Origin: a virus
Taxonomy: Duplodnaviria > Caudoviricetes
Length of the DNA stretch: 52,392 nt
Direction: 5' to 3' (one strand)
IMG/VR virus record: IMGVR_UViG_3300037502_000790
Location: 1 to 52,392 of that record
Below the pieces are notes generated by a model. That model had not been told where the DNA came from. It worked only from the letters and a program-made list of their open reading frames with translations, and ran no database searches. This document shows positions 1 through 52,392 of the stretch, one piece after another. Position 1 is the first letter of the stretch, and every line of letters begins with the position of its first letter. The position numbers and the translations under genes are program-made.

Positions 1-3000
1 GCTACCGTATAGGCAGGGGTTGCATCCCACTTCGAGAAGATGCGGTTGAAGTGTTCTTGTAGAGTGAGTGCGCCAACCACACCGGAGAAGCGGCCACGAC
101 GATAGCGGGTGCCCTCGCCGTCCTCGTCCGTGATGTCATCCAGATCCTTGGCGTTGGTGTCGTCACGCGCCATTACCTCTTTCAGATAGGCGTCGATCGT
201 GTTGTCAGGATTAGCGCCAGCCTCGATTGCAGCCTTGGCAATGTCGTTCAGCTCAGCAGCCTCATGCAGGATAGCCTTGAACTGACCCTCGTCAGCCTTG
301 GCAATCTGAGTGCGGTAGTTCATCCACATCTCAGGCGACAAGTAGCGCAGCTGATCGAGCTGGGAGTACACAGGCGAGCGCATCTTCATGTCGAGGTTGC
401 GCATTGCCTCTCTCACCTGACGGGTGAAGAACTCGTTGTACGCCTCTTGCTCTTCTTTCGTCAGTGCGTCGTTGACCTGACCCTCGAGATCAGGGCGGAC
501 AGCCAGCACATCTGAAATGTCTTGCAGCCAAGCGCGGACAGGATCAGGGAACAGATCGCGGATCATCTGGCGCAAAGGCACCTCGGTGATCGTGTCTGGA
601 TTCCTCATCTCCGACAGGGAGAACTGGTTGAACAGGGCGTTCGGGAACAGAGTTTCCAAACTGCCAGTCGAGAATGAAGCGTTGTCCTTGACGCGGTCGG
701 ACAGGCGCTGCATGTACTTCCTGCGGTTGTTCTTCCAGTTCTCGTAAGCAGTCGTTTCGGTATCACTAAGTGGTACCAAACTCTTGACGGGGACGTTGTC
801 GTAGGCTTTGAGCCACGCTTCACGCGCCATGTACGGACTCATCCCCGACTTCTCGATGTAGCCGTCGAGGGTGTAGTTCGCAGCGATGTTGCCCGACAGG
901 TCGATGAACCGCTTACCAACCTGAACACCAGCTTCGCGCATAGCGTCCAGCAGATGCATCACGCCGATGTCGTTCTCGCGGACAGCCTTGATGGCCTCCT
1001 CGAAGCTCATTTCCTTCTTCGCAACGGCGTCCACAAGGCGGCGAGCCTCGGTGCGCTGCTGGTCATTGAAGTCCAGCTCAGCTTGAATCTCGTTGCTGCC
1101 CGGGAATGTCTCGGGTTCAGCGTTGGTGTCTTTGGCTGGAGGAATCGCGGCGACGGTATCGCGCAGCTGCTCGTCAACAATCTGACCCAGCTCGCCATCA
1201 CGCAGTGCTTTCAGGTCGGACTCGGACTTTGAAACTGTGGCGTTGATCTCAGATTCGGAGAAGCCGTCTCTCGCCATCATATCCCGCACACCAGCAAGCT
1301 GACCCAACTTCCTATCGATGTCTCTGACCAAGGCGCGGACACGACCAGACATAATCTTGGCGTTCTCATCCACCAAGCGGTCAGCCTCAGCTCTTTCTTC
1401 CTCAGCCTTTTGATCGCGCAGCTCGACCTCAGTAGAACCCTCTACGCCATAGACGCCAGAGCGAGCGAGGTTGGTGAACACGCCGCCAGTGTCGTCATCA
1501 AACCAAGACGGATCACGTTCTTTGGCCGCATTCTTTGCCTTTTGGTCAGCGTCCCTTGCCTTGGTTCTTTCCTCGACTAAGCGGGACACGCCAGACATAA
1601 TCTCAGCGACTTGCCCGTCGAACGCGGTGCGAGATCTCGACAGTGGTAGATCGCCCTGAGCATCTTCTGCGAATGCAACCTTACTGCGCTTATCTTCAGT
1701 CTTCTGCAACTGCTCTGCTTCGCGGCTCAGCGCATCCATCGACAGACCAGTGGTCTCACCAACCTGTGCTGAACGGTACAGATCACCTGCTTGCTTGTAC
1801 TTCTTCTCAGCCAGCAGTCGCTTGATCTGCTCCACGGCCTTGTCTGTATCGATCTTCGGCTCGGTCTTGTTGGAGGCGTCGGAAGAACCCAGTAGCTTAG
1901 TGGCTGCGGCCTCATACTCGTCTGCGAGTTGCTTACGCTCAGCCAACACTTCGAGCATCCGAGACCGCTTGTCTTGTGTAGTGGCTGTATCGGCAACACG
2001 CCGCTCAATGCCCTCGACTGATTGGGCGAGCGCAACCATATCGCGGCCAACCTTTGCAAGCTTGCGGCCAGACTCAATCAAATCTGCGCCACGGTTTGGA
2101 TCTGTAGGCAGAAAACCGCCACCATCCGATTCCATTTTCTGACCGCGATCAACCAGTTCATTACCGCGCTGACGCAGTGCTTCAGAGGAAATACCGGCGC
2201 TTTCTGTAGCAACTTTCCGATCGGTTTCTTTCTGAAGGTCGGTGAACTTAACGCCAGTCTTTGCCATCAGCTTGTTGGCGGAGAAGAGTCTCGCGGCCTC
2301 AGGAACCTTGTTCTCAGACAGGAGCGAGCGCACCTGAGCTAGAGTTGCCTTGTCGTCATCGCTCGTGCTCTCGAAGGCGTTGTCGATCGCGCCGTCTTGA
2401 GTGAGGTCGAGGTTAGTCCCGCCTTTGGACTCGTTGACAAACCCAGCCAACATCCGACGCACTTGCTTGATCTCCGTCACATACGGAAGGATCTTTTCAT
2501 CTCTACTGGTCTTCGCGCCGAACTTTGCGATCATGTCATCAATGACCGCGAGGATTTTCTGTAATAGCCTAGGTTGCTTTTGACCAAGTTCTTGCCAGAA
2601 TGCGGGCTCTGTGAACATCGTGCCCATCAGATCCGCAACCATCTCCTCGTCAACCTTGCTGATGTCGTACCCAACTGCCAGCATTTTTGCCGCAAGCTGC
2701 TCACGACCATCCTGACGAACGTAAGATAAGACCTCTTGCTCTAATTGAGCAGCAGCTTCTGGATTGCGGCGGCGTAGCTCGTGATACAACTCATGACCAA
2801 AAATGGACAAGTGTTGATTTTCTTTATCGGCGTTAAGCATTACAACACCGCCAGACAAAGATGAGCCCAAACGAGACTTCAATAAATCATTGTTGCCAGC
2901 GTACCTAAATCCATACACTTGAACGCCAAAGCGCTTAGCTAATTCTCTGATCGTCGGAGCAACAGGGACAGGAATGTAGTCAGCAGGTTTGGCCGTAGGC

Positions 3001-5099
3001 TCTCTGGCTTGATCCCGCTGAGCCATACGCTCACGGACTTGAGCAAACGTCTGGAAGTTGGGATCGATCTTGGGCCGAATGTCTTCACGATCGCCGGGAG
3101 GAAGCCCATCAATCTTTTCAGTAGCTCCTTGCTGCGGATTAGCTATGGCGCCAAAGACTGCTTGAGCCTGCTCTGGGGTAAAGCCACGGCTAATCATCTC
3201 CTGCATCGAGGAGGTGGCGGCGGCGCGTCGAACAGCTTCAGGCATGCTCATGATGTTCTCTGCGCGGCGCTCGTAGCCACGGATCTGAACATCAAGAGGA
3301 GGTTGATTGGGGAACTGAACAGACGGGCCAGCGTTGAGAGTCGCAGGGTCTGGCGTAGCTGGAGGCTTCTCGCGGGAGAACTGACCCTCAGCAATGGCTT
3401 GTCCCTGATCTGCCAGCTCCTGTGCCATCTTCATGCGCTCACGAATAGGCATGAAGTCAGGAGGAGCGTCTAGGTCAGTGCCGCCATCAAATGGAGGGTC
3501 GTTCGGGTTGAAGTCGGTATTGCTGCCGGTCTGATTCAGACGGGTGTTGAAATCCTCGAAGAAGTCAGGATTGTTGTCGATGCGAGAGTTGCCTTCTTTC
3601 AGGAGATTTTCATCCTGAGACAGCTCTGCGAAATTGAGATCGGGGTTGGCAGCTTGTAGACGGGCGCGACCAGCTTCGTCGGAACGAGCCCATGCTGCAG
3701 CCATGTAGGAAGGATTGTTGACAGCCGCACCGTACTCAGCATCAGTCAGCGGAGGACGAGCAGGGGGTTGTTGCGTTTGTTGCGTTTGGTCAGGCGTGTC
3801 TACTGGAGGCGCAGCCGTCTCTGCGGACTTAGTGCCGCGAAGGGCGCTGACACCACCGAAGCCACCACCAGCAATGCCACCAAGAGCGGCACCAGCACCA
3901 GCGGCCTGAGGCACACCCTCGAATAGATCTTGATCAGGCTTGGCGCCGGAGAAGCGCGTACCCACGTTGGTTGCAAACTGAGAACCGCCTTCTTCACCAG
4001 CTTCTTGAGCGCTTTCTTTGAGGATGCCTTTGCCGACTTCGGTTGCGACCTTGCCAACAGTACGTTCGGCCAGCTCTGCACCAGCCTGACCAGTAAGCAC
4101 TTTAGCTTCGAGGGAACCAGCGCCAGAGACTTTGCCAGCGACAAGAGAGATCGCACCAGCCAGCGATGCAGCAACAGCGGAAGCGTCATTAGCCAAGCGC
4201 TCACGGGCTTGCTTGCGACCATCAGGGGTATCCCCAAGCTGTGTCACTAATGCCTGATACTGAGGCGACTGGCTAAGCTCTGCCTCACTCATCGTCATCA
4301 CGTTCTGACGAGCGTCCATACCTGCGGAGCCACCCTCGACTGCAGCGTTCAAACCAAGAACGGTGCGGGTAGCGCTGGTCGTAGCAGCAGCCTGAGCAGC
4401 CTCAGCAGACAGGCCAGCAGTGCTTGCAGCGGAGAATGCTCTGGCAGCAGCAAGGCGAGCCGCACCGGCCACGGTGAGAAGTTGAGGGCCCATCTCGAGC
4501 GCCATCATCCCAGCCAAGCGTGGGTTCGACACCACAGCAGTGAAGCTATCGATGAAGCCGTCTGCCTTCTCTAGCTCTGCGCGTTGTGCCTGAAGTTCAG
4601 CGGAGTCGTTGGCGCCCAGTTCCTTGCGATACCGGTCAATAACCTCTCCGGGGGTCGTGCCGGAGATGTATCTAGCGGCAGCGTCAGGCGCACCCATCGT
4701 CACCAGATTGGCTACTTCGTTGATGCCGCCTATCAGGCCAAGGCCACCCCTAGCAACGGAGCGACCAACGTCTCCAACTAGCGTTCCTTCCCCTTTCGGG
4801 GCGGGGGTAGATGTGGCTTGAGAAGAGTACTGCTCAGTCAGATTAGAAAGGAGTGACGCGACTAGCGGGTCTTCACCTGAGGATTGCTCTGGGGCGGGTT
4901 GAGGAGCAGGCTGGGGTGCGGGTTGAGTAGCAATCGCTGATCTACGCTGCATGTACTCTGCAGCCTCTTGCCCCGGAACATAGTCTCTACCTCTAGCAGA
5001 ACGGTAGAAGTCGCCCGGGTTGTAGCCCCCAGTTGAAATTGCCTGCCCCTTACGGCGGACACCCTTTCCTGCCTCGTCTGCTGTCTGGTAGATCGGCAT
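1..5099 (-). CDS. N-terminal ~1700 aa of giant polyvalent virion/ejection protein (continues across the circular junction at 52392)
   Basis: ATG at 5099 (MPIYQTADEAGKG...). It is absent from the ORF track and no listed ORF ends in this frame, consistent with no stop before position 1. Gly/Ala hydrophobic helices at ~3850-4750; zincin motif GHELYH (2781-2795) followed by EEMVAD. It is the last gene of the ejection cluster. Confidence 0.85.
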   Translation of the reverse strand, partial: MPIYQTADEAGKGVRRKGQAISTGGYNPGDFYRSARGRDYVPGQEAAEYMQRRSAIATQPAPQPAPQPAPEQSSGEDPLVASLLSNLTEQYSSQATSTPAPKGEGTLVGDVGRSVARGGLGLIGGINEVANLVTMGAPDAAARYISGTTPGEVIDRYRKELGANDSAELQAQRAELEKADGFIDSFTAVVSNPRLAGMMALEMGPQLLTVAGAARLAAARAFSAASTAGLSAEAAQAAATTSATRTVLGLNAAVEGGSAGMDARQNVMTMSEAELSQSPQYQALVTQLGDTPDGRKQARERLANDASAVAASLAGAISLVAGKVSGAGSLEAKVLTGQAGAELAERTVGKVATEVGKGILKESAQEAGEEGGSQFATNVGTRFSGAKPDQDLFEGVPQAAGAGAALGGIAGGGFGGVSALRGTKSAETAAPPVDTPDQTQQTQQPPARPPLTDAEYGAAVNNPSYMAAAWARSDEAGRARLQAANPDLNFAELSQDENLLKEGNSRIDNNPDFFEDFNTRLNQTGSNTDFNPNDPPFDGGTDLDAPPDFMPIRERMKMAQELADQGQAIAEGQFSREKPPATPDPATLNAGPSVQFPNQPPLDVQIRGYERRAENIMSMPEAVRRAAATSSMQEMISRGFTPEQAQAVFGAIANPQQGATEKIDGLPPGDREDIRPKIDPNFQTFAQVRERMAQRDQAREPTAKPADYIPVPVAPTIRELAKRFGVQVYGFRYAGNNDLLKSRLGSSLSGGVVMLNADKENQHLSIFGHELYHELRRRNPEAAAQLEQEVLSYVRQDGREQLAAKMLAVGYDISKVDEEMVADLMGTMFTEPAFWQELGQKQPRLLQKILAVIDDMIAKFGAKTSRDEKILPYVTEIKQVRRMLAGFVNESKGGTNLDLTQDGAIDNAFESTSDDDKATLAQVRSLLSENKVPEAARLFSANKLMAKTGVKFTDLQKETDRKVATESAGISSEALRQRGNELVDRGQKMESDGGGFLPTDPNRGADLIESGRKLAKVGRDMVALAQSVEGIERRVADTATTQDKRSRMLEVLAERKQLADEYEAAATKLLGSSDASNKTEPKIDTDKAVEQIKRLLAEKKYKQAGDLYRSAQVGETTGLSMDALSREAEQLQKTEDKRSKVAFAEDAQGDLPLSRSRTAFDGQVAEIMSGVSRLVEERTKARDADQKAKNAAKERDPSWFDDDTGGVFTNLARSGVYGVEGSTEVELRDQKAEEERAEADRLVDENAKIMSGRVRALVRDIDRKLGQLAGVRDMMARDGFSESEINATVSKSESDLKALRDGELGQIVDEQLRDTVAAIPPAKDTNAEPETFPGSNEIQAELDFNDQQRTEARRLVDAVAKKEMSFEEAIKAVRENDIGVMHLLDAMREAGVQVGKRFIDLSGNIAANYTLDGYIEKSGMSPYMAREAWLKAYDNVPVKSLVPLSDTETTAYENWKNNRRKYMQRLSDRVKDNASFSTGSLETLFPNALFNQFSLSEMRNPDTITEVPLRQMIRDLFPDPVRAWLQDISDVLAVRPDLEGQVNDALTKEEQEAYNEFFTRQVREAMRNLDMKMRSPVYSQLDQLRYLSPEMWMNYRTQIAKADEGQFKAILHEAAELNDIAKAAIEAGANPDNTIDAYLKEVMARDDTNAKDLDDITDEDGEGTRYRRGRFSGVVGALTLQEHFNRIFSKWDATPAYTV

Positions 5100-5110
5100 G
5101 TTCTTTCCAA

Positions 5111-6310
5111 TTACTTAGGTTTTTGCTGTGCGTTCTGCTTCGCTTGTCTAACGATCTGCATTGCCATTGCCGCAGCCTCTGGGGCGGACTTCGCCTTGCC
5201 GGACTTGTACAGCGCGTATGCAGTGTTCATCACATTCATCGTGTCTTGCTGGTACTGCTCGATGTTCATCGCGTTCGACGGGTTGCCCATAGCTGCGCGA
5301 GCAGGATCCATAATGATCGTCTCAAGCTCCACGAACATCGGATCCTTCTGGCCTCTACCAGCACGTTCATTCTGGACAAGCTCACGATCCATCGCGCCTT
5401 GGTTGTTCAACAAGGCAATGCCTCGTGCGTTGGCGTTGCTTGCGGCGTTACGAGCGGTGTCGCCCTGCTCTTTGATCTCAGTCTGCTTGAACGCAGCCAT
5501 CGTGTTGGCGTATGCCTCGGAACTCATCGAGGGTAGGATCACATCTCGGAAGCCATCAAACACTTCTTGCTTCTTGCCGTCCTTACCAATTCGGAAACCC
5601 GCAACAGTCGGGCCGAACATGCCCGGCTTCAGTTCGAGCTTGACGTCATCGCCAATCTTGATCTTGCCGTTTTTGTTGAACATCGCTTTGGCGCCAGCTT
5701 CGTCACCAGTGGTGTGGTAGTAGCGCAGAGCCTCGATTGCGCCTTCGCGTTCAGCTTCCTTGCGACGGTTCTTTGCTTCCTTGAGAAGTTCAGGCGTGAC
5801 CTTGCCGTAGCGCAATGCTTCTTCCAGCATGATGTCTGCTGCTCGCATCTCCAGATCAACTGGGTTGAGCGCAGCAATCTGCTTGGCCGAGCCGGGCCTA
5901 AACGTCAGTCCCTTTTGCTGAAGGTCTCGTGTGGCCTGCTCCATTGAAGAGAACCGCATTGGGCCGACTTGCTTGCCACTGGGGTCGATAACATCAAGCT
6001 CCACACCGCCTTGAGAAGCGGCAACCAACTCAGAAAGTCGTTTTGACTGGCTGGCCTGAAAGTCACGGTCGCGCTTCCTCTGGTCAAGATCAAGACCGCC
6101 AGCCTCAATCTGCTGTAGAGTGAGTTGCTTGGTCAGGCCGAACTGCTCGGCGTCTCTTTCCGATCTTGCCTTATCAAGGGCGAAACGAGACTCCTCAAGC
6201 GCCATGCGCTTCTTTTCATTCTCCGCAGCCTGCCTATCTCGCTCTAGTCGCTGCCGCGTGACAATGCCATCAGTAAGACCATCAGCGAATGCCCCGAGTC
6301 CACGTGCCAT
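5111..6310 (-). CDS. Putative internal virion/DNA ejection protein
   Basis: 399-aa helical ORF starting MARGLGAFADGL, coupled to upstream gene, positioned between pilot-like protein and giant protein. Confidence 0.6.
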   Translation of the reverse strand: MARGLGAFADGLTDGIVTRQRLERDRQAAENEKKRMALEESRFALDKARSERDAEQFGLTKQLTLQQIEAGGLDLDQRKRDRDFQASQSKRLSELVAASQGGVELDVIDPSGKQVGPMRFSSMEQATRDLQQKGLTFRPGSAKQIAALNPVDLEMRAADIMLEEALRYGKVTPELLKEAKNRRKEAEREGAIEALRYYHTTGDEAGAKAMFNKNGKIKIGDDVKLELKPGMFGPTVAGFRIGKDGKKQEVFDGFRDVILPSMSSEAYANTMAAFKQTEIKEQGDTARNAASNANARGIALLNNQGAMDRELVQNERAGRGQKDPMFVELETIIMDPARAAMGNPSNAMNIEQYQQDTMNVMNTAYALYKSGKAKSAPEAAAMAMQIVRQAKQNAQQKPK

Positions 6311-7485
6311 TATTTCTTCCCCTTAAGTGCTTTGCGCTTGCGCTGGACAGCAGCTGGCGTGTGAGTCTCTTTGACCAGCCTGTCTAGCTTGCCCTTGCCA
6401 ATCTTTCTGACGGTGTCGGCTGGAAGCACGTACTCGCCGTTCGAGAGCATCGCAGGGATCTTGTCGTCCACAGGACCGCCAGGACCACTCACAGGGCCAG
6501 CGCCAACATGCGCACCATCAGCCAGTCGCAAACCACGATGCACCTCGCCACCGTCCGCAAAGTACTTTCCAAATGCCAGACCAGCGAACTTACCGAAGCC
6601 GCCAAACATATCCGCGTTAGCCTGTTGCTGTGCGTTGTAACCCTGCATACGAGCGTTGAACTCTTGGCCGTAGATATTGCCTGCCGTTCCGTAGCCGCCG
6701 ATCGCCGCTTGATTAGCTGCAGTAGCACCTTGGAAGCCCTGCCCCATGATGCGACCACCCGTTTGGGCAGTGTCTTTTGCGCCTTGGCTTGCATTCAGGG
6801 AGACGCCATAAGCAGTCGATGCATTCGTGGCTAGATTTCTACCAAGACCAGCTGCGTCATACAGCATCGCCATACCCTTGTCTTGCGCCATTGTTCTAGC
6901 TTGGTTCTGTCCGCCAGCACGAGCAAGCGCTTCTTGCGTCAACATCGTTTGGTTCAGCGCAGCAAAGCGGCCTGAGTTCGGCGCAATACCTGCTGCCGCT
7001 AACTGGCGATTCTGCTGGCCACGAGCCACTCCAAAAGCTTGAGATACGTCCGATGCGGCTGCGCGAGCCAACTCTTCTCGTTTGGCTTCGGTGTTGTACT
7101 CCTTGGCGCGCCTAACCAACTCCTCCTCTACCGGGCGGAATGTGCCTTTCTCATAGGCTGAGTAATCATCAGCCCTAGCCTTATTGGCGGCTTGAATATC
7201 TATCTCGCCCTGAAGAAGCTTCGTCAGGGTCGGCTTGAACTCTTCGTACTGCTGCTTGTAAAAGTTCAGCGTATCTGTAGCGATCTTCTCTTGACTAGCA
7301 GCCACAGTCTTCGCAGCTTCAGCTGACGCCATCATCCCGGGGTTGGGGTCAGGCGGACTGCCCTTACCGCCAAAAGCAATGTTGCGTTTCTTCATGACCG
7401 CGAGCTTGCGCTCAATCGGGTCACGAGGGTCATCGCAGACATCCCCGTAGAACTGCATGAAGTCGTCGTATTTGTGTTCGAACAT
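6310..7485 (-). CDS. Putative DNA ejection/pilot protein with C-terminal FADGG...GPGG..D.IPAMLSNGEYV module
   Basis: Ala/Gln/Gly-rich 391 aa, N-terminal FGGKGSPP motif, follows the GNAT gene as in podoviral ejection clusters. Confidence 0.65.
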   Translation of the reverse strand: MFEHKYDDFMQFYGDVCDDPRDPIERKLAVMKKRNIAFGGKGSPPDPNPGMMASAEAAKTVAASQEKIATDTLNFYKQQYEEFKPTLTKLLQGEIDIQAANKARADDYSAYEKGTFRPVEEELVRRAKEYNTEAKREELARAAASDVSQAFGVARGQQNRQLAAAGIAPNSGRFAALNQTMLTQEALARAGGQNQARTMAQDKGMAMLYDAAGLGRNLATNASTAYGVSLNASQGAKDTAQTGGRIMGQGFQGATAANQAAIGGYGTAGNIYGQEFNARMQGYNAQQQANADMFGGFGKFAGLAFGKYFADGGEVHRGLRLADGAHVGAGPVSGPGGPVDDKIPAMLSNGEYVLPADTVRKIGKGKLDRLVKETHTPAAVQRKRKALKGKK

Positions 7486-7496
7486 TCTCTAGTCCT

Positions 7497-7916
7497 TTAG
7501 ATAAAGCGGCATTCTTCTCGCCACATCCGATAGATGATTACGTCGCCGCCGTCTCTCGCCGCGCCCTCGAGCACAGCCTCTGGTTTGAATCCTAGGTGTT
7601 CGTCCAACTGACGAGCCTTGATGTTTGATGCTTCTACCCACCCGCTTACGCGCTTGCACTTGAGTTGATTGAATGGGTAGCCAAAAACCGCTTTAACAAA
7701 CGACTTTGTTGCCCAGTGACCACCATCTATTCCTGCCACATGCATGAAGATATTGTTGGTGCTGTAGCTGTCGTACAGAACTCCGCCCACCAATTCGCCG
7801 TCGCGCTCGATACCAATGCCCTGCATACCCGCAGAGAACACCATCGGCACACCCCGGTCAGTCACAAAACTGAAGACTCGGTCAACGTCGAATATTAGGT
7901 TACTCATGTTAGGCAT
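7497..7916 (-). CDS. GNAT-fold acetyltransferase-like virion assembly protein
   Basis: VFGYPFNQLKCKRVSGWVEASNIKARQLDEHLGFKPEAVL pattern; position after the nozzle gene. Confidence 0.75.
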   Translation of the reverse strand: MPNMSNLIFDVDRVFSFVTDRGVPMVFSAGMQGIGIERDGELVGGVLYDSYSTNNIFMHVAGIDGGHWATKSFVKAVFGYPFNQLKCKRVSGWVEASNIKARQLDEHLGFKPEAVLEGAARDGGDVIIYRMWREECRFI

Positions 7917-8100
7917 TCAGTCTAGCTATTATGCCATTCACTGCGCTGATCACTTCAGGCAAAGTGGCATCGGTGGGTAGCTGCGCAAGCGGCCCTCCAC
8001 GAGCCCCGGTAATGGACTCGATGTTCTCCTTCATGGGGCGCAGTAGGGAGGCAATCCTCTGATCCGCCACATTCACTGCAGGGATGCTTGGCTTCTTCAT
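7909..8100 (-). CDS. Small tail-associated protein
   Basis: 63 aa, overlapping start/stop coupling with both neighbours. Confidence 0.6.
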   Translation of the reverse strand: MKKPSIPAVNVADQRIASLLRPMKENIESITGARGGPLAQLPTDATLPEVISAVNGIIARLNA

Positions 8101-9911
8101 AATGTCGCCAGTTCTTTCACTGTCTCAGCCATCTTGACGTAGCGGCATTCGATGTTGCCGGAGATGCGCACCTCAAAAGCCTGCCCTTTGTAACCCGAGG
8201 GCATCCTGTACACACCCGACTGCGTGTATTGCCCATTGAAAACAAGCTCACCATCGCAGTACACCTCGGTCAACAGGTAGCGATCGTCAACGATACTTGG
8301 TATGTTTTTGAGGATGGAGCCATTCAAGTCTCGCGTATTGAGGACGAACTCATTGAGGGAGCCTTGTAAGTTGCCGGAGGCAGCAAAAAGAGCTTGGTTG
8401 TACGCAATGATCTCCGCAATACGCTCCGCCAGATCTTCCGCCTCCTGCGCATTATCAAAATCCGCATCCAACTCAATGGCGCCAAGATTCACGGGTTTCG
8501 TAAAGATAAATCTTTTGGATAGCCACTCATAAGGCAACCAGTTGTAGATGTCCCCTTCCCACTGCTTGATTACATCGTCTTCAACAATAAACAGGGTGGC
8601 CGTTTCAGGGTCTACGAAGCAGGCGTTGGACTGAATGCTGGTGATTGACAGCGGTGTTGCAGGAAGCGTTCGGTCAAGAATAAAAGCGCCGTCCTTGAGA
8701 TACTCAGTGCCATTCGTGTAGAAACCAAAGTACTTGCCAGCATAGTTTGCACACCGCAGAGTGGCTGGGTTGAACTTCTCAAAGTCGTCCCTCAGCATGA
8801 TGTTCCCTGTGGTGAGGCCAGCTGCGCCGGGTCCAATCACGCAGATACCGTTGGTACTGGCATACACCACGCCACTCGAATCAGAGGCGATGGAGCGCTT
8901 AGCAACACAGGGCTCGAGTTCCGGAATCTTTTCCGGCGACATTGATTCTGGCGTAAGGCCAGTGACGATCTGAGGGAAACCCCTTGTCATCACAGCAACA
9001 GAGGTACCAAAGATCCCAAGTCCCACGATGTCCACGTTTAGCGATAGGCGGTACTCAAGAGGCCAAGCGTGAGGCGCACCTATTTCGGACATGCACAGCT
9101 CTTGCCCCACAAACCCGATCAAGAAGCCGCTGGGGTGTGCAACAAGGCCAGCCAGTTCATCGGGCGGCTCTAACCAAGTAAGCGACTGCAGCTCCTCGCC
9201 TAATGCAGCTGCCGCGACGTTGTCAGAGTAGCTTGTTGTAGCAACTGCGATCTCAGCCACAAACAGAAAGGTAGTTGTTGCTGACCCAGTGACAGAACGA
9301 TAGATTCTGCGCTTGGTGACGTTGTAGTCGCCAGAGGGCGCCGCAGAAAAGCCGCTGACCGTAATCGTGTCCCCAGTTCCACAAAGGACCTCGGCAGAGA
9401 CCGGACTTGGCGCGCTTTCTTCCTCGATGCCGCCAAACTCTTGGATATTGGTGTACACGTAAACGCGGGTCTCCGGCGAGCCGCCAGAACCAACCCTTGC
9501 AACCGTGGGGGCAGCCGTTGGGGCCTTCACGCCCATGTTCAAGTAGTCAGCCGGGGGGTCGCCCTGTGTACTTCCGGCCAAAGTCGAGTTGGTCTTTTTG
9601 GGTGTAGTGTCCCCGGTGTAGTAGATCGACATCGGGTTGGATGAGTCTGTAATTGGATTACGCACCACATCCACATCATCTACCCAAGAAATCCAAAGCG
9701 CGTCCCCTGCTGTGTCCTTGCCTTTGTAAATGCTGATTGTTCCTTCTGGAACATTGAACGCAGGCGAGACCGGAGACGGCTTTCTCCACGCCCTTAAATC
9801 TCCGGCGTATAGCTTGGTGTTGATGGCTCGTTGCGCTTCGTTGTCTTGAAGCAAGTGCGCCGCAACCCGAGGAACGTATCCTCCTTGCGTCATGAGCTTC
9901 AGACCAGCCAT
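8097..9911 (-). CDS. Tail nozzle / tail tubular protein B-like (beta-propeller) structural protein
   Basis: 604 aa, beta-rich, motifs such as SEIGAPHAWP and CVAKRSIA..SGVVYASTNGI; synteny with GNAT and ejection genes. Confidence 0.7.
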   Translation of the reverse strand: MAGLKLMTQGGYVPRVAAHLLQDNEAQRAINTKLYAGDLRAWRKPSPVSPAFNVPEGTISIYKGKDTAGDALWISWVDDVDVVRNPITDSSNPMSIYYTGDTTPKKTNSTLAGSTQGDPPADYLNMGVKAPTAAPTVARVGSGGSPETRVYVYTNIQEFGGIEEESAPSPVSAEVLCGTGDTITVSGFSAAPSGDYNVTKRRIYRSVTGSATTTFLFVAEIAVATTSYSDNVAAAALGEELQSLTWLEPPDELAGLVAHPSGFLIGFVGQELCMSEIGAPHAWPLEYRLSLNVDIVGLGIFGTSVAVMTRGFPQIVTGLTPESMSPEKIPELEPCVAKRSIASDSSGVVYASTNGICVIGPGAAGLTTGNIMLRDDFEKFNPATLRCANYAGKYFGFYTNGTEYLKDGAFILDRTLPATPLSITSIQSNACFVDPETATLFIVEDDVIKQWEGDIYNWLPYEWLSKRFIFTKPVNLGAIELDADFDNAQEAEDLAERIAEIIAYNQALFAASGNLQGSLNEFVLNTRDLNGSILKNIPSIVDDRYLLTEVYCDGELVFNGQYTQSGVYRMPSGYKGQAFEVRISGNIECRYVKMAETVKELATL

Positions 9912-9920
9912 TTACTCCCC

Positions 9921-10859
9921 TTATATGATTTGCTTACCACGGAAGAATGCTTTCTCCCCGTGTACTGAACAGAATTCTGGATGTATGAGTTCGCCATCTA
10001 CGATCGTCAACACAGCAAAGCCAGAGCAATGGTTTGTTGGGTTGTCTTCCCCGTAGTGCATGTGGTCCCCATCCGTCTCTGCAAGAGTCCCGCAGTCGAT
10101 ACCCCACCGGGTTCCTCGATAGTCAGACAGGATCGTTGCCTGCAGTCGGTGTAGGTGACCGGTGCACATCGAAACTCCACCATGCAGTGTGTTGTTCCAC
10201 GTAGCGTGGGTGCCATTCCTAAACCGGTGCTTGATCATTAGGTTCTTGTTAATGAACAAGCTGATAGTGAAGTTCCAGCCGTGAAAGTGATCCTTTAAGC
10301 TAAATCCGCTAACTCCAGAAAACTCTGGAACTGAGTTAGCAAGCTTTGCTTCAAACCGCATGTCGTGGTTGCCCAGCGTCCACCAAGTCTTTGCGTTCCC
10401 AGAGACCTCCTTGATCTCTTGTAGTCGCTCAGTGACAGCCTCTAGCTCTTGCTTGACCGTTGGCATTGCGCCCCAGTCCATCCTTGGGTGGCGACTGATG
10501 CTGGCGCCGTCTAGCAGGTCGCCGTTCATTACAACGATCTCCGGCTTGAGGTCTTTGACCACTTTCACTAATGCCTGATGAGCTGTGCTGATAACACCGG
10601 GCCAGTAATGCGCGTCTGATCCGACAACAATCACTCCGTTCCGCATAGAGCAGTCTACACGGGGTGAGTGTTCTCGAATCACATATGTTGGGGAACGCGG
10701 GTCTGTGGAACCTAGATTAACGCCCAGCCTAGCCTCAAGCTCTCTTCGACGACGATGAACATTTCTCTCTGCAACACCTAGATACTTTGCTACAGCCGCA
10801 GCAGACTGAAGTCTTTTCCAAGTCTCTATGAATTTCTCTTCACTTATTCGTTGTGACAT
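9921..10859 (-). CDS. Calcineurin-like metallophosphoesterase with N-terminal HTH
   Basis: Motifs SDAH, NGDLLD, GNHD, KH, GHLH; N-terminal AAAVAKYLGVAERNV helix-turn-helix. Confidence 0.85.
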   Translation of the reverse strand: MSQRISEEKFIETWKRLQSAAAVAKYLGVAERNVHRRRRELEARLGVNLGSTDPRSPTYVIREHSPRVDCSMRNGVIVVGSDAHYWPGVISTAHQALVKVVKDLKPEIVVMNGDLLDGASISRHPRMDWGAMPTVKQELEAVTERLQEIKEVSGNAKTWWTLGNHDMRFEAKLANSVPEFSGVSGFSLKDHFHGWNFTISLFINKNLMIKHRFRNGTHATWNNTLHGGVSMCTGHLHRLQATILSDYRGTRWGIDCGTLAETDGDHMHYGEDNPTNHCSGFAVLTIVDGELIHPEFCSVHGEKAFFRGKQII

Positions 10860-11199
10860 TTCGTTGTTGTGGTTGTTGCAAAACAGTAAGCGCCGCGATC
10901 ATCCCTTTAGGAATCACCAGAGTCTGCGCGTGATTGTCGGAAGATAGCGTCTGGCATACCTTCACATGCGTCTTGGTTTGCTTCATTAGCCACCCAACCG
11001 TAAAGCAGTTCAGCACTGGCTCTTCCTCATCTTGGTGATTTCCCTCTTGCCAACCAAACTGGTGCTCGGCATCCAACCACTCCACCAGAACGATTGCCGG
11101 AGTATCTATCGCGGGACCGCTTGGAACCACATTGCGACTTTTACTACCACCCCGCCGATTGTTGCTGATAGTCCGCTTATCCACAGAAGTGTCCTCCAT
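10840..11199 (-). CDS. Conserved hypothetical phage protein (true start possibly near 11130)
   Basis: VLVEWLDA..GW...C.TVGWL...IPKGMI pattern typical of small phage beta proteins. Confidence 0.6.
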   Translation of the reverse strand: MEDTSVDKRTISNNRRGGSKSRNVVPSGPAIDTPAIVLVEWLDAEHQFGWQEGNHQDEEEPVLNCFTVGWLMKQTKTHVKVCQTLSSDNHAQTLVIPKGMIAALTVLQQPQQRNVTTNK

Positions 11200-11351
11200 C
11201 CACCTTTAGCTTCAGACAATGTTTGCTGGATGCCAGAAAGCTGATCCATCATCTTGTACATGTCCTTGTGCAAGCGGTTCACTTGATCTTGTAGCGCCTC
11301 AATCTGCGCGTCGTGTTTACCAAGGTCCCGGTGAATCTCTTCGCTCATCAA
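11106..11351 (-). CDS. Coiled-coil plus C-terminal TM protein (lysis cassette accessory)
   Basis: Heptad coil, then KGGWRTLLWISGLSATIGGVVV TM segment; directly after the endolysin. Confidence 0.65.
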   Translation of the reverse strand: MMSEEIHRDLGKHDAQIEALQDQVNRLHKDMYKMMDQLSGIQQTLSEAKGGWRTLLWISGLSATIGGVVVKVAMWFQAVPR

Positions 11352-11767
11352 ACAATCTCCACGCCAGCCTGCAGTTGTGCCAATGTAAATCCACCCGTGT
11401 ACTGGAAGTGCGCCATTTCCTTAAAGCGCTTCCACTCCCCAGCCCACTCCAACCCCGCCTGCTTGCCCAACTCACCAAGCTTCGCCCAGACAGGATCCTT
11501 CGTATTCCAGTTCGCCTTGCCATTGACCAGAGGCACGACATCTATAGCGCAACGATGGTTGTGCCACGACTGCCCCGGCTTCGCGTTGGTAACTATTGCC
11601 CCGGGCGCCGTGCGGCCTTGAGCGTAGAGAGCTGCTTGACTAGCGGCGTCTCTAAAAGTGGAGGTGATCAGCAAGTCGATGCCGTTCTCTTCGCATAGCT
11701 GCTGGAACCTCTCCACCTTAGCCCTCACAACGGGCAACAGCTCTTTGATGTCTCTCGAGTTAATCAT
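11348..11767 (-). CDS. Endolysin, peptidase M15 (L-Ala-D-Glu peptidase type)
   Basis: R...QAALYAQGRT.PG.IVTNAKPGQSWHN...AIDVV...LEWAGEW...EMAHFQ signature. Confidence 0.9.
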   Translation of the reverse strand: MINSRDIKELLPVVRAKVERFQQLCEENGIDLLITSTFRDAASQAALYAQGRTAPGAIVTNAKPGQSWHNHRCAIDVVPLVNGKANWNTKDPVWAKLGELGKQAGLEWAGEWKRFKEMAHFQYTGGFTLAQLQAGVEIV

Positions 11768-12249
11768 TGCGAGTTGTAGTTCTTGATTATTTCTTGAAGG
11801 GCTTCTAAACGGCGCTCGTTGTCTCGGCAGGATTCGTAGTTCTCTGCGACTGTGGCGGCAACGTCTTGAGCTTTGACGGAGGCTGCATCAGCTCCGGTGG
11901 CACTGGAATCCGGCACGGTTGCGTTCGCGGCTGCGTCGTGGAACACCCGGAAACCACCAGACAAATTGCAATCACTTTCCACATACTTCGGTATCTCCTT
12001 GATCAGAGTCTTGTAGACCACTCGTTCCTTTGTCGCCGAAGCTGCCACCTTCGCGCCCACAGCGTCCGCAAACGCTTGATCTTTCCTCTCCTGCTTGAGA
12101 GCTGCCTCTGCAAGTGCAGCCTTCTCCGCATCCCACTTCGCCTGTACGTGGTCTACCCCTAGACTCCAAGAAAGCGCGCACACCGCAAGGACAACGAGTG
12201 ACAGGGCTATCCACCTAGCCACCTTCCAGTTCATCATCAGACTTACCAT
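11764..12249 (-). CDS. Rz-like spanin
   Basis: N-terminal TM, coiled coil, FRVFHDAAA and NYESC..N...LEALQ motifs; between holin and endolysin. Confidence 0.7.
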   Translation of the reverse strand: MVSLMMNWKVARWIALSLVVLAVCALSWSLGVDHVQAKWDAEKAALAEAALKQERKDQAFADAVGAKVAASATKERVVYKTLIKEIPKYVESDCNLSGGFRVFHDAAANATVPDSSATGADAASVKAQDVAATVAENYESCRDNERRLEALQEIIKNYNSQ

Positions 12250-12499
12250 TCTTGATTTGCTCCAGTTTCTCTTTGCTCCTGCCCCATGCGGTTATCCCTA
12301 AGATCGCGCCAAAAGCTAGATGGATCAGACCACCAGCCTGCAACGTGATTGGTTGCCATTGCATTAACCCGGCATCCATGTAGTACTGAATGATGGAGAA
12401 CAGAATTGGGAAGACGATGAAGTCGCAGACGTTGATTGCCATGTACACCCAAGCCATCGTTGGGCGCCACTTTCGGTTCATCCAGTCTTCAGTCTTCAT
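12215..12499 (-). CDS. Holin (GTA-holin-like)
   Basis: KWRPTMAWVY...GAILGITAWGRSKEK; hydrophobic segments; first gene of the lysis cassette. Confidence 0.75.
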   Translation of the reverse strand: MKTEDWMNRKWRPTMAWVYMAINVCDFIVFPILFSIIQYYMDAGLMQWQPITLQAGGLIHLAFGAILGITAWGRSKEKLEQIKNGKSDDELEGG

Positions 12500-13624
12500 C
12501 TACTTGAAGAATGGACCAACCATCCAACAGACCACCGAGTAGCGAGTCCCTTTTGTGATGTCCTCTACCCCATGCACAAGGAAGCTTGGAAACACCAACA
12601 CCGTGCCTTTAGCCTGCGGCGGGTAGTACCGCTCGTGACCGTCTTGGATAAAAAACTTACCACCCTCAAAGTCGTCGTTTAAGAACGCTAGCACCGTTAG
12701 CTTTCGACACTCTTCCTGTGGATTGAGAAACGTATCCATATGCGCCGTGTATCTACCACCAGCGGGGTATTTCAAAAACTCCGCTTGATTAGCGTGACTG
12801 ATATTAAAGTTCCAAGCACGACGATTTGCAGACAGACCAGCTGCAGCCAAACGACCACCAATGTCCTTGTACACCGGCAGCATCACGCGCTCGACGTTGC
12901 GAATCTCTGTATTAATAGCACCTTCACCTGTGCCGATAACCGGCGGCAGCTTCTCTACTAACTCTTGGTCGTAGGTCTTGATAATGATGTCGCAAGCCTC
13001 GGGTGTCAGGATGTCGGTGTATATCCAGTGCCGTAGGTTTTGCGGCTGCTCCTCTGGCAGGTTCAGTTTGCCGCGCTTGTCATACACCCACTCCTTGTGC
13101 GGCCCATCAGCATCGACGTAGTGCAGGAATACCTGCGCCTGCCACTTACCCTCGGTATAGACCTCACGCCAATGATGCTTGTCCATGCCACGGTACAGAA
13201 CGGCGTCTCCGACGTTCATGTCTATACGACTTGCATTTTCTTTGTTTTCACCATCACCCATATAGATGGGCCAGACATCGCCTTCAAAGCCGAGCGTCAC
13301 AGTCGCACTGATCTCGCAAGACTCGCGGTCGGTATGGTTCTTTAGCTCATCGCCCGGTGCGTACAGTCTGGCGTAGGAGTAGGTTGGCAGTAGGCGCTTG
13401 CCTGACGCTTGCTCAAAATGCGGTAGTAGCTGCACCAGCAACGAGTCAAAGACTTGAGCGCCGTGGATTGCCTCGGACTTCGGGCACTGCACATCTTGCG
13501 TGGTTTGTTTTTGCGCGACGAGTTTCTTCAACTCAGCAGTGAGTTGTGCGCAGTTATCCTTATCCAGAAACTCTGGCAGGTGTACGTATTTTTGTACTGT
13601 AAATTGCGATAGCGCGTCGCACAT
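12500..13624 (-). CDS. Tandem double 2OG-Fe(II) oxygenase
   Basis: Domain 1: HTDRESCEIS...HWR...QVFLHY. Domain 2: HMD...RKLT...LNDDFEGG...FPSFLVHGV..ITKGTRYSVVCW. Confidence 0.85.
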   Translation of the reverse strand: MCDALSQFTVQKYVHLPEFLDKDNCAQLTAELKKLVAQKQTTQDVQCPKSEAIHGAQVFDSLLVQLLPHFEQASGKRLLPTYSYARLYAPGDELKNHTDRESCEISATVTLGFEGDVWPIYMGDGENKENASRIDMNVGDAVLYRGMDKHHWREVYTEGKWQAQVFLHYVDADGPHKEWVYDKRGKLNLPEEQPQNLRHWIYTDILTPEACDIIIKTYDQELVEKLPPVIGTGEGAINTEIRNVERVMLPVYKDIGGRLAAAGLSANRRAWNFNISHANQAEFLKYPAGGRYTAHMDTFLNPQEECRKLTVLAFLNDDFEGGKFFIQDGHERYYPPQAKGTVLVFPSFLVHGVEDITKGTRYSVVCWMVGPFFK

Positions 13625-13627
13625 AAA

Positions 13628-14044
13628 TTATTCACTCCATTGAGCAGTTGGCTCTACAGGCCAGTCAATAAAACCTGCTTGCGGATTAATAATGAAACTA
13701 CGCAGCCATGATCTGTACGAAAGAAAATCAGATTGATTCGTCAAGTACGGAGGATATGCTGGATCTGCTGCATCAGGTTCTACCGCCCAGTTAGTAGCAG
13801 CGTACTTTTCTTCTGCTGTTGTTTTGTTTTCGTCTGCTGTAGGCACAGGGGGCGGCGCTACTGGCATTACTTCGCATACACCGTTGTAGTACCACCAAAT
13901 ATCTGCAACGCAATCATCCGGGCAATCAATCCAATAAAGCGGTGGCGCAACTTCAAACGCCAACGGTTCTACCTGCGCAACGCGGCATCCAACATTGCCT
14001 AAATAATCTGTTCTTAATTCCATCGGCGAAATTAAAGCTTTCAT
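13628..14044 (-). CDS. Tail fibre assembly/chaperone-like protein
   Basis: C-terminal TNWAVEPD...YRSWLR...WPVEP pattern; follows the Gly-rich fibre gene; AT-rich. Confidence 0.7.
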   Translation of the reverse strand: MKALISPMELRTDYLGNVGCRVAQVEPLAFEVAPPLYWIDCPDDCVADIWWYYNGVCEVMPVAPPPVPTADENKTTAEEKYAATNWAVEPDAADPAYPPYLTNQSDFLSYRSWLRSFIINPQAGFIDWPVEPTAQWSE

Positions 14045-14721
14045 TAATAAAACTCCTCAACAATAACAATGCCCGGCGTGCCTGCGCCACCGGGATTTGT
14101 GCCAACTAACGGCGAAGCACCGGGGCCTCTAGTCCCACCACCGCCGGCAGCACCAATTCCTAGACCATTTATTCCTGGGGCAGAAGCAGGAGATGAATTG
14201 GATGGGCCGCCCAACCCTAAACCAAAAAAACCACTTCCACCACCACCAGTAAATCCACTAGCAGACGGTTGTCCGGGTTGTCCATTAAATGCAAGCAAAA
14301 TTGTTGGCGATGGGGTAACTGCACCGCCAGCGCCACCAGTGTTAATTTGTGTGTTTGGCGTACTTCCACCAGCTGCACCGGCAGTGCAAGATACTAATGC
14401 CCCAAAAGAATTTGTGCCAGCACCAGCAGTAATAGTTAATGGCGAAAGCGCAGGCGCATCATAATATGTTTGTACACCAGCCCCACCGCCGCCGCCGGCA
14501 CCTCGTGCAGTTGGAAATCCGGGGCCACTTATTACTGCATTTCCACCAGCGCCACCCGCGCCGATTACTGTAACTCTTACTGCTTTTAATGCAGCAGGCG
14601 CAGTCCACGGCGATGGCGATGTATAAGTTCGCATAATGTAATCACCACCACCTGTTGCCGCAGTGGTTTGTATGCTGTTATCGGGGAAGCGTACACCACC
14701 ATTCTCTAATGACGTAGGCAT
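14044..14721 (-). CDS. Gly/Pro-rich tail fibre / receptor-binding protein
   Basis: N-terminal GVRFPDNSIQTTA knob; VRVTVIGAGGAGG...GGAGTPGIVIVEEFY glycine-rich domain. Confidence 0.75.
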   Translation of the reverse strand: MPTSLENGGVRFPDNSIQTTAATGGGDYIMRTYTSPSPWTAPAALKAVRVTVIGAGGAGGNAVISGPGFPTARGAGGGGGAGVQTYYDAPALSPLTITAGAGTNSFGALVSCTAGAAGGSTPNTQINTGGAGGAVTPSPTILLAFNGQPGQPSASGFTGGGGSGFFGLGLGGPSNSSPASAPGINGLGIGAAGGGGTRGPGASPLVGTNPGGAGTPGIVIVEEFY

Positions 14722-14725
14722 CGTC

Positions 14726-15694
14726 TTATCCTCTCAATTCTGCAATTTGTTTCTTCAAAAGTTCCACTTCCTTTGCCAGCTCGATTGCAGCCACAAGAGC
14801 TGCATTGCCGTAGGAAACAGATAACATTCCATCATCATTCGAAATAACCGCTTCGGGTAAAACCTGCTGCAGAGATTGAGCAGACACACCAACCTGCGTC
14901 ATCTCTTGATCAGTACGCTCGTATGCGCCGCTCTTTACAGCAGCCAATCTAGCAACAAAGTTGTTCGCAACGCCTCTCCAGTTCTTCTTGAGTCGCTCAT
15001 CAGAACTCGAGGTCACGTTTCCACTCGCGCCAACGTTACCGTCTTTGTCACAGTAGATCTTCTCGACGCCAGCGTTAGCACCCGTGAATATCCTGCTCGC
15101 TGCTGCAGATCCAGCTGCATTAAAACTGATTAAAATACCGTTGTCGTTGTTGGTAAACTGACCACCATAGTTCAACGAGCCGCCGGTAGCACCAACTACC
15201 GCATTGTTTGCTCCAGCAACAGTGACCGTGACAGGGCCGGAGATTGCGCCACCTGTCTTGTCGAACTTTTCAGAGTCCAGCTCATTGATTGCTGCCTGAA
15301 CCGTGGTAGCTGCAATTCCGCCAGCTGGAGTATTTGAGATTGCAGTCGCAGCATGTGCGGCAGTTGGATCGGCAATGTGATCTTCGATCGATGTGACGAT
15401 GTCAGCAAAGTCCGCAGCAACTGGACGCAATTCGATCTTGTCGCCTGCAATGTATGCTCGTCCCGTCGTTCCATCTTGGCCTCGCACAACAGTCAAGTTG
15501 TTACCCGATCGAGCAGTACACTTGATGATCTCGAGATTATTGCTGGAGTCTGCGAGAGTCGCGTAGAAGTAGTCCCCCGCACCCAACGATGGAAACAGCG
15601 CACCCCCTCCTGACGTAAGCGTCAAAGCGGTATCAGACGCGCTGATTGACGTCGCTAGAGTTGAGAATGCGTTGTTGGTGAACTTAATTGCCAT
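14726..15694 (-). CDS. Tail fibre with C-terminal peptidase S74 intramolecular chaperone
   Basis: SSSDERLKKN...GVSAQSLQQVLPEAV...LSVSYGN plus terminal coiled coil; N-terminal FTNNA anchor domain. Confidence 0.85.
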   Translation of the reverse strand: MAIKFTNNAFSTLATSISASDTALTLTSGGGALFPSLGAGDYFYATLADSSNNLEIIKCTARSGNNLTVVRGQDGTTGRAYIAGDKIELRPVAADFADIVTSIEDHIADPTAAHAATAISNTPAGGIAATTVQAAINELDSEKFDKTGGAISGPVTVTVAGANNAVVGATGGSLNYGGQFTNNDNGILISFNAAGSAAASRIFTGANAGVEKIYCDKDGNVGASGNVTSSSDERLKKNWRGVANNFVARLAAVKSGAYERTDQEMTQVGVSAQSLQQVLPEAVISNDDGMLSVSYGNAALVAAIELAKEVELLKKQIAELRG

Positions 15695-15706
15695 TCTTGG
15701 CCCCTA

Positions 15707-16150
15707 TCAGGAGATCGTCACTGTCCACGTGATCGTCATTGCATCAGATGCGCCTTTGTTGACCACGGCAAAAGTAGTGCGGCAGAGCATCGTTCCAGCG
15801 GAACCGGCGTTAAATATGCCAGCCTCGACCAGCGCCCCAGTGCCAGTACCAGCACCGAACGTAGCGACGTAAGTAGCAACAGCGCCAGAAGAAGAACCCG
15901 AAGTCAAAGCTACGCGCCCAACCTCTGCGCCCAGCGTGGTGTCACCCGCTACAGGCGAAGTGTTGTCCGTACCAACAGCCATGTGACTCATGACATTGGC
16001 AGCGGTGCCAACCATCCGGCTTGCAATGAAATCCTTGCCGACCGTGACAACCAAGTTGTCGATCTCGCGGCTGTCTTTCAGATTTCCATCATCACCAAAC
16101 AGCTCGATCTTCAAGCGCCCAGTGGCTTTCAGTAGTTCTTGTGTGAGCAT
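15707..16150 (-). CDS. Fibre/tail structural subunit
   Basis: 147 aa, NLVVTVGKDFIASRM...EAGIFNA...MLCRT...ITWTVTI beta-sandwich pattern common in phage tail regions. Confidence 0.7.
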   Translation of the reverse strand: MLTQELLKATGRLKIELFGDDGNLKDSREIDNLVVTVGKDFIASRMVGTAANVMSHMAVGTDNTSPVAGDTTLGAEVGRVALTSGSSSGAVATYVATFGAGTGTGALVEAGIFNAGSAGTMLCRTTFAVVNKGASDAMTITWTVTIS

Positions 16151-16171
16151 CTATTTCTCCTCGTATCAAAC

Positions 16172-17395
16172 TCACGGTCCATTCAGAACGAAGAAGTTCA
16201 GAACGTATGTGTTAAGTAGCTGCGGGGCCGAAGACGTTACTGCGATCGAGATGTTCTCGGTCACAGTCACAGAGTCCCCGGTTATTGCCTTGTCCAGCAG
16301 GAAGCTATCGTCGTCTGCAGTATTTACTGCGTCAGCAAGCAACTTCTCGAGCTGAGCTGATATCGCATCAGCTAATGCCTGTGAATCAGCAAACGTCCGC
16401 TCCCACTGCAGTTGGCGGTCAAACAGATCAGTAGTAGTGGCAATATCATCAAGCGCCTTGTCAAGGCTGTGCGCCACGAAATCGGACACAACCGCACTAT
16501 CCGCCGCAAGCCTTTCCAAGCTGAACGCAAATGCGTCATCCGGCGCTGCCGTATCTGCTAGCGTCCTGCTAAAGTCAAAGCTAGGGGCGTCCTCCGCTTG
16601 AGCAAAATCTGTCAGCGCCTTGGAGATGTCGAAGTTTGGCTCGTCACTTCCTGTTGCTGTGTCCGCAAGAGGCTTATCTACACTCAGCGCGCTACTGTCC
16701 TCAGCTCCTGCCGCGTCACTTAGCTGCTTCGCAACGTCGAACGTGCGATCGTCAGACACAACTGCGCTTTCGCTTTCGTTCTTCCCAAATCCGATAGTAG
16801 ATGTGTCAGAAAGACTGGCTGAGTCGCTTAGTGCTTTATCTACACCAAGCGCTAATGCGTCGTTTGCCGCAAACGCATCAACCAGTGCTTTTGCGACTGC
16901 AAGTACCTTGGCGTCCTCGGCTGTCGCCACATCAACAAGCGCTTTGCTTAGATCGAACTCGCTTGCATCTGCCGTCGATACTGTATCCGCGAGCGTTCGC
17001 AGGATGATGAGTAAAATCGTCACCGCTTCTGCTGTGGTGACTGAGTCTCCTAACTCCTTCGTAAATGCAAGCGCGGGTTCATCAGAAGCAAGCGCCGAAT
17101 CCACTAGCGCCTTTGCAAACGCAATCGACTTCTGGTCAAGAACCGCTACAGCGTCTCGGATGTACGGGTACCTACCCGTTTCATCGAGCTGCGCAGCAGA
17201 GGTAATGAGGATGTAGTCAATGGCAGAGGCTGCCAGCTGGTACACAACATCGGATCCAGCAAGAGTCGCAGCTACACTGAGCCGGATCTTCTCGGACTGC
17301 ACATACGCACTAGCCTTAACGTAGGCAACTGTTGCGTCGGCCTTGACTTCCTGAACTTGTACCGAGGCTAGGACGGCGCTGACCGTCGCAGCCAT
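16172..17395 (-). CDS. Structural protein with ~16 acidic 18-aa repeats
   Basis: Repeats such as KALSDSASLSDTSTIGFG, KQLSDAAGAEDSSALSVD, KPLADTATGSDEPNFDIS. Confidence 0.75.
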   Translation of the reverse strand: MAATVSAVLASVQVQEVKADATVAYVKASAYVQSEKIRLSVAATLAGSDVVYQLAASAIDYILITSAAQLDETGRYPYIRDAVAVLDQKSIAFAKALVDSALASDEPALAFTKELGDSVTTAEAVTILLIILRTLADTVSTADASEFDLSKALVDVATAEDAKVLAVAKALVDAFAANDALALGVDKALSDSASLSDTSTIGFGKNESESAVVSDDRTFDVAKQLSDAAGAEDSSALSVDKPLADTATGSDEPNFDISKALTDFAQAEDAPSFDFSRTLADTAAPDDAFAFSLERLAADSAVVSDFVAHSLDKALDDIATTTDLFDRQLQWERTFADSQALADAISAQLEKLLADAVNTADDDSFLLDKAITGDSVTVTENISIAVTSSAPQLLNTYVLNFFVLNGP

Positions 17396-17728
17396 TTAGA
17401 AGTCCTCGCGCAGCTTGAACTTGAGTGGGTCGTATACAGTTTGTATCGTGCCGTCACCAAAGACGATCTCGATCTCGCCCTCGTAGTCGCCAGCTGGACC
17501 ATCCAGAACCGTTGGTACCTGAGCCCAGTAGAAGACAACCACACCACCCGCAGCATTGGAAATCGTGCCAGTCAGGGTTGCTTTGAGCGTTGTCGAGCCG
17601 ACCTGACGAAACTTCAGGTACACGGTTGCCCCAGTCAAAGGAATGGGAGCGCCTGTGTTCTCATCCGTCAAGGTGCATACCAGTGCGGGTCTTGTGTCGC
17701 CTTGAACCAGTTTGATTTTGTCTGACAT
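17396..17728 (-). CDS. BppU N-terminal-like Ig-fold fibre attachment protein
   Basis: IKLVQGDTRPAL...LTGATV...GDYEGEIEIVFGDGTIQTV pattern. Confidence 0.7.
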   Translation of the reverse strand: MSDKIKLVQGDTRPALVCTLTDENTGAPIPLTGATVYLKFRQVGSTTLKATLTGTISNAAGGVVVFYWAQVPTVLDGPAGDYEGEIEIVFGDGTIQTVYDPLKFKLREDF

Positions 17729-18375
17729 TAGATTCTCCGCATCTTGACTTGCTTGCTGACACGCACGTAGCCCTTGAGCGCACGATCCCGGGCGACATTC
17801 AAGCCAGCCAAGTAGAGCGCGTTACGAGCTACCGCGAGCTGCGGGTTGGTGTACGGCTTGTCAGGGGATAAGGCCAAGCGGGAAATGGCGCCATGTCCGA
17901 TGATCTCGGCGTAGTCTTCAAAGATGACATCGTCGATTGTGGAAGATGTCCGAGTCGGCTTTAGCGCCACCCGCAAGGTGATCGCATTGGCAGCGGTTTC
18001 GTTAGGGATCGGATACACAGAGAACGAACGAGCGTCCTTCTGGGTGATCAGTCGTGGATCTTCCCGGCGAACAACCGCACCAGATATTGGGTTGTAGATG
18101 GATGGAGTATTAATCTCATCAGGACCGACTGGCTCCAGCGGTACGCCCTTGTACCAAGCTCGAATGATCTTTACGACCAGCCTGCCACTTGGCGGCTCGA
18201 AGTCGTAGTCCATGATGTTGTCGATTGCAGTGACCGGGTCGTGGTCGATCTGCAGGAGGAGGGACTTCTCGCAGAAGTCAATGATCGTGTTCTTGATCTC
18301 GTGCAGCGCCATTTCGTTGGTAGCGCCCGGCACCTGAGGTAACACGTAGTCGAGGAACGCGGTGTGTGCTGTCAT
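17728..18375 (-). CDS. Head-tail adaptor protein
   Basis: FLDYVLPQVPGA...IDFCEKS...LRVALKPT...AEIIGHGA..RL pattern; position after MCP. Confidence 0.7.
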   Translation of the reverse strand: MTAHTAFLDYVLPQVPGATNEMALHEIKNTIIDFCEKSLLLQIDHDPVTAIDNIMDYDFEPPSGRLVVKIIRAWYKGVPLEPVGPDEINTPSIYNPISGAVVRREDPRLITQKDARSFSVYPIPNETAANAITLRVALKPTRTSSTIDDVIFEDYAEIIGHGAISRLALSPDKPYTNPQLAVARNALYLAGLNVARDRALKGYVRVSKQVKMRRI

Positions 18376-18695
18376 TTAGTCATCTCCGCCTGAAAGCGGC
18401 TAAGCAGGGCAGCAGCTCGCCCATCTTGTGAATACTCGTCGTCGCGCAGCTCGGCACGGAAGCACACGTAGTGCGTCAGGAGCATCTGGTACGCAGACGG
18501 GAAAGGAACATTATCTCCAGCGACGTAGGTCTGTGCAGACGCCGTGTAATTGCCAAAGCGGAAATCAGGACGCAGACGAAAGCCTTCCTGAACGCCATCG
18601 TTGGCATACGAGAGAAGCTCCGGGGTCGTATAACGGACTCCCGCAGAATCATTGAGTACCACACGTACATCATTGATCACGTCTTGAAATGTCAT
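18372..18695 (-). CDS. Short adaptor-like structural protein
   Basis: VINDVRVVLND....RYT..ELLSYANDG....RLRPD pattern. Confidence 0.65.
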   Translation of the reverse strand: MTFQDVINDVRVVLNDSAGVRYTTPELLSYANDGVQEGFRLRPDFRFGNYTASAQTYVAGDNVPFPSAYQMLLTHYVCFRAELRDDEYSQDGRAAALLSRFQAEMTK

Positions 18696-19007
18696 TTACC
18701 ATAGGTCCTTCCGCGCCCAGTGATTGGCACTGAACACATCGTTCTTGGTCAGCTGACCGCTCTTGTTCTTGATCCCAGCTGAGCGTTTCAGGTAGTTCTC
18801 CCTGCGCTGCGGATCTTTGTGCTGGGTGAAGTCCTCGTAGTCTCGGTGGCCGTACTTGACCAGCTTTACCTCGTCACCCTTCTTGGCGAGCACCATCTTT
18901 TTGTGCTTACCACCCTTGGGTGCGGGTACCGGCTTGTTGAATCCCGGGAACTCGTGGCCCCGGTATTGCAACTTGCCGTTCTCTCGCTTTACGCTGGACG
19001 CTTTCAT
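18696..19007 (-). CDS. Basic protein, DUF5754-like
   Basis: KKMVL..KG..VKLVKYG..DYEDFTQHKD.QRRENYLKR...SANHWAR.DLW; start reassigned to ATG 19007. Confidence 0.6.
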   Translation of the reverse strand: MKASSVKRENGKLQYRGHEFPGFNKPVPAPKGGKHKKMVLAKKGDEVKLVKYGHRDYEDFTQHKDPQRRENYLKRSAGIKNKSGQLTKNDVFSANHWARKDLW

Positions 19008-19014
19008 GTTGTTC

Positions 19015-19335
19015 CTACAGCTTGTTGTTGACATCTGGCTCAGCAACCAACTCCTCGAAGGAGTGAATGCTCCAGATCAGGTTCTCACCAGTCTCGAGGA
19101 CAGCAAGCACCTTGTCGTTCCGTGCCAGCCAACACAGTCGGGTGTAACCGGCACCACCAGTACCGAAAGCGTATCCATCACGCATGTCTCTGGCGCCGCA
19201 GTAATCGGTGCGGGTCGTGATGACCGTCCAACCACCGGCGTTGTTCGGAAAACCAGCAGCTTGTGATTCTTCTGCTGCGGAGATTCCTGTAGCAATCAAC
19301 GCAATAAATGCGGCGATTAGACGTTTCATCTGCAT
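19015..19335 (-). CDS. Exported hypothetical protein
   Basis: Signal peptide MKRLIAAFIALIATGISAA; NNAGGWTVIT motif; two Cys. Confidence 0.6.
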   Translation of the reverse strand: MQMKRLIAAFIALIATGISAAEESQAAGFPNNAGGWTVITTRTDYCGARDMRDGYAFGTGGAGYTRLCWLARNDKVLAVLETGENLIWSIHSFEELVAEPDVNNKL

Positions 19336-19341
19336 CCCCCG

Positions 19342-19587
19342 TTACCTATGCTTTGCGGTCTTCTTCGCAATCGCCTTGGGCTGCTTTGATACCTGCTTGC
19401 CCTTGGCCTTTGCTTCTCGCTTAGCCTTCGTGGTTGCCGCGTACTCAGATGGAGTAAGCGCTTTGATTGCCTTTTCGGGCAAATACCTTTCGCCAGTAGC
19501 GTCAGGTCCTTGTGTGGACGGCTTGCCGGATTTGGTGCGCCACTTCTGGTCGGTCCAATCCTTTAGCGATTTCTGGGGCTTTTTCAT
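19342..19587 (-). CDS. Basic protein, C-terminal half of DUF5872-like
   Basis: MKKPQKSLKDWTDQKWRTKSG...GERYLPEKAIKAL; start reassigned to ATG 19587. Confidence 0.65.
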   Translation of the reverse strand: MKKPQKSLKDWTDQKWRTKSGKPSTQGPDATGERYLPEKAIKALTPSEYAATTKAKREAKAKGKQVSKQPKAIAKKTAKHR

Positions 19588-19588
19588 T

Positions 19589-19768
19589 TCAGTCCTTGTA
19601 CCCGCCGCCAGCGTCCTTGTATGCCTTGGCAAGCATCTGTGCTTTACGAGCACTCCACTCACCGGGCGAACCGCCTTTACCGCCAGCCTTGATTTCGTTG
19701 AACAGTCGCTTCCTTAGAGCTGGCTTGGTGTAGTTGCCAGCCTCATTGACCTTCGACTTTGGCTTCAT
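19589..19768 (-). CDS. 59-aa basic protein, N-terminal half of DUF5872-like (not in ORF track)
   Basis: Translated by hand: MKPKSKVNEAGNYTKPALRKRLFNEIKAGGKGGSPGEWSARKAQMLAKAYKDAGGGYKD. Confidence 0.75.
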   Translation of the reverse strand: MKPKSKVNEAGNYTKPALRKRLFNEIKAGGKGGSPGEWSARKAQMLAKAYKDAGGGYKD

Positions 19769-19967
19769 CGGCTTTTCCCTTCTTCGTCAGGACAGCTTTC
19801 GCCATAGCCTTGATGTCGTCCTGCGCGGCAACCGTCTCAGCCACTGGTTGTGCTGGCGCCTTTACTTTCGCAGGCGGCTCGTAGTCCACCATATCGTTGC
19901 GCTTCGCGAGGTTGTCGGTCCACGGGAACACGCGGCCAGTTGGTTTGTGCTTAAGTAGTTTTTGCAT
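19743..19967 (-). CDS. Hypothetical protein after MCP
   Basis: 74 aa, GAGG SD upstream. Confidence 0.6.
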   Translation of the reverse strand: MQKLLKHKPTGRVFPWTDNLAKRNDMVDYEPPAKVKAPAQPVAETVAAQDDIKAMAKAVLTKKGKADEAKVEGQ

Positions 19968-19980
19968 ACATCCTCAGAAT

Positions 19981-20013
19981 GAAGAAAGGGGGAAGAGATC
20001 TCTCCCCTCCCCC
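19981..20013 (-). terminator. Probable intrinsic terminator/attenuator after MCP
   Basis: G-rich/C-rich hairpin (GGGGAGAG..CTCTTCCCC) followed by TTTCTTC on the minus strand. Confidence 0.5.
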
Positions 20014-20021
20014 ATCAGGCA

Positions 20022-20963
20022 TTAAGCCTTGGCGGCGTACAGATCCACCAGAGCTTCAGGCTTCACAACCTTGTAGCCGTACACGTTCAGACCGCGAACG
20101 ATGTTGCCGAAGGTCGAAGTCGAGCGCAGGCTTTCCACGTTGGTGATCTGCGAAGCGAACGAGATCGCGTCACGGGTACCAGCGAGGAAGTGGTAGGCGT
20201 TGTCACCACCAGCAGTCACCTTGGTCAGGTTGTTCGAAACGAACAAGGTGAAGCGGTCGATCATGCCCAGCTTGCCGTTACGCAGCGGAGACACATCGTC
20301 ACCGGTCAAGTAGGCTTGACGCAGATCCGAGGACTTGAGCAGCGAAGCAAACCAAGGAGTGACAACCATCCAACGGCCATCTTCAGGCACGTTCTGCTCG
20401 TCCAGAACTTGACCGCAGTTCAGGATGTTTTCCAGAACATTGGTTGCGTCGATCTGAACAGGAGCACCAGTGGTACCGAGGTCGATGTCGCCAGAGATAG
20501 CGCCAGCAGTGGTGCCTTGGTTAGCAGCAGCAACGTCAGGAGCCACGTTGTTCAGAACGTCGCCGTCGATAGCGATCTTCATCTGCTCGGAAGCATCGTT
20601 GGTGAAGATGTCCATCAGACGAACGTCGGCCTGCACATCATCCACATCGTCAACGATGACGGAGAAGTACTTACCCTTGTCGATCGTCAGCTCGATCGGA
20701 GTGGAGGTCGGAACCTGATTCGACAGGTTCATACCCTTCTCGTAGTTCGAGATGGTGATCGTCGGGATCGAACGGATGTGGATCGTGTCGCCCTGATTCT
20801 TAATCTCGCCTTCCCAATCGTTGTTGGTGATTTCAGCGAGAACGGTGCTCTTATAAAACTTGACCTGAAGCTTGCCGCTCCAAATCTCAGGAATGAACGC
20901 TGAACCGGCAGGGTTGGCGTTGTACGAGTACTGGGGATAACCAGCGGATACTGGAACTGCCAT
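20022..20963 (-). CDS. Major capsid protein (HK97 fold)
   Basis: FIPEIWSGKL...EGEIKNQGDTIHI...VRGLNVYGYKVVKPEAL; follows the scaffold gene; strong SD. Confidence 0.9.
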   Translation of the reverse strand: MAVPVSAGYPQYSYNANPAGSAFIPEIWSGKLQVKFYKSTVLAEITNNDWEGEIKNQGDTIHIRSIPTITISNYEKGMNLSNQVPTSTPIELTIDKGKYFSVIVDDVDDVQADVRLMDIFTNDASEQMKIAIDGDVLNNVAPDVAAANQGTTAGAISGDIDLGTTGAPVQIDATNVLENILNCGQVLDEQNVPEDGRWMVVTPWFASLLKSSDLRQAYLTGDDVSPLRNGKLGMIDRFTLFVSNNLTKVTAGGDNAYHFLAGTRDAISFASQITNVESLRSTSTFGNIVRGLNVYGYKVVKPEALVDLYAAKA

Positions 20964-21006
20964 TTTAATTCTCCTAACATATAGCAGTACCGCTAATACC
21001 TAAGGG

Positions 21007-21948
21007 CTAACGAATGCGCCCCTCGATCGTTGCGGCGTGGATTTCGGATTCCATCGCCACCATTTCCTTTGCTGAGATTTCACCGCGTCGAGCTGCAGCG
21101 TAGAAAGCTGCGATCTCTGGACGAGTGAAGATTCGTTTACCCGCAGGCGGCTGCACGACACGATTCGTATCGGGCGAGACCTGTGCGGCTAATGCTTGGG
21201 AATTGGGGGCGGTGCGTTGTTTCTGCGTGGCTTTCCACTTGGTAAAGAACCGCGCAACGCGCTCTGCATCCTTAGCTGCTTCTGCTTCGGAAAGGAGGTC
21301 TTGACGGGTTTTGCCTGTCAGCTCGTCGTATTCATCAAGCCACTTCAAGAAGCCTTCATCGGAGTTGATCGTTACCCAGTCAGGAGCAATGCGACCCAAG
21401 GTGTCGAAAAAGTTGACCTCTACGGACTTGGCTGTGGTCTGGTTGACCATATCCAAACGCCGTTTTAGATCTTCAATCTCCGCCTCTTTGGCTGCGACTT
21501 GCTCTTGGGCTGCTCGCTTCATAACGTCGAGCAGGTCGTCCCCGTACTTCTCTCTGTCTTCTTGGCTGATGAGTGACTGCTGCGGTTTTGCCGCCTGACT
21601 CTTCAGACTTTCCATCTGTTGCTGAAGCGCTTCGATTTGAGTGCGAAGCTCGCGGTTGTCCGCCGCTAAGCGCGGGACCTCAGCTCTGTACTTGCCCTCG
21701 ATTACCTTGTACTTGTGTTCCCATGTGTCATCCTTTTGTTGCGCGTCTGGCAGCTCACCTACTGGTGGAGCAATCGCAACGTCCGGCTGTGGAGCTGGAC
21801 TTGGCTCAGGATCTGCGTTGGGAGCAGGATCAGGTTGTGGATCAGGTACTGGTTGCGGTTGAGGATCCTCGGCAGGCTTCTCATACACCTGCTTGTGGAG
21901 TGCTTCGGCCTTTTCAGCCGCCTCTCGAACTGCGCGTGGAATTGCCAT
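21007..21948 (-). CDS. Capsid scaffolding protein
   Basis: Pro/acidic N-terminus, WEHKYKVIEGKY coil, PDWVTINSDEGFLKWL, C-terminal EGRIR; precedes MCP. Confidence 0.8.
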   Translation of the reverse strand: MAIPRAVREAAEKAEALHKQVYEKPAEDPQPQPVPDPQPDPAPNADPEPSPAPQPDVAIAPPVGELPDAQQKDDTWEHKYKVIEGKYRAEVPRLAADNRELRTQIEALQQQMESLKSQAAKPQQSLISQEDREKYGDDLLDVMKRAAQEQVAAKEAEIEDLKRRLDMVNQTTAKSVEVNFFDTLGRIAPDWVTINSDEGFLKWLDEYDELTGKTRQDLLSEAEAAKDAERVARFFTKWKATQKQRTAPNSQALAAQVSPDTNRVVQPPAGKRIFTRPEIAAFYAAARRGEISAKEMVAMESEIHAATIEGRIR

Positions 21949-22067
21949 AAATTCTCCATGAGCCGAATCTCGAGACGAACGGAGCCCTCGGAAGGTAGTC
22001 CGCCGATACGAGATCAGTGTTCATTACTTGCTGACTAAGACCCGGTCAGCGCGGGTTGCCCTACGGG

Positions 22068-22298
22068 CTAAAACTTGCGAATGGTTTCTTGCGCGTTGTC
22101 AGCTCGCTGTAGGAACTCTTGCAACAGCTGTTGGGCGCCTTGATTCCAGCGGGTTTGTACCTCGTCCTTGGAATAAGGCGTCTGTTCATTCAGCTCGTTG
22201 AGAGTCGTCCTCAGCCATTGCTTGACAACTTCAAAATGAATATCACCATCCAGAGTCGCTAAGGCTTGGATGGCTTGTTTACTTGGTTGGGTTATCAC
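22068..22298 (-). CDS. Small head-region protein
   Basis: 76 aa helical, RWNQGAQQLL motif, between portal and scaffold. Confidence 0.65.
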   Translation of the reverse strand: MITQPSKQAIQALATLDGDIHFEVVKQWLRTTLNELNEQTPYSKDEVQTRWNQGAQQLLQEFLQRADNAQETIRKF

Positions 22299-23035
22299 TA
22301 GCGGGATTTCAACGGGAATCTCTGGGAGTACTCACCCTCAAGCTCCTTGCGAACAGGGAACTCTTGGCTCGTCTCAGGCTTCATGTCTTTGTAGACTGCC
22401 TTGCTTCGGCGCGTCTTCTGGCGCGACTTTACTGGAGCATCGTCTTCTCGCAGCGGCTTACCCTTGATCGGCTCCGGATCTTTGAATGGGCGAACCTCAA
22501 CATCGTCGCCTCGACCTTCCATCGTCGGGTTCGAGAAGATTCCACCCTTCGGCTTGACGCCGCGATCTGCTTCATCAGCATACGTGTCAGAAACCGGTGG
22601 AGGTGTGTTGCCTTCTTCATCGAGAGTACTCATGTTGCGACCAGAGTAGTCACTCGACTGGTTGTTCGTAGGCGTCTTCATGTCACGTTCCATCTGACCG
22701 CGACCGGCGCCATACTTGTAGTACGCCTCAGAGCCCTTGCTGTCGATGTTACCCTCTTTCAGACGAGAGCCCAGACGCTTGAAGCCGTCAACGAATTTCT
22801 CGAGGCCGCTCATGTTTGAACGCTCAGCTTCACGCTCGCGGTTCGAAACCTCCAAGCCCTCACGCTTTAACTGCTCTTCGTCCGCCAACCCGCCATCGGC
22901 AAAGTTGAAGCGCATACCTTGCTGAGGCTTGACGTTCTCGGAGTGGAAAATAGGACGGCTTGTAATACCCGGCTTGGTTCTCGCTTCGCCGGTTTTTGCC
23001 GCGCTTTGGCGCTGCCAATCAGGTACGTATCCCAT
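22298..23035 (-). CDS. Hydrophilic protein with MGYVPDWQRQS leader and FADGG tag
   Basis: Start reassigned to ATG 23035, 2 nt after the upstream stop; low-complexity charged sequence. Confidence 0.7.
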   Translation of the reverse strand: MGYVPDWQRQSAAKTGEARTKPGITSRPIFHSENVKPQQGMRFNFADGGLADEEQLKREGLEVSNREREAERSNMSGLEKFVDGFKRLGSRLKEGNIDSKGSEAYYKYGAGRGQMERDMKTPTNNQSSDYSGRNMSTLDEEGNTPPPVSDTYADEADRGVKPKGGIFSNPTMEGRGDDVEVRPFKDPEPIKGKPLREDDAPVKSRQKTRRSKAVYKDMKPETSQEFPVRKELEGEYSQRFPLKSR

Positions 23036-23037
23036 TC

Positions 23038-23223
23038 TTATTTCCCGTAATCTTGCATCGAACGACGACCAGTGCCTGACATGCCAGATGCGCAACCAGC
23101 CATCCCGCCATCAGCCATTTTCTTGGCGCCTTTGTGCATCTTCGAAACGTGCGCCTCGACTTCTTTCTTGGCGACCTTCTTCATTTTTGCCATGCCGCCG
23201 TCTGCGTATTTCTTCATCATCAT
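23038..23223 (-). CDS. 61-aa Lys/Met-rich peptide with two ADGG tags
   Basis: KKYADGGMAK...KKMADGGMAG; AGGAG SD overlapping the portal stop. Confidence 0.75.
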   Translation of the reverse strand: MMMKKYADGGMAKMKKVAKKEVEAHVSKMHKGAKKMADGGMAGCASGMSGTGRRSMQDYGK

Positions 23224-23232
23224 TTGCGTCTC

Positions 23233-25350
23233 CTAGATAGAGCCATTCATAACCAACGAGCGAAGGACTTGATCCGCCATCGGCTCAGGAACTTGCCCAC
23301 CGTCTGCCATCTGCATCGGCTGCATCGTGTTTGCCATCTGCCCACCAGCTGGAGCGCCACCAGGTAGTTGCTCTTGCGGAGCCCCTAGTGCAGGCGGCAT
23401 CCCTTGCTGTTGTTGCATCTGTGACATCATCTGTTGGATCATCTCTTGAGCCATCACCTGTGCGGCAGCTTGAATCTTCTGCTGCTCGAAGGTGTTCTGG
23501 TCAGGAACGATCTTGGTTGTATCCATCTGCAGACCACGCGCAGCCTCGCGCAGCAGGTATGCCCTGCCCTCGACGCCAGTGATCTGAGAATCAATCGGAT
23601 TCGCTGTAGCCATGAGGAACTCATTGCGGCGCATCTGGAGAGTCTCTTTGTGCAGGAGACCGATCGCGCCCTTGGCTACAACTTTGAAGTCGCCCTTGAT
23701 GTAAGGATCAGGGTCGAACATCATGTTGTGCAGATATAGTCTCTGCACAATACCACTTACTATTTTATCTATGTTTGCAACAGCTTGCTTGATACCTTTC
23801 GATGCATTGTCCATAAGCATCGACAGACCACTGGCTGTGCGACCAGCGCCACTCACGGCACTGGAGCCGTAGACGTAGTTCGGAATGCCGGTGACCTCGT
23901 CGGCCTGTCGAGCGAACGTGGTGTACACGCTAAGCAGGACATCGGCGTTCATGTTCGGCTGGAAGAAACGAACAGCAGGCTGACCACCGCCAGTACGGTC
24001 GGAGGTTGTCTGCCAGATCTTCCACGGATAGATGTCGGTCAGCTCCTCGCCATCAGGCAGGCGGTCAACCGCGATCTCAGCTTGAGGGCCAGAGGCAATC
24101 CCCATGTTGTTCGCCAAGCTACGAGCTGCGGCGTTGCACATGATCTGGGTATCGCGCATGACTTCGGGTAGCGCCACACCCCAGAAGCTGTGAGGCACTT
24201 CTTCCCATGAGGAGATCTCATACGGACGCTCGCCCAGCGGATCCGGGTTCAGGATGCACTTCCAGACAATTCCGCCCGTCCACCAGAGGTTCACCTCATA
24301 GGTTTTGTCGGAGACGATCGTCTTGTCTTTGATTCCCCACTCGAGCAGCCACTCACCATTGACCGAACCCCAGAACTCCACCGTCTCAATCTCGCTGGTG
24401 TTGATCGGGAAACGAAATGGCTTACCCTCGAGGTCGCGGCGCTCACTGTCGCCTTGCAACCAGCTGCGGTAGCCTTTGCGCCCATAGCGATCGATTACGG
24501 TAGCCAGAGCATCTTCGTTGACACCCGGGGTACCGCTCATCGATTCCAAACCGACAAGGTTCAGGCGGTGACGCTGGATCAGGTAGGCGTCGTTCACGCC
24601 AGTTGAAGCCGGTGCCGGGAAGATGTCATACGGGCTGACCCGCTCCATCTCACGGACGAACTCGGTAGTCACGATCGCTTGGAAGTCTGGACCCCACGCA
24701 AGGGCTTTGCGCCGCTTGACATTTGGCCCCTTCATGACTGCCGTTGGGAACGTAACGAAGTCCGTTATGAAGTTGCGCAGCTCGTCCTTGAACTTGCCTT
24801 GGTTGAGCTGATCCTCGATCTTGTCTCCCATGCGACGGGCGGAGTCCTCAGCCTCAGCGCGCAGCTTCTGCATAATGTTGTCGTGGACTTCTTCCATGCG
24901 AGCACGGAAAGTCTCGGGGTGCAGCTCGCCACCTTCAGCAATGTATTGCTCAGCCTCAGTGCGAACCAAATCCACGATCGCCTTCTTCATCTCAGGCGGC
25001 ATCTGGGGGTTCTTGGCAGGGGTCAGATCAAAGACGCGCTCTTGCTGATTTAGCATCACATCTTTGATCCATGACTCAGCAGCGCGACATTTGACGTCTG
25101 TAAGCATCATAAATATGTCACTGCCACCGGTCTTGCGAATGTCGGCCTCGTGGTCAGGGTCGTAGACACCACGGCGTTGACGCTCGCAGCGGAGCAGGCG
25201 CTCGGTGATCTGAGTCTTGGCGGTCTTCGCCTCGTTCCAGCACTGGCGCACATACGCGGCAAGTTGCGTCTCGAAACCCGGATTGCTGATCTCGTTGCCG
25301 TCTTCCTTGATGTCTATTTCAACCGGAGGTTGTTCGTTCACATAGCTCAT
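23233..25350 (-). CDS. Portal protein
   Basis: 705 aa after terL; SFWGVALPEVMRDTQ...N, ADEVTGIP, RTASGLSMLM motifs; Gln-rich tail. Confidence 0.9.
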   Translation of the reverse strand: MSYVNEQPPVEIDIKEDGNEISNPGFETQLAAYVRQCWNEAKTAKTQITERLLRCERQRRGVYDPDHEADIRKTGGSDIFMMLTDVKCRAAESWIKDVMLNQQERVFDLTPAKNPQMPPEMKKAIVDLVRTEAEQYIAEGGELHPETFRARMEEVHDNIMQKLRAEAEDSARRMGDKIEDQLNQGKFKDELRNFITDFVTFPTAVMKGPNVKRRKALAWGPDFQAIVTTEFVREMERVSPYDIFPAPASTGVNDAYLIQRHRLNLVGLESMSGTPGVNEDALATVIDRYGRKGYRSWLQGDSERRDLEGKPFRFPINTSEIETVEFWGSVNGEWLLEWGIKDKTIVSDKTYEVNLWWTGGIVWKCILNPDPLGERPYEISSWEEVPHSFWGVALPEVMRDTQIMCNAAARSLANNMGIASGPQAEIAVDRLPDGEELTDIYPWKIWQTTSDRTGGGQPAVRFFQPNMNADVLLSVYTTFARQADEVTGIPNYVYGSSAVSGAGRTASGLSMLMDNASKGIKQAVANIDKIVSGIVQRLYLHNMMFDPDPYIKGDFKVVAKGAIGLLHKETLQMRRNEFLMATANPIDSQITGVEGRAYLLREAARGLQMDTTKIVPDQNTFEQQKIQAAAQVMAQEMIQQMMSQMQQQQGMPPALGAPQEQLPGGAPAGGQMANTMQPMQMADGGQVPEPMADQVLRSLVMNGSI

Positions 25351-25361
25351 TTATTTCCCAT

Positions 25362-26792
25362 CTAGGTCCAGCCCTTCGAGGATCTCTTTGTAACCGCCCT
25401 AGCCCTTGCGGGAGTCAGGCCGCTTCTGACCTTCAAGCATGCGTACTGCAGCGCGTCTTGGATGTGCGAGTAGATGTCTTTGACGGGTCGGTCTTTATAG
25501 CGAGCGTTGCCGGAAGTCTTCAGCCGCTCAAACTTGTAGCGCCCAAGGAATCCCTTCCTCAGGTTTGTGCATCGTGGGTTCAGCAGGAAAGCTGGCTCAC
25601 CGTCCATCATCCGGGTCATGAAGAAGGCAACGGATTCGCGCCTTGGGATGAAGTCGTTGGTGGCGGCTGGCTCGGTGTAGATCCCCGCCTCAAGCAGCTC
25701 CTGAAGACAGGTGCGCTCGTCGGTCTGGGCTCGGATGTTTCCGGCTGGGTCGCCTGCTGAATGAATTTGAAAACCGCCGTACTTGTTCATAAGTACCGGC
25801 TTTACGATATCGTTGGCGAACTGGCGGATACCCATATCCTCTGATACCAGTTCATCCAGAATGATAATCTTCCCTCTTCCTGTTACTTGCAGGATGACGC
25901 AAGCAGGTGTGAGTCCAAAGTCCCACCCCAATACGATCGGCAGGCCACGCTCACCCTCGACGTTCTTGTTGAGGCAGTGCACCTTGTCGTTGTACTCAGG
26001 GTAGACCGGCTTGCCGTCTTTGGTGGATCCGTAATTCCCAAGAAGGAATACGTTGATCCAGTCCTCCGACTTCGAGGGGACTTGCTGCTGGTAGTAGCTG
26101 TAGCCACCCGGCAGGTTGAATACGTTCTCGGCGTCTGGGTTCGGTGCATAAGTGCCGTCTTCCAAACGCAGCAGGCCACCCGGTTGACGGAAGAACTCCC
26201 ACTCAGGCGGACAGTCTTCCTCAGCCAGCTTGTAGTACCAGTGATCGTCGTCGCACGGGTTGGTGTCAAGGATGATCCCGCACCAGCTCGGCCCACCCTG
26301 CAGCTTCGATGGGAATCGTCCCACCCGCTGGGTGACCATATCGAAGATTTCTTTAGGGACCTCCGAAGCTTCGTTGATCCATGCGCCTGTCAATTCCAGC
26401 GACCGGAGCTTGCCCGTCTCTGTAGGCTTGTCCAGCGCCATGAACATCACCTCGAGTTCCAGCCCGGTGCCATCCCCGATGTTGTTGATCTTCATCGTCG
26501 ATGTGATTGGGGTGTCCCACTTGATGGGCGCCACGTTTGTCGCGAACCAAGTCTCCCAAGTTTTGATGGTGGTGGACTTTAGCTCCGGGTAGGTGTTACG
26601 AATGATAAGCCATCGAGAACGCCGAATACCGTCGCGGCTAGGACGTTGTCGCAATGCGCGAGCCACAATTTCCACGCAACAACTTGAGGATTTTCCAGAA
26701 CCAACAGGACCCATAAGGCCGCGTACAAACGCATCTGATTCGTGGAACTTCGCTGCATTCTTTCCCGGGGGCGAGTACTTGATTACTTCCAC
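25362..26792 (-). CDS. terL: Terminase large subunit
   Basis: Walker A GPVGSGKS, Walker B AWINEASE, DTNP coupling motif, RNase H GWDFG and HIQDALQY. Confidence 0.95.
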   Translation of the reverse strand: MEVIKYSPPGKNAAKFHESDAFVRGLMGPVGSGKSSSCCVEIVARALRQRPSRDGIRRSRWLIIRNTYPELKSTTIKTWETWFATNVAPIKWDTPITSTMKINNIGDGTGLELEVMFMALDKPTETGKLRSLELTGAWINEASEVPKEIFDMVTQRVGRFPSKLQGGPSWCGIILDTNPCDDDHWYYKLAEEDCPPEWEFFRQPGGLLRLEDGTYAPNPDAENVFNLPGGYSYYQQQVPSKSEDWINVFLLGNYGSTKDGKPVYPEYNDKVHCLNKNVEGERGLPIVLGWDFGLTPACVILQVTGRGKIIILDELVSEDMGIRQFANDIVKPVLMNKYGGFQIHSAGDPAGNIRAQTDERTCLQELLEAGIYTEPAATNDFIPRRESVAFFMTRMMDGEPAFLLNPRCTNLRKGFLGRYKFERLKTSGNARYKDRPVKDIYSHIQDALQYACLKVRSGLTPARARAVTKRSSKGWT

Positions 26793-27133
26793 TAGCGCTT
26801 TCTTGGTATTGAGTAGTAGCGGTCGCCGCGCTTCACGACGTCGTAACCCGCCTCGTCTTCGCCCTTCAGAGCTTTATCCCAAGTCTCGTGCTTGGCGCCC
26901 TTGAGCATGATTCCAGTTCCCTCTGGCAGATCCTTCGGGCGATCTTTCTCGTTCAGCTCGACACGAGATCCCCAGTGACCGAGGTTCTCTCCAGTCCCAT
27001 CTGGGCCCATCCCGTATCGCTTAGCCGTCTCGTAGTCGTAGCCGTCGCTCTCCGCGTCAAAGGCAGCGCCACCATCGGCCATGTGCTTGACCTTGCCGTA
27101 GCTCTGGCGCATCCAGTCGGGGGCGTGTCCCAT
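26792..27133 (-). CDS. Small protein with MGHAPDWMRQS leader and MADGG tag
   Basis: 113 aa inserted between terS and terL, coupled to both. Confidence 0.75.
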   Translation of the reverse strand: MGHAPDWMRQSYGKVKHMADGGAAFDAESDGYDYETAKRYGMGPDGTGENLGHWGSRVELNEKDRPKDLPEGTGIMLKGAKHETWDKALKGEDEAGYDVVKRGDRYYSIPRKR

Positions 27134-27384
27134 TACTCGTCTTCCTCTTTGCGTTTGCCTGACATGTCGAGCTGGAAGGTGATTGGCTGAGCATCGACTT
27201 CCATCTTGACGTCGGACAAGTCGGGCAGGATTTTCCGGAGCAAGATCTCAATAGACCTAACTTGTGTTGCCGAAAGATCAACCTCACCATTGGCATGGTT
27301 GGTCAGACGATTGATCAGCTGAGCCGCTTGGATCTTCAGCCGTGTGTTCTCGTCGTGTCGGATTTTTTTGATTCTTGCCGCCAT
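27133..27384 (-). CDS. terS: Terminase small subunit
   Basis: KIQAAQLINRL...LSATQVRSIEILLRKILPDL motif; upstream of terL. Confidence 0.75.
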   Translation of the reverse strand: MAARIKKIRHDENTRLKIQAAQLINRLTNHANGEVDLSATQVRSIEILLRKILPDLSDVKMEVDAQPITFQLDMSGKRKEEDE

Positions 27385-27387
27385 GTC

Positions 27388-27651
27388 TTATCCCAATGTC
27401 TGTACCCCGGCGCGATCGAACGCTTTCAGGATCGCTGAGCCGAGGAGGAGTAGATCCTCCCTGCTGTTGAACTCGGTGAGATTGATCTCTGTTTCGAACA
27501 GGTGGGGGTCTCCGCCAATATTGACCATCCCGGTCAACATCACCACCTGAGGCGCGATGGCTCGCTTTAAGTCGCTCTCATATGCAACTTCAATACCGGC
27601 CAATGCGCTGCTTTGGTTCAAGAACCTCTGTAGCTCTTCTACGGTGAGCAT
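27388..27651 (-). CDS. Hypothetical protein
   Basis: 87 aa, GAGGA SD. Confidence 0.65.
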   Translation of the reverse strand: MLTVEELQRFLNQSSALAGIEVAYESDLKRAIAPQVVMLTGMVNIGGDPHLFETEINLTEFNSREDLLLLGSAILKAFDRAGVQTLG

Positions 27652-27671
27652 AAAACTTCCTCGGTTTGGAA

Positions 27672-27772
27672 TAGGTGAGGGCCCCCTCTGGCTCGATCAC
27701 CAGATGAGCAAGCGAATGCTCGGCCCTCGTTGCCGTCAGCAGTGCTTCCCGGTTTAAGGCGGGGCGGCTCTA
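27672..27772 (-). ncRNA. Putative structured RNA in tRNA trailer
   Basis: Three-way junction GAGGGCC/GGCCCTC enclosing GAGCA/TGCTC and TCTGG/CCAGA hairpins, preceded by a GCCG/CGGC domain. Confidence 0.4.
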
Positions 27773-27781
27773 CGGTCTTGA

Positions 27782-27856
27782 TGGTTGCGGAGGATGGAAT
27801 CGAACCACCGACCTCGGGATTATGAGTCCCGCGCTCTACCGCTGCGCTACTCCGCT
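27782..27856 (-). tRNA. tRNA with CAT anticodon (Met; fMet-like acceptor stem)
   Basis: AGCGGAG TAGCGCAGCGGTAGAGCGC..CGGGA CTCATAA TCCCG..GGTGGTTCGATTCCATC CTCCGCA A CCA; 75 nt, encoded CCA. Confidence 0.93.
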
Positions 27857-27920
27857 ATATGTGCACAGTATCGCTAATTTACTAATATATTAGCATAGCC
27901 TGTTTGCTATTAGCGCAACT

Positions 27921-28033
27921 TAAAAACAAAACCACCTCGATTGAAGCCCCCGGGGTGCGTGTTCATTTGGTCCACCCCGGGTCGCCCTCGTGAATGAATT
28001 TTCAATGAGAACAGTTCTCAGGCGGTCGTTTGT
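27921..28033 (-). ncRNA. Putative multi-branched RNA / terminator structure
   Basis: Stems GACCGCCT/AGGTGGTT, TGAGAA/TTCTCA, ATTGAA/TTCAAT and CCCGGGGTG/CACCCCGGG; ends in TTTTGTTTTT. Confidence 0.4.
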
Positions 28034-28091
28034 CAGAAACTTGCCACCATTTCTGACATCGGCTGTAGATGCGCCTAGTGGTACAGCGGAG

Positions 28092-28493
28092 TCAAAACTT
28101 CCTATCAACCTTGACGCAGTCAAATGGCAGCGGCGTTTTGTTGTCATCGCTCAGGTTGCCCCACAACAGCTTGGAGTTGTACCGGTCAATCAAAACCGAC
28201 ATCTTGTCTGAAACGCTCGGCTTCTTTGTTTCCTTGTCCACATTGATGAAATCACCTCGTATAAACCGATCTCCAGACTGAACAATCTTCCACGTTGACT
28301 CAGTCGTAAATCCTCCGCCTGCCTGCATCCGAGTAAAGATCGCCTGCATATCAAGAGCAACTGTCACCTCCCACTTCGCCCCCAACCCCTCACAGCTCAG
28401 TCGGATAGTTGACTGACCGTAACTGCTACCCATACTCAACACGAGACATAGACACGCCTTACTAAAGAATGAAACCACCGTTCTTATCTGCAT
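28092..28493 (-). CDS. Exported small protein (moron-like)
   Basis: Signal-peptide-like N-terminus; LSC near N-terminus and FDC near C-terminus; IDRYN motif; isolated location. Confidence 0.6.
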   Translation of the reverse strand: MQIRTVVSFFSKACLCLVLSMGSSYGQSTIRLSCEGLGAKWEVTVALDMQAIFTRMQAGGGFTTESTWKIVQSGDRFIRGDFINVDKETKKPSVSDKMSVLIDRYNSKLLWGNLSDDNKTPLPFDCVKVDRKF

Positions 28494-28544
28494 AGTTTTA
28501 CTCGCTTTACGTATTCAATTGCCACGCAACAAAACATAGCACAT

Positions 28545-28610
28545 GAAAAGTGAATGGCGCGTGTGGATATGGGATACGAAAGATGAACGGTGCGTGAGTA
28601 GATGGGATAC
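28545..28610. repeat. Two tandem imperfect 33-bp repeats
   Basis: gaaaagtgaatggcgcgtgtggatatgggatac vs gaaagatgaacggtgcgtgagtagatgggatac (26/33 identical). Confidence 0.75.
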
Positions 28611-28986
28611 AGCTGGAGCCTCAACCCCCGGGTGATGCACTTCGTGGTCCCGTGCCCCTAGGAGTACGTATGCATACCCCCTGTATACACATTCATCCGA
28701 CTCGTAATGAGTAGAACCCCTAGTGTTTTCAATGCTTCTCAGGGTAACTGTGCTGAATTTGTGCGGATAAACCTACCCCGCGGCACAGTCTGGTGCGTCT
28801 TTTATGGAGAACTCGGACTCGCGTGCGTATTCCCCCGTAGTTTTCATTGATTTTTTCCCAACTGACTCCTCCCTCCGTTCCCCTCCTTAGGAACTGACAC
28901 ATCGGGCCCTGCCCCTTCACTCATCGTGAAAGGGGGCAGTTCCCTTTCTACACCTCAATCGTTGTTTTTTTTCTAAGGAGCTTCAC

Positions 28987-29313
28987 ATGACTCTGCAACT
29001 CAAACCTATCACTCCTGCACAACACGGTCGTATCCAAGCCCTGATGGACCGTGGACTCGTAGCCGGTTCCATCCCAGAGACATCGTGGGAAGCTTCTTGC
29101 GTAATTCGCAACGCTCCTGCATCCAAGCGTGACAAGGATGTCTTGAAGAACAAGGGTGGTCGGGTCTTAGCACGTATGACTTCATCCGAGGTAGAGATGA
29201 CTTCCAAGGTAGTGGAAGCTCTTGCTCTCATCGATGGTGCTGGTATCAAGAACGCGAAGGTACTGGAAGGCGCCATGATCCTACGTTCTATGTTCTGTTC
29301 TAAGGCTCAGTAA
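28987..29313 (+). CDS. First gene of the early block, hypothetical
   Basis: TAAGGAG SD; codons typical of highly expressed genes (CGT, GCT, TCT). Confidence 0.8.
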   Translation: MTLQLKPITPAQHGRIQALMDRGLVAGSIPETSWEASCVIRNAPASKRDKDVLKNKGGRVLARMTSSEVEMTSKVVEALALIDGAGIKNAKVLEGAMILRSMFCSKAQ

Positions 29314-29386
29314 TCTCTCTTACGTCTTAGGCATACGCGGGAGCGCTTGTTCAAAGGGTTTCCCGCTTTTAACCCCTTATCAAAAT

Positions 29387-29468
29387 CCTAAGGTCGCTAG
29401 CTCAAGCTAGGTAAATCCTTAGGTCGGCGGGAGGTCGCCAGCTCAAGCTGGGTAAATCCTCCTTGCCG
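29387..29468 (+). promoter_or_regulatory. Twin covarying RNA stem-loops
   Basis: AGG-TCG-CYAGC-TCAA-GCTRG-GTAAAT-CCT twice, with compensatory T-A to C-G change and different closing stems. Confidence 0.75.
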
Positions 29469-29496
29469 CTATCTAACCACTTATCAGGAGAGCAAC

Positions 29497-29595
29497 ATGA
29501 GCACAACACTCAAGATCGTTTGGTTCGCTGGCTTCATCTCGCCAATCGTCCTTGGCTGGATCTTGGCGAAGCTCTTCGGTGGCCCAACAGACTAA
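29497..29595 (+). CDS. 32-aa single-TM peptide
   Basis: MSTTLKIVWFAGFISPIVLGWILAKLFGGPTD; AGGAG SD. Confidence 0.75.
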   Translation: MSTTLKIVWFAGFISPIVLGWILAKLFGGPTD

Positions 29596-29605
29596 GGAGA
29601 ACAAC

Positions 29606-29683
29606 ATGTCAATCGACTTCATCCTCGCAGGTTCCTACTTTGTAGCAATGGCTTACCTTGCAATTCTGTCAATGATCAACTGA
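29606..29683 (+). CDS. 25-aa single-TM peptide
   Basis: MSIDFILAGSYFVAMAYLAILSMIN; TAAGGAG SD overlapping the previous stop. Confidence 0.75.
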   Translation: MSIDFILAGSYFVAMAYLAILSMIN

Positions 29684-29693
29684 GGAGAACAAC

Positions 29694-29786
29694 ATGGAAG
29701 ACCGCACACTCGTAGCAATCGCGATGGCATTCCTTGGCGCATGTATTGGAGCGCTGGCTGGATTCATCCTCATCATCCTGATCTAG
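29694..29786 (+). CDS. 30-aa single-TM peptide
   Basis: MEDRTLVAIAMAFLGACIGALAGFILIILI; TGAGGAG SD overlapping the previous stop. Confidence 0.75.
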   Translation: MEDRTLVAIAMAFLGACIGALAGFILIILI

Positions 29787-29794
29787 GAGGTCGC

Positions 29795-29866
29795 ATGTTC
29801 GAAGCACTCATCTTCATCGGCTGCGTTGCCTTGATCGGTATCGCATTCATCGGATTCTTTGACTAG
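29795..29866 (+). CDS. 23-aa single-TM peptide
   Basis: MFEALIFIGCVALIGIAFIGFFD; TAGGAGG SD overlapping the previous stop. Confidence 0.75.
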   Translation: MFEALIFIGCVALIGIAFIGFFD

Positions 29867-29875
29867 GAGATCAAC

Positions 29876-30073
29876 ATGAATCGTCTCGAAACACTCGCAA
29901 TGCTTGTCTTGTCAGTACTGGTCTACGTATTTGCTCTTTACTGCGGCATGAAGCATCTCATCTCAGCATGGACAATGTTTGCTACCGCAATGTTCGGAGT
30001 CTTCTGTGGCGTCTACTCATCCTTTCGCATCATCACCGCGTTTGATGTTGACTCCCGATATCAGTCTGGCTGA
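29876..30073 (+). CDS. 65-aa two-TM protein
   Basis: TAGGAG SD overlapping the previous stop; two hydrophobic segments. Confidence 0.75.
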   Translation: MNRLETLAMLVLSVLVYVFALYCGMKHLISAWTMFATAMFGVFCGVYSSFRIITAFDVDSRYQSG

Positions 30074-30091
30074 TACTGCATTAGTTAAACG

Positions 30092-30125
30092 GAGCCGGGG
30101 TTCTTCGGAGCCTCGGCTTTATTAA
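30092..30125 (+). terminator. Probable terminator with cUUCGg tetraloop
   Basis: AGCCGGGGTTC-TTCG-GAGCCTCGGCT followed by TTATT. Confidence 0.6.
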
Positions 30126-30195
30126 AAACTTCGGAGCGGCAGGACTGCCAGCCTCCGATATTCCCGTGCAAGCAATCCGAATTTCTCGAGGAAAT

Positions 30196-30483
30196 ATGTA
30201 CATCGAACAAACTTGTTACGAGCGTGGCTGTGCCTGTTTTGACTACCGGCTGAACACCGGGGTCGAGGTGCATCGCAAAAACAATCTAGTTGCTCTGCTG
30301 ATAACCACGCTGTCTTTAGCTATCAGTCTCATCACATTCGCACTGGTGTTCCTACTGTGCGGCGCTCTAAGAATCACTGAGCCGTATGCATTTATCGCTG
30401 CAATGTTCTGGTCGTTGGCGCCATTAGTTGTTGGCGTTTGGGACGGCAGCATGTTCAACACAATCACAAAGGAGAAAACATGA
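30196..30483 (+). CDS. Two-TM protein with Cys-rich N-terminus
   Basis: GAGGA SD before ATG 30196; MYIEQTCYERGCAC... Confidence 0.65.
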   Translation: MYIEQTCYERGCACFDYRLNTGVEVHRKNNLVALLITTLSLAISLITFALVFLLCGALRITEPYAFIAAMFWSLAPLVVGVWDGSMFNTITKEKT

Positions 30484-30746
30484 AGTACTTATGGAAAACG
30501 ATTCGCCAATCCAAGTATGGCGACGGGGTAGATGTCCACGGTTTCTACGAAGCCGAGAGCAGCAGCGTACTCGCCGGTCAAACGCTCAAGCAATTCATCG
30601 ACAGCTACGACACGCAAGAACTAGCTCAAGCCGCGCACCCAGACGCTCGCATGGGCAGCAGCTGGACTGACCCAGTTGTCAGCATCAATCACTTGCCCTG
30701 CGAAGACGACCCAGTTCCCGGCGGGATGTACCCCGATGACTATTAA
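30480..30746 (+). CDS. Hypothetical early protein
   Basis: AAGGAG SD; ATGA overlap; MKYLWKTIRQ... Confidence 0.75.
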   Translation: MKYLWKTIRQSKYGDGVDVHGFYEAESSSVLAGQTLKQFIDSYDTQELAQAAHPDARMGSSWTDPVVSINHLPCEDDPVPGGMYPDDY

Positions 30747-30758
30747 CAAGGAGGCCAC

Positions 30759-30935
30759 ATGAACGAGAGCGATCTGATGATTATAGAAAACCGCATCCGG
30801 ATTAAAGACTGGGTAATTGAGCAGCACAAGATAGCACTGCATCGTATAGGCGATGCAATAGCAACAGGAGACCCAGAAGTTATCTACGACACGTGGATGA
30901 AGTTGCGTCCATTGGCTGATCGAAAGGAAGAGTAA
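30759..30935 (+). CDS. 58-aa hypothetical protein (not in ORF track)
   Basis: AAGGAGG SD; MNESDLMIIENRIRIKDWVIEQHK... Confidence 0.7.
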   Translation: MNESDLMIIENRIRIKDWVIEQHKIALHRIGDAIATGDPEVIYDTWMKLRPLADRKEE

Positions 30936-31117
30936 TGCTTTTCCATCGAACCACCACCAACTCTTGCCCAGCAGATAGTCAGTCGTCTGATCGTTCCGTG
31001 CTGTGGCGCAAGCGTCAAACCCTTTCCCGCTCCACCCCTCTTCAACCACCAGAGTCCCACCCCTCACCTGTCGGTGAAGGGGATGGTCCTCTTCTCAATT
31101 CTGCAAAGGAGGATTGC

Positions 31118-31396
31118 ATGAATCACTTTATTGGCACAGTAGAAGTCACGCATGGTGAGTACAACACCAAGTGTGCATTCATCTTCAAGACGGAAGAAGA
31201 TCCCGGCAAGTACCTCAATCAAATCGCTAAGAGTTGGTACGGCAGTAGACCAATCAAAGATGGCAACAACTTCTTCTTCGATGCTGGGTGCGTGTGCGTT
31301 ACCCCTGTCGGATGGAAGCAGATCTCGCCAGCTACACAAGCTGACATACACGGCATTCTCAATGTGCTAACACCCCAACCAAGGAGACTTACATGA
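31118..31396 (+). CDS. Hypothetical early protein
   Basis: AAGGAGG SD before ATG 31118; MNHFIGTVEVTHGEY... Confidence 0.7.
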   Translation: MNHFIGTVEVTHGEYNTKCAFIFKTEEDPGKYLNQIAKSWYGSRPIKDGNNFFFDAGCVCVTPVGWKQISPATQADIHGILNVLTPQPRRLT

Positions 31397-31749
31397 TTGA
31401 TACCTCACACTTCACAGGCACCGAGGCATACCACCGGTTCGGCCTGTTCCCCGATGTTGCAACCGATGGCGCTATCTACGTGGCTAAGAAAGCCGGTGCG
31501 TTCTGGTTGCTTGACGCGATTGCTGCTCAATTGCGACACAAAGCGCGACACGAGCACGACACTTTTGCTGTCGCGAAACTTGAGGTGGACGTTCTTGCCA
31601 GCAAAGGAGTGCTCAAGCTAGATGATGGCAACGGCAACGTCTTCGCCACCGAGAAGATCCAGTACACCGACTACCCAGATCCCGACATCACCTTTTTTGC
31701 AAAGTGGGTTGGCAACCGCTGGGTGCTTATGGTTCCCTCGGAATATTAG
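31393..31749 (+). CDS. DUF6876-like protein
   Basis: FTGTEAYHR...TDGAIYVA..AGAFWLLDAIA...IQYTDYP...VLMVPSEY signature. Confidence 0.75.
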   Translation: MIDTSHFTGTEAYHRFGLFPDVATDGAIYVAKKAGAFWLLDAIAAQLRHKARHEHDTFAVAKLEVDVLASKGVLKLDDGNGNVFATEKIQYTDYPDPDITFFAKWVGNRWVLMVPSEY

Positions 31750-31759
31750 GAGATCGATA

Positions 31760-31948
31760 ATGAATCAGCACCGCTTCTGCGCTACCTGTTACAGCCACCG
31801 CAAATCGGAGGGCGGCAGCATCAAGCAAGGCCGGGTTCCCCGATGGGTGTGTGAAGAGTGCACCAATAAAGCTTCAGCTCGTTGGTCAGGACGCATCGCC
31901 GAGTTCGCACCAAAGGAAATCAAAAAAGAGGAATGGAGGTACCGATGA
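31760..31948 (+). CDS. Zn-ribbon protein
   Basis: FCATC...RWVCEEC; AGGAG SD. Confidence 0.65.
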   Translation: MNQHRFCATCYSHRKSEGGSIKQGRVPRWVCEECTNKASARWSGRIAEFAPKEIKKEEWRYR

Positions 31949-32115
31949 TCAACCGCACACCAATCCCCTGTGTTTGGAACTCCGACTGGAAGTACACCAG
32001 CTCCAGAGATACAGACATTCGTAAGACCTTTGCTAAGCATGGGTTCAAACCAATCAAGAAAGGAAGACGTAATGCAAGAGATCTGGACAACGAAAGAACT
32101 AGCCGACAGCCGTGA
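31945..32115 (+). CDS. Small basic hypothetical protein
   Basis: GGAGG SD; WKYTSSRDTDIRKTF motif. Confidence 0.6.
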   Translation: MINRTPIPCVWNSDWKYTSSRDTDIRKTFAKHGFKPIKKGRRNARDLDNERTSRQP

Positions 32116-32251
32116 GTGTTTGGCACCAAGGGTTCCCGCCGGTTGGCAATCCACCGAGCTGACCGACGAAGAACTACACGAATGCTATCGCCTCATGCAT
32201 CAAGACTATGAGGACATGGGAGATCCATACGATCCAAGGAGTTTCAAATGA
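32072..32251 (+). CDS. Small acidic hypothetical protein
   Basis: AAGGA SD before ATG 32072. Confidence 0.5.
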   Translation: MQEIWTTKELADSRECLAPRVPAGWQSTELTDEELHECYRLMHQDYEDMGDPYDPRSFK

Positions 32252-32604
32252 ACATGAACCACCCAAAAGCACACCCCAAAATCAAGGAAGCAAAAGCCAA
32301 GATCGACGAAAGCATCGAGTCAATCAAAGCTATACATGGGGAGACCTACGCAGACATTGTGCTTTGCTACGTGATGAGCCTGCACTTAACAAGAATGATT
32401 GCGATGTTGGCAAGAGAAGCATCAAGAGAAGAAGCTAACGCCGTTGGCGAACAACTGACCGGAACGCTGAGCGCCATGATGGACTTGGTCGTAGATGGTC
32501 ACAACATTTCCGCCAAGACAATAGATGAAATCCAGAACTGGGCAATCCGGCTGACCGGTCACATCGATTACGGTATCGAACAAGCTGTGAAGGGGGGCAA
32601 ATGA
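32248..32604 (+). CDS. Hypothetical helical protein
   Basis: AAGGAG SD; ATGA coupling. Confidence 0.65.
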   Translation: MNMNHPKAHPKIKEAKAKIDESIESIKAIHGETYADIVLCYVMSLHLTRMIAMLAREASREEANAVGEQLTGTLSAMMDLVVDGHNISAKTIDEIQNWAIRLTGHIDYGIEQAVKGGK

Positions 32605-32948
32605 GCTGGACAGATGCACTCCGACCTTGGCACGGATCGACCGCCAAGAAGGTTGCTTTGCACATGCAATCTGAATGGGGATGGGATGTAACCATTGTTC
32701 AAGGACGCTTGGACAGTATCGACGCAAGTCTTAGATATGGAAAACGATGGCGGTACTCTCAAGCACTAAAGCATGACATTGATGAGCAAGTCCAACATCT
32801 TATCGATGCACTGGATATGTCCATAAGCATGTTTGACGATCTCGATCGCGCAGCAAAAGAGGATGGCGCAGTAGGCAAGTACACCATCCTCCCCTTTCCC
32901 AAAGACATCAATCCTCAACGAGCGGCACCCGCCTCTCACTTTCAGTGA
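32601..32948 (+). CDS. Hypothetical protein
   Basis: ATGA coupling. Confidence 0.6.
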   Translation: MSWTDALRPWHGSTAKKVALHMQSEWGWDVTIVQGRLDSIDASLRYGKRWRYSQALKHDIDEQVQHLIDALDMSISMFDDLDRAAKEDGAVGKYTILPFPKDINPQRAAPASHFQ

Positions 32949-32993
32949 AGAGGGCGGCTGCCTTCTTCTTCTTCAAACAATAAGGAGATTTGT

Positions 32994-34472
32994 ATGACGA
33001 GCATCTATAGCTACGCTCGCCAGAAGCTCAACGCTACTGGTTTCGGGCGTGATGTATTCCTCGATCTGCTTCTCAAGCGCACGATCAAATCAGTGTCAAT
33101 GACCGGTGGCAGGAACATTGGCAAGAACAAGTGGCTTGGGTTGATCGACGCTCTGGTTGCAACAGACCCAGAGAAGTACGGCGGAGTCCTATCCGATCTG
33201 GACGGTAGGCTGCATAAGTATGAGCGCACCCATAAGCGGGGCTGCTTGCGTATGTATTTCTTAATAGATTACATCAGACGCGACCGAACAGGAGAAGATC
33301 GTCTCAACGCTATGCAGCTGATCAAAGACTGGTTCCCCAAGTTCGACGCGCAAGAACAATCCGAGTGGATCCTGTCTGTTGCAAGAAATCACAACGTGTA
33401 CAAAGCAGACTGCGGTCACTTCACTACGGATACCTACACTCTTAGGGGTACTGACGAAGATGTCTTCGCTCACAGCACGGTGTGCCACGCCTGCTCTCAG
33501 GATCTGATCAACAGCGGCGTCAGGACTTTCGACAACAACGGCGAGATGGTCCTGTCTCGATACGCGGTATCTGCGTTCATGCATGGTCAGAGCACACGCA
33601 CCTTTGACCGTCGCAACAGCCACATTATGTACGACGAGCGTCGCCAGATCTGGTATGTGCAAGGCTGGTCTCCGTATCAAGGTCTGATCGACAGCTACCA
33701 CAGTTCAAAGAACAAGGGCTTTAACGTCATTGATTCTCAGTGGCTGCGGTCCAATCGCCGTGCGTTCGGCTGCGAACTCGAGGTCGAGGTTGTATCTGGC
33801 GAGCCGTACTTAGCAGCTGGTCGCGTCCACGATCTGCTCAATCCATCTGGGGTGGTCGGCGAGTACTGCTACTTCGAGCGCGACGGATCCATTGGCAATG
33901 GCTTTGAGCTGGTCACCCAGCCTGCTGGCCTAGACGTACATCGAGAGAAGCTCGCCCTGTTCCTGAATGACGGCAACGTCAAGAAAGGCATGCGCTCACA
34001 CGAGGGCGGTCGCTGCGGCTTCCATGTCCACGTGGGTAGGGAATACGTCACACAGTCCCAGATCTACCGAGTTCAGTCGTTCCTGAATGACGTCCGCAAC
34101 GAGGCGCTGATCAGGTCGATCGCTCGCCGGTACAGCGGTGGTTACTGCCGGATCAAGCACGAGATGGCTAAGTTCTCACCGCACAACAAGAACACGGGCG
34201 AGCGGTACGAAGCACTCAATGTTCAGAACTCCAAGACCATTGAGTTCCGTATCTTCCGTGGGTCCCTTCGGTATGAGTCAATCATGGCAGCACTTGAGTT
34301 CTGCAATGCCGTGCTCGCCTTCTGCACTCCAGGCGTGACTGCCATTCAAGACTTCACATCGATTGGGTTTAAGAAGTTTGTCCTGCTGCGTGAGAACAGA
34401 GAAGACACAAAGTTCTTGCGAAGCTATCTCGCACTGGACGCCAATCATGACAACGAACGCCAAGCAGCATAA
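32994..34472 (+). CDS. Amidoligase (COOH-NH2 ligase, GS/GCS fold)
   Basis: FGCELEVE, ERDGSIGNGFELVTQP, CGFHVHVG, RYEALN, TIEFRIFRG motifs. Confidence 0.88.
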   Translation: MTSIYSYARQKLNATGFGRDVFLDLLLKRTIKSVSMTGGRNIGKNKWLGLIDALVATDPEKYGGVLSDLDGRLHKYERTHKRGCLRMYFLIDYIRRDRTGEDRLNAMQLIKDWFPKFDAQEQSEWILSVARNHNVYKADCGHFTTDTYTLRGTDEDVFAHSTVCHACSQDLINSGVRTFDNNGEMVLSRYAVSAFMHGQSTRTFDRRNSHIMYDERRQIWYVQGWSPYQGLIDSYHSSKNKGFNVIDSQWLRSNRRAFGCELEVEVVSGEPYLAAGRVHDLLNPSGVVGEYCYFERDGSIGNGFELVTQPAGLDVHREKLALFLNDGNVKKGMRSHEGGRCGFHVHVGREYVTQSQIYRVQSFLNDVRNEALIRSIARRYSGGYCRIKHEMAKFSPHNKNTGERYEALNVQNSKTIEFRIFRGSLRYESIMAALEFCNAVLAFCTPGVTAIQDFTSIGFKKFVLLRENREDTKFLRSYLALDANHDNERQAA

Positions 34473-34507
34473 CCAATATCAATCAACCAAAGAAAGGAAA
34501 TCTAACC

Positions 34508-35557
34508 ATGTGCATTCTCATTCATCAACCAAAAGACGGATGCTTCGAGTCGGCTCAACTGCAAGACTTTTACAACAAGAACTCCGACGGTTTCGGCGCA
34601 ATCGTGAATCTTGGTAGCGAGGTAATCGTTGTCAAGATGGTTGGCTCATTCAGCGAGATCGAAGATCTGTACTACAACAAGGTCGCATGCCACGAGGCAG
34701 TCATTCACTTCCGAATGAAGACGCACGGCGACATCGACATGGACAACTGTCACCCATACGAAGTGACGCCGGGTCTATGGATGGCGCACAACGGTATCTT
34801 GGCTACCGGCAATCATGCCAACCCCAAGATGTCAGACACTTGGCATTACATCAACGACTACCTAAAGCCTTTGCTTACTCTTAACCCAGATCTAATCAAG
34901 CAGGAAGCTTTCCTGAAGATGGTCGGCGGTCACATCGGCGGCAGCAACAAGTTTGCGTTCATGAATCAGCAGGGCGAATGCTTTATCGTGAATCGCAATA
35001 GTGGTATCGATCACAACGGTATGTGGTATTCCAACACTTATGCTTGGACACCTTGGAAGTTTGGCTATGGCAACCCGCCTGCGCCCGTGTCCTACCCAAA
35101 GTATGACCACACCAAGTACGCCACCAGCCCTACGTGGCGTGAGTGGGATGCCATCGATCGCCGTGAGCAACTCGCGCTGGACTACAAGACCAGCAAAGTC
35201 AAGGCTAAGCCAAAAGCAAAGCCACGCAAAAAGTCCCCGCTTGCGCCAGCGCTAGGAACTTTGACCACTTCGCAGATGCGCCGCTTGGTTCGCTCAAGCT
35301 ACAACAGCCTGATGCTGGAGGACTACGACGGTGTGCTGCGCTGGGCAGTTGATCACCCAATGAAAGCATCTCACTTTATCTATGAGCTGTTGGGCAACGA
35401 GAACGACAAGCACTACTCATCGGAAGCAATCTGCGACAAGGTTGCCAACGATCCAGACTGGGCCGCAGAAACCATCATCGATCTCTGGGTTGACATGGAA
35501 GATGTACTGATGGACTTAGGCGGCATTGAACAACCCAAACAAGGAGCACAAGCATGA
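34508..35557 (+). CDS. Class II glutamine amidotransferase (Ntn) with C-terminal extension
   Basis: MC start, NSDGFG, IHFRMKTHG, NCHPY, HNG, SDT motifs. Confidence 0.88.
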   Translation: MCILIHQPKDGCFESAQLQDFYNKNSDGFGAIVNLGSEVIVVKMVGSFSEIEDLYYNKVACHEAVIHFRMKTHGDIDMDNCHPYEVTPGLWMAHNGILATGNHANPKMSDTWHYINDYLKPLLTLNPDLIKQEAFLKMVGGHIGGSNKFAFMNQQGECFIVNRNSGIDHNGMWYSNTYAWTPWKFGYGNPPAPVSYPKYDHTKYATSPTWREWDAIDRREQLALDYKTSKVKAKPKAKPRKKSPLAPALGTLTTSQMRRLVRSSYNSLMLEDYDGVLRWAVDHPMKASHFIYELLGNENDKHYSSEAICDKVANDPDWAAETIIDLWVDMEDVLMDLGGIEQPKQGAQA

Positions 35558-35883
35558 TGTTCGACTACACAACACAAAACATTATGGAAGAAGACATGCG
35601 TAAAGACAACGCATTCAACTTCTTCCGCAGGAATAGCTCCGTAGGTTTCAACAACAATGGCGATGCGCTAGAGATTCGGACTGCTCTCGGCAGTTCGTAT
35701 CACAGCGCGTTGTCCATCACAGTTGACGAGTGGCACAAGATCACAAAAGCGATGGCGCGAACAAACGAAGGAGCATCTTTCCGATCGTTTTTCATCTATC
35801 ACCACCTTAAGGACACCGGACGACTTAAGGTTTGGTTTGACAAAGTCCGCTCACTTGGAAGTTCAACGAAGTTCTACGCATAA
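35554..35883 (+). CDS. Hypothetical protein, last gene of the early block
   Basis: AAGGAG SD, ATGA coupling. Confidence 0.6.
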   Translation: MMFDYTTQNIMEEDMRKDNAFNFFRRNSSVGFNNNGDALEIRTALGSSYHSALSITVDEWHKITKAMARTNEGASFRSFFIYHHLKDTGRLKVWFDKVRSLGSSTKFYA

Positions 35884-35899
35884 TCCGCAGCCAGCAAGG

Positions 35900-35933
35900 A
35901 TAAAAAAATCCCCGGGTGATTTAGGCCCGGGGA
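35900..35933 (-). terminator. Intrinsic terminator of the replication arm
   Basis: Minus strand CCCCGGG-loop-CCCGGGG-ATTTTTTT between convergent genes. Confidence 0.75.
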
Positions 35934-35995
35934 AAGTCCTTGTGAAAGGAGAAGGGTAGTCGGCGATTGACCGACCCCTTCATCCTACAGAAAAT

Positions 35996-36487
35996 CTAAT
36001 GTTGCATTAACGTAGTGTTTGAAGCATCTAACCACTCCCATAGACCGTCCATGAGTCTATCTTGTACCGGTGCCAAGACTTCAGCCAGTTCTCTCCTGAA
36101 CTTCCATGCCTTATGCTGAGTCATTCCCGTCAGCTCACTGACATCGCGCACCGACTTCCCTAATAACGCATCACGTAACTGTTTCTTTGACAATCCGTAT
36201 TTGCCCAGCCTTTCGGCATGCTTCCTAATCAATAGCGCGGCAGCGAGGCGACGTTCCCTGATCGTTCCGTGCAAGTAAAAGGCGTACAGCTGTTCGTCTT
36301 CTGGCCTTCTGCTTAGGAAGTTGAAGATCATTCCCACCTGTGCATGCAGATCGTACTGCGTCAGCCGATCACTGGTACTCTCGTTGTCTGTCTTGTTGGC
36401 TATGTATGTAGCCGATGGGATACTGATGACCGCACTTGATCTCATGCGAAAGGCGAAGGCAAGCGCCTGATCGGGTGACCTAAACAT
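35996..36487 (-). CDS. Putative late transcription regulator (Q-position, C-terminal HTH)
   Basis: SVRDVSELTGMTQHKAWKFRREL HTH; last gene of the nin-like arm. Confidence 0.5.
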   Translation of the reverse strand: MFRSPDQALAFAFRMRSSAVISIPSATYIANKTDNESTSDRLTQYDLHAQVGMIFNFLSRRPEDEQLYAFYLHGTIRERRLAAALLIRKHAERLGKYGLSKKQLRDALLGKSVRDVSELTGMTQHKAWKFRRELAEVLAPVQDRLMDGLWEWLDASNTTLMQH

Positions 36488-36773
36488 CCTGTCCCCTTGC
36501 GCGGATACCCTTAGCCAACTCCACCAGCGTCATTGCGATGATGCGTTGTATCTTTGGGTGGTCCCTCAGGCCGGAAAGGTCTACGCAATTCTCCAATATC
36601 AAAGCACACGCCTCGCGCTCGGCTGCTGCGACTAAGCTGGCAAAGTGTTCGATCTCTGGCGCAACGCAAGTCCATTCGACATTTAGTTCAAGTTGGCTTG
36701 CGTCAGAAAATCCAGCCTCCCTCGCCATGCGGAGAATGTCATCTCTGTTCATACTGCCCTCCGATATATCCAA
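36480..36773 (-). CDS. Hypothetical phage protein
   Basis: MNRDDILRMAREAG...FASLVAAAEREACA...IRARG, a common phage module. Confidence 0.65.
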   Translation of the reverse strand: MDISEGSMNRDDILRMAREAGFSDASQLELNVEWTCVAPEIEHFASLVAAAEREACALILENCVDLSGLRDHPKIQRIIAMTLVELAKGIRARGQDV

Positions 36774-37156
36774 GCGAACGCATCCATCGACACCTCAGCC
36801 GTCCAGATCAACCCATCCTCACCAGCCCACCTATCCTGAACATCATTCAGCCTGACCCTAACTCGCCACTCTCTCCGATCTTCGCGCATGAAGAGGACCG
36901 GGCGGCGCTGATCGTTCCGTGCTTGAACGACTGTCTGCGCCCAAAAAGATTCGATGTCAGCAGGTAGGATCTTGGCGTAGCGCTTGACCTCTGGCGCCCA
37001 ACCATTCAGCCCTGAGATGTCGTACCCACCGTCTCGTGTCTGCTCAAGGTTCCGCTCAAGCTTATCGGTCAGCTCAGGCAACACCCGCTTGAGTTCACCG
37101 ATTAGCTCGCGCTCTCCCGCACTACCTTTGGTTCTACTGTTAATCTTCTTCTTCAT
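36749..37156 (-). CDS. Holliday junction resolvase-like PD-(D/E)XK nuclease
   Basis: SRTKGSAGERE...RNLEQTRDGGYDI...EVKR...WAQT; start reassigned to 37156. Confidence 0.75.
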   Translation of the reverse strand: MKKKINSRTKGSAGERELIGELKRVLPELTDKLERNLEQTRDGGYDISGLNGWAPEVKRYAKILPADIESFWAQTVVQARNDQRRPVLFMREDRREWRVRVRLNDVQDRWAGEDGLIWTAEVSMDAFAWIYRRAV

Positions 37157-37508
37157 TGTTACCCCAATTAAGAATAGATTCTCCTTGCTGCACTCGCTTC
37201 CAAAACCTACTTTCATTTGAAACGCCGATCACCTCCACCTCGTTGTCAAAACCGCTTTTCCAAAGTACAAACCGAGTCTCAGGGTGATCGCATAAACCCT
37301 CTTCCAACATTTGTGTTTTGAACTCAGGTGTGCAGTCAAGGCATACGCCTGTGTCTTTTGGATTGCTGCTCTGACGCATCAGGTGGATGTAGTCACGGTA
37401 CTGATCCGGACTTTCGAAGCAGGCTGGGTGACTTGCCGACCTCGAGCCCAGCAGTACCTTGCGTGGATCTCTTGACCTCCGAGCATTCGGAAAACCCTTA
37501 CGCCCCAT
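37140..37508 (-). CDS. Cys-containing hypothetical protein
   Basis: PACF...CLDCTPEFK..M...LCDHP motif. Confidence 0.6.
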   Translation of the reverse strand: MGRKGFPNARRSRDPRKVLLGSRSASHPACFESPDQYRDYIHLMRQSSNPKDTGVCLDCTPEFKTQMLEEGLCDHPETRFVLWKSGFDNEVEVIGVSNESRFWKRVQQGESILNWGNNEEED

Positions 37509-37833
37509 AGGATTTCTTCTCAAATCTTTCGTCAGCTCGCAACGTGCGCCACACTTCAGCCTGCATCTCGATTGACTTCATGTCGTACCGCAATCGCTCT
37601 TCCGCTTCGACCGCCGCCTGCAATCCATCGAGCAGTGCTAGGTATTCTTCCGAAGCTAATGCTTCCCTATCCTGCGCTGCCACCGTTTTGAATCCATCTC
37701 GATCAGCTTGTCGCATCAGAATCGCATGCTTAGATTTCTTAAACTCTTCGATGTAAGTGCGCTTCGCTCTGGCTTTGGCGTACTCGGCCACCTTCTCTCG
37801 GTAGTCGTGCATCAACCGCTCAATCTCATTCAT
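37498..37833 (-). CDS. Coiled-coil phage protein
   Basis: YAKARAKR.YIEEFKKS...AQDREALAS.EY...EVWRTLRA pattern. Confidence 0.65.
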   Translation of the reverse strand: MNEIERLMHDYREKVAEYAKARAKRTYIEEFKKSKHAILMRQADRDGFKTVAAQDREALASEEYLALLDGLQAAVEAEERLRYDMKSIEMQAEVWRTLRADERFEKKSYGA

Positions 37834-38017
37834 CTTCTTCCTCCGCCCCAATCACGTTCAGCGCAATGACCAAAAGCCTTGCGTCGCTTGTCTTCTGGTA
37901 TGCGCGGATCAGAGCCTCGACCTCATCGAGCATCTCTGCCATTTCTTCGCAGTGGGAGAGAAGAAGCTCAGGATTGAGTGCTTCCTCCTGCTGATCAGTC
38001 CAAACCTCCGCACTCAT
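37826..38017 (-). CDS. Small acidic hypothetical protein
   Basis: Coupled to both neighbours. Confidence 0.55.
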   Translation of the reverse strand: MSAEVWTDQQEEALNPELLLSHCEEMAEMLDEVEALIRAYQKTSDARLLVIALNVIGAEEEDE

Positions 38018-38481
38018 TTTTTCCTCCGCTTCTCATGTAGACAAAGGGCGTCTACTCCCATGCCGCAGTCAGACATAAACTCGCTCACGATCTGCACCGC
38101 TTCGACTGCATTGGCACCCATGTACAAAGCCCCGTAGGCGATATCCCTGCCGGAGCCGGTGCAGTACTGCTCGTCCTCGAACACAATCGGAGATGGGGTG
38201 TACTCGTATCGAAGGATCAATCCCTCAGTCGTGATGACAGTCAGCACAGCTGATAGATTATTGTCGTCCTGATACCTCGGGAAATGATCAGGCAGAGCAC
38301 CGGCTGCATACCAATCCATCATCACGTTGGCCTGAGTCGAAGCGCCCGAGCCGCCCATCAAGTGACCTTTGTACTTCCCGTTTGTTACCCGCCTGATCTT
38401 GGTGATGGTTCGTCGGATCCCATCATCAGTTGCTTGCTTGTCAGCTGCCAAGGTCTCCCCATCCCATACGATTACCGTCAT
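38014..38481 (-). CDS. HslV/proteasome-beta-like Ntn protease
   Basis: MTVIVWDGETLAADKQ (Thr1), TKI, GGSG, TGSGRDIAYGAL, AVEAV; start reassigned to 38481. Confidence 0.75.
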   Translation of the reverse strand: MTVIVWDGETLAADKQATDDGIRRTITKIRRVTNGKYKGHLMGGSGASTQANVMMDWYAAGALPDHFPRYQDDNNLSAVLTVITTEGLILRYEYTPSPIVFEDEQYCTGSGRDIAYGALYMGANAVEAVQIVSEFMSDCGMGVDALCLHEKRRKK

Positions 38482-38483
38482 CC

Positions 38484-38777
38484 CTAGCCTTTCACTTTGA
38501 TCAGATCCTGCTCCCACATCCTCTGATACGTCTTGCAAATAGCGGCGAGAATGAAGTCCCGCTTTTCTTCCCTGCTCATCTTGGCGCCTTGGTCATACTC
38601 GGTGTGGCAGCGGTAGCACAGCCAAGCATGCATCCCATCGTGCGCTTTCAACCCCTTGCCCTTGCCGTGCTCCATAAGATTGGAGTGCGCGGCCACGGTC
38701 GTTCCGTTCTCTGATCCACACCATACACACGCCTGACCTCTAGCCAGATCCAGCAGCTTGCGGTTACGGTAGGTCAA
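38484..38777 (-). CDS. YbcO/DUF1364-like HNH-type nuclease
   Basis: YRNRKLL..ARGQACVWC...TVAAHSN..HGKGKGLKAHD...LCYRCH..YD; TTG start overlapping the primase stop. Confidence 0.7.
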   Translation of the reverse strand: MTYRNRKLLDLARGQACVWCGSENGTTVAAHSNLMEHGKGKGLKAHDGMHAWLCYRCHTEYDQGAKMSREEKRDFILAAICKTYQRMWEQDLIKVKG

Positions 38778-40471
38778 CGCAGGAACCCCGAGCCCTGCCC
38801 CGCAGGAATGGTGAATCGCCCTGAGTGCTTGTCCCACTCGAGGAACGTTTGCCCCAGCTGACCCAACCACCTCGACCTGATCTTCTGCACGTGTACCTCG
38901 GAGTAGGCGTGAGGATCAGACTTGTCACGGTGGATCGCAATGATGTTGTCTGCCTTGTTGAAGAAGTGCGCCGACCCTGCTACGTCATAGCCAGTGGGTA
39001 CCGGGTACTTTCCATCCATCCCCTTCTGCAACTTGGTGGGGTGCGCCACAAGCCAGATGTGAATACCCATCATTCGAGCGAAGCCACGCAGCTGCGCCAA
39101 GAAGTCGGAGATGTACTCCGTCTCGGAGATGCCATCCTTCCTGTGGGTGTGGGTTATCTCGTTGTAGGGATCGATGATCAGACCCTTCATCCCGTAGCGC
39201 TTGACCATCAGCTTGGCTTTAGCCAGAAGGGAATCAAGTGTCCGATCCTCAGGCATGACGAACTTGAAGAAGACGCCGACCCATTCCTTGGCCTCCTCAT
39301 ACTCTTCCTTCGTCATCTTGTGCAGCCGCTTACCAGCGTACTTCTCCATTAGCTTGGCAGCGTGGTAGGTGATGGGTTGATTCTCTGGAGAGCACACGCC
39401 AATGACCCAGTGGTGGACACGAGTCATGTTCATTGCCAGCGCGTCAAGCCACTCGGACTTTCCCATGCCGGGGACACCGGTCACTAAAGTCCACTGCCCT
39501 TCCATCGGGCGGTAGAAGTCATCGACGTTCGCCCAGCCGGTCGTCAAGCCGGGAGGCAAACCCTCGGTGTAGATCTGGTCAAGGTCGCTGCCGAAAGCAT
39601 CCAGCTCGAAGATGCCATCGACAGGGAAAGGAACTGCGTTCTTTATGCAGTCGGAGAGAACCTCTTTGCCAAGCTTGATGAGCACATCGTTGGCGTCCTT
39701 GCAATCCTCCGGCCACTGAACGCGGTAGCACCGCTCTTTGCCAAGGCGACGTGCAAGCTCCTCCTCCAACTTCCGCCCCGGTACATCACTGTCAACAGCG
39801 AGAATAAACTTCTCGACCGACTCGATACTCGGATCTTCGACATCGAGGTACGAGAACTTCTTTTCAAAATTCGTTGCATTGCCAGTTGGCGCTCCGTCCG
39901 GTACAGAGATCGCGTGGCGGAAACCAGCAACTTCCAGCGCCAAAGCATCAAACTCTCCTTCTGTGATGATCGTGCACTTCGGATCGATGTCGTCATACTT
40001 GTACCATGTCTTCTCTGCGCCACCCTCTTGGGTGAAGTACTTGTTCTTGTCCCGGTATTTCACGTTGACGATCTCTCCGTGCTTGATGAACGGAAAGGCG
40101 ATGCACATAACCTCCTCTTCACGCTGAGGCATGTACTTCTTCATCATCGAGATCTGATTGCGAGCGGCTACCTCAGGCGTGATGCCCCGCTCTGCCAAGT
40201 AGTTCATGCCACTCTCCGTGAGGAGCTGCGCCTTGAACTCAGGCTTACGATAGTTCTTCGCGCCCGATGCGTAGGGCTTCATGTAGTTCCCTTTCCCTAT
40301 TGATCCCGACCAACCGCAGTGCCAGCAGTTGTACATGCCCTTGTCGATGTTGACGTTTAGGCATGGATACGATCGTTTCTTTCTTGTGTGGGAACACTGA
40401 GGACAAACAGTCTTGATCTCGCCAGAAAACTTGCCCCTGACATCAATACCTAGATCACTCCACGACTTCAT
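38774..40471 (-). CDS. Primase-helicase (T7 gp4/Twinkle type)
   Basis: Zn finger CPQC...CWHC, TOPRIM ITEGEFDAL and DSD, KDANDVL, Walker A GVPGMGKS, IIDPYN, VAHPTK. Confidence 0.92.
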   Translation of the reverse strand: MKSWSDLGIDVRGKFSGEIKTVCPQCSHTRKKRSYPCLNVNIDKGMYNCWHCGWSGSIGKGNYMKPYASGAKNYRKPEFKAQLLTESGMNYLAERGITPEVAARNQISMMKKYMPQREEEVMCIAFPFIKHGEIVNVKYRDKNKYFTQEGGAEKTWYKYDDIDPKCTIITEGEFDALALEVAGFRHAISVPDGAPTGNATNFEKKFSYLDVEDPSIESVEKFILAVDSDVPGRKLEEELARRLGKERCYRVQWPEDCKDANDVLIKLGKEVLSDCIKNAVPFPVDGIFELDAFGSDLDQIYTEGLPPGLTTGWANVDDFYRPMEGQWTLVTGVPGMGKSEWLDALAMNMTRVHHWVIGVCSPENQPITYHAAKLMEKYAGKRLHKMTKEEYEEAKEWVGVFFKFVMPEDRTLDSLLAKAKLMVKRYGMKGLIIDPYNEITHTHRKDGISETEYISDFLAQLRGFARMMGIHIWLVAHPTKLQKGMDGKYPVPTGYDVAGSAHFFNKADNIIAIHRDKSDPHAYSEVHVQKIRSRWLGQLGQTFLEWDKHSGRFTIPAGQGSGFLR

Positions 40472-40561
40472 AACTCACCCTTCTTATAGTTCTTCTTCAA
40501 CCGGTTTGTTTTTTATTCCGGTATCAATCTATGTAACTATGTTTAAATAACCCTTCCTCTA

Positions 40562-40767
40562 TGGTGAAGACGTACCTAGCCCATCCTTAGGTACGCCTTC
40601 AGCACGTTTCCTCTACGGAGCCAGACATGCACCCGACAGACTTGCGCTCACGGGGATCTATCTTCGCCACCCCTGTCCTTCTTCCCGAGCTAACCCACAG
40701 TAAGGACTCTTGATGGTTACGCTGCCGTTGGTTTACCCCGACCATAACCACGCAATCATTTCTGATG
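40562..40767 (-). ncRNA. Putative structured leader RNA of the PR transcript
   Basis: Serial hairpins including 14-bp TGAAGGCGTACCTA/TAGGTACGTCTTCA followed by CCA; G-U pairs favour the minus strand. Confidence 0.55.
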
Positions 40768-40773
40768 TGATGA

Positions 40774-40802
40774 AGTATAAGCGGGACTGATATGCAAGTC
40801 AA
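40774..40802 (-). promoter_or_regulatory. Sigma70 promoter (PR-like)
   Basis: TTGACT-17 nt-TATACT. Confidence 0.8.
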
Positions 40803-40811
40803 CGGTAACAT

Positions 40812-40833
40812 GTATTGACAGCGTGGTTAATAC
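40812..40833. promoter_or_regulatory. Candidate operator / cI promoter -35
   Basis: Dyad GTATTGAC-agcgtg-GTTAATAC containing TTGACA; GTATTGAC recurs at 41561. Confidence 0.45.
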
Positions 40834-40874
40834 AGGTGTTGAATTGCGCCTTTGTAGCGCACACAGGGGGGCTT

Positions 40875-41540
40875 ATGCCTAACCGCAATCTGAACAAAGA
40901 CGAGCTTGAAGATGCCAGACGACTCCGCCAACTCTGGAAAGACAAGAAGGACGAGCTTCACTTATCGCAAGTGAAAGCAGCGAAGGAGCTTGGGTATAAC
41001 AGCCAAGGTGCTGTGTCCCAGTTTCTGAACGGTAAGGTCGGCCTCAACTTTCAAGCTGTTGCTAAGTTCGCAAAACTACTCAGGGTTACTGTTGGGGAGA
41101 TCTCGCCTCGGTTTGCCCATCTAGTGGAGAAGCCAATCGCCCCAGCTCTAGACCGGTATGTAGCGCCTGAGACGGGATCAATAGGGGGCGTTCACACCGA
41201 CATCACCGTAGACTGGTTTGCCTTCTCTAAAGACTTCTGCGCTAGCCTTGGGGTGCAGCCAGAGAACTTGAAGACTGTTCGACTCACCGATGACTCTTTT
41301 AAGGAGTTTCCTATCGGCACAGTATTCTTGGTAGACGACAGCTTTCAGCCGAAGCCGGAGCCCGGCGTGTACTTGTTCCAACAGGGCAACACGATCGTTG
41401 CTAGGCGGGTAGCTGTTGGTGACAAGATAACTATTAGCGCTGGCCGGGGGAAGACTCAAGAGATCGACCCTGAAGCATTTCAACTATTACGTGTTATTGG
41501 TCGCGTAGTAAGTGCTTTTTCTACAACATCAAAGGCTTAG
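40875..41540 (+). CDS. cI: CI-like repressor (HTH plus S24-like domain)
   Basis: ELEDARRLRQLW..KK.EL.LSQ..AA.ELG..SQGAVSQFLNG, closely lambda-CI-like; start reassigned to 40875. Confidence 0.85.
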   Translation: MPNRNLNKDELEDARRLRQLWKDKKDELHLSQVKAAKELGYNSQGAVSQFLNGKVGLNFQAVAKFAKLLRVTVGEISPRFAHLVEKPIAPALDRYVAPETGSIGGVHTDITVDWFAFSKDFCASLGVQPENLKTVRLTDDSFKEFPIGTVFLVDDSFQPKPEPGVYLFQQGNTIVARRVAVGDKITISAGRGKTQEIDPEAFQLLRVIGRVVSAFSTTSKA

Positions 41541-41563
41541 GGTATTTTTTTGTTGATAGGGTA

Positions 41564-41591
41564 TTGACGCCGCTAATATTTGCTCTATACT
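41564..41591 (+). promoter_or_regulatory. Sigma70 promoter (PL-like)
   Basis: TTGACG-16 nt-TATACT upstream of erf. Confidence 0.7.
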
Positions 41592-41622
41592 TGCACCCAC
41601 AAACAACAAGTATGGAGGGTGT

Positions 41623-42255
41623 ATGGATGGGCAAAAGAGTCCCCATGTCCTGATAGGCATCAAGCAAGTGATGCAGGCGTTTGCTGATAAAGGCATCGCC
41701 AAGTCCCACAAAAACGAATCCCAAGGCTTTAAGTTTCGAGGCATCGACGATGTGATGAACCGCATGGCTCAGCATCTCGTCGAGGCCGGTCTTGTCATTG
41801 TCCCGAATATTAGGAATCGTGAAGTTTATGAGCGTGTTAATAGTCGAGGCAATCCCCTCTTCTATGTGACCGTTCAAGTGGACTTCACCATCTGGTCAGC
41901 CGTAGATGGCAGCAGTGTTGTGTGCTCGGTGCCGGGCGAAGCTATGGACTCTGGCGACAAGGCAACCAACAAAGCGCTGTCGATCGCCTACAAGTACATG
42001 GCGTTCCAGCTCTTCGCCATCCCGATTGATGAGGATCCTGACCGCCACACCCATGAAGTCGGCAGATCCCCTGACAAGACACTAGCTCCCAGCGACATCG
42101 ACATCATTCGCAAGCTAATGGCAAACACCGATGTGACGGAAGCAAAGCTGCTGGAGATCTACAAAGTGACCAGCATCGAGCAGATACCGATTAGCAAGAT
42201 GGCGGAGATCACATCGAACCTGCAGAAACGAATCAAACAAGCGGAGGAAGCATGA
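41623..42255 (+). CDS. erf: ERF-family ssDNA annealing protein
   Basis: FKFRGIDDV...GEAMDSGDKATNKALSIAYKY...FAIP..EDPD. Confidence 0.88.
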   Translation: MDGQKSPHVLIGIKQVMQAFADKGIAKSHKNESQGFKFRGIDDVMNRMAQHLVEAGLVIVPNIRNREVYERVNSRGNPLFYVTVQVDFTIWSAVDGSSVVCSVPGEAMDSGDKATNKALSIAYKYMAFQLFAIPIDEDPDRHTHEVGRSPDKTLAPSDIDIIRKLMANTDVTEAKLLEIYKVTSIEQIPISKMAEITSNLQKRIKQAEEA

Positions 42256-42512
42256 AGCAATACAACAACATCTCAGTATTCAAAGCCAAGCCAAGCCAGA
42301 ACGCGAAGGCTCCACAGTTCAACGTCGTCATTGAGATGGCGGACGGAACCAAGTGGCGCGGCGGTCTCTGGGAAGCAACATCCAAGGCTGGCACGAAATA
42401 CCTGCGCGGCTCACTCGATGAGGACACCGGCAACGGTGATCAGCCTCGCGCATCCAAGCGCAACGACGACCCACCCTTTGAGCCAAACAACAACAGTTTG
42501 GTTGACTGGTGA
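42252..42512 (+). CDS. Small ssDNA-binding protein-like
   Basis: NAKAPQF...GGLWEATSKAGTKYLRGSL, acidic tail; follows erf. Confidence 0.65.
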   Translation: MKQYNNISVFKAKPSQNAKAPQFNVVIEMADGTKWRGGLWEATSKAGTKYLRGSLDEDTGNGDQPRASKRNDDPPFEPNNNSLVDW

Positions 42513-42520
42513 GATCGCTG

Positions 42521-42857
42521 GCCTCGGGGGTCATAGGTATTGCAGATGCTCCCGCCGACCCGAGGCGTATTAAAGAGGCGGGGAAAGACTCCTTTCCCTC
42601 GGGCAACCGGGGTTTTGAACCCGTAACGTCAGGGCAATCTGCATCGGCGTGACACTGGAGAGACAGCCGGAGGAGTTAGCGCCCCTCCGGACCAAGACGC
42701 ATGGGGATTGGATAGACACTGCTATCGGCTCACCGTTGAAAGAATACGGACAAGTTGGCCCGACAGAAACGCCAGTCCCCAGTCGTGTTGGTGGTGAGCG
42801 CAGCACCTTGGGCCGTAATGGGCCGAGCCAACCCGCAGCGGGGGCGGACTGCGCACC
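42521..42857 (+). ncRNA. Putative large structured RNA region
   Basis: Many nested stems, a GCAA tetraloop and possible pseudoknots; no credible ORF. Confidence 0.55.
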
Positions 42858-42878
42858 TGTACCGATTTAGGAGATTGT

Positions 42879-43163
42879 GTGGACAAACAAGAAGAGAAGA
42901 TGCCAAGCAAGGTGTACATGAGCGAAATGCTGGCGCGGGTGAAGAAAGCTACGTACACCCTCATGCCGGGCACGACGACTACCTTCTGCCAGCTGGAGAT
43001 GGTCAACGGTTACACCGTATGGGGCAAGAGCGCATGCGTTGATCCGAATGAATACAGCCATGCCCTCGGTGAGAAGTATGCCTTCGAAGATGCGGTCAAT
43101 CAGCTGTGGCCGCTGGAGGGATATCTCTTGGCAGAGCGCCGCTATCAAGCAGGGCTGGCATGA
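42879..43163 (+). CDS. N4 gp49 / Sf6 gp66 family protein
   Basis: TTFCQLEMVNGYTVWGKSACVDPNEY...LGEKYA.EDA.NQLWPLEGYLL signature. Confidence 0.85.
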   Translation: MDKQEEKMPSKVYMSEMLARVKKATYTLMPGTTTTFCQLEMVNGYTVWGKSACVDPNEYSHALGEKYAFEDAVNQLWPLEGYLLAERRYQAGLA

Positions 43164-44032
43164 ATCTTACCAATATCCACGACTTGCCTCAGGCGCTGGT
43201 CGATGCGGTAAGGAATGATCCTTACACGGGCGGCGGGGACATCTCGGTCACCAAGCTGATCGACTCGGCGCAGCGTCGCGTCCTGCTCAAGAAGTTCGGC
43301 GCGTCGGTAGTAGAGGATGTCAGTGAGCGCATCTGGTCTTTGCTTGGTCAGGCTGTGCATACCATCCTCGAGCGAGCCAACAAGTCCGACATTGTCGAAG
43401 AGCGTCTGTACGCTGACGTGGAGGGTTGGTCTTTGTCTGGTCAGTTCGATCGGATGGATTTGCGTAACGAGACATTAGACGACTACAAGTGCACGAGTGT
43501 GTACAAGGTGATGATGTCTGACATGAAGGAGTGGGAGCGCCAGCTCAATGTGCTGCGTTGGTTGGCGATTCAAAACGGTTACAAGGTAGAGCGTCTTAGG
43601 ATCATTGCGATCCTGAGGGATTGGCGCAAGTCTGATGCAAAGCGTAAGCAAGACTATCCACAAAAGCCGGTAGCCACCATTGATATCCCGGTCTGGCCGC
43701 TTGATGAAACATATCAGTACATAAGAGATCGTATTAGCTTACACCAAGCAGCAGAAGCGGGTGGCACACTTATTGTGTGTACTGATGAAGAGCGATGGTA
43801 TGCGGGTACGACTTACGCGCTGATGAAACCGGGCGGCAAACGAGCAATAAAGATATTCGAAAGGAAGGAAGATGCTGAATCCGCACTCACTGACAGCACA
43901 GTTATTGAAGAGAGGCGCGGAGGATACAGACGATGTGAAGAGTACTGCGAAGTGTCTGAGTTCTGCGAACAGTATCAGTCTAGTCGGGAAAACTCTGAGC
44001 CTACCTTCTGGGAAAGTGGTGAGGGTAGTTGA
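43160..44032 (+). CDS. PD-(D/E)XK (Cas4-like) exonuclease
   Basis: LTNIHDLP, ISVTKLI, GQAVH, LSGQFD, DYK, QLN, RCEEYCEVSEFCEQY; start 43160. Confidence 0.8.
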   Translation: MNLTNIHDLPQALVDAVRNDPYTGGGDISVTKLIDSAQRRVLLKKFGASVVEDVSERIWSLLGQAVHTILERANKSDIVEERLYADVEGWSLSGQFDRMDLRNETLDDYKCTSVYKVMMSDMKEWERQLNVLRWLAIQNGYKVERLRIIAILRDWRKSDAKRKQDYPQKPVATIDIPVWPLDETYQYIRDRISLHQAAEAGGTLIVCTDEERWYAGTTYALMKPGGKRAIKIFERKEDAESALTDSTVIEERRGGYRRCEEYCEVSEFCEQYQSSRENSEPTFWESGEGS

Positions 44033-44195
44033 AGAAACAGGGCGGGGGTCCTACAGATGTATGTATGACTTGCCTGAAGTTGAGTCATATGTAGGGATGA
44101 CAAAAGAGCAGCTGCACGAAGCTCGCAAGGTGGAGTTCAGCGATAAGTTTCTAATCAATTTTGGTGAGGAGGTTGAGTGGAATTTCAAAAACTAA
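43872..44195 (+). CDS. Hypothetical protein (true start probably downstream)
   Basis: Fills the gap between exonuclease and xis. Confidence 0.4.
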   Translation: MLNPHSLTAQLLKRGAEDTDDVKSTAKCLSSANSISLVGKTLSLPSGKVVRVVEETGRGSYRCMYDLPEVESYVGMTKEQLHEARKVEFSDKFLINFGEEVEWNFKN

Positions 44196-44374
44196 TGGAC
44201 GTTGAAGAGGCCGCTGACTATGTCGGCCTGTCCACGTTTACCGTGCGTAGGCTGGCAAAAAACGGGGCGCTTCCCGCCGCGAAAATCGGCAGAGCATATC
44301 GTTTCAAAAAAGAGGATATCGATACTTATCTAAGAACTCAATACAAGGGGGAGCTGCATGGGTCAACGGCTTGA
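44177..44374 (+). CDS. xis: Excisionase-family HTH protein
   Basis: MDVEEAADYVGLSTFTVRRLAKNGALPAAKIGRAYRFKKEDI. Confidence 0.75.
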   Translation: MEFQKLMDVEEAADYVGLSTFTVRRLAKNGALPAAKIGRAYRFKKEDIDTYLRTQYKGELHGSTA

Positions 44375-44609
44375 AAATCAACAGTTGGTTGAGGGGATCA
44401 TTCGTGAGTGGATAGCGATGAGCGTCGCGCAACCAGAGATCACTAGCGATGTTTGGTTGAGGGCAATTGGGTTGATGGGCGGATTGACACTACATCTATC
44501 CGGTGTCTCTGAAGATCAAGCTGAGGGCGCAATGATGATTGTCTCTCAGATGGCGATGGAAGCCTATCGAAAAGCGCCGGAAGCAGAGCTAAGAGCAACC
44601 GTTCAGTGA
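44358..44609 (+). CDS. Hypothetical protein
   Basis: GGGGAG SD; in operon. Confidence 0.55.
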   Translation: MGQRLENQQLVEGIIREWIAMSVAQPEITSDVWLRAIGLMGGLTLHLSGVSEDQAEGAMMIVSQMAMEAYRKAPEAELRATVQ

Positions 44610-44610
44610 G

Positions 44611-44949
44611 ATGCAGAACTGTCCAAAGTGTGAGGCGAAGACCGACGTTTATGACTCTCGCCTATCAATCGAGGGAGAGTTTCGTCGCAAGCGCAAGTGC
44701 CGGGGTTGCGGCTACCGATACGCAACCATTGAGGTGCTGGACACTGCTCGTCCACTAGATGAGAGACAGCCCAAACCAAAAGTGCCACCAAAGCCCAAGA
44801 GGGTTACAGCTTCCAAGCTGGTGAAGCCAGCAAGAGTAGTCAAAGAGAAGCGGGTCAGGCGGCTCGATGACGATGACTATGAAGTCGGTTCAGTCGAGTA
44901 CGAGATTCAGGACATAGCAAGAGAGCTGGGGATTGGAGACTTCACGTGA
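44611..44949 (+). CDS. NrdR-like N-terminal Zn ribbon protein
   Basis: CPKC...TDVYDSR....RRKRKCRGCGYRYATIE; lacks the ATP cone. Confidence 0.7.
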   Translation: MQNCPKCEAKTDVYDSRLSIEGEFRRKRKCRGCGYRYATIEVLDTARPLDERQPKPKVPPKPKRVTASKLVKPARVVKEKRVRRLDDDDYEVGSVEYEIQDIARELGIGDFT

Positions 44950-45308
44950 GCGATAGACCTGAAGAATGGACTGCTGACGATATGGCATACAGGCCGGGAG
45001 GGTTGTCGCAGCCAGACCTAGCCAAAGTTGGAGAAGTTGGTGTTTGGGGTGAAGAGCTAGCGCAGACGCCTGTAGCGCAAGTCCACGTTGCCGAGGATTA
45101 CTACCCTCACGTTGTTTGGATGGAAGGCATCAACGCTGTTTGTTTTGACCAACAGTATTTGTACATAACCCCACCACAGCGCGAATGGAAAGGGCTGACG
45201 ACTGCTGAACGCAAGGCGTTATGGAACGCAACAAAAAAGCCTAGCGAGTTCGCGGAAATGGTTGAGGCTAAGTTGAAGGAGAAAAACGCATGGACATGCA
45301 AGAACTAG
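44946..45308 (+). CDS. Hypothetical phage protein
   Basis: LY.TPPQREWKGLT...EAKLKEKN, a common phage module. Confidence 0.6.
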   Translation: MSDRPEEWTADDMAYRPGGLSQPDLAKVGEVGVWGEELAQTPVAQVHVAEDYYPHVVWMEGINAVCFDQQYLYITPPQREWKGLTTAERKALWNATKKPSEFAEMVEAKLKEKNAWTCKN

Positions 45309-45514
45309 CAAACCGAATGGACGCCACCGTGCAAGCAATGCTCAATTCTCAGAGCCGAGACCTTGCGGAGGCAACACTAATTAGAACGGCAGCAAGCCTT
45401 CTGGACAAGCTTGAGGATCGAGACAGTCAAATCAAGTCTCTCAGACTTCAGGTTGATGTAATGGCTAAAGAACTTTCAGAATTAAGGCAGCGTTTCACGG
45501 ATGATGGAAAGTGA
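45290..45514 (+). CDS. Coiled-coil hypothetical protein
   Basis: AAGGAG SD. Confidence 0.55.
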   Translation: MDMQELANRMDATVQAMLNSQSRDLAEATLIRTAASLLDKLEDRDSQIKSLRLQVDVMAKELSELRQRFTDDGK

Positions 45515-45764
45515 CTTATTCGAAATACTCGAAGAACCGCAGGAAACCTTATTGGCGCAGCAACTAGCCGAGTGCCAGCAACGCTTCATCGCCCGTATTG
45601 AGGAAGCATTGAAGCTACGCACCAACAAGAAGGCTAGGAAAGAGCTGTATCAGAAATGGAGAAAGGAATTGGGAGACGACGCTGCGCGTGAGTCGGCCAA
45701 CTACGTTGAGGCCCTGCTGATGGGCAAGGTGGGCTGGCCTAAGTTCCATAAGCAAGCAAAGTGA
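45501..45764 (+). CDS. Hypothetical protein
   Basis: In operon. Confidence 0.55.
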   Translation: MMESDLFEILEEPQETLLAQQLAECQQRFIARIEEALKLRTNKKARKELYQKWRKELGDDAARESANYVEALLMGKVGWPKFHKQAK

Positions 45765-45773
45765 TATCAGTAC

Positions 45774-45803
45774 TTGTCAAGTATATCTCTGTGCTTATAC
45801 AAT
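45774..45803 (+). promoter_or_regulatory. Candidate int promoter
   Basis: TTGTCA-18 nt-TACAAT. Confidence 0.5.
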
Positions 45804-45834
45804 GCGCAGGCGTGTCCCCGGCTTGGAGGGGGTT

Positions 45835-46887
45835 ATGAAGTACTTCCAGCGTGGGAGCATTTGGTGGGGCCGGTGGAGCGTTAATGGTCAGCAGGTAAGG
45901 GTTTCCTCCCGCACCAGTAACGAGAAGCTAGCCAAAATTTACTTGGCTGATGAGTATGCCAAGTCGTTCAAAAAAGAACTGTTGAACGAGAAGCCTCGCA
46001 GGACTTGGAAAGAAGCAGTAGGCCGGTACCTTGAAGATCGTCAGCACCTGAGAACTATCGGGGCCTACGAGGATCACAAGGTCTGGTGGGATGGTGAGTT
46101 TGCTAAACGCAATGTTGTGTACATCGATCAGATCACGCCTGATGTTGTGCGCGAGATTCGTACTGCAGAGTTCAGCAGACCAAAACTTCGAGGTGGTGGT
46201 AAACGTAGTGCAGCAGATGTCAATCGCAAGATTGCTTTACTGCGAGCCGTTATACGTGCGGCGTACAAGGAGTACCGCTGGATCGATGGTGAGGCGCCGA
46301 TGTTCCGCTTCATCCCCGGCCAGACCGAACGGATGCGTCGGCTCCAACCTGAAGAAGTAGTCAGGCTGGCGAAGTCGCTACCTAAGGGGTACGCCGACTT
46401 GCTGTACATGGCAGTTGCTACAGGTCTTCGGCGCAGGAATGTGCTGAGGATGCGGTGGGATCAGATCGACTTCGGTCACCGCCTGTTGCGGGTGGATGGA
46501 GTGCAGATGAAGAACGGTGAGACGCTTGTGATCCCGTTGAACCAAATGGCGGTGGACATTATCCTGCGCCACAAGGACAACGGATCCGAGTGGGTGTTTC
46601 CCTTGAATGCGGGGAAGCCTCTTAACGAAATCTCATCGAAGATCTGGAGGCAAGCGCTTCAAAAAGCTGGCTTGGAAAATTTACGATGGCACGACATGCG
46701 TCATACGTGGGCGTCTCTGTTGCGCGAGAGTGGTGTTCCGATGGCCGACTTGAAAGAGTTAGGTGGGTGGAAAGATGCTCGTATGGTGGAGCGGTATGCT
46801 CACCTGAGTGTTGATCACTTGTCGAAACACGCCGTCGCAATTGACAGTGTGTTCGCGGTTGACAAGCGCCTAAAAGCGGTTGGTTGA
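45835..46887 (+). CDS. int: Tyrosine integrase, P22-like
   Basis: TGLRRRN, MKNG, HDMRHTWAS, LGGW, RYAHL; C-terminus resembles P22 Int; GGAGG SD before ATG 45835. Confidence 0.93.
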   Translation: MKYFQRGSIWWGRWSVNGQQVRVSSRTSNEKLAKIYLADEYAKSFKKELLNEKPRRTWKEAVGRYLEDRQHLRTIGAYEDHKVWWDGEFAKRNVVYIDQITPDVVREIRTAEFSRPKLRGGGKRSAADVNRKIALLRAVIRAAYKEYRWIDGEAPMFRFIPGQTERMRRLQPEEVVRLAKSLPKGYADLLYMAVATGLRRRNVLRMRWDQIDFGHRLLRVDGVQMKNGETLVIPLNQMAVDIILRHKDNGSEWVFPLNAGKPLNEISSKIWRQALQKAGLENLRWHDMRHTWASLLRESGVPMADLKELGGWKDARMVERYAHLSVDHLSKHAVAIDSVFAVDKRLKAVG

Positions 46888-46963
46888 TGGTGCCGCTGGT
46901 CCGACTCGAACGGACGACCTGACGCTTACGAAGCGCCTGCTCTACCAGCTGAGCTACAGCGGC
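46888..46963 (-). tRNA. tRNA-Thr(CGT), complete with CCA
   Basis: GCCGCTG TAGCTCAGCTGGTAGAGCA GGCGC TTCGTAA GCGTC AGGTC GTCCGTTCGAGTCGGAC CAGCGGC A CCA; 76 nt. Confidence 0.95.
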
Positions 46964-46970
46964 GGCACGA

Positions 46971-47164
46971 TTAGCACAGTCTTAGCACAGTAGCTTGTAA
47001 GTCATTGATTCGTAAAGGTGGCCTACTAATTACGAATCGAACGTAGTGGTAGTTAGTGCTACACAAAAGTCGTTATCTTTCAACATCTTACGCTGGGGAC
47101 ACGCAACTTAGCGAGCAGTAGAAAGCATACGAATAGCACAGTGATTAGCACAAATTTAGCACAG
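46971..47164. other. attP region (arm repeats, IHF sites, putative core)
   Basis: TTAGCACAG-like repeats at 46971, 46982, 47133, 47145, 47156; IHF consensus at 46998-47010 (minus, exact) and 47078-47090 (1 mismatch); anticodon-arm-like core at 47022-47038. Confidence 0.75.
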
Positions 47165-47186
47165 CGATTTTTCGGGAGGTCTACTC

Positions 47187-47597
47187 ATGCGCGATGAGTA
47201 CGTTCAAGCAGATGGGCAGAAAAGATTTAGCACAGTTAGCACAGTTAGCACGGATGAGGTCAACAACCCAAAGCATTACACCTCAGGGAAGATCGAGTGC
47301 ATCGAAGCGATTGAGGCAGCATTGACGCCGGAGGAACTGAAAGGGTTCTTAAAAGGCAACATCATCAAGTACACATGGCGAGAGCGGCATAAGGGCGGGG
47401 TGCAGTCGCTGGCAAAAGCGCAGTGGTATTTGAACCGCTTGCTGGGTACCGACTTGGCGCCGCCTGAAACGGACAAGCCATTGCCACAAATCCGAGATCT
47501 ACCAAAGACCCTTGGTGCGGCCTTGGGTATCAAGGATGATCTGGATGCATACGATAAAGTGGAAGCGTACTACTCGAAGAGGGGATTTGAACAATGA
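47187..47597 (+). CDS. DUF3310 (SaV-like) protein
   Basis: VNNPKHYTSGKIECIEAI...GFLKGNIIKYTWR..HKGG..SLAKAQWYLNRL. Confidence 0.85.
   Translation: MRDEYVQADGQKRFSTVSTVSTDEVNNPKHYTSGKIECIEAIEAALTPEELKGFLKGNIIKYTWRERHKGGVQSLAKAQWYLNRLLGTDLAPPETDKPLPQIRDLPKTLGAALGIKDDLDAYDKVEAYYSKRGFEQ
47227..47253 (+). repeat. Three tandem 9-bp copies of the arm motif inside a CDS
   Basis: TTAGCACAG TTAGCACAG TTAGCACGG. Confidence 0.85.
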
Positions 47598-47902
47598 GCT
47601 ACAACGAACTCGAACTGAACATCGTCCGCTGGTCTGAGGATCGGGGCATCATCCAGAACAGCGATGCTAAGACGCAGCTGCTGAAAGCTTTCGAAGAGAT
47701 GGGTGAGCTGGCGTCCGGAATCAACAAGAAGGACATGGCGCTCATCAAGGATGGCGTGGGGGATGTTGTGGTCTGCCTCATCAACGTCTGTGCGATTTTA
47801 GATATTAGCATTACTGAATGTCTTCAGCTTGCTTATGATGAAATCAGGGATCGCAAAGGTTATCTAACCAAAGATGGTGTATTCATCAAGGAGGCGGCAT
47901 GA
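47594..47902 (+). CDS. MazG-like nucleotide pyrophosphohydrolase
   Basis: WSEDRGII...QLLKAFEEMGELA...IKDGVGDVVVCL...CLQLAYDEIRDRKG...GVFIKE. Confidence 0.85.
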   Translation: MSYNELELNIVRWSEDRGIIQNSDAKTQLLKAFEEMGELASGINKKDMALIKDGVGDVVVCLINVCAILDISITECLQLAYDEIRDRKGYLTKDGVFIKEAA

Positions 47903-48075
47903 TTGCAGCCGGAATAGTTTTGTTCTTTCTTGGCGTTCTAGCCGCTAATCTGCTGGGTGATCCTCGACCACTCAAGCACAACAAGTGGGATTACTTCGCT
48001 GGGGTTGTGATCTTGTGCGGGGTAGCTTCGGCTGCAGCTGGCTTGACCGTTTTGGCGTGGAGGTACTTGCCGTGA
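47899..48075 (+). CDS. 58-aa two-TM protein (not in ORF track)
   Basis: AAGGAGG SD, ATGA overlap; MIAAGIVLFFLGVLAANLLG... Confidence 0.65.
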   Translation: MIAAGIVLFFLGVLAANLLGDPRPLKHNKWDYFAGVVILCGVASAAAGLTVLAWRYLP

Positions 48076-48158
48076 TTATCGGCTTTATCTTCGGCTTTAC
48101 GGTGGGAGTTGCAGTGTGTTGCGTCGTGGCGTGGCGCTGGATGTCAGAGGATCCCTGA
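48072..48158 (+). CDS. 28-aa single-TM peptide (not in ORF track)
   Basis: GGAGG SD, GTGA overlap; MIIGFIFGFTVGVAVCCVVAWRWMSEDP. Confidence 0.55.
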   Translation: MIIGFIFGFTVGVAVCCVVAWRWMSEDP

Positions 48159-48628
48159 TGAACATTCACAGCTGTAGCTACTACTGCGACAAGCCTGCCT
48201 GCATCAAGCGGCAAAGAGACGAGCTGAGGGATAAACTGTTTGAAGAGTACGAGAGAAAGGAAAGTGTGGAGATGGGAGCGTTAGATAAGATCTACGCAGA
48301 AGCGAGGGAGTATGCGGAGGGTGAGCGCAGAGTAGCTCAAGAGGGCGTCATGCAGTTGGATATTCAAGCTCTTCGCAGGGAGTACATTGACCTGATGGCG
48401 ATGGTGGCGTACTACACCCGTCTCGAGCAGGCGATGTCTGCCACCCCGCGCCTACACTTCGACGCTCTGAAGAAGGCAATGAAGGACATCAAAGCCGATG
48501 AGATGCTGCATCAGGCAGATGTCGCGGCTGAAGATGGGATGCCGATTGCAGGGACCGCCCGTGTTCCGGCTAAGCCCCTGCTCGAGATCCTCTCACGACT
48601 GAAGGCAATGCTCAGCGATCGTCAATGA
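48158..48628 (+). CDS. Hypothetical protein with N-terminal HSCSYYCDKPAC motif
   Basis: TGATG coupling at 48158; overlaps the end of the giant gene convergently. Confidence 0.6.
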   Translation: MNIHSCSYYCDKPACIKRQRDELRDKLFEEYERKESVEMGALDKIYAEAREYAEGERRVAQEGVMQLDIQALRREYIDLMAMVAYYTRLEQAMSATPRLHFDALKKAMKDIKADEMLHQADVAAEDGMPIAGTARVPAKPLLEILSRLKAMLSDRQ

Positions 48629-51600
48629 CCGCATCTCGGAAGCCGCGACGCAGGGCTTGAGTCACAGCCCGGTTGCGGTACTCCTCCTTCATCTTGTCGT
48701 ACTTGTTGCGCATCTCGATGATCTCTTCCTCGGAGTAGCGAGGGTTGTCGGAGTTGGCCTCAACGATCCGGCTCATCCCCTTCATCTGCTGCTCCATGCC
48801 ATCGAACATAGCCTTCAGGCCACCAAGACCCGGATGATCTTTGATGATCTCCTGCTTGCGCTCTGTGCTGGTTCTACCTGACATGTACTCCTTGTACAGG
48901 GTATCGACGTCTTCCTTGACGCGACGGTAAGCTCCGCTGTCAAAAGTGGCGTCATCCACCTTAGCCTTGAACCTGCCCAGCACAGGGAGGTCTTGATCCT
49001 TGGTGTCGCGGCCAGCTGCAGCGTTGAGAGCCTTGCCCGTCCCTTGATACAGAGAAGAGATCAGACCCGGCAAGTAGCTGTTGATCAGGTAATCCACGGT
49101 TGCGGGATTCACATCGATCAACGACTCGTTGTACCTCGGATTCTTACCGCCAGACGTAGCCTCAGCCAAGAAGTGCATCAAGCTCTTCGAGATCGGGTTC
49201 ACGCTATCGAAATGCTTATAGGCGTCCGACTCTTGGATGGCGGAGAAATCGCCGTCACTCTTGGCAATCGGAGCGCCAAAGCGGTTCTCGTTCAGGCCCA
49301 GCTCGAGCAACGGAACCAGAGGGCTAGGCAGCAGCGTCTTACCAGCTTGACCCAAGAAGGTCTTCGATTCCACGCCGGAACCAATCGGCGCAAACGAATC
49401 GAATGCAGCCTTGACTACCTTGCCAGCTGAACTCTCTGCGCTGCGGTACCCCATAACCGTGTCGTAGGCGTACTGCCCCATCGTGGAGAACACGTTCCAG
49501 CCGTAGGCTACAGGGATCGAGCCGAAGTAGGTGTCAGGCAAGAAAGTGACCGAAGTTGCTCGCTTGTAGTCAGGCACCTTATCGATGGCGCGTAGACCGT
49601 CCTTGCGTTCTTCCTCGTCGTCATCTCCGAAGGCGTCGGCAATCATGCTGCTGATCATGCCCATTGTGATCCAGCCAGCAGACACGGCGGCGAAGCGCTT
49701 GTAGTTGCCTTCCTTGGCATCCTTGAACATACGCATCGTGCCCTGAATTGCCGGGTTGGCAAATACGTACAGGGCTCGCAGCGGCTTGTAGGCACCCTTC
49801 ATGTTGAAGTTGACGGTCAGCTCCTTGGCGTAGCGAGCAGCTCTCTCACGAGACCAACCGTTCTCACGCAGCACCTTGTATGCAGCTAGACGCGGGGCGA
49901 TTTCAGCCGGTGTGCCAAGCAGCTCCATCAGATCAGCAATCGCTTCGAACTTGCCAGTCGTCCAGACACCCGCATCCTTGACGCCCCGGATCTTGCCGAT
50001 CGTCATCGGGTTCAGGTGACGGTTCAGTTTGTCGATCGTCTGCTCGAGACCATTCCTGTCAATAAAGTAGGTAGCGGCACCGTCCTCAAAGAACTCGTTG
50101 ATCCACTTTTTCTCAGCATCCGACAGCGGATTCTTCTGAGCAGCAGCTTTCATGCGGTTGCCCCACCACCCCTGCTTCGCGTCAGCTTGCTCTGCCACTA
50201 GATGGCGGAAGGCGATACGGTGAGTGCGCTTCCACTCCATGAACATCTTGCCAGCCAACTCAGCGCCCACCTCAGGATCAGCGGCAGCGTTAGCAAATGC
50301 AGTCTGAATGTCTCGCACCATGTTGACCGGTACCCAAGCCGGGTTCATCGTCGTGACCATCTGGCTAAACAATCGGTTCCAGACAGCCACCGCTTCGATG
50401 AACGGCCCATTCTGGGTGACGTTCATGCCAGTGATGGCATCGAAGAAGTCCATCGACTTGCCGTTGAACTCCATCGTGATCGGCTTGCCGTTAACCTTGA
50501 CTACCACCTGACGATCCTTGTCGCCCGGGGTCTCAACGGTCGTGACGTACCCATCAGGGCTCAATCTTGCCGACATCACAACCTGCTCGTTGACGTTGCG
50601 AACTGCACGAGCTGCTTCGTCAGGAGAGATGTCGCGGCGAGCTTCAGCTTCATTGATGCGGCGAACCAGATCAGCCATAGCTTCATCGCTGTCCAGTGTG
50701 CCGTCTTTCATCTGGCGCTGGAGACCAACAAGGTATTCGCGGCCCGAGTCATTGGTCGGAGCATCGCCAATCGCAGACAGGACTTTCTTGTCGAAGGTCA
50801 GGCGATCGATGTTGATCTGCTTGCGACGATTGACGTTCTCAACCTTGACGTAGCTCTGGTCAGGGTTCTGCTCGAACATCTGCAGAATGGCTTGCAGCGG
50901 ACGGTTCTTCTGACCACGGATGATCGTAGACAGGTACGAGTTCATCGTGTTCTGCAGTACGTCCACAGCGACCGTGCCACGACCAGTTGCCCGAATGATG
51001 TCGGAGCCACGCACATTGAAGGAGCGTCCACCCAACTGGCTCATGTCGTACTTGTCGAGATCCAACTCCTGATTGCCGGAGAGGTTCACGTAGTGCTTGT
51101 AGCGGGAGAGGGACTCGTACTGGTACTTGTTGATCAGGCCGGTGTCGAGCATGTAGTTAAGCTTTGCTTTACTCATCTCATCCATCAACTTGCCGATCTC
51201 GTCCAGCTCGGAGCTGAAGTCTGCCCATTTGCCGTCGTTATCACCGCTCAGGATCTTCTGTGCTTCTTTGGTATCCAGACCGGAGCCACGCGAGTTCTTC
51301 GGATTGATCGCCTTGATGAAACGGTTACGCTCCTCGGCGTGACGCGCCATCAGATACAGGTCGATGTCTTCCAGCGTTGCGCCCTTCTTGCCAGCCTCAC
51401 CCATCAAGCGGGTTATCGGGCGAGCATAGGCTTTCTCGTAGTTGTCAATAAACCACTTGGTGCGGGACTCGTACTTGATCAGATCATCGATCACAGAGTT
51501 CTTGATGCCCTTGCCCTCGAGGAACTTTGCCACCTCGAAGATCGGCAGGAACATGTTCTGACCTTGGATCAGCATGTTGCGCTTGAAGCGAGCCCAGCCG

Positions 51601-52392
51601 GTAACGTCGTTGAAGTTCGGGATCTCCGCCACATTCTTCGGATCAACCTCTTGGCGCGTCGAGCGGTCACGAGCCATCGTCACCTGACCCACCTTCTTCA
51701 GCAGATCGTGTGCATCCACAAGCTCTTCAACGGTGTGAACCGTGTAGTTGCCTGAAGCAAGAGACTCTGCGCCAGAGTTCAGGGTAAAGACAGTCCAGTA
51801 CCCATTGACCGGGTTGATGCGGGTGTAGCCGGTGACCTTGCCGTCACGAATAGCGTAGCCCTCAACAGGCATCTTCTTCGAGCGGTTGTACATCACATCG
51901 GAGGGGGCGCCATCGAGCGGGGAGATGCCCTGCTTGGACATTGCCACCTTGCGAGCCTGCGACAGGACGAATGCCAGCTCGGAGGATCCAGTCGAATCCA
52001 GCCAGCTTGCCACGTTGCTCATGCCGTGCTTCTTCAGCCAGCGCACCAGACGACCCATCAACTCACGGAATGCACTTGCATTACCTTCCGTTGCCTGATC
52101 AGCAATGGCTTCCTCGATGGACTCCAGCTTGCTCATCGGCATGCCGTTCTCTTTGGCTTCTGCAGCCAGACGATCAGCAGCTTCACGAACCTTCTGGTTG
52201 ACCTTGTACTGGTTGTTCAGGAAGGAGTCGATTCCATCCCCGAGGAAAGCCTTCATGCCCCAGTGACCGTACAGCTCGTGGAACATCGTGAACTCGGCAT
52301 CCTCCACCGACTCGGCAAACTCCGAGAAGATGTAGATGTGTCCCGTTTTGGGATCAATCGCACCTTTGAATGAGCCATTCTCAAAGCGGCTC
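48612..52392 (-). CDS. C-terminal ~1260 aa of giant polyvalent virion protein (second zincin-like domain, LPD38-like C-terminus)
   Basis: Frame open to the window edge; FHELYGH...EEAIAD; AKELTVNFNMKG, LYVFANPAIQG, NENRFGAPI, INSYLPG motifs. Confidence 0.88.
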   Translation of the reverse strand, partial: SRFENGSFKGAIDPKTGHIYIFSEFAESVEDAEFTMFHELYGHWGMKAFLGDGIDSFLNNQYKVNQKVREAADRLAAEAKENGMPMSKLESIEEAIADQATEGNASAFRELMGRLVRWLKKHGMSNVASWLDSTGSSELAFVLSQARKVAMSKQGISPLDGAPSDVMYNRSKKMPVEGYAIRDGKVTGYTRINPVNGYWTVFTLNSGAESLASGNYTVHTVEELVDAHDLLKKVGQVTMARDRSTRQEVDPKNVAEIPNFNDVTGWARFKRNMLIQGQNMFLPIFEVAKFLEGKGIKNSVIDDLIKYESRTKWFIDNYEKAYARPITRLMGEAGKKGATLEDIDLYLMARHAEERNRFIKAINPKNSRGSGLDTKEAQKILSGDNDGKWADFSSELDEIGKLMDEMSKAKLNYMLDTGLINKYQYESLSRYKHYVNLSGNQELDLDKYDMSQLGGRSFNVRGSDIIRATGRGTVAVDVLQNTMNSYLSTIIRGQKNRPLQAILQMFEQNPDQSYVKVENVNRRKQINIDRLTFDKKVLSAIGDAPTNDSGREYLVGLQRQMKDGTLDSDEAMADLVRRINEAEARRDISPDEAARAVRNVNEQVVMSARLSPDGYVTTVETPGDKDRQVVVKVNGKPITMEFNGKSMDFFDAITGMNVTQNGPFIEAVAVWNRLFSQMVTTMNPAWVPVNMVRDIQTAFANAAADPEVGAELAGKMFMEWKRTHRIAFRHLVAEQADAKQGWWGNRMKAAAQKNPLSDAEKKWINEFFEDGAATYFIDRNGLEQTIDKLNRHLNPMTIGKIRGVKDAGVWTTGKFEAIADLMELLGTPAEIAPRLAAYKVLRENGWSRERAARYAKELTVNFNMKGAYKPLRALYVFANPAIQGTMRMFKDAKEGNYKRFAAVSAGWITMGMISSMIADAFGDDDEEERKDGLRAIDKVPDYKRATSVTFLPDTYFGSIPVAYGWNVFSTMGQYAYDTVMGYRSAESSAGKVVKAAFDSFAPIGSGVESKTFLGQAGKTLLPSPLVPLLELGLNENRFGAPIAKSDGDFSAIQESDAYKHFDSVNPISKSLMHFLAEATSGGKNPRYNESLIDVNPATVDYLINSYLPGLISSLYQGTGKALNAAAGRDTKDQDLPVLGRFKAKVDDATFDSGAYRRVKEDVDTLYKEYMSGRTSTERKQEIIKDHPGLGGLKAMFDGMEQQMKGMSRIVEANSDNPRYSEEEIIEMRNKYDKMKEEYRNRAVTQALRRGFRDAVIDDR

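Follow-up and report, generated by a model that had tools for sequence, protein, structure and literature searches.

In phage T4, the capsid-targeting sequence is a short conserved N-terminal peptide carried by diverse internal proteins, and cargo genes have been exchanged between close relatives with the leader kept, as described in sections of a published account (PMC3012670). An arrangement that resembles it in part is found in the window analysed here, a stretch of DNA of 52,392 nucleotides. The phage is a marine-type podovirus, and its clade is that of the HMO-2011-like podoviruses. Five proteins encoded in the window carry a pentapeptide, xADGG (the tag), and their features are as follows.

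6310..7485, minus strand: p391, virion structural or ejection-block protein, match to phrog_8003 (virion structural protein)
6547-6561, minus strand: FADGG of p391, after a long helical body
6511-6525, minus strand: degenerate LADGA of p391, between FADGG and the second module half
6418-6486, minus strand: second module half of p391, GPGGPVDDKIPAMLSNGEYVLPA, on the C-terminal side of the tags
22298..23035, minus strand: p246, with a leader MGYVPDWQRQS...SRPIFH...FADGG, a conserved middle and a charged variable tail
22889-22903, minus strand: FADGG of p246, which ends the leader
23038..23223, minus strand: pep61, a 61-residue basic peptide (pI 10.0) with two tags
23194-23208 and 23104-23118, minus strand: YADGG and MADGG of pep61, from the six-frame scan
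23233..25350, minus strand: portal protein, Pfam SU10_portal match
23296-23310, minus strand: MADGG of the portal, after a Pro/Gln-rich disordered tail
23236-23283, minus strand: C-terminal amphipathic helix of the portal, PMADQVLRSLVMNGSI, after the tag
26792..27133, minus strand: p113, flanked by the large terminase and by p83 (27133-27384), which is small and conserved
27068-27133, minus strand: leader of p113, MGHAPDWMRQSYGKVKHMADGG, 22 residues, with the tag MADGG at 27068-27082
26795-27067, minus strand: swappable cargo domain of p113, beginning directly after the GG

Like the T4 peptide, the p113 leader is one conserved peptide on at least three unrelated cargo types and belongs to a head-module gene, and p246 has a leader of the same type. 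The two systems differ in that the T4 peptide is removed by the prohead protease, whereas a protease gene was not found here, and in that the ADGG tag is also found at C-terminal positions, on the portal itself as well as in the tape measure proteins of other phages. The tag has no sequence relationship to the T4 peptide.

The maturation sites of adenovirus follow the consensus (M/I/L)-X-G-G↓X. As in that system, one consensus ending in GG is found on several unrelated core proteins and on a small basic precursor with two sites, but the hydrophobic residue lies one position further from the GG here, and neither a clan CE nor another protease was detected in the phage genes scanned. Minor head proteins of the MuF/SPP1 gp7 type have variable C-terminal payloads. 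The p246 gene likewise comes directly after the portal gene and encodes a conserved N-terminal and a variable C-terminal part; unlike in the gp7 type, the conserved part is a short linear leader rather than a folded domain, and no MuF domain was detected with Pfam or PHROG. The double-glycine leaders cut by C39 peptidases have a hydrophobic pattern conserved in the family, are 15-30 residues long and end in GG. Only the p113 leader has such a length, three of the tags are internal or C-terminal, and no C39 peptidase or ABC transporter was matched in the proteins scanned. Finally, in encapsulins a terminal cargo-loading peptide attaches to the inside of a shell protein with the HK97 fold; the capsid protein here has a phage capsid Pfam match.

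Tag copies in the window and in relatives

A six-frame scan of the window found xADGG seven times. Six of these are [FYM]ADGG copies inside long open reading frames of real genes, all on the minus strand, and agree exactly in number and position with those reported in a preliminary description of this DNA; the seventh (23273-23287) lies behind a stop in a non-coding frame. The codons vary among copies, as had been claimed (Ala GCG, GCC, GCT or GCA; Asp GAC or GAT; Gly GGT, GGC or GGG), which rules out a DNA repeat. A Lys or Arg, said to precede most copies, is present within five residues upstream of five of the six, the portal copy being the one without. The description of the bearers as five unrelated proteins holds only in part, since p113 and p246 are homologous at their N-terminal leaders (MGHAPDWMRQS and MGYVPDWQRQS).

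The tag was absent from capsid, scaffold, terminase, tail and early proteins. It is confined to proteins of the late or virion module, in line with its reported absence from early and replication proteins. The neighbouring genes of these modules are the following.

3..5099, minus strand: giant polyvalent virion protein (N-terminal part), LPD38 domain, ejection block, without the tag
5111-6310: p399, ejection block
7497-7916: GNAT enzyme, ejection block
8097-9911: p604, ejection block
20022-20963, minus strand: major capsid protein, Pfam Phage_capsid_4, without the tag
21007-21948, minus strand: scaffold-like protein, phrog_13678, acidic and Pro-rich/coiled-coil, without the tag
25362..26792, minus strand: large terminase, Pfam Terminase_3 and Terminase_6N

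The giant protein runs over the window ends into 48612-52391 and would have 2959 residues if the record is circularised, the frame being open over the join. Further PHROG matches in the ejection block are to phrog_511 (internal virion protein) and phrog_4470 (acyltransferase).

When 81 crudely called genes of the window (16,696 residues) were shuffled protein by protein, ADGG was expected 0.60 times against the six seen, with six or more in 1 of 5000 shuffles, and [FYM]ADGG was expected 0.057 times, with none of 5000 shuffles reaching six. Because some 4-mer reached at least six copies in 145 of 500 proteome shuffles, the count within the window is post hoc; RLAA, for example, occurs eight times in the real gene set. 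The decisive support for the tag is its sequence conservation in relatives rather than this count. In relatives with a portal identity of 66-99%, the tag is kept at the same positions in orthologues of all five families while the flanks vary. The finding withstood the refuting checks of the preliminary description that concern sequence, namely conservation in orthologues and enrichment in virion-module proteins. With five tails ended by contig edges left out, [ML]ADGG is present in 20 of 21 distinct complete portal tails from relatives with at least 66% portal identity, and ADGG is the sole conserved island in the tail consensus. The second tag of pep61 is invariant in six of six distinct orthologues, whereas the first is an exact xADGG in four of the six. 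For p246, 16 of 17 distinct orthologues have at least one Φ-A-[DN]-G-G (Φ, a hydrophobic residue), several have two or three copies, and the remaining one has FNDGG. A[DN]GG is found in 118 of 120 listed p391 relatives, and in an alignment of 63 sequences A310, G312, G313 and the residues GPGGP.DD.PA.LS.GEYV are invariant.

The enrichment, too, recurs elsewhere. In three other genomes (CheckV completeness 100%, 100% and 81%), Φ-A-[DN]-G-G was seen four, four and five times against 0.26-0.44 expected, a count reached in 0-1 of 2000 shuffles, and in two of the three all copies lie within the five tagged families. In the third, G002, one of four copies lies outside them (WADGG in a Gly-rich protein, 25818-26771), and its p391 orthologue carries KADGG and KANGG, which fall outside the counted pattern. 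The tag is missing from relatives with a portal identity of 51% or less, and among five relatives at 40-50% identity one had a weak match, which lay in the p391 coiled coil and did not include the module described below. Among more distant cultured relatives, HMO-2011 had eight copies of a looser pattern, [FYMLW]xxGGx[VIL], with 2.06 expected (1 of 1000 shuffles), an enrichment not seen in CRP-9 (four copies, 2.12 expected; 181 of 1000 shuffles) or in either half of RHph_TM3_14A (284 and 579 of 1000 shuffles), so generality past the clade is unproven.

AlphaFold2 models of p391 and the portal give a pLDDT of 26-38 around the tags. In the p391 model helices span residues 49-302 and residues 283-355 fall below 50, as do residues 647-694 of the portal; the tag regions of both models are low-confidence coil from which docking in cis is not readable. 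Pep61 has a basic helix flanked by its two tags. A complex prediction for capsid protein, scaffold and pep61, run without controls, gave a score of 0.00 and a mark of 0.32, a result that weighs on neither side of the binding question. None of p113, p246 and pep61 matched a family in Pfam, PHROG or NCBIfam. Strong purifying selection acts on [MLFY]-A-D-G-G, a short linear motif located in intrinsically disordered tails at the protein ends.

The p113 leader and its exchangeable cargo

The p113 leader is kept in 11 of 12 distinct orthologues, the remaining one having LADGS, and in seven of seven database relatives; a word-indexed search with the leader gave just seven candidates. Among the p113 relatives, the same 22 residues up to and including ADGG are followed by C-terminal domains of at least three unrelated kinds. 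A comparison of the p113 DNA with that of the near-identical phage L005 gave an identity of about 90-100% as far as the tag, about 50% between the tag and 26797 and about 95% again at the start of the terminase gene, and the apparent swap or recombination boundary lies exactly at the tag. This design offers independent support for an addressing role of the tag. The cargo types have no family in Pfam, PHROG or NCBIfam, and protein-atlas look-ups of two cargo domains returned just viral hypothetical clusters and sub-threshold leads. If the tag is a handle shared with such leaders, it would also mark a cargo locus that is hypervariable, and possibly injected, in a group of aquatic phages that is abundant.

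A module of tape measure and ejection proteins

The tag is the first half of a module of about 32 residues, Φ-A-x-G-G-x-[IV]-x-GPG(GP/TGT)x[DS]Dx-IPAxLSxGE[YF]V[VI]xA, and this half is probably a strand followed by a tight GG turn. The module occurs in three to six copies in the tape measure proteins of long-tailed phages and in one copy in some podoviral internal or ejection proteins. It is matched by 4040 protein clusters; proteins with three or four modules have matches to PF10145 and TIGR01760, and no Pfam or NCBIfam model covers the module itself. The analysis thereby exposes an element present in about 4000 tape measure and ejection protein clusters that is without a family model. The candidate undescribed system of the preliminary description is therefore not a stand-alone one, the tag being one half of an element that is frequent in tape measure proteins.

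Statistics were drawn from 346 module cores in 148 proteins, of which 297 have a canonical first half. Φ is Phe in 97 of these, Tyr in 58, Leu in 40, Lys in 35, Arg in 29 and Met in 9; Ala follows in 254, and Asp or Asn precedes the GG in 44, the residue at this position being diverse from module to module (T, S, A, D, G or N). The distance from the GG to the IPA core is fixed at 12 residues in 289 of the 297, and in full modules conservation is equally high before the GG and after it (x-[IV]-x-GPG). The last module of giant tape measure proteins is often found some 100 residues short of the C-terminus.

All six window copies fit the Φ-A-x-G-G first half, and five of them are this half alone, the second half (IPAxLSxGE[YF]V) being absent after them. 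p391 has both halves, separated by 20 residues versus the canonical three. Within the clade, the half-module has spread alone to four places: the portal C-terminal tail, a small basic peptide and two N-terminal leaders of head-module proteins.

The C-terminal stretch of p391 matches tape-measure phrogs, and its family is annotated as virion-associated in the distantly related Bcep22-like phages. A PDB sequence search with the p391 C-terminus had a single match (8zdo), from mycobacteriophage Douge. The matched tape measure protein contains two copies of the module, and only its residues 1658-1699 are modelled according to part of the structure report (PMC13033339). In phage JC1, the gene after an acetyltransferase was detected in purified virions by mass spectrometry, as stated in a portion of that study (PMC9144972); we liken it to p391 because both come after an acetyltransferase, a correspondence of gene position only. 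A search of a literature library for the sequence strings of tag and module returned no relevant paper containing them, the sections available of the phiRIO-1 paper (PMC4819975) hold nothing on either, and the search found no virion proteome of an HMO-2011-type phage. Multi-tag proteins matched no family in Pfam, PHROG or NCBIfam, and two of them (P0131 and P0123) had no loci in a genomic-context look-up.

Possible roles of the tag

What is the tag for? The best reading is that it is a shared docking handle that loads proteins into the head interior, an interpretation that we hold tentatively, at a probability of about 0.4. The tag would tie the tails that carry it to one putative common partner in the portal-proximal interior during procapsid assembly, with the ejection-protein core or the scaffold as candidates. 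The tagged proteins would be loaded into the head and would probably exit with the ejection proteins, and leader plus tag would direct cargo loading much as the T4 capsid-targeting sequence does. Position-specific sequence conservation in five families with varying flanks argues for such a handle, as do the enrichment in three other genomes, the predicted disorder of the tails, the modular leader with swappable cargo and its putative boundary at the tag, the virion annotation of the p391 family together with tag-free capsid, scaffold, terminase, tail and early proteins, and a late module without a detected protease gene. In protease-less podoviruses such as P22 and T7, minor head proteins are loaded via protein-protein contacts. 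How minor and ejected proteins enter the heads of such phages is poorly understood, and a five-residue handle on the portal tail, an ejection protein and cargo leaders would make head loading directly testable.

Against docking stands the abundance of the half and full module in tape measure proteins, which are located in the tail. As these are not capsid contents, the motif as such is not capsid-specific, and since its general job cannot be capsid addressing, a head-loading role would need clade-specific reuse. The docking or addressing signal of the preliminary description is partly supported: it gains from a leader placed on at least three cargo domains but loses its capsid specificity. In addition, the layout of body, tag and short terminal appendix fits removable propeptides at least as well, and the portal of one clade member, L029, is without the tag, which would make the portal copy dispensable in that phage.

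An alternative, unlikely in our estimation, is that the tags are maturation sites cut after the GG to shed short appendices needed for assembly only, one protease consensus marking many core proteins as in adenovirus or T4. The removed parts would be the p113 and p246 leaders and the C-terminal 20 residues of the portal and 78 residues of p391, and a basic peptide of about 30 residues would be freed from pep61. Every tag does set off a conserved appendix at one end of its protein from the body (in turn the DW leader, the end helix of the portal, the second half in p391 and the C-terminus of pep61). In p113 the cargo follows directly on a 22-residue leader with GG as its last residues, and the basic helix of pep61 lies between two sites. 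The frequent position of the last module near the end of giant tape measure proteins would also suit cleavage. Moreover, in 3 of 120 listed p391 relatives the self-cleaving chaperone domain Peptidase_S74 (PF13884) is found just upstream of the C-terminal module, so the C-terminal piece is probably shed in those three. Scans with Pfam and PHROG, which covered the late genes, the giant protein, the other large open reading frames and part of the small early ones, however, detected no protease or peptidase family. The possible cleavage after the GG that the preliminary description had proposed is left without an enzyme, as the genes scanned include none for a prohead protease or any other protease. 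The conserved x-[IV]-x-GPG and the fixed 12-residue spacing look more like part of a fold or a bound stretch than like a cleavage site, and the residue before the GG varies widely.

It is also conceivable, if not very likely, that the tag acts at or after ejection rather than in assembly, the module being a general element of proteins that travel the tail channel. It may aid re-folding or oligomerisation into a trans-envelope conduit, or contact the DNA end or the host envelope, and the tags of the portal tail and of the small proteins would make contact with the ejection machinery. The module's home in tape measure proteins (PF10145, TIGR01760) and podoviral ejection-block proteins and the number of clusters matching it fit this idea, and the basic residues that flank the tags, along with the high pI of pep61, would suit DNA contact. 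The portal, however, stays behind and is not ejected, clade-specific N-terminal leaders with swappable cargo are more simply read as a loading signal, and the motif is without a link here to host envelope or DNA.

Quite doubtful is a variant in which each tag is the orphan first half of a split β-module and, by strand complementation with second halves borne here by p391, would help to form an 'ejection train'. If true, the twelve tails of the portal, the small cargo proteins and the ejection proteins would be strung together, tape measure proteins would owe their organisation to the same module in thousands of long-tailed phages, and the 22-residue leader would be a natural exchangeable signal for protein delivery into host cells.

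That the pentapeptide is a chance or compositional turn former in Gly-rich disordered tails is most improbable: D/N-G-G is a generic turn former and shuffled proteomes can repeat some 4-mer as frequently, but no shuffle gave six [FYM]ADGG, the enrichment is repeated in three other genomes, and the tag is invariant at orthologous positions while neighbouring residues drift.

Conservation of the tag in five late-gene families

The six [FYM]ADGG copies claimed in the preliminary description were all recovered at the positions it gives, each within a real gene and with codons differing among copies, and long ORFs of the window contain no further in-frame ADGG. Against per-protein shuffling of 81 crude longest-ORF calls, [FYM]ADGG is found six times where 0.057 is expected (0 of 5000 shuffles), and plain ADGG six times where 0.60 is expected (1 of 5000). 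Some 4-mer reached at least six copies in 145 of 500 shuffles of the window proteome, which makes a 4-mer chosen post hoc less impressive, and relatives were therefore used as the test. In the crude proteome, RLAA has eight copies, and KALVD and EWLDA three each. The late genes of the window are all on the minus strand and are ordered as follows:

p87, then p83 (-), start of the late block
26792-27133 (-), p113, tag carrier
large terminase (-), Pfam Terminase_3
23233-25350 (-), portal, Pfam SU10_portal, tag carrier
23038-23223 (-), pep61, small peptide with two tags
22298-23035 (-), p246, tag carrier
p76 (-)
p313 (-), scaffold-like, phrog_13678
capsid protein (-), Phage_capsid_4, followed by tail genes
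p604 (-), opens the ejection block, phrog_511, internal virion protein
7497-7916 (-), GNAT acyl-CoA N-acyltransferase, ejection block, directly upstream of p391
6310-7485 (-), p391, ejection block, phrog_8003, virion structural protein, tag carrier
p399 (-)
3-5099 + 48612-52391 (-), giant protein, LPD38 polyvalent-protein domain, end of the ejection block

Scanning IMG/VR by portal gave 51 loci, 32 at 66-99% portal identity and 19 at 51% or less; a long plus-strand ORF with at least one hydrophobic-ADGG is present in all 32 of the former and in 0 of the 19 latter. Among distinct complete portal C-terminal tails (five cut by contig ends are omitted), [ML]ADGG occurs in 20 of 21, with locus L029 lacking it, and in an alignment of 25 sequences ADGG is the sole conserved island of the tail. 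Orthologues of p113 have the tag in 11 of 12 distinct sequences (the exception is LADGS) and those of p246 in 16 of 17 (the exception is FNDGG), several with two or three copies, while pep61 orthologues keep the second tag in 6/6 and the first in 4/6. A[DN]GG is found in 118 of 120 p391 relatives among the matches listed, where the preceding residue is variable (F 36, K 36, R 12, others).

Three larger relatives were taken whole: G001 and G002 (100% complete) and G003 (81%). They hold 4, 4 and 5 copies of Φ-A-[DN]-G-G (Φ, hydrophobic) against 0.31, 0.44 and 0.26 expected, counts matched in 0, 1 and 0 of 2000 shuffles; the only copy outside the five families is a WADGG in a Gly-rich G002 protein. 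Thus, the tag is conserved in orthologues and enriched in virion-module proteins; the preliminary description had named the opposite as grounds against its candidate capsid-addressing or maturation-cleavage system. A chance origin is excluded by this conservation. A looser form of the tag is enriched in Puniceispirillum phage HMO-2011; no enrichment was seen in CRP-9 or RHph_TM3_14A.

Leaders, cargo and terminal appendices

The p113 and p246 proteins share an N-terminal leader consisting of MG[HY]xP[DE]WxR, a basic stretch and then Φ-ADGG. The p113 leader spans 22 residues, and the sequence downstream is wholly different between phages:

Cargo types of p113 in the window, locus L005 and database relatives (P numbers)
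Type 1, 91-residue domain: window, P0137
Type 2, 140-residue Gly/β-rich domain ending ...TFRKRF / ...TF(R/Y)K(R/E)F: L005:1860-2345, P0138, P0140, P0141, P0143
Type 3, third domain: P0139, P0142

The leader is therefore modular and its cargo swappable. The portals of the window and L005 are 99% identical, and their DNA is ~90-100% identical up to the ADGG codons of p113, ~50% identical between those codons and the start of the terminase, and ~95% beyond it; this drop and recovery mark the cargo, at the sequence level, as a cassette bounded by the tag. The Gly-rich β-type domain is the commonest alternative cargo. Its TF(R/Y)K(R/E)F end resembles an outer-membrane-protein C-terminal signal, and atlas features weakly (0.86) indicate an insect attacin/gloverin-like composition.

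In the portal tail, a P/Q-rich linker leads to the tag and a conserved amphipathic end helix, and in p391 a long helical body is followed by the tag, a variable spacer and GPGGPVDDxIPAxLSxGEYVxPADT...THTP. Taken with the leaders, these layouts show that every tag lies where a protein body gives way to a short, conserved appendix at the terminus. AlphaFold2 places the tag in low-confidence coil in both p391 (block pLDDT 31-38) and the portal (26-33). Five late-module families thus carry the tag, a conserved short linear motif, in their disordered termini. In 3 of 120 p391 relatives among the matches listed (P0031, P0050, P0085), the coiled-coil body is separated from the C-terminal module by an inserted Peptidase_S74 self-cleaving intramolecular-chaperone domain. 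In Ochrobactrum and Microcystis phages, distant homologues bear annotations as endosialidase chaperone or tail fibre domain protein, which, with the insertion, suggests that the body of p391 forms a trimeric coiled coil.

Derivation from a tape-measure module

The tag derives from a module of tape-measure and ejection proteins. The p391 C-terminus matches tape-measure phrogs, the same element occurs in longer proteins with tape-measure Pfam domains, and proteins of 800-1050 residues carry 3-9 extra Φ-A-[DN]-G-G copies. An exhaustive phmmer comparison of p391 residues 296-391 with 1.84 billion representatives returned 4040 clusters at E ≤ 1e-3 (368 at ≤ 1e-10); most of the top matches are 2000-8000 residues long and align over 3-6 stretches each. 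Of four matches scanned, three are tape measure proteins of the TP901 type (PF10145, TIGR01760), and the fourth, P0182, has sub-threshold NlpC/P60-type matches only.

The 148 proteins among the matches listed (P0144-P0291) hold 346 module cores; x-A-x-G-G lies upstream of 297, at a spacing of exactly 12 residues in 289 of these. Across the 297 modules the Φ position is F 97, Y 58, L 40, K 35 and R 29, the next is A in 254, and the position before GG is T 71, S 61, A 36, D 27 and N 17. Orphan first halves are common as well in the long proteins, with 125 in 347,550 residues, and the module has a short form that lacks the GPG loop. Variants of the whole element are present in HMO-2011 gp49 and CRP-9 gp54, large genes after the portal, and in RHph_TM3_14A gp86, the p391 orthologue. 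The module has no Pfam or NCBIfam model and no PDB-resolved structure, and searched strings of tag and module were found in no relevant paper. Given this recurrence, the window tag is, by sequence comparison, the first half of a widespread, undescribed module, used alone. The ~32-residue module, Φ-A-x-G-G-x-[IV]-x-GPG..D-x-IPAxLSxGE[YF]V (4040 clusters; 3-6 copies per giant tape measure protein), merits its own family definition; in p391 its second half is at 6418-6486.

Possible roles of the tag, and its genome

What might the tag do? The favoured possibility, at a probability of roughly 0.4, is that it is a shared docking handle through which tagged proteins would be loaded into the head interior. 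The tag is borne by the portal, by one protein of the ejection block and by small proteins of the head module, and the leader-plus-cargo layout parallels the T4 capsid-targeting sequence, which sits on diverse internal proteins (PMC3012670). Bcep22-like relatives have p391-family proteins that are virion-associated; for PMC9144972 the correspondence is drawn by gene position only. Docking is also favoured because Pfam/PHROG scans of late genes, the giant protein and other large ORFs detected no protease gene.

Cleavage at GG, which is unlikely, would suit the body-tag-appendix layout, a small peptide with two sites and the self-cleaving domain upstream of the module in three of the 120 p391 relatives among the matches listed. 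However, it comes without an enzyme, and in full modules conservation is as strong after GG as before it. A role at ejection is similarly improbable: it fits the tape measure distribution, but neither the portal copy nor the cargo leaders.

The window, a whole IMG/VR virus record (52,392 bp, 93% complete by CheckV), is a circularly permuted, essentially complete genome, since the giant ORF exits at both ends in matching frames and reaches 2959 aa if the record is joined into a circle. Bcep22-like phages have their DarB-like giant virion protein at the same position as this ORF. DNA-level comparison with phage records gave no close match, and the portal shares 26-35% identity with its counterparts in Rhizobium phage RHph_TM3_14A, Roseobacter CRP phages, pelagiphages and HMO-2011. 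The phage is probably temperate, given the following genes:

45802-46887 (+), tyrosine integrase
40815-41540 (+), HTH repressor-like protein
41623-42255 (+), ERF recombinase

At 32994-35557 (+), an Amidoligase_2 (PF12224) gene adjoins a weak class-II glutamine amidotransferase match; the amidoligase is present in 2/2 tag-bearing complete relatives versus 0/3 tag-less ones, a comparison confounded by phylogeny. A 2OG-Fe(II) oxygenase/ferrochelatase-like gene (12500-13624, -) and a metallophosphoesterase gene (9921-10859, -) lie amid tail and lysis genes. The GNAT and p391 genes are also neighbours in G001 and in Bcep22-like phages of Ralstonia and Burkholderia.

What the first reader, a model, noticed from the sequence alone, without database searches (positions are those of the whole stretch)
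46888..47164. attP that would break the host tRNA-Thr and supply a complete spare instead of the usual 3' half
Seen: arm repeats and inverted IHF sites bracket 47022-47038, whose minus strand GATTCGTAATTAGTAGG mimics only a tRNA-Thr(CGT) anticodon loop, 3' stem and AGG, with no T-arm or acceptor. A full tRNA-Thr(CGT) lies outside the arms, ~60 nt downstream in the same orientation, abutting the int stop. GATTCGTAA also recurs inverted at 47007-47015. Known: P22-family integrases cross over in the thrW anticodon loop and normally restore the gene with a ~46-bp duplication. Inference: integration destroys the host gene and places the sequence-divergent phage tRNA under the host promoter, as a replacement that is itself a poor target for re-integration.
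Basis: partly seen in the sequence, partly recalled or inferred. Interest (0 to 1): 0.72.

Follow-up and report, generated by a model that had tools for sequence, protein, structure and literature searches.

The report
Phage attP with spare tRNA-Thr
This temperate phage's integration site keeps only a stub of the tRNA-Thr piece that its relatives use to repair the host gene, and it carries a whole tRNA-Thr gene beside it, a layout that fits the recently described 'tRNA-dependent lysogeny'.

Summary
A tyrosine integrase gene (45802-46887) abuts a complete antisense tRNA-Thr(CGT) (46888-46963). Beyond it, TTAGCACAG repeats (46971-46990; 47133-47164) and IHF-like sites bracket a ~20-nt piece (47019-47040, minus strand) matching only the anticodon loop, 3' stem and variable loop of a tRNA-Thr(CGT).

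Comparison supports it. Two complete IMG/VR relatives (Int 53-55%) have no tRNA-Thr gene. At the same position between the same kind of repeats they carry a full tRNA 3' half (loop to CCA), as P22 does. The window's group and a 64%-Int relative (L034) lack the T-arm and acceptor there and carry the whole tRNA.

A Ser(TGA) group in the same Int family shows the same layout. The full tRNA keeps its pairing through compensatory changes, and int is under purifying selection (dN/dS about 0.06).

This matches tRNA-dependent lysogeny (Guerrero-Bustamante and Hatfull, mBio 2024), so it is a new member of a known kind.

Not shown: the host, attB, any integrated copy, tRNA expression, or a need for the tRNA. 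One close relative (L004) has lost the loop match, and one family member (L143) has a full tRNA without a stub.

The parts
45802..46887 (+). Tyrosine integrase gene (361 aa) with an arm-binding-type N-terminal domain
   Evidence: PF00589, E 2.3e-30; phrog_1 integrase; 29% identity to P22 Int over the full length, E 4e-54; dN/dS 0.056-0.068 against close relatives
46888..46963 (-). Complete tRNA-Thr(CGT) with CCA encoded; its 3' end abuts the int stop codon; proposed replacement tRNA
   Evidence: ARAGORN; Rfam RF00005 66 bits; 76/76 identical in L002-L005; 12 differences from the L034 tRNA, 10 of them in stems and all keeping the pairing; G27-C43 changed to A27-U43 in relatives in runs X12-X14
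46971..46990 (+). Proximal pair of arm-type repeats (TTAGCACAG x2, 11-nt spacing)
   Evidence: homologous pairs lie at L113 6028-6047 and L114 6046-6065, inside the int 3' ends
46998..47010 (-). IHF-consensus site next to the end of the tRNA remnant
   Evidence: exact consensus match; the same position relative to the tRNA 3' end as in L114 and P22, read
47019..47040 (-). Truncated tRNA-Thr(CGT) piece: 4 nt 5' of the loop, the anticodon loop TTCGTAA (47030-47036), the 3' anticodon stem and the variable loop. Proposed attP core and crossover region. T-arm and acceptor are absent.
   Evidence: 18/19 identity to the L114 core; the alignment shows a 23-column gap where L113 and L114 have T-arm and acceptor; no tRNA hit by cmscan, against 5'-truncated tRNA hits in L114 and L113
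47007..47015 (+). Left arm of the 9-nt inverted repeat (its partner is 47030-47038); overlaps the IHF-site flank; probably incidental
   Evidence: I4; not kept as a pair in L004 or L034
47078..47090 (+). Second IHF-like site (1 mismatch), inverted relative to the first
47096..47121 (+). Conserved block (GGGGACRCGCAA ... GAGCAGT) present in all four lineages; role unknown (accessory-protein site?)
   Evidence: the IMG/VR pattern scan returned 7 loci, 5 from this phage group and 2 chance hits in coding DNA
47133..47164 (+). Distal set of three arm-type repeats, directly upstream of the DUF3310 gene
   Evidence: counterparts at L113 6259-6278 and L114 6277-6285
47227..47253 (+). Three more tandem copies of the 9-nt repeat inside the N-terminus of the DUF3310 ORF; copy number varies between relatives
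   Evidence: absent in L002, L003 and L005 and shorter in L004; a 9-nt deletion in a contig of run X12

Best explanation
The region is the attP-int module of a temperate phage whose integrase belongs to the P22/lambda-type, arm-binding tyrosine recombinases.

The crossover core is the ~20-nt tRNA-Thr(CGT) anticodon-loop piece at 47019-47040. It sits between arm-type repeats and IHF-like sites. Relatives and P22 carry the whole 3' half of the target tRNA at this position. This lineage has lost the T-arm and acceptor strand.

Recombination with a host tRNA-Thr(CGT) gene in or near the anticodon loop would therefore join the host 5' half to non-tRNA DNA and would not rebuild the gene.

The complete, sequence-divergent tRNA-Thr(CGT) between the arm repeats and int would lie 66 nt downstream of the broken gene, in the same orientation, and would supply the missing tRNA. 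This is tRNA-dependent lysogeny as defined by Guerrero-Bustamante and Hatfull (2024).

Shown here: the anatomy, its homology to canonical attPs, selection on the tRNA and on int, and recurrence of the layout with another tRNA isotype. Inferred: the target, the crossover point, loss of the host tRNA, complementation, and how the phage tRNA is expressed.
For: 1. Position homology. L114 (Int 55%) and L113 (Int 53%) carry 5'-truncated tRNA matches between matching repeat pairs. L114 6117-6158 matches model positions 31-71 at 21.7 bits, E 0.006. L113 6097-6141 matches positions 28-71 at 21.2 bits, E 0.008. The same stretch of the window gives nothing at E<=10.

2. Window 47022-47040 is 18/19 identical to the loop-proximal end of the L114 piece.

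3. The complete relatives G466 (direct terminal repeats, 100% complete) and G467 (100% complete) hold a single tRNA each, a tRNA-Met(CAT), and no tRNA-Thr. The window, 6 close relatives and L034 (Int 64%) have both the full tRNA-Thr(CGT) and the truncated piece.

4. P22's own record shows the same order (tRNA-Thr piece from loop to CCA, IHF-consensus site, arm repeats in the int 3' end), and its Int aligns over the full length.

5. The tRNA is functional by sequence. It scores 66 bits. Of its 12 differences from the L034 tRNA, 10 are in stems and all keep the pairing: four double changes (5:68, 6:67, 27:43, 52:62) and two single changes (28:42, 49:65). Relatives in runs X12-X14 carry a compensatory 27:43 change.

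6. int is under purifying selection (dN/dS 0.056-0.068 at dS 0.24-0.83; 0.109 against L034), so integration is in use.

7. Recurrence. Of 45 classifiable Int relatives among 80 IMG/VR loci, 31 have a canonical T-arm + acceptor + CCA fragment and no full tRNA. Three (L145, L147, L149) have a full antisense tRNA-Ser(TGA) 4-10 nt after the int stop. Their 7-nt anticodon loop recurs on the same strand 111-116 nt beyond the tRNA, between arm-like repeats and without a T-arm.

8. The arm motif follows the Int N-terminal domain in one pair. L034 and L114 share TTGGTACAG-type repeats and 54/64 (84%) N-domain identity, against 58% in the other two domains.

9. The phenomenon is shown experimentally in actinobacteriophages, with the same contrast between short-core/tRNA-carrying phages and long-core/tRNA-less relatives (PMC10865867: abstract and sections 5, 6, 10, 11 read).
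Against: No integrated copy, attB or host was found. All close relatives seen are in the attP form. The Int scan of one genome per species gave only 23-41% relatives, none beside a tRNA-Thr.

L004 (Int 94%) has 9 changes in the 20 nt over the loop and its 5' flank and has lost the TTCGTAA copy there, yet it keeps the full tRNA-Thr.

L143 (Int 37%) has a full tRNA-Lys(CTT) at the int stop and a phage lysozyme gene beyond, but no second loop copy. In this family a full tRNA beside int therefore does not always come with a stub.

The window and L113 share the arm motif, but their N-domains are no more alike (38/64, 59%) than those of other pairs.

The window and L034 probably share one ancestral event, so the Thr case counts once.

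The distance from the core to the proximal arm is about 45 nt shorter than in L114 and P22. Whether such an attP works is untested.

tRNA-Thr(CGT) may be dispensable in the host, since wobble reading by tRNA-Thr(UGU) is possible (general knowledge, recalled). In that case the tRNA would not be required.
Confidence: 0.6

Rival explanations
1. The complete tRNA-Thr(CGT) is itself the attP core, an unusually long homology with the host gene. The ~20-nt piece between the repeats is then a fossil of an older core, and integration would rebuild the host gene as usual.
For: The tRNA abuts the int stop just as the tRNA fragment does in L114, where it starts 5 nt after the stop. It is 76/76 invariant among close relatives while its flanks vary. 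L143 shows a full tRNA at the int stop in a phage context without a second loop copy. L004 has lost the loop copy in the stub.
Against: No arm repeat or IHF site lies on the int side of the full tRNA: there is no TTAGCACAG at <=1 mismatch on either strand in 45798-46970. All repeats would then sit on one side of the core, unlike P22, L113 and L114. The stub keeps the exact P22/L114 order of piece, IHF site and arm repeats. The stub's loop and 4-nt 5' flank are identical in the window, L005, L034 and L114 despite 55-64% Int identity. The best tRNA match in 401 sampled genomes of one phylum was 84%, though that sample is small.
Confidence: 0.13
2. The stub is the working core and integration does break the host tRNA-Thr(CGT), but the host tolerates the loss. 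The phage tRNA would then be ordinary cargo (codon supply, or a counter to tRNA-cleaving defences) rather than a required replacement.
For: The phage and its relatives also carry an unrelated tRNA-Met(CAT) far from int, so tRNA cargo is normal in this group. Wobble reading can make a CGT isoacceptor dispensable in some bacteria (recalled). PMC10865867 section 10 reports Daredevil, which does not rebuild the host tRNA and has no tRNA of its own.
Against: The cargo tRNA has the same anticodon as the att stub in two separate isotype groups, Thr(CGT) and Ser(TGA), and in both it sits directly beside the att site in the orientation that follows the broken gene. Relatives with a full restoring piece lack it.
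Confidence: 0.17
3. The attP is decaying or retargeted. The phage no longer integrates at tRNA-Thr (it may use another site or none), and the stub is a relic.
For: T-arm and acceptor are lost. L004 has a diverged patch over the loop. No integrated form was seen in any collection searched.
Against: int is under strong purifying selection across dS up to 0.83, and also against L034. Repeats, the IHF site and the loop with its flank are conserved across lineages with 55-64% Int identity.
Confidence: 0.07

Closest known systems
tRNA-dependent lysogeny of actinobacteriophages (Fionnbharth K4, Cluster L, Cain K6, Gaia X; Guerrero-Bustamante and Hatfull, mBio 2024, PMC10865867)
   Same: A tyrosine Int with flanking arm-type sites. 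An attP core of only 8-17 bp over a host tRNA, so the tRNA is not rebuilt. [quoted passage not shown] Close relatives with related Ints have 43-52 bp cores and no tRNA. Gaia's tRNA lies downstream of int (abstract and sections 5, 6, 10, 11 read).
   Different: Here nothing is experimental and the host is unknown. The Int is P22-like, and its best GenBank phage hits are 34-36% identical, to Burkholderia, Ralstonia and Aggregatibacter phages. The tRNA sits between int and the proximal arm repeats, 66 nt downstream of the core, with no detected promoter of its own. Fionnbharth's tRNA is elsewhere in the genome and has a demonstrated promoter.
P22 attP / thrW
   Same: The target anticodon (Thr-CGT), the convergent int, and the order tRNA piece, IHF-consensus site, arm repeats, as read from the NC_002371 record. 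Int is 29% identical over its full length.
   Different: P22 carries the piece from the anticodon loop to CCA and so restores the gene. The window keeps only the loop, 3' stem and variable loop, and adds a whole tRNA gene. That the host gene is thrW and the common core is about 46 bp is recalled, not from a call.
Relatives L114 and L113 (IMG/VR complete genomes)
   Same: The same Int family (53-55%), the same arm-repeat layout, the same conserved block and IHF site, and the same tRNA-Met cargo.
   Different: They carry full 3' halves, Thr(CGT) in L114 and a CAT-anticodon tRNA in L113, and no cognate full tRNA. Their proximal arm repeats lie inside the int 3' end.
Other reported cases outside Actinobacteria: the Lactobacillus johnsonii Lj965 prophage, and Sinorhizobium prophages like Mesorhizobium phage Lo5R7ANS
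   Same: These are said to fail to rebuild the tRNA and to carry a cognate tRNA. For Lj965 I read the mention in PMC10865867 section 11. For Sinorhizobium I read only passages of PMC12429752 and PMC11476347.
   Different: I did not compare sequences, and no relation to this phage was tested.

Membership tests
tRNA-dependent lysogeny (PMC10865867) | A phage tyrosine integrase recombines attP with an attB that overlaps a host tRNA gene | tested here: inconclusive
   The tyrosine Int is confirmed. The attP core is tRNA-derived by homology to L114, L113 and P22. No host, attB or junction was found.
tRNA-dependent lysogeny (PMC10865867) | The common core is too short for a functional tRNA to be rebuilt at the junction | tested here: met
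   The tRNA-like piece is about 20 nt with no T-arm or acceptor. cmscan finds nothing at E<=10 and ARAGORN finds nothing. The alignment shows a 23-column gap against L113 and L114. The true attB/attP identity is unknown.
tRNA-dependent lysogeny (PMC10865867) | [quoted passage not shown] | tested here: met
   tRNA-Thr(CGT) at 46888-46963. The stub carries the same 7-nt loop, TTCGTAA.
tRNA-dependent lysogeny (PMC10865867) | The phage tRNA is required for viable lysogens (clear plaques when it is deleted) | not testable with these tools
   This needs a host and genetics.
tRNA-dependent lysogeny (PMC10865867) | Relatives with related Ints use long cores and lack the tRNA | tested here: met
   L113 and L114; 31 of 45 classifiable family members have canonical fragments.
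P22-type attP (restoring tRNA-Thr 3' piece) | Integrase homologous to P22 Int | tested here: met
   29% identity, 108/371 aligned, E 4e-54, full length. This is a distant relationship.
P22-type attP (restoring tRNA-Thr 3' piece) | attP carries the tRNA segment from the anticodon loop to CCA | tested here: not met
   The segment is present in P22 and L114 but truncated in the window.
P22-type attP (restoring tRNA-Thr 3' piece) | Arm-type repeats on both sides of the core, with IHF site(s) | tested here: met
   These are sequence matches only; no binding data exist.

The most novel reading that the evidence does not exclude
The spare tRNA has no promoter of its own and is switched on by integration. 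The crossover would place it 66 nt behind the severed 5' half of the host tRNA-Thr gene, so the host tRNA promoter would drive it and would read on antisense into int. Supply of the tRNA would then be specific to the lysogen. Its anticodon stem shares 0 of 5 positions on the 3' side with the stub, which would keep it from acting as an attB for its own integrase. The int-tRNA-arm-stub layout would be a recurrent solution, since it is seen with Thr(CGT) and with Ser(TGA) in one integrase family of uncultured phages whose closest GenBank integrase hits (34-36%) are phages of Gram-negative bacteria.
Probability: 0.3. Interest if true: 0.6.

Novelty: new member of a known kind. Interest (0 to 1): 0.45.

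Why it matters
tRNA-dependent lysogeny has been demonstrated only in actinobacteriophages, and its authors asked how common it is elsewhere. Here a P22-like integrase family from freshwater, soil and subsurface metagenomes shows both states side by side. Some members have a full restoring piece and no tRNA. Others have a stub and a cognate tRNA, and this second state occurs for two tRNA isotypes.

That gives a clean comparative series for asking how the switch evolves. It also gives a simple rule for annotating such phages: a complete tRNA next to int is not necessarily the attachment site. Host prediction from attP/tRNA identity would also be misled by such phages.

Tried and rejected
**Search for integrated copies or the host**
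- The Int scan of one genome per species gave 25 loci at 23-41% identity. None of the 25 lies beside a tRNA-Thr.
- The Int scan of JGI metagenome contigs gave L032-L035, all in the attP form.
- I laid four Logan-contig runs (X12-X15) on 46200-47700. There were no joints. The loose ends at 46923/46956 belong to short contigs that match only 34 nt of the tRNA with 4 mismatches, so they are other tRNAs.
- IMG/VR pattern scans with a 17-nt stretch gave 34 loci. BLAST of the 32 new ones showed homology only in L101 and L109, which are the L004 and L002 contigs; L003 and L005, already held, were left out of that BLAST. A scan with 34 nt of the tRNA returned only the 4 known relatives.
- The full tRNA against 401 sampled genomes of the phylum of G002 gave a best match of 84%. 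Against 61 genomes of the class of G003 it gave 0 at E<=1e-12.
- L114's 45-nt piece at <=3 mismatches gave 0 of 401.
- These are samples, so they show only 'not found in those searched'. One sampled genome (G388) is flagged unpublished, and it enters only these tallies.

**Other checks that led nowhere**
- The simple sigma-70 and terminator scan of 46700-47400 found none of either. This is weak evidence because the host is unknown.
- A GenBank phage blastn of the region matched only generic tRNAs, at <=84%.
- I rejected the inverted repeat as a pair of core-type sites. The 14-nt spacer is too long for the 6-8 nt stagger of tyrosine recombinases, and the pair is not conserved.
- I rejected Melainabacteria as the host despite many weak Int hits there.
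- Supplementary figures of PMC10865867 that show arm-type sites could not be seen.

Full report
**What the window is.** The window is a whole IMG/VR virus record of 52,392 bases, classed as linear and estimated 93% complete by CheckV. Joining its two ends gives one uninterrupted 8,880-nt ORF of 2,959 aa on the minus strand. There is no terminal repeat, so the contig is a circularly closed or permuted genome, not a prophage cut from a host. It encodes a terminase, a portal/adaptor protein, a primase-helicase, an Erf-type annealing protein, an exonuclease, a CI/LexA-like repressor and a tyrosine integrase, so it is a temperate phage.

**The observation.** The int ORF (45802-46887, plus strand) ends where a complete tRNA-Thr(CGT) ends (46888-46963, minus strand, CCA encoded; ARAGORN, Rfam 66 bits). 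To the right lie direct TTAGCACAG repeats: two at 46971-46990, three at 47133-47164, and three more at 47227-47253 inside the next ORF. All five exact copies in the window, and three of its one-mismatch copies, fall in this 283-nt stretch in one orientation.

Between the first two sets lie an exact IHF-consensus match (46998-47010, minus strand) and a one-mismatch match in the inverted orientation (47078-47090). These are the only two matches at that stringency in 3.6 kb. The consensus is recalled, not taken from a tool. Also between the sets is a 9-nt perfect inverted repeat, 47007-47015 / 47030-47038. Its right arm, read on the minus strand, holds the 7-nt anticodon loop of the phage's own tRNA (TTCGTAA), 66 nt upstream of that tRNA and in the same orientation.

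**What decides the reading: relatives.**
- Six close relatives (Int 91-96%: L002-L005, L032, L033), plus L035, whose contig begins inside int (the last 69 Int residues are identical), have the same layout and are all in the phage (attP) form.
- L034 (Int 64%) also has a full but different tRNA-Thr(CGT) abutting int, shifted repeats (TTGGTACAG-like), and the same short loop-bearing piece.
- L113 (Int 53%) and L114 (Int 55%) come from complete genomes G466 (terminal repeats, 100% complete) and G467 (100% complete). Each holds a single tRNA, a tRNA-Met(CAT) like the window's at 27782-27856, and no tRNA-Thr.

In L113 and L114 the proximal repeat pair lies inside the int 3' end (L113 6028-6047; L114 6046-6065) and the distal repeats follow (L113 6259-6278; L114 6277-6285). 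Between the two sets sits a textbook tRNA 3' half on the minus strand. cmscan reports 5'-truncated tRNA matches at L114 6117-6158 (model 31-71, 21.7 bits, E 0.006; Thr-CGT loop) and at L113 6097-6141 (model 28-71, 21.2 bits, E 0.008; CAT anticodon). The same search on the window's stretch finds nothing at E<=10.

In the alignment of the six att regions, the window, L005, L004 and L034 have a 23-column gap exactly where L113 and L114 have the T-arm and acceptor strand. They have a second gap of about 24 columns between the IHF site and the proximal repeats. Window 47022-47040 is 18/19 identical to the loop-proximal end of L114's piece.

P22's GenBank record shows the same order: a tRNA-Thr piece from the anticodon loop to CCA, an IHF-consensus site, then arm repeats in the int 3' end. 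P22 Int aligns with this Int over its full length at 29% identity (E 4e-54).

The core of this attP family therefore lies between the repeats. In the window's lineage it has been cut down to the loop, the 3' anticodon stem and the variable loop.

**Is the module alive?** int evolves under strong purifying selection. dN/dS is 0.056-0.068 at dS 0.24-0.83 within the close group, and 0.109 against L034.

The full tRNA is 76/76 identical in L002-L005 while its flanks vary. Against L034's tRNA it differs at 12 of 76 positions. Ten of these are in stems and all keep the pairing: double changes at 5:68, 6:67, 27:43 and 52:62, and single changes at 28:42 and 49:65. Relatives in three sequencing runs carry 46921 G>A together with 46937 C>T, which is G27-C43 changed to A27-U43. 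This is the signature of a working tRNA, not of a passive homology patch.

The four bases 5' of the loop and the loop itself are identical in the window, L005, L034 and L114.

**Are the repeats arm-type Int sites?** Their layout matches P22 and lambda-type attPs, they flank a tRNA-derived core in four lineages, and they are spaced 9-12 nt apart. L034 and L114 share the TTGGTACAG variant and an Int N-terminal domain that is 84% identical (54/64), against 58% for the other two domains. That is what a swap of the arm-binding domain together with its sites would give. Against this, the window and L113 share TTAGCACAG but their N-domains are only 59% identical (38/64), no more alike than other pairs. 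No binding data exist.

**Recurrence.** An IMG/VR scan with an alignment of five Ints returned 80 loci with Int 32-53% identical to the window's, one of them (L125) on the L113 contig.
- 35 of the 80 have fewer than 250 nt after the int stop and were set aside.
- Of the other 45, 31 have a T-arm + acceptor + CCA fragment near the int stop and no full tRNA. This is the canonical state.
- 9 show nothing by my regular-expression test.
- 5 have a full antisense tRNA within 40 nt of the int stop.

Of those five, L145, L147 and L149 carry tRNA-Ser(TGA). Their 7-nt anticodon loop recurs on the same strand 111-116 nt beyond the tRNA, and not on the other strand. It lies between arm-like repeats and has no T-arm nearby. 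L149 has a polyvalent-protein (LPD38) gene beyond it, which is typical of mobile elements, so it is likely in the attP form. A given 7-mer is expected about 0.024 times on one strand in 400 nt, so finding it in two separate isotype groups is unlikely by chance.

The other two are L126 (Asn) and L143 (Lys-CTT), and neither shows a second loop copy. L126 looks like the integrated form of the many Asn-fragment relatives. L143 has a phage lysozyme gene beyond the tRNA and remains unexplained.

**Mechanism.** The following is inferred. Int, helped by IHF bending at the flanking sites, pairs the stub with the anticodon stem-loop of a host tRNA-Thr(CGT) and exchanges strands in or next to the loop, as P22-type enzymes do. 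Because the phage side supplies no T-arm or acceptor, the left junction is a dead gene: the host promoter, the host 5' half, then about 66 nt of phage DNA. The host 3' half is stranded at the other end of the prophage.

The full phage tRNA follows directly in the same orientation, so it can take over. Whether it is driven by the host promoter or by a promoter of its own is open. The simple scan found no promoter and no terminator, which is weak evidence.

Its 3' anticodon stem shares 0 of 5 positions with the stub, both in the window and in L034 (read).

**Comparison with what is known.** This is the published phenomenon of tRNA-dependent lysogeny (PMC10865867; abstract and sections 5, 6, 10 and 11 read). 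In that work cores of 8-17 bp fail to rebuild the tRNA, a cognate phage tRNA is needed for viable lysogens, relatives have 43-52 bp cores and no tRNA, and Gaia's tRNA lies downstream of int. The authors ask whether it occurs outside actinobacteriophages and mention Lj965.

A full-text search for the term found 23 papers. Passages in two of them report, from sequence, a similar case in Sinorhizobium prophages.

The present case is therefore a new member of a known kind. It lies in a P22-like Int family of uncultured phages seen in freshwater, aquaculture, drinking-water, soil and subsurface runs (13 studies, one of them possibly the source of this DNA). Its best GenBank phage Int hits are 34-36% identical, to Burkholderia, Ralstonia and Aggregatibacter phages.

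**What remains against or open.**
- No host, attB or junction was found.
- L004 (Int 94%) has 9 changes in the 20 nt over the loop and has lost the loop copy, yet keeps the tRNA-Thr.
- L143 does not fit the rule.
- The window and L034 probably descend from one event.
- The shortened distance between core and arm is untested.
- tRNA-Thr(CGT) may be dispensable in the host.

I put 0.6 on the full reading, and about 0.8 on the narrower claim that the core is the stub and not the full tRNA.

Noticed in passing
window 48612-52392 joined to 1-5099, minus strand: The two open ORFs at the contig ends join in frame into one 2,959-aa ORF with no internal stop, so the record is circularly closed or permuted. 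The giant protein was not characterised.
   Followed up: partly
window 27782-27856 (minus strand); L120, L121, L122: A second tRNA, Met(CAT), lies far from int. It is conserved as the only tRNA in the complete relatives G466 and G467, and it is also present in the L004 record. Its role is unknown. L113's attP core is the 3' half of a CAT-anticodon tRNA, but I did not compare the two.
   Followed up: partly
window 47227-47253, inside the DUF3310 ORF (47187-47597): Three tandem copies of the 9-nt arm motif are translated as part of the protein's N-terminus. They are absent in L002, L003 and L005, there are two in L004, and one unit is missing in a contig of run X12. They may be extra Int sites or a slippage-prone repeat.
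   Followed up: no
L004 7159-7365 (aligned to window 47022-47041): This close relative (Int 94%) has a local patch with 9 changes in 20 nt over the stub's loop and 5' flank, while the flanks are nearly identical. The new loop-like sequence reads TTCAGGG on the tRNA-sense strand. It may reflect a retargeted or converted core.
   Followed up: partly
L034 / L114 against window / L113: The family is mosaic. The arm motif and the Int N-domain group L034 with L114 (84% N-domain identity). The tRNA-plus-stub state groups L034 with the window. L113 shares the window's arm motif but targets a CAT-anticodon tRNA.
   Followed up: partly
L145, L147, L149 (IMG/VR): A tRNA-Ser(TGA) group has the same int - full tRNA - repeat - short loop copy - repeat layout. 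The sequence in their int 3' ends resembles P22's arm motif in inverted orientation, by eye only.
   Followed up: partly
L143 (IMG/VR): A full tRNA-Lys(CTT) lies 14 nt after the int stop with a phage lysozyme gene about 100 nt beyond it. No second loop copy was found, so here the whole tRNA may be the core.
   Followed up: partly
window 47096-47121 and the homologous blocks in L034, L113 and L114: A block (GGGGACRCGCAA ... GAGCAGT) is conserved across lineages with 53-64% Int identity. It lies between the core and the distal repeats, and its function is unknown.
   Followed up: no
L113 6096-6141, plus strand: The antisense strand of L113's tRNA piece matches the Rfam 'Plastid-ycf2 5UTR' family at 24.5 bits (gathering score 65.7). 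This is probably because that family overlaps a plastid CAU-anticodon tRNA gene, which hints that L113's target is a tRNA-Ile2-like gene. The link is my inference.
   Followed up: no
window 44611-44949: A small ORF upstream of int has an NrdR-like zinc-ribbon domain (PF22811, E 3.2e-10).
   Followed up: no
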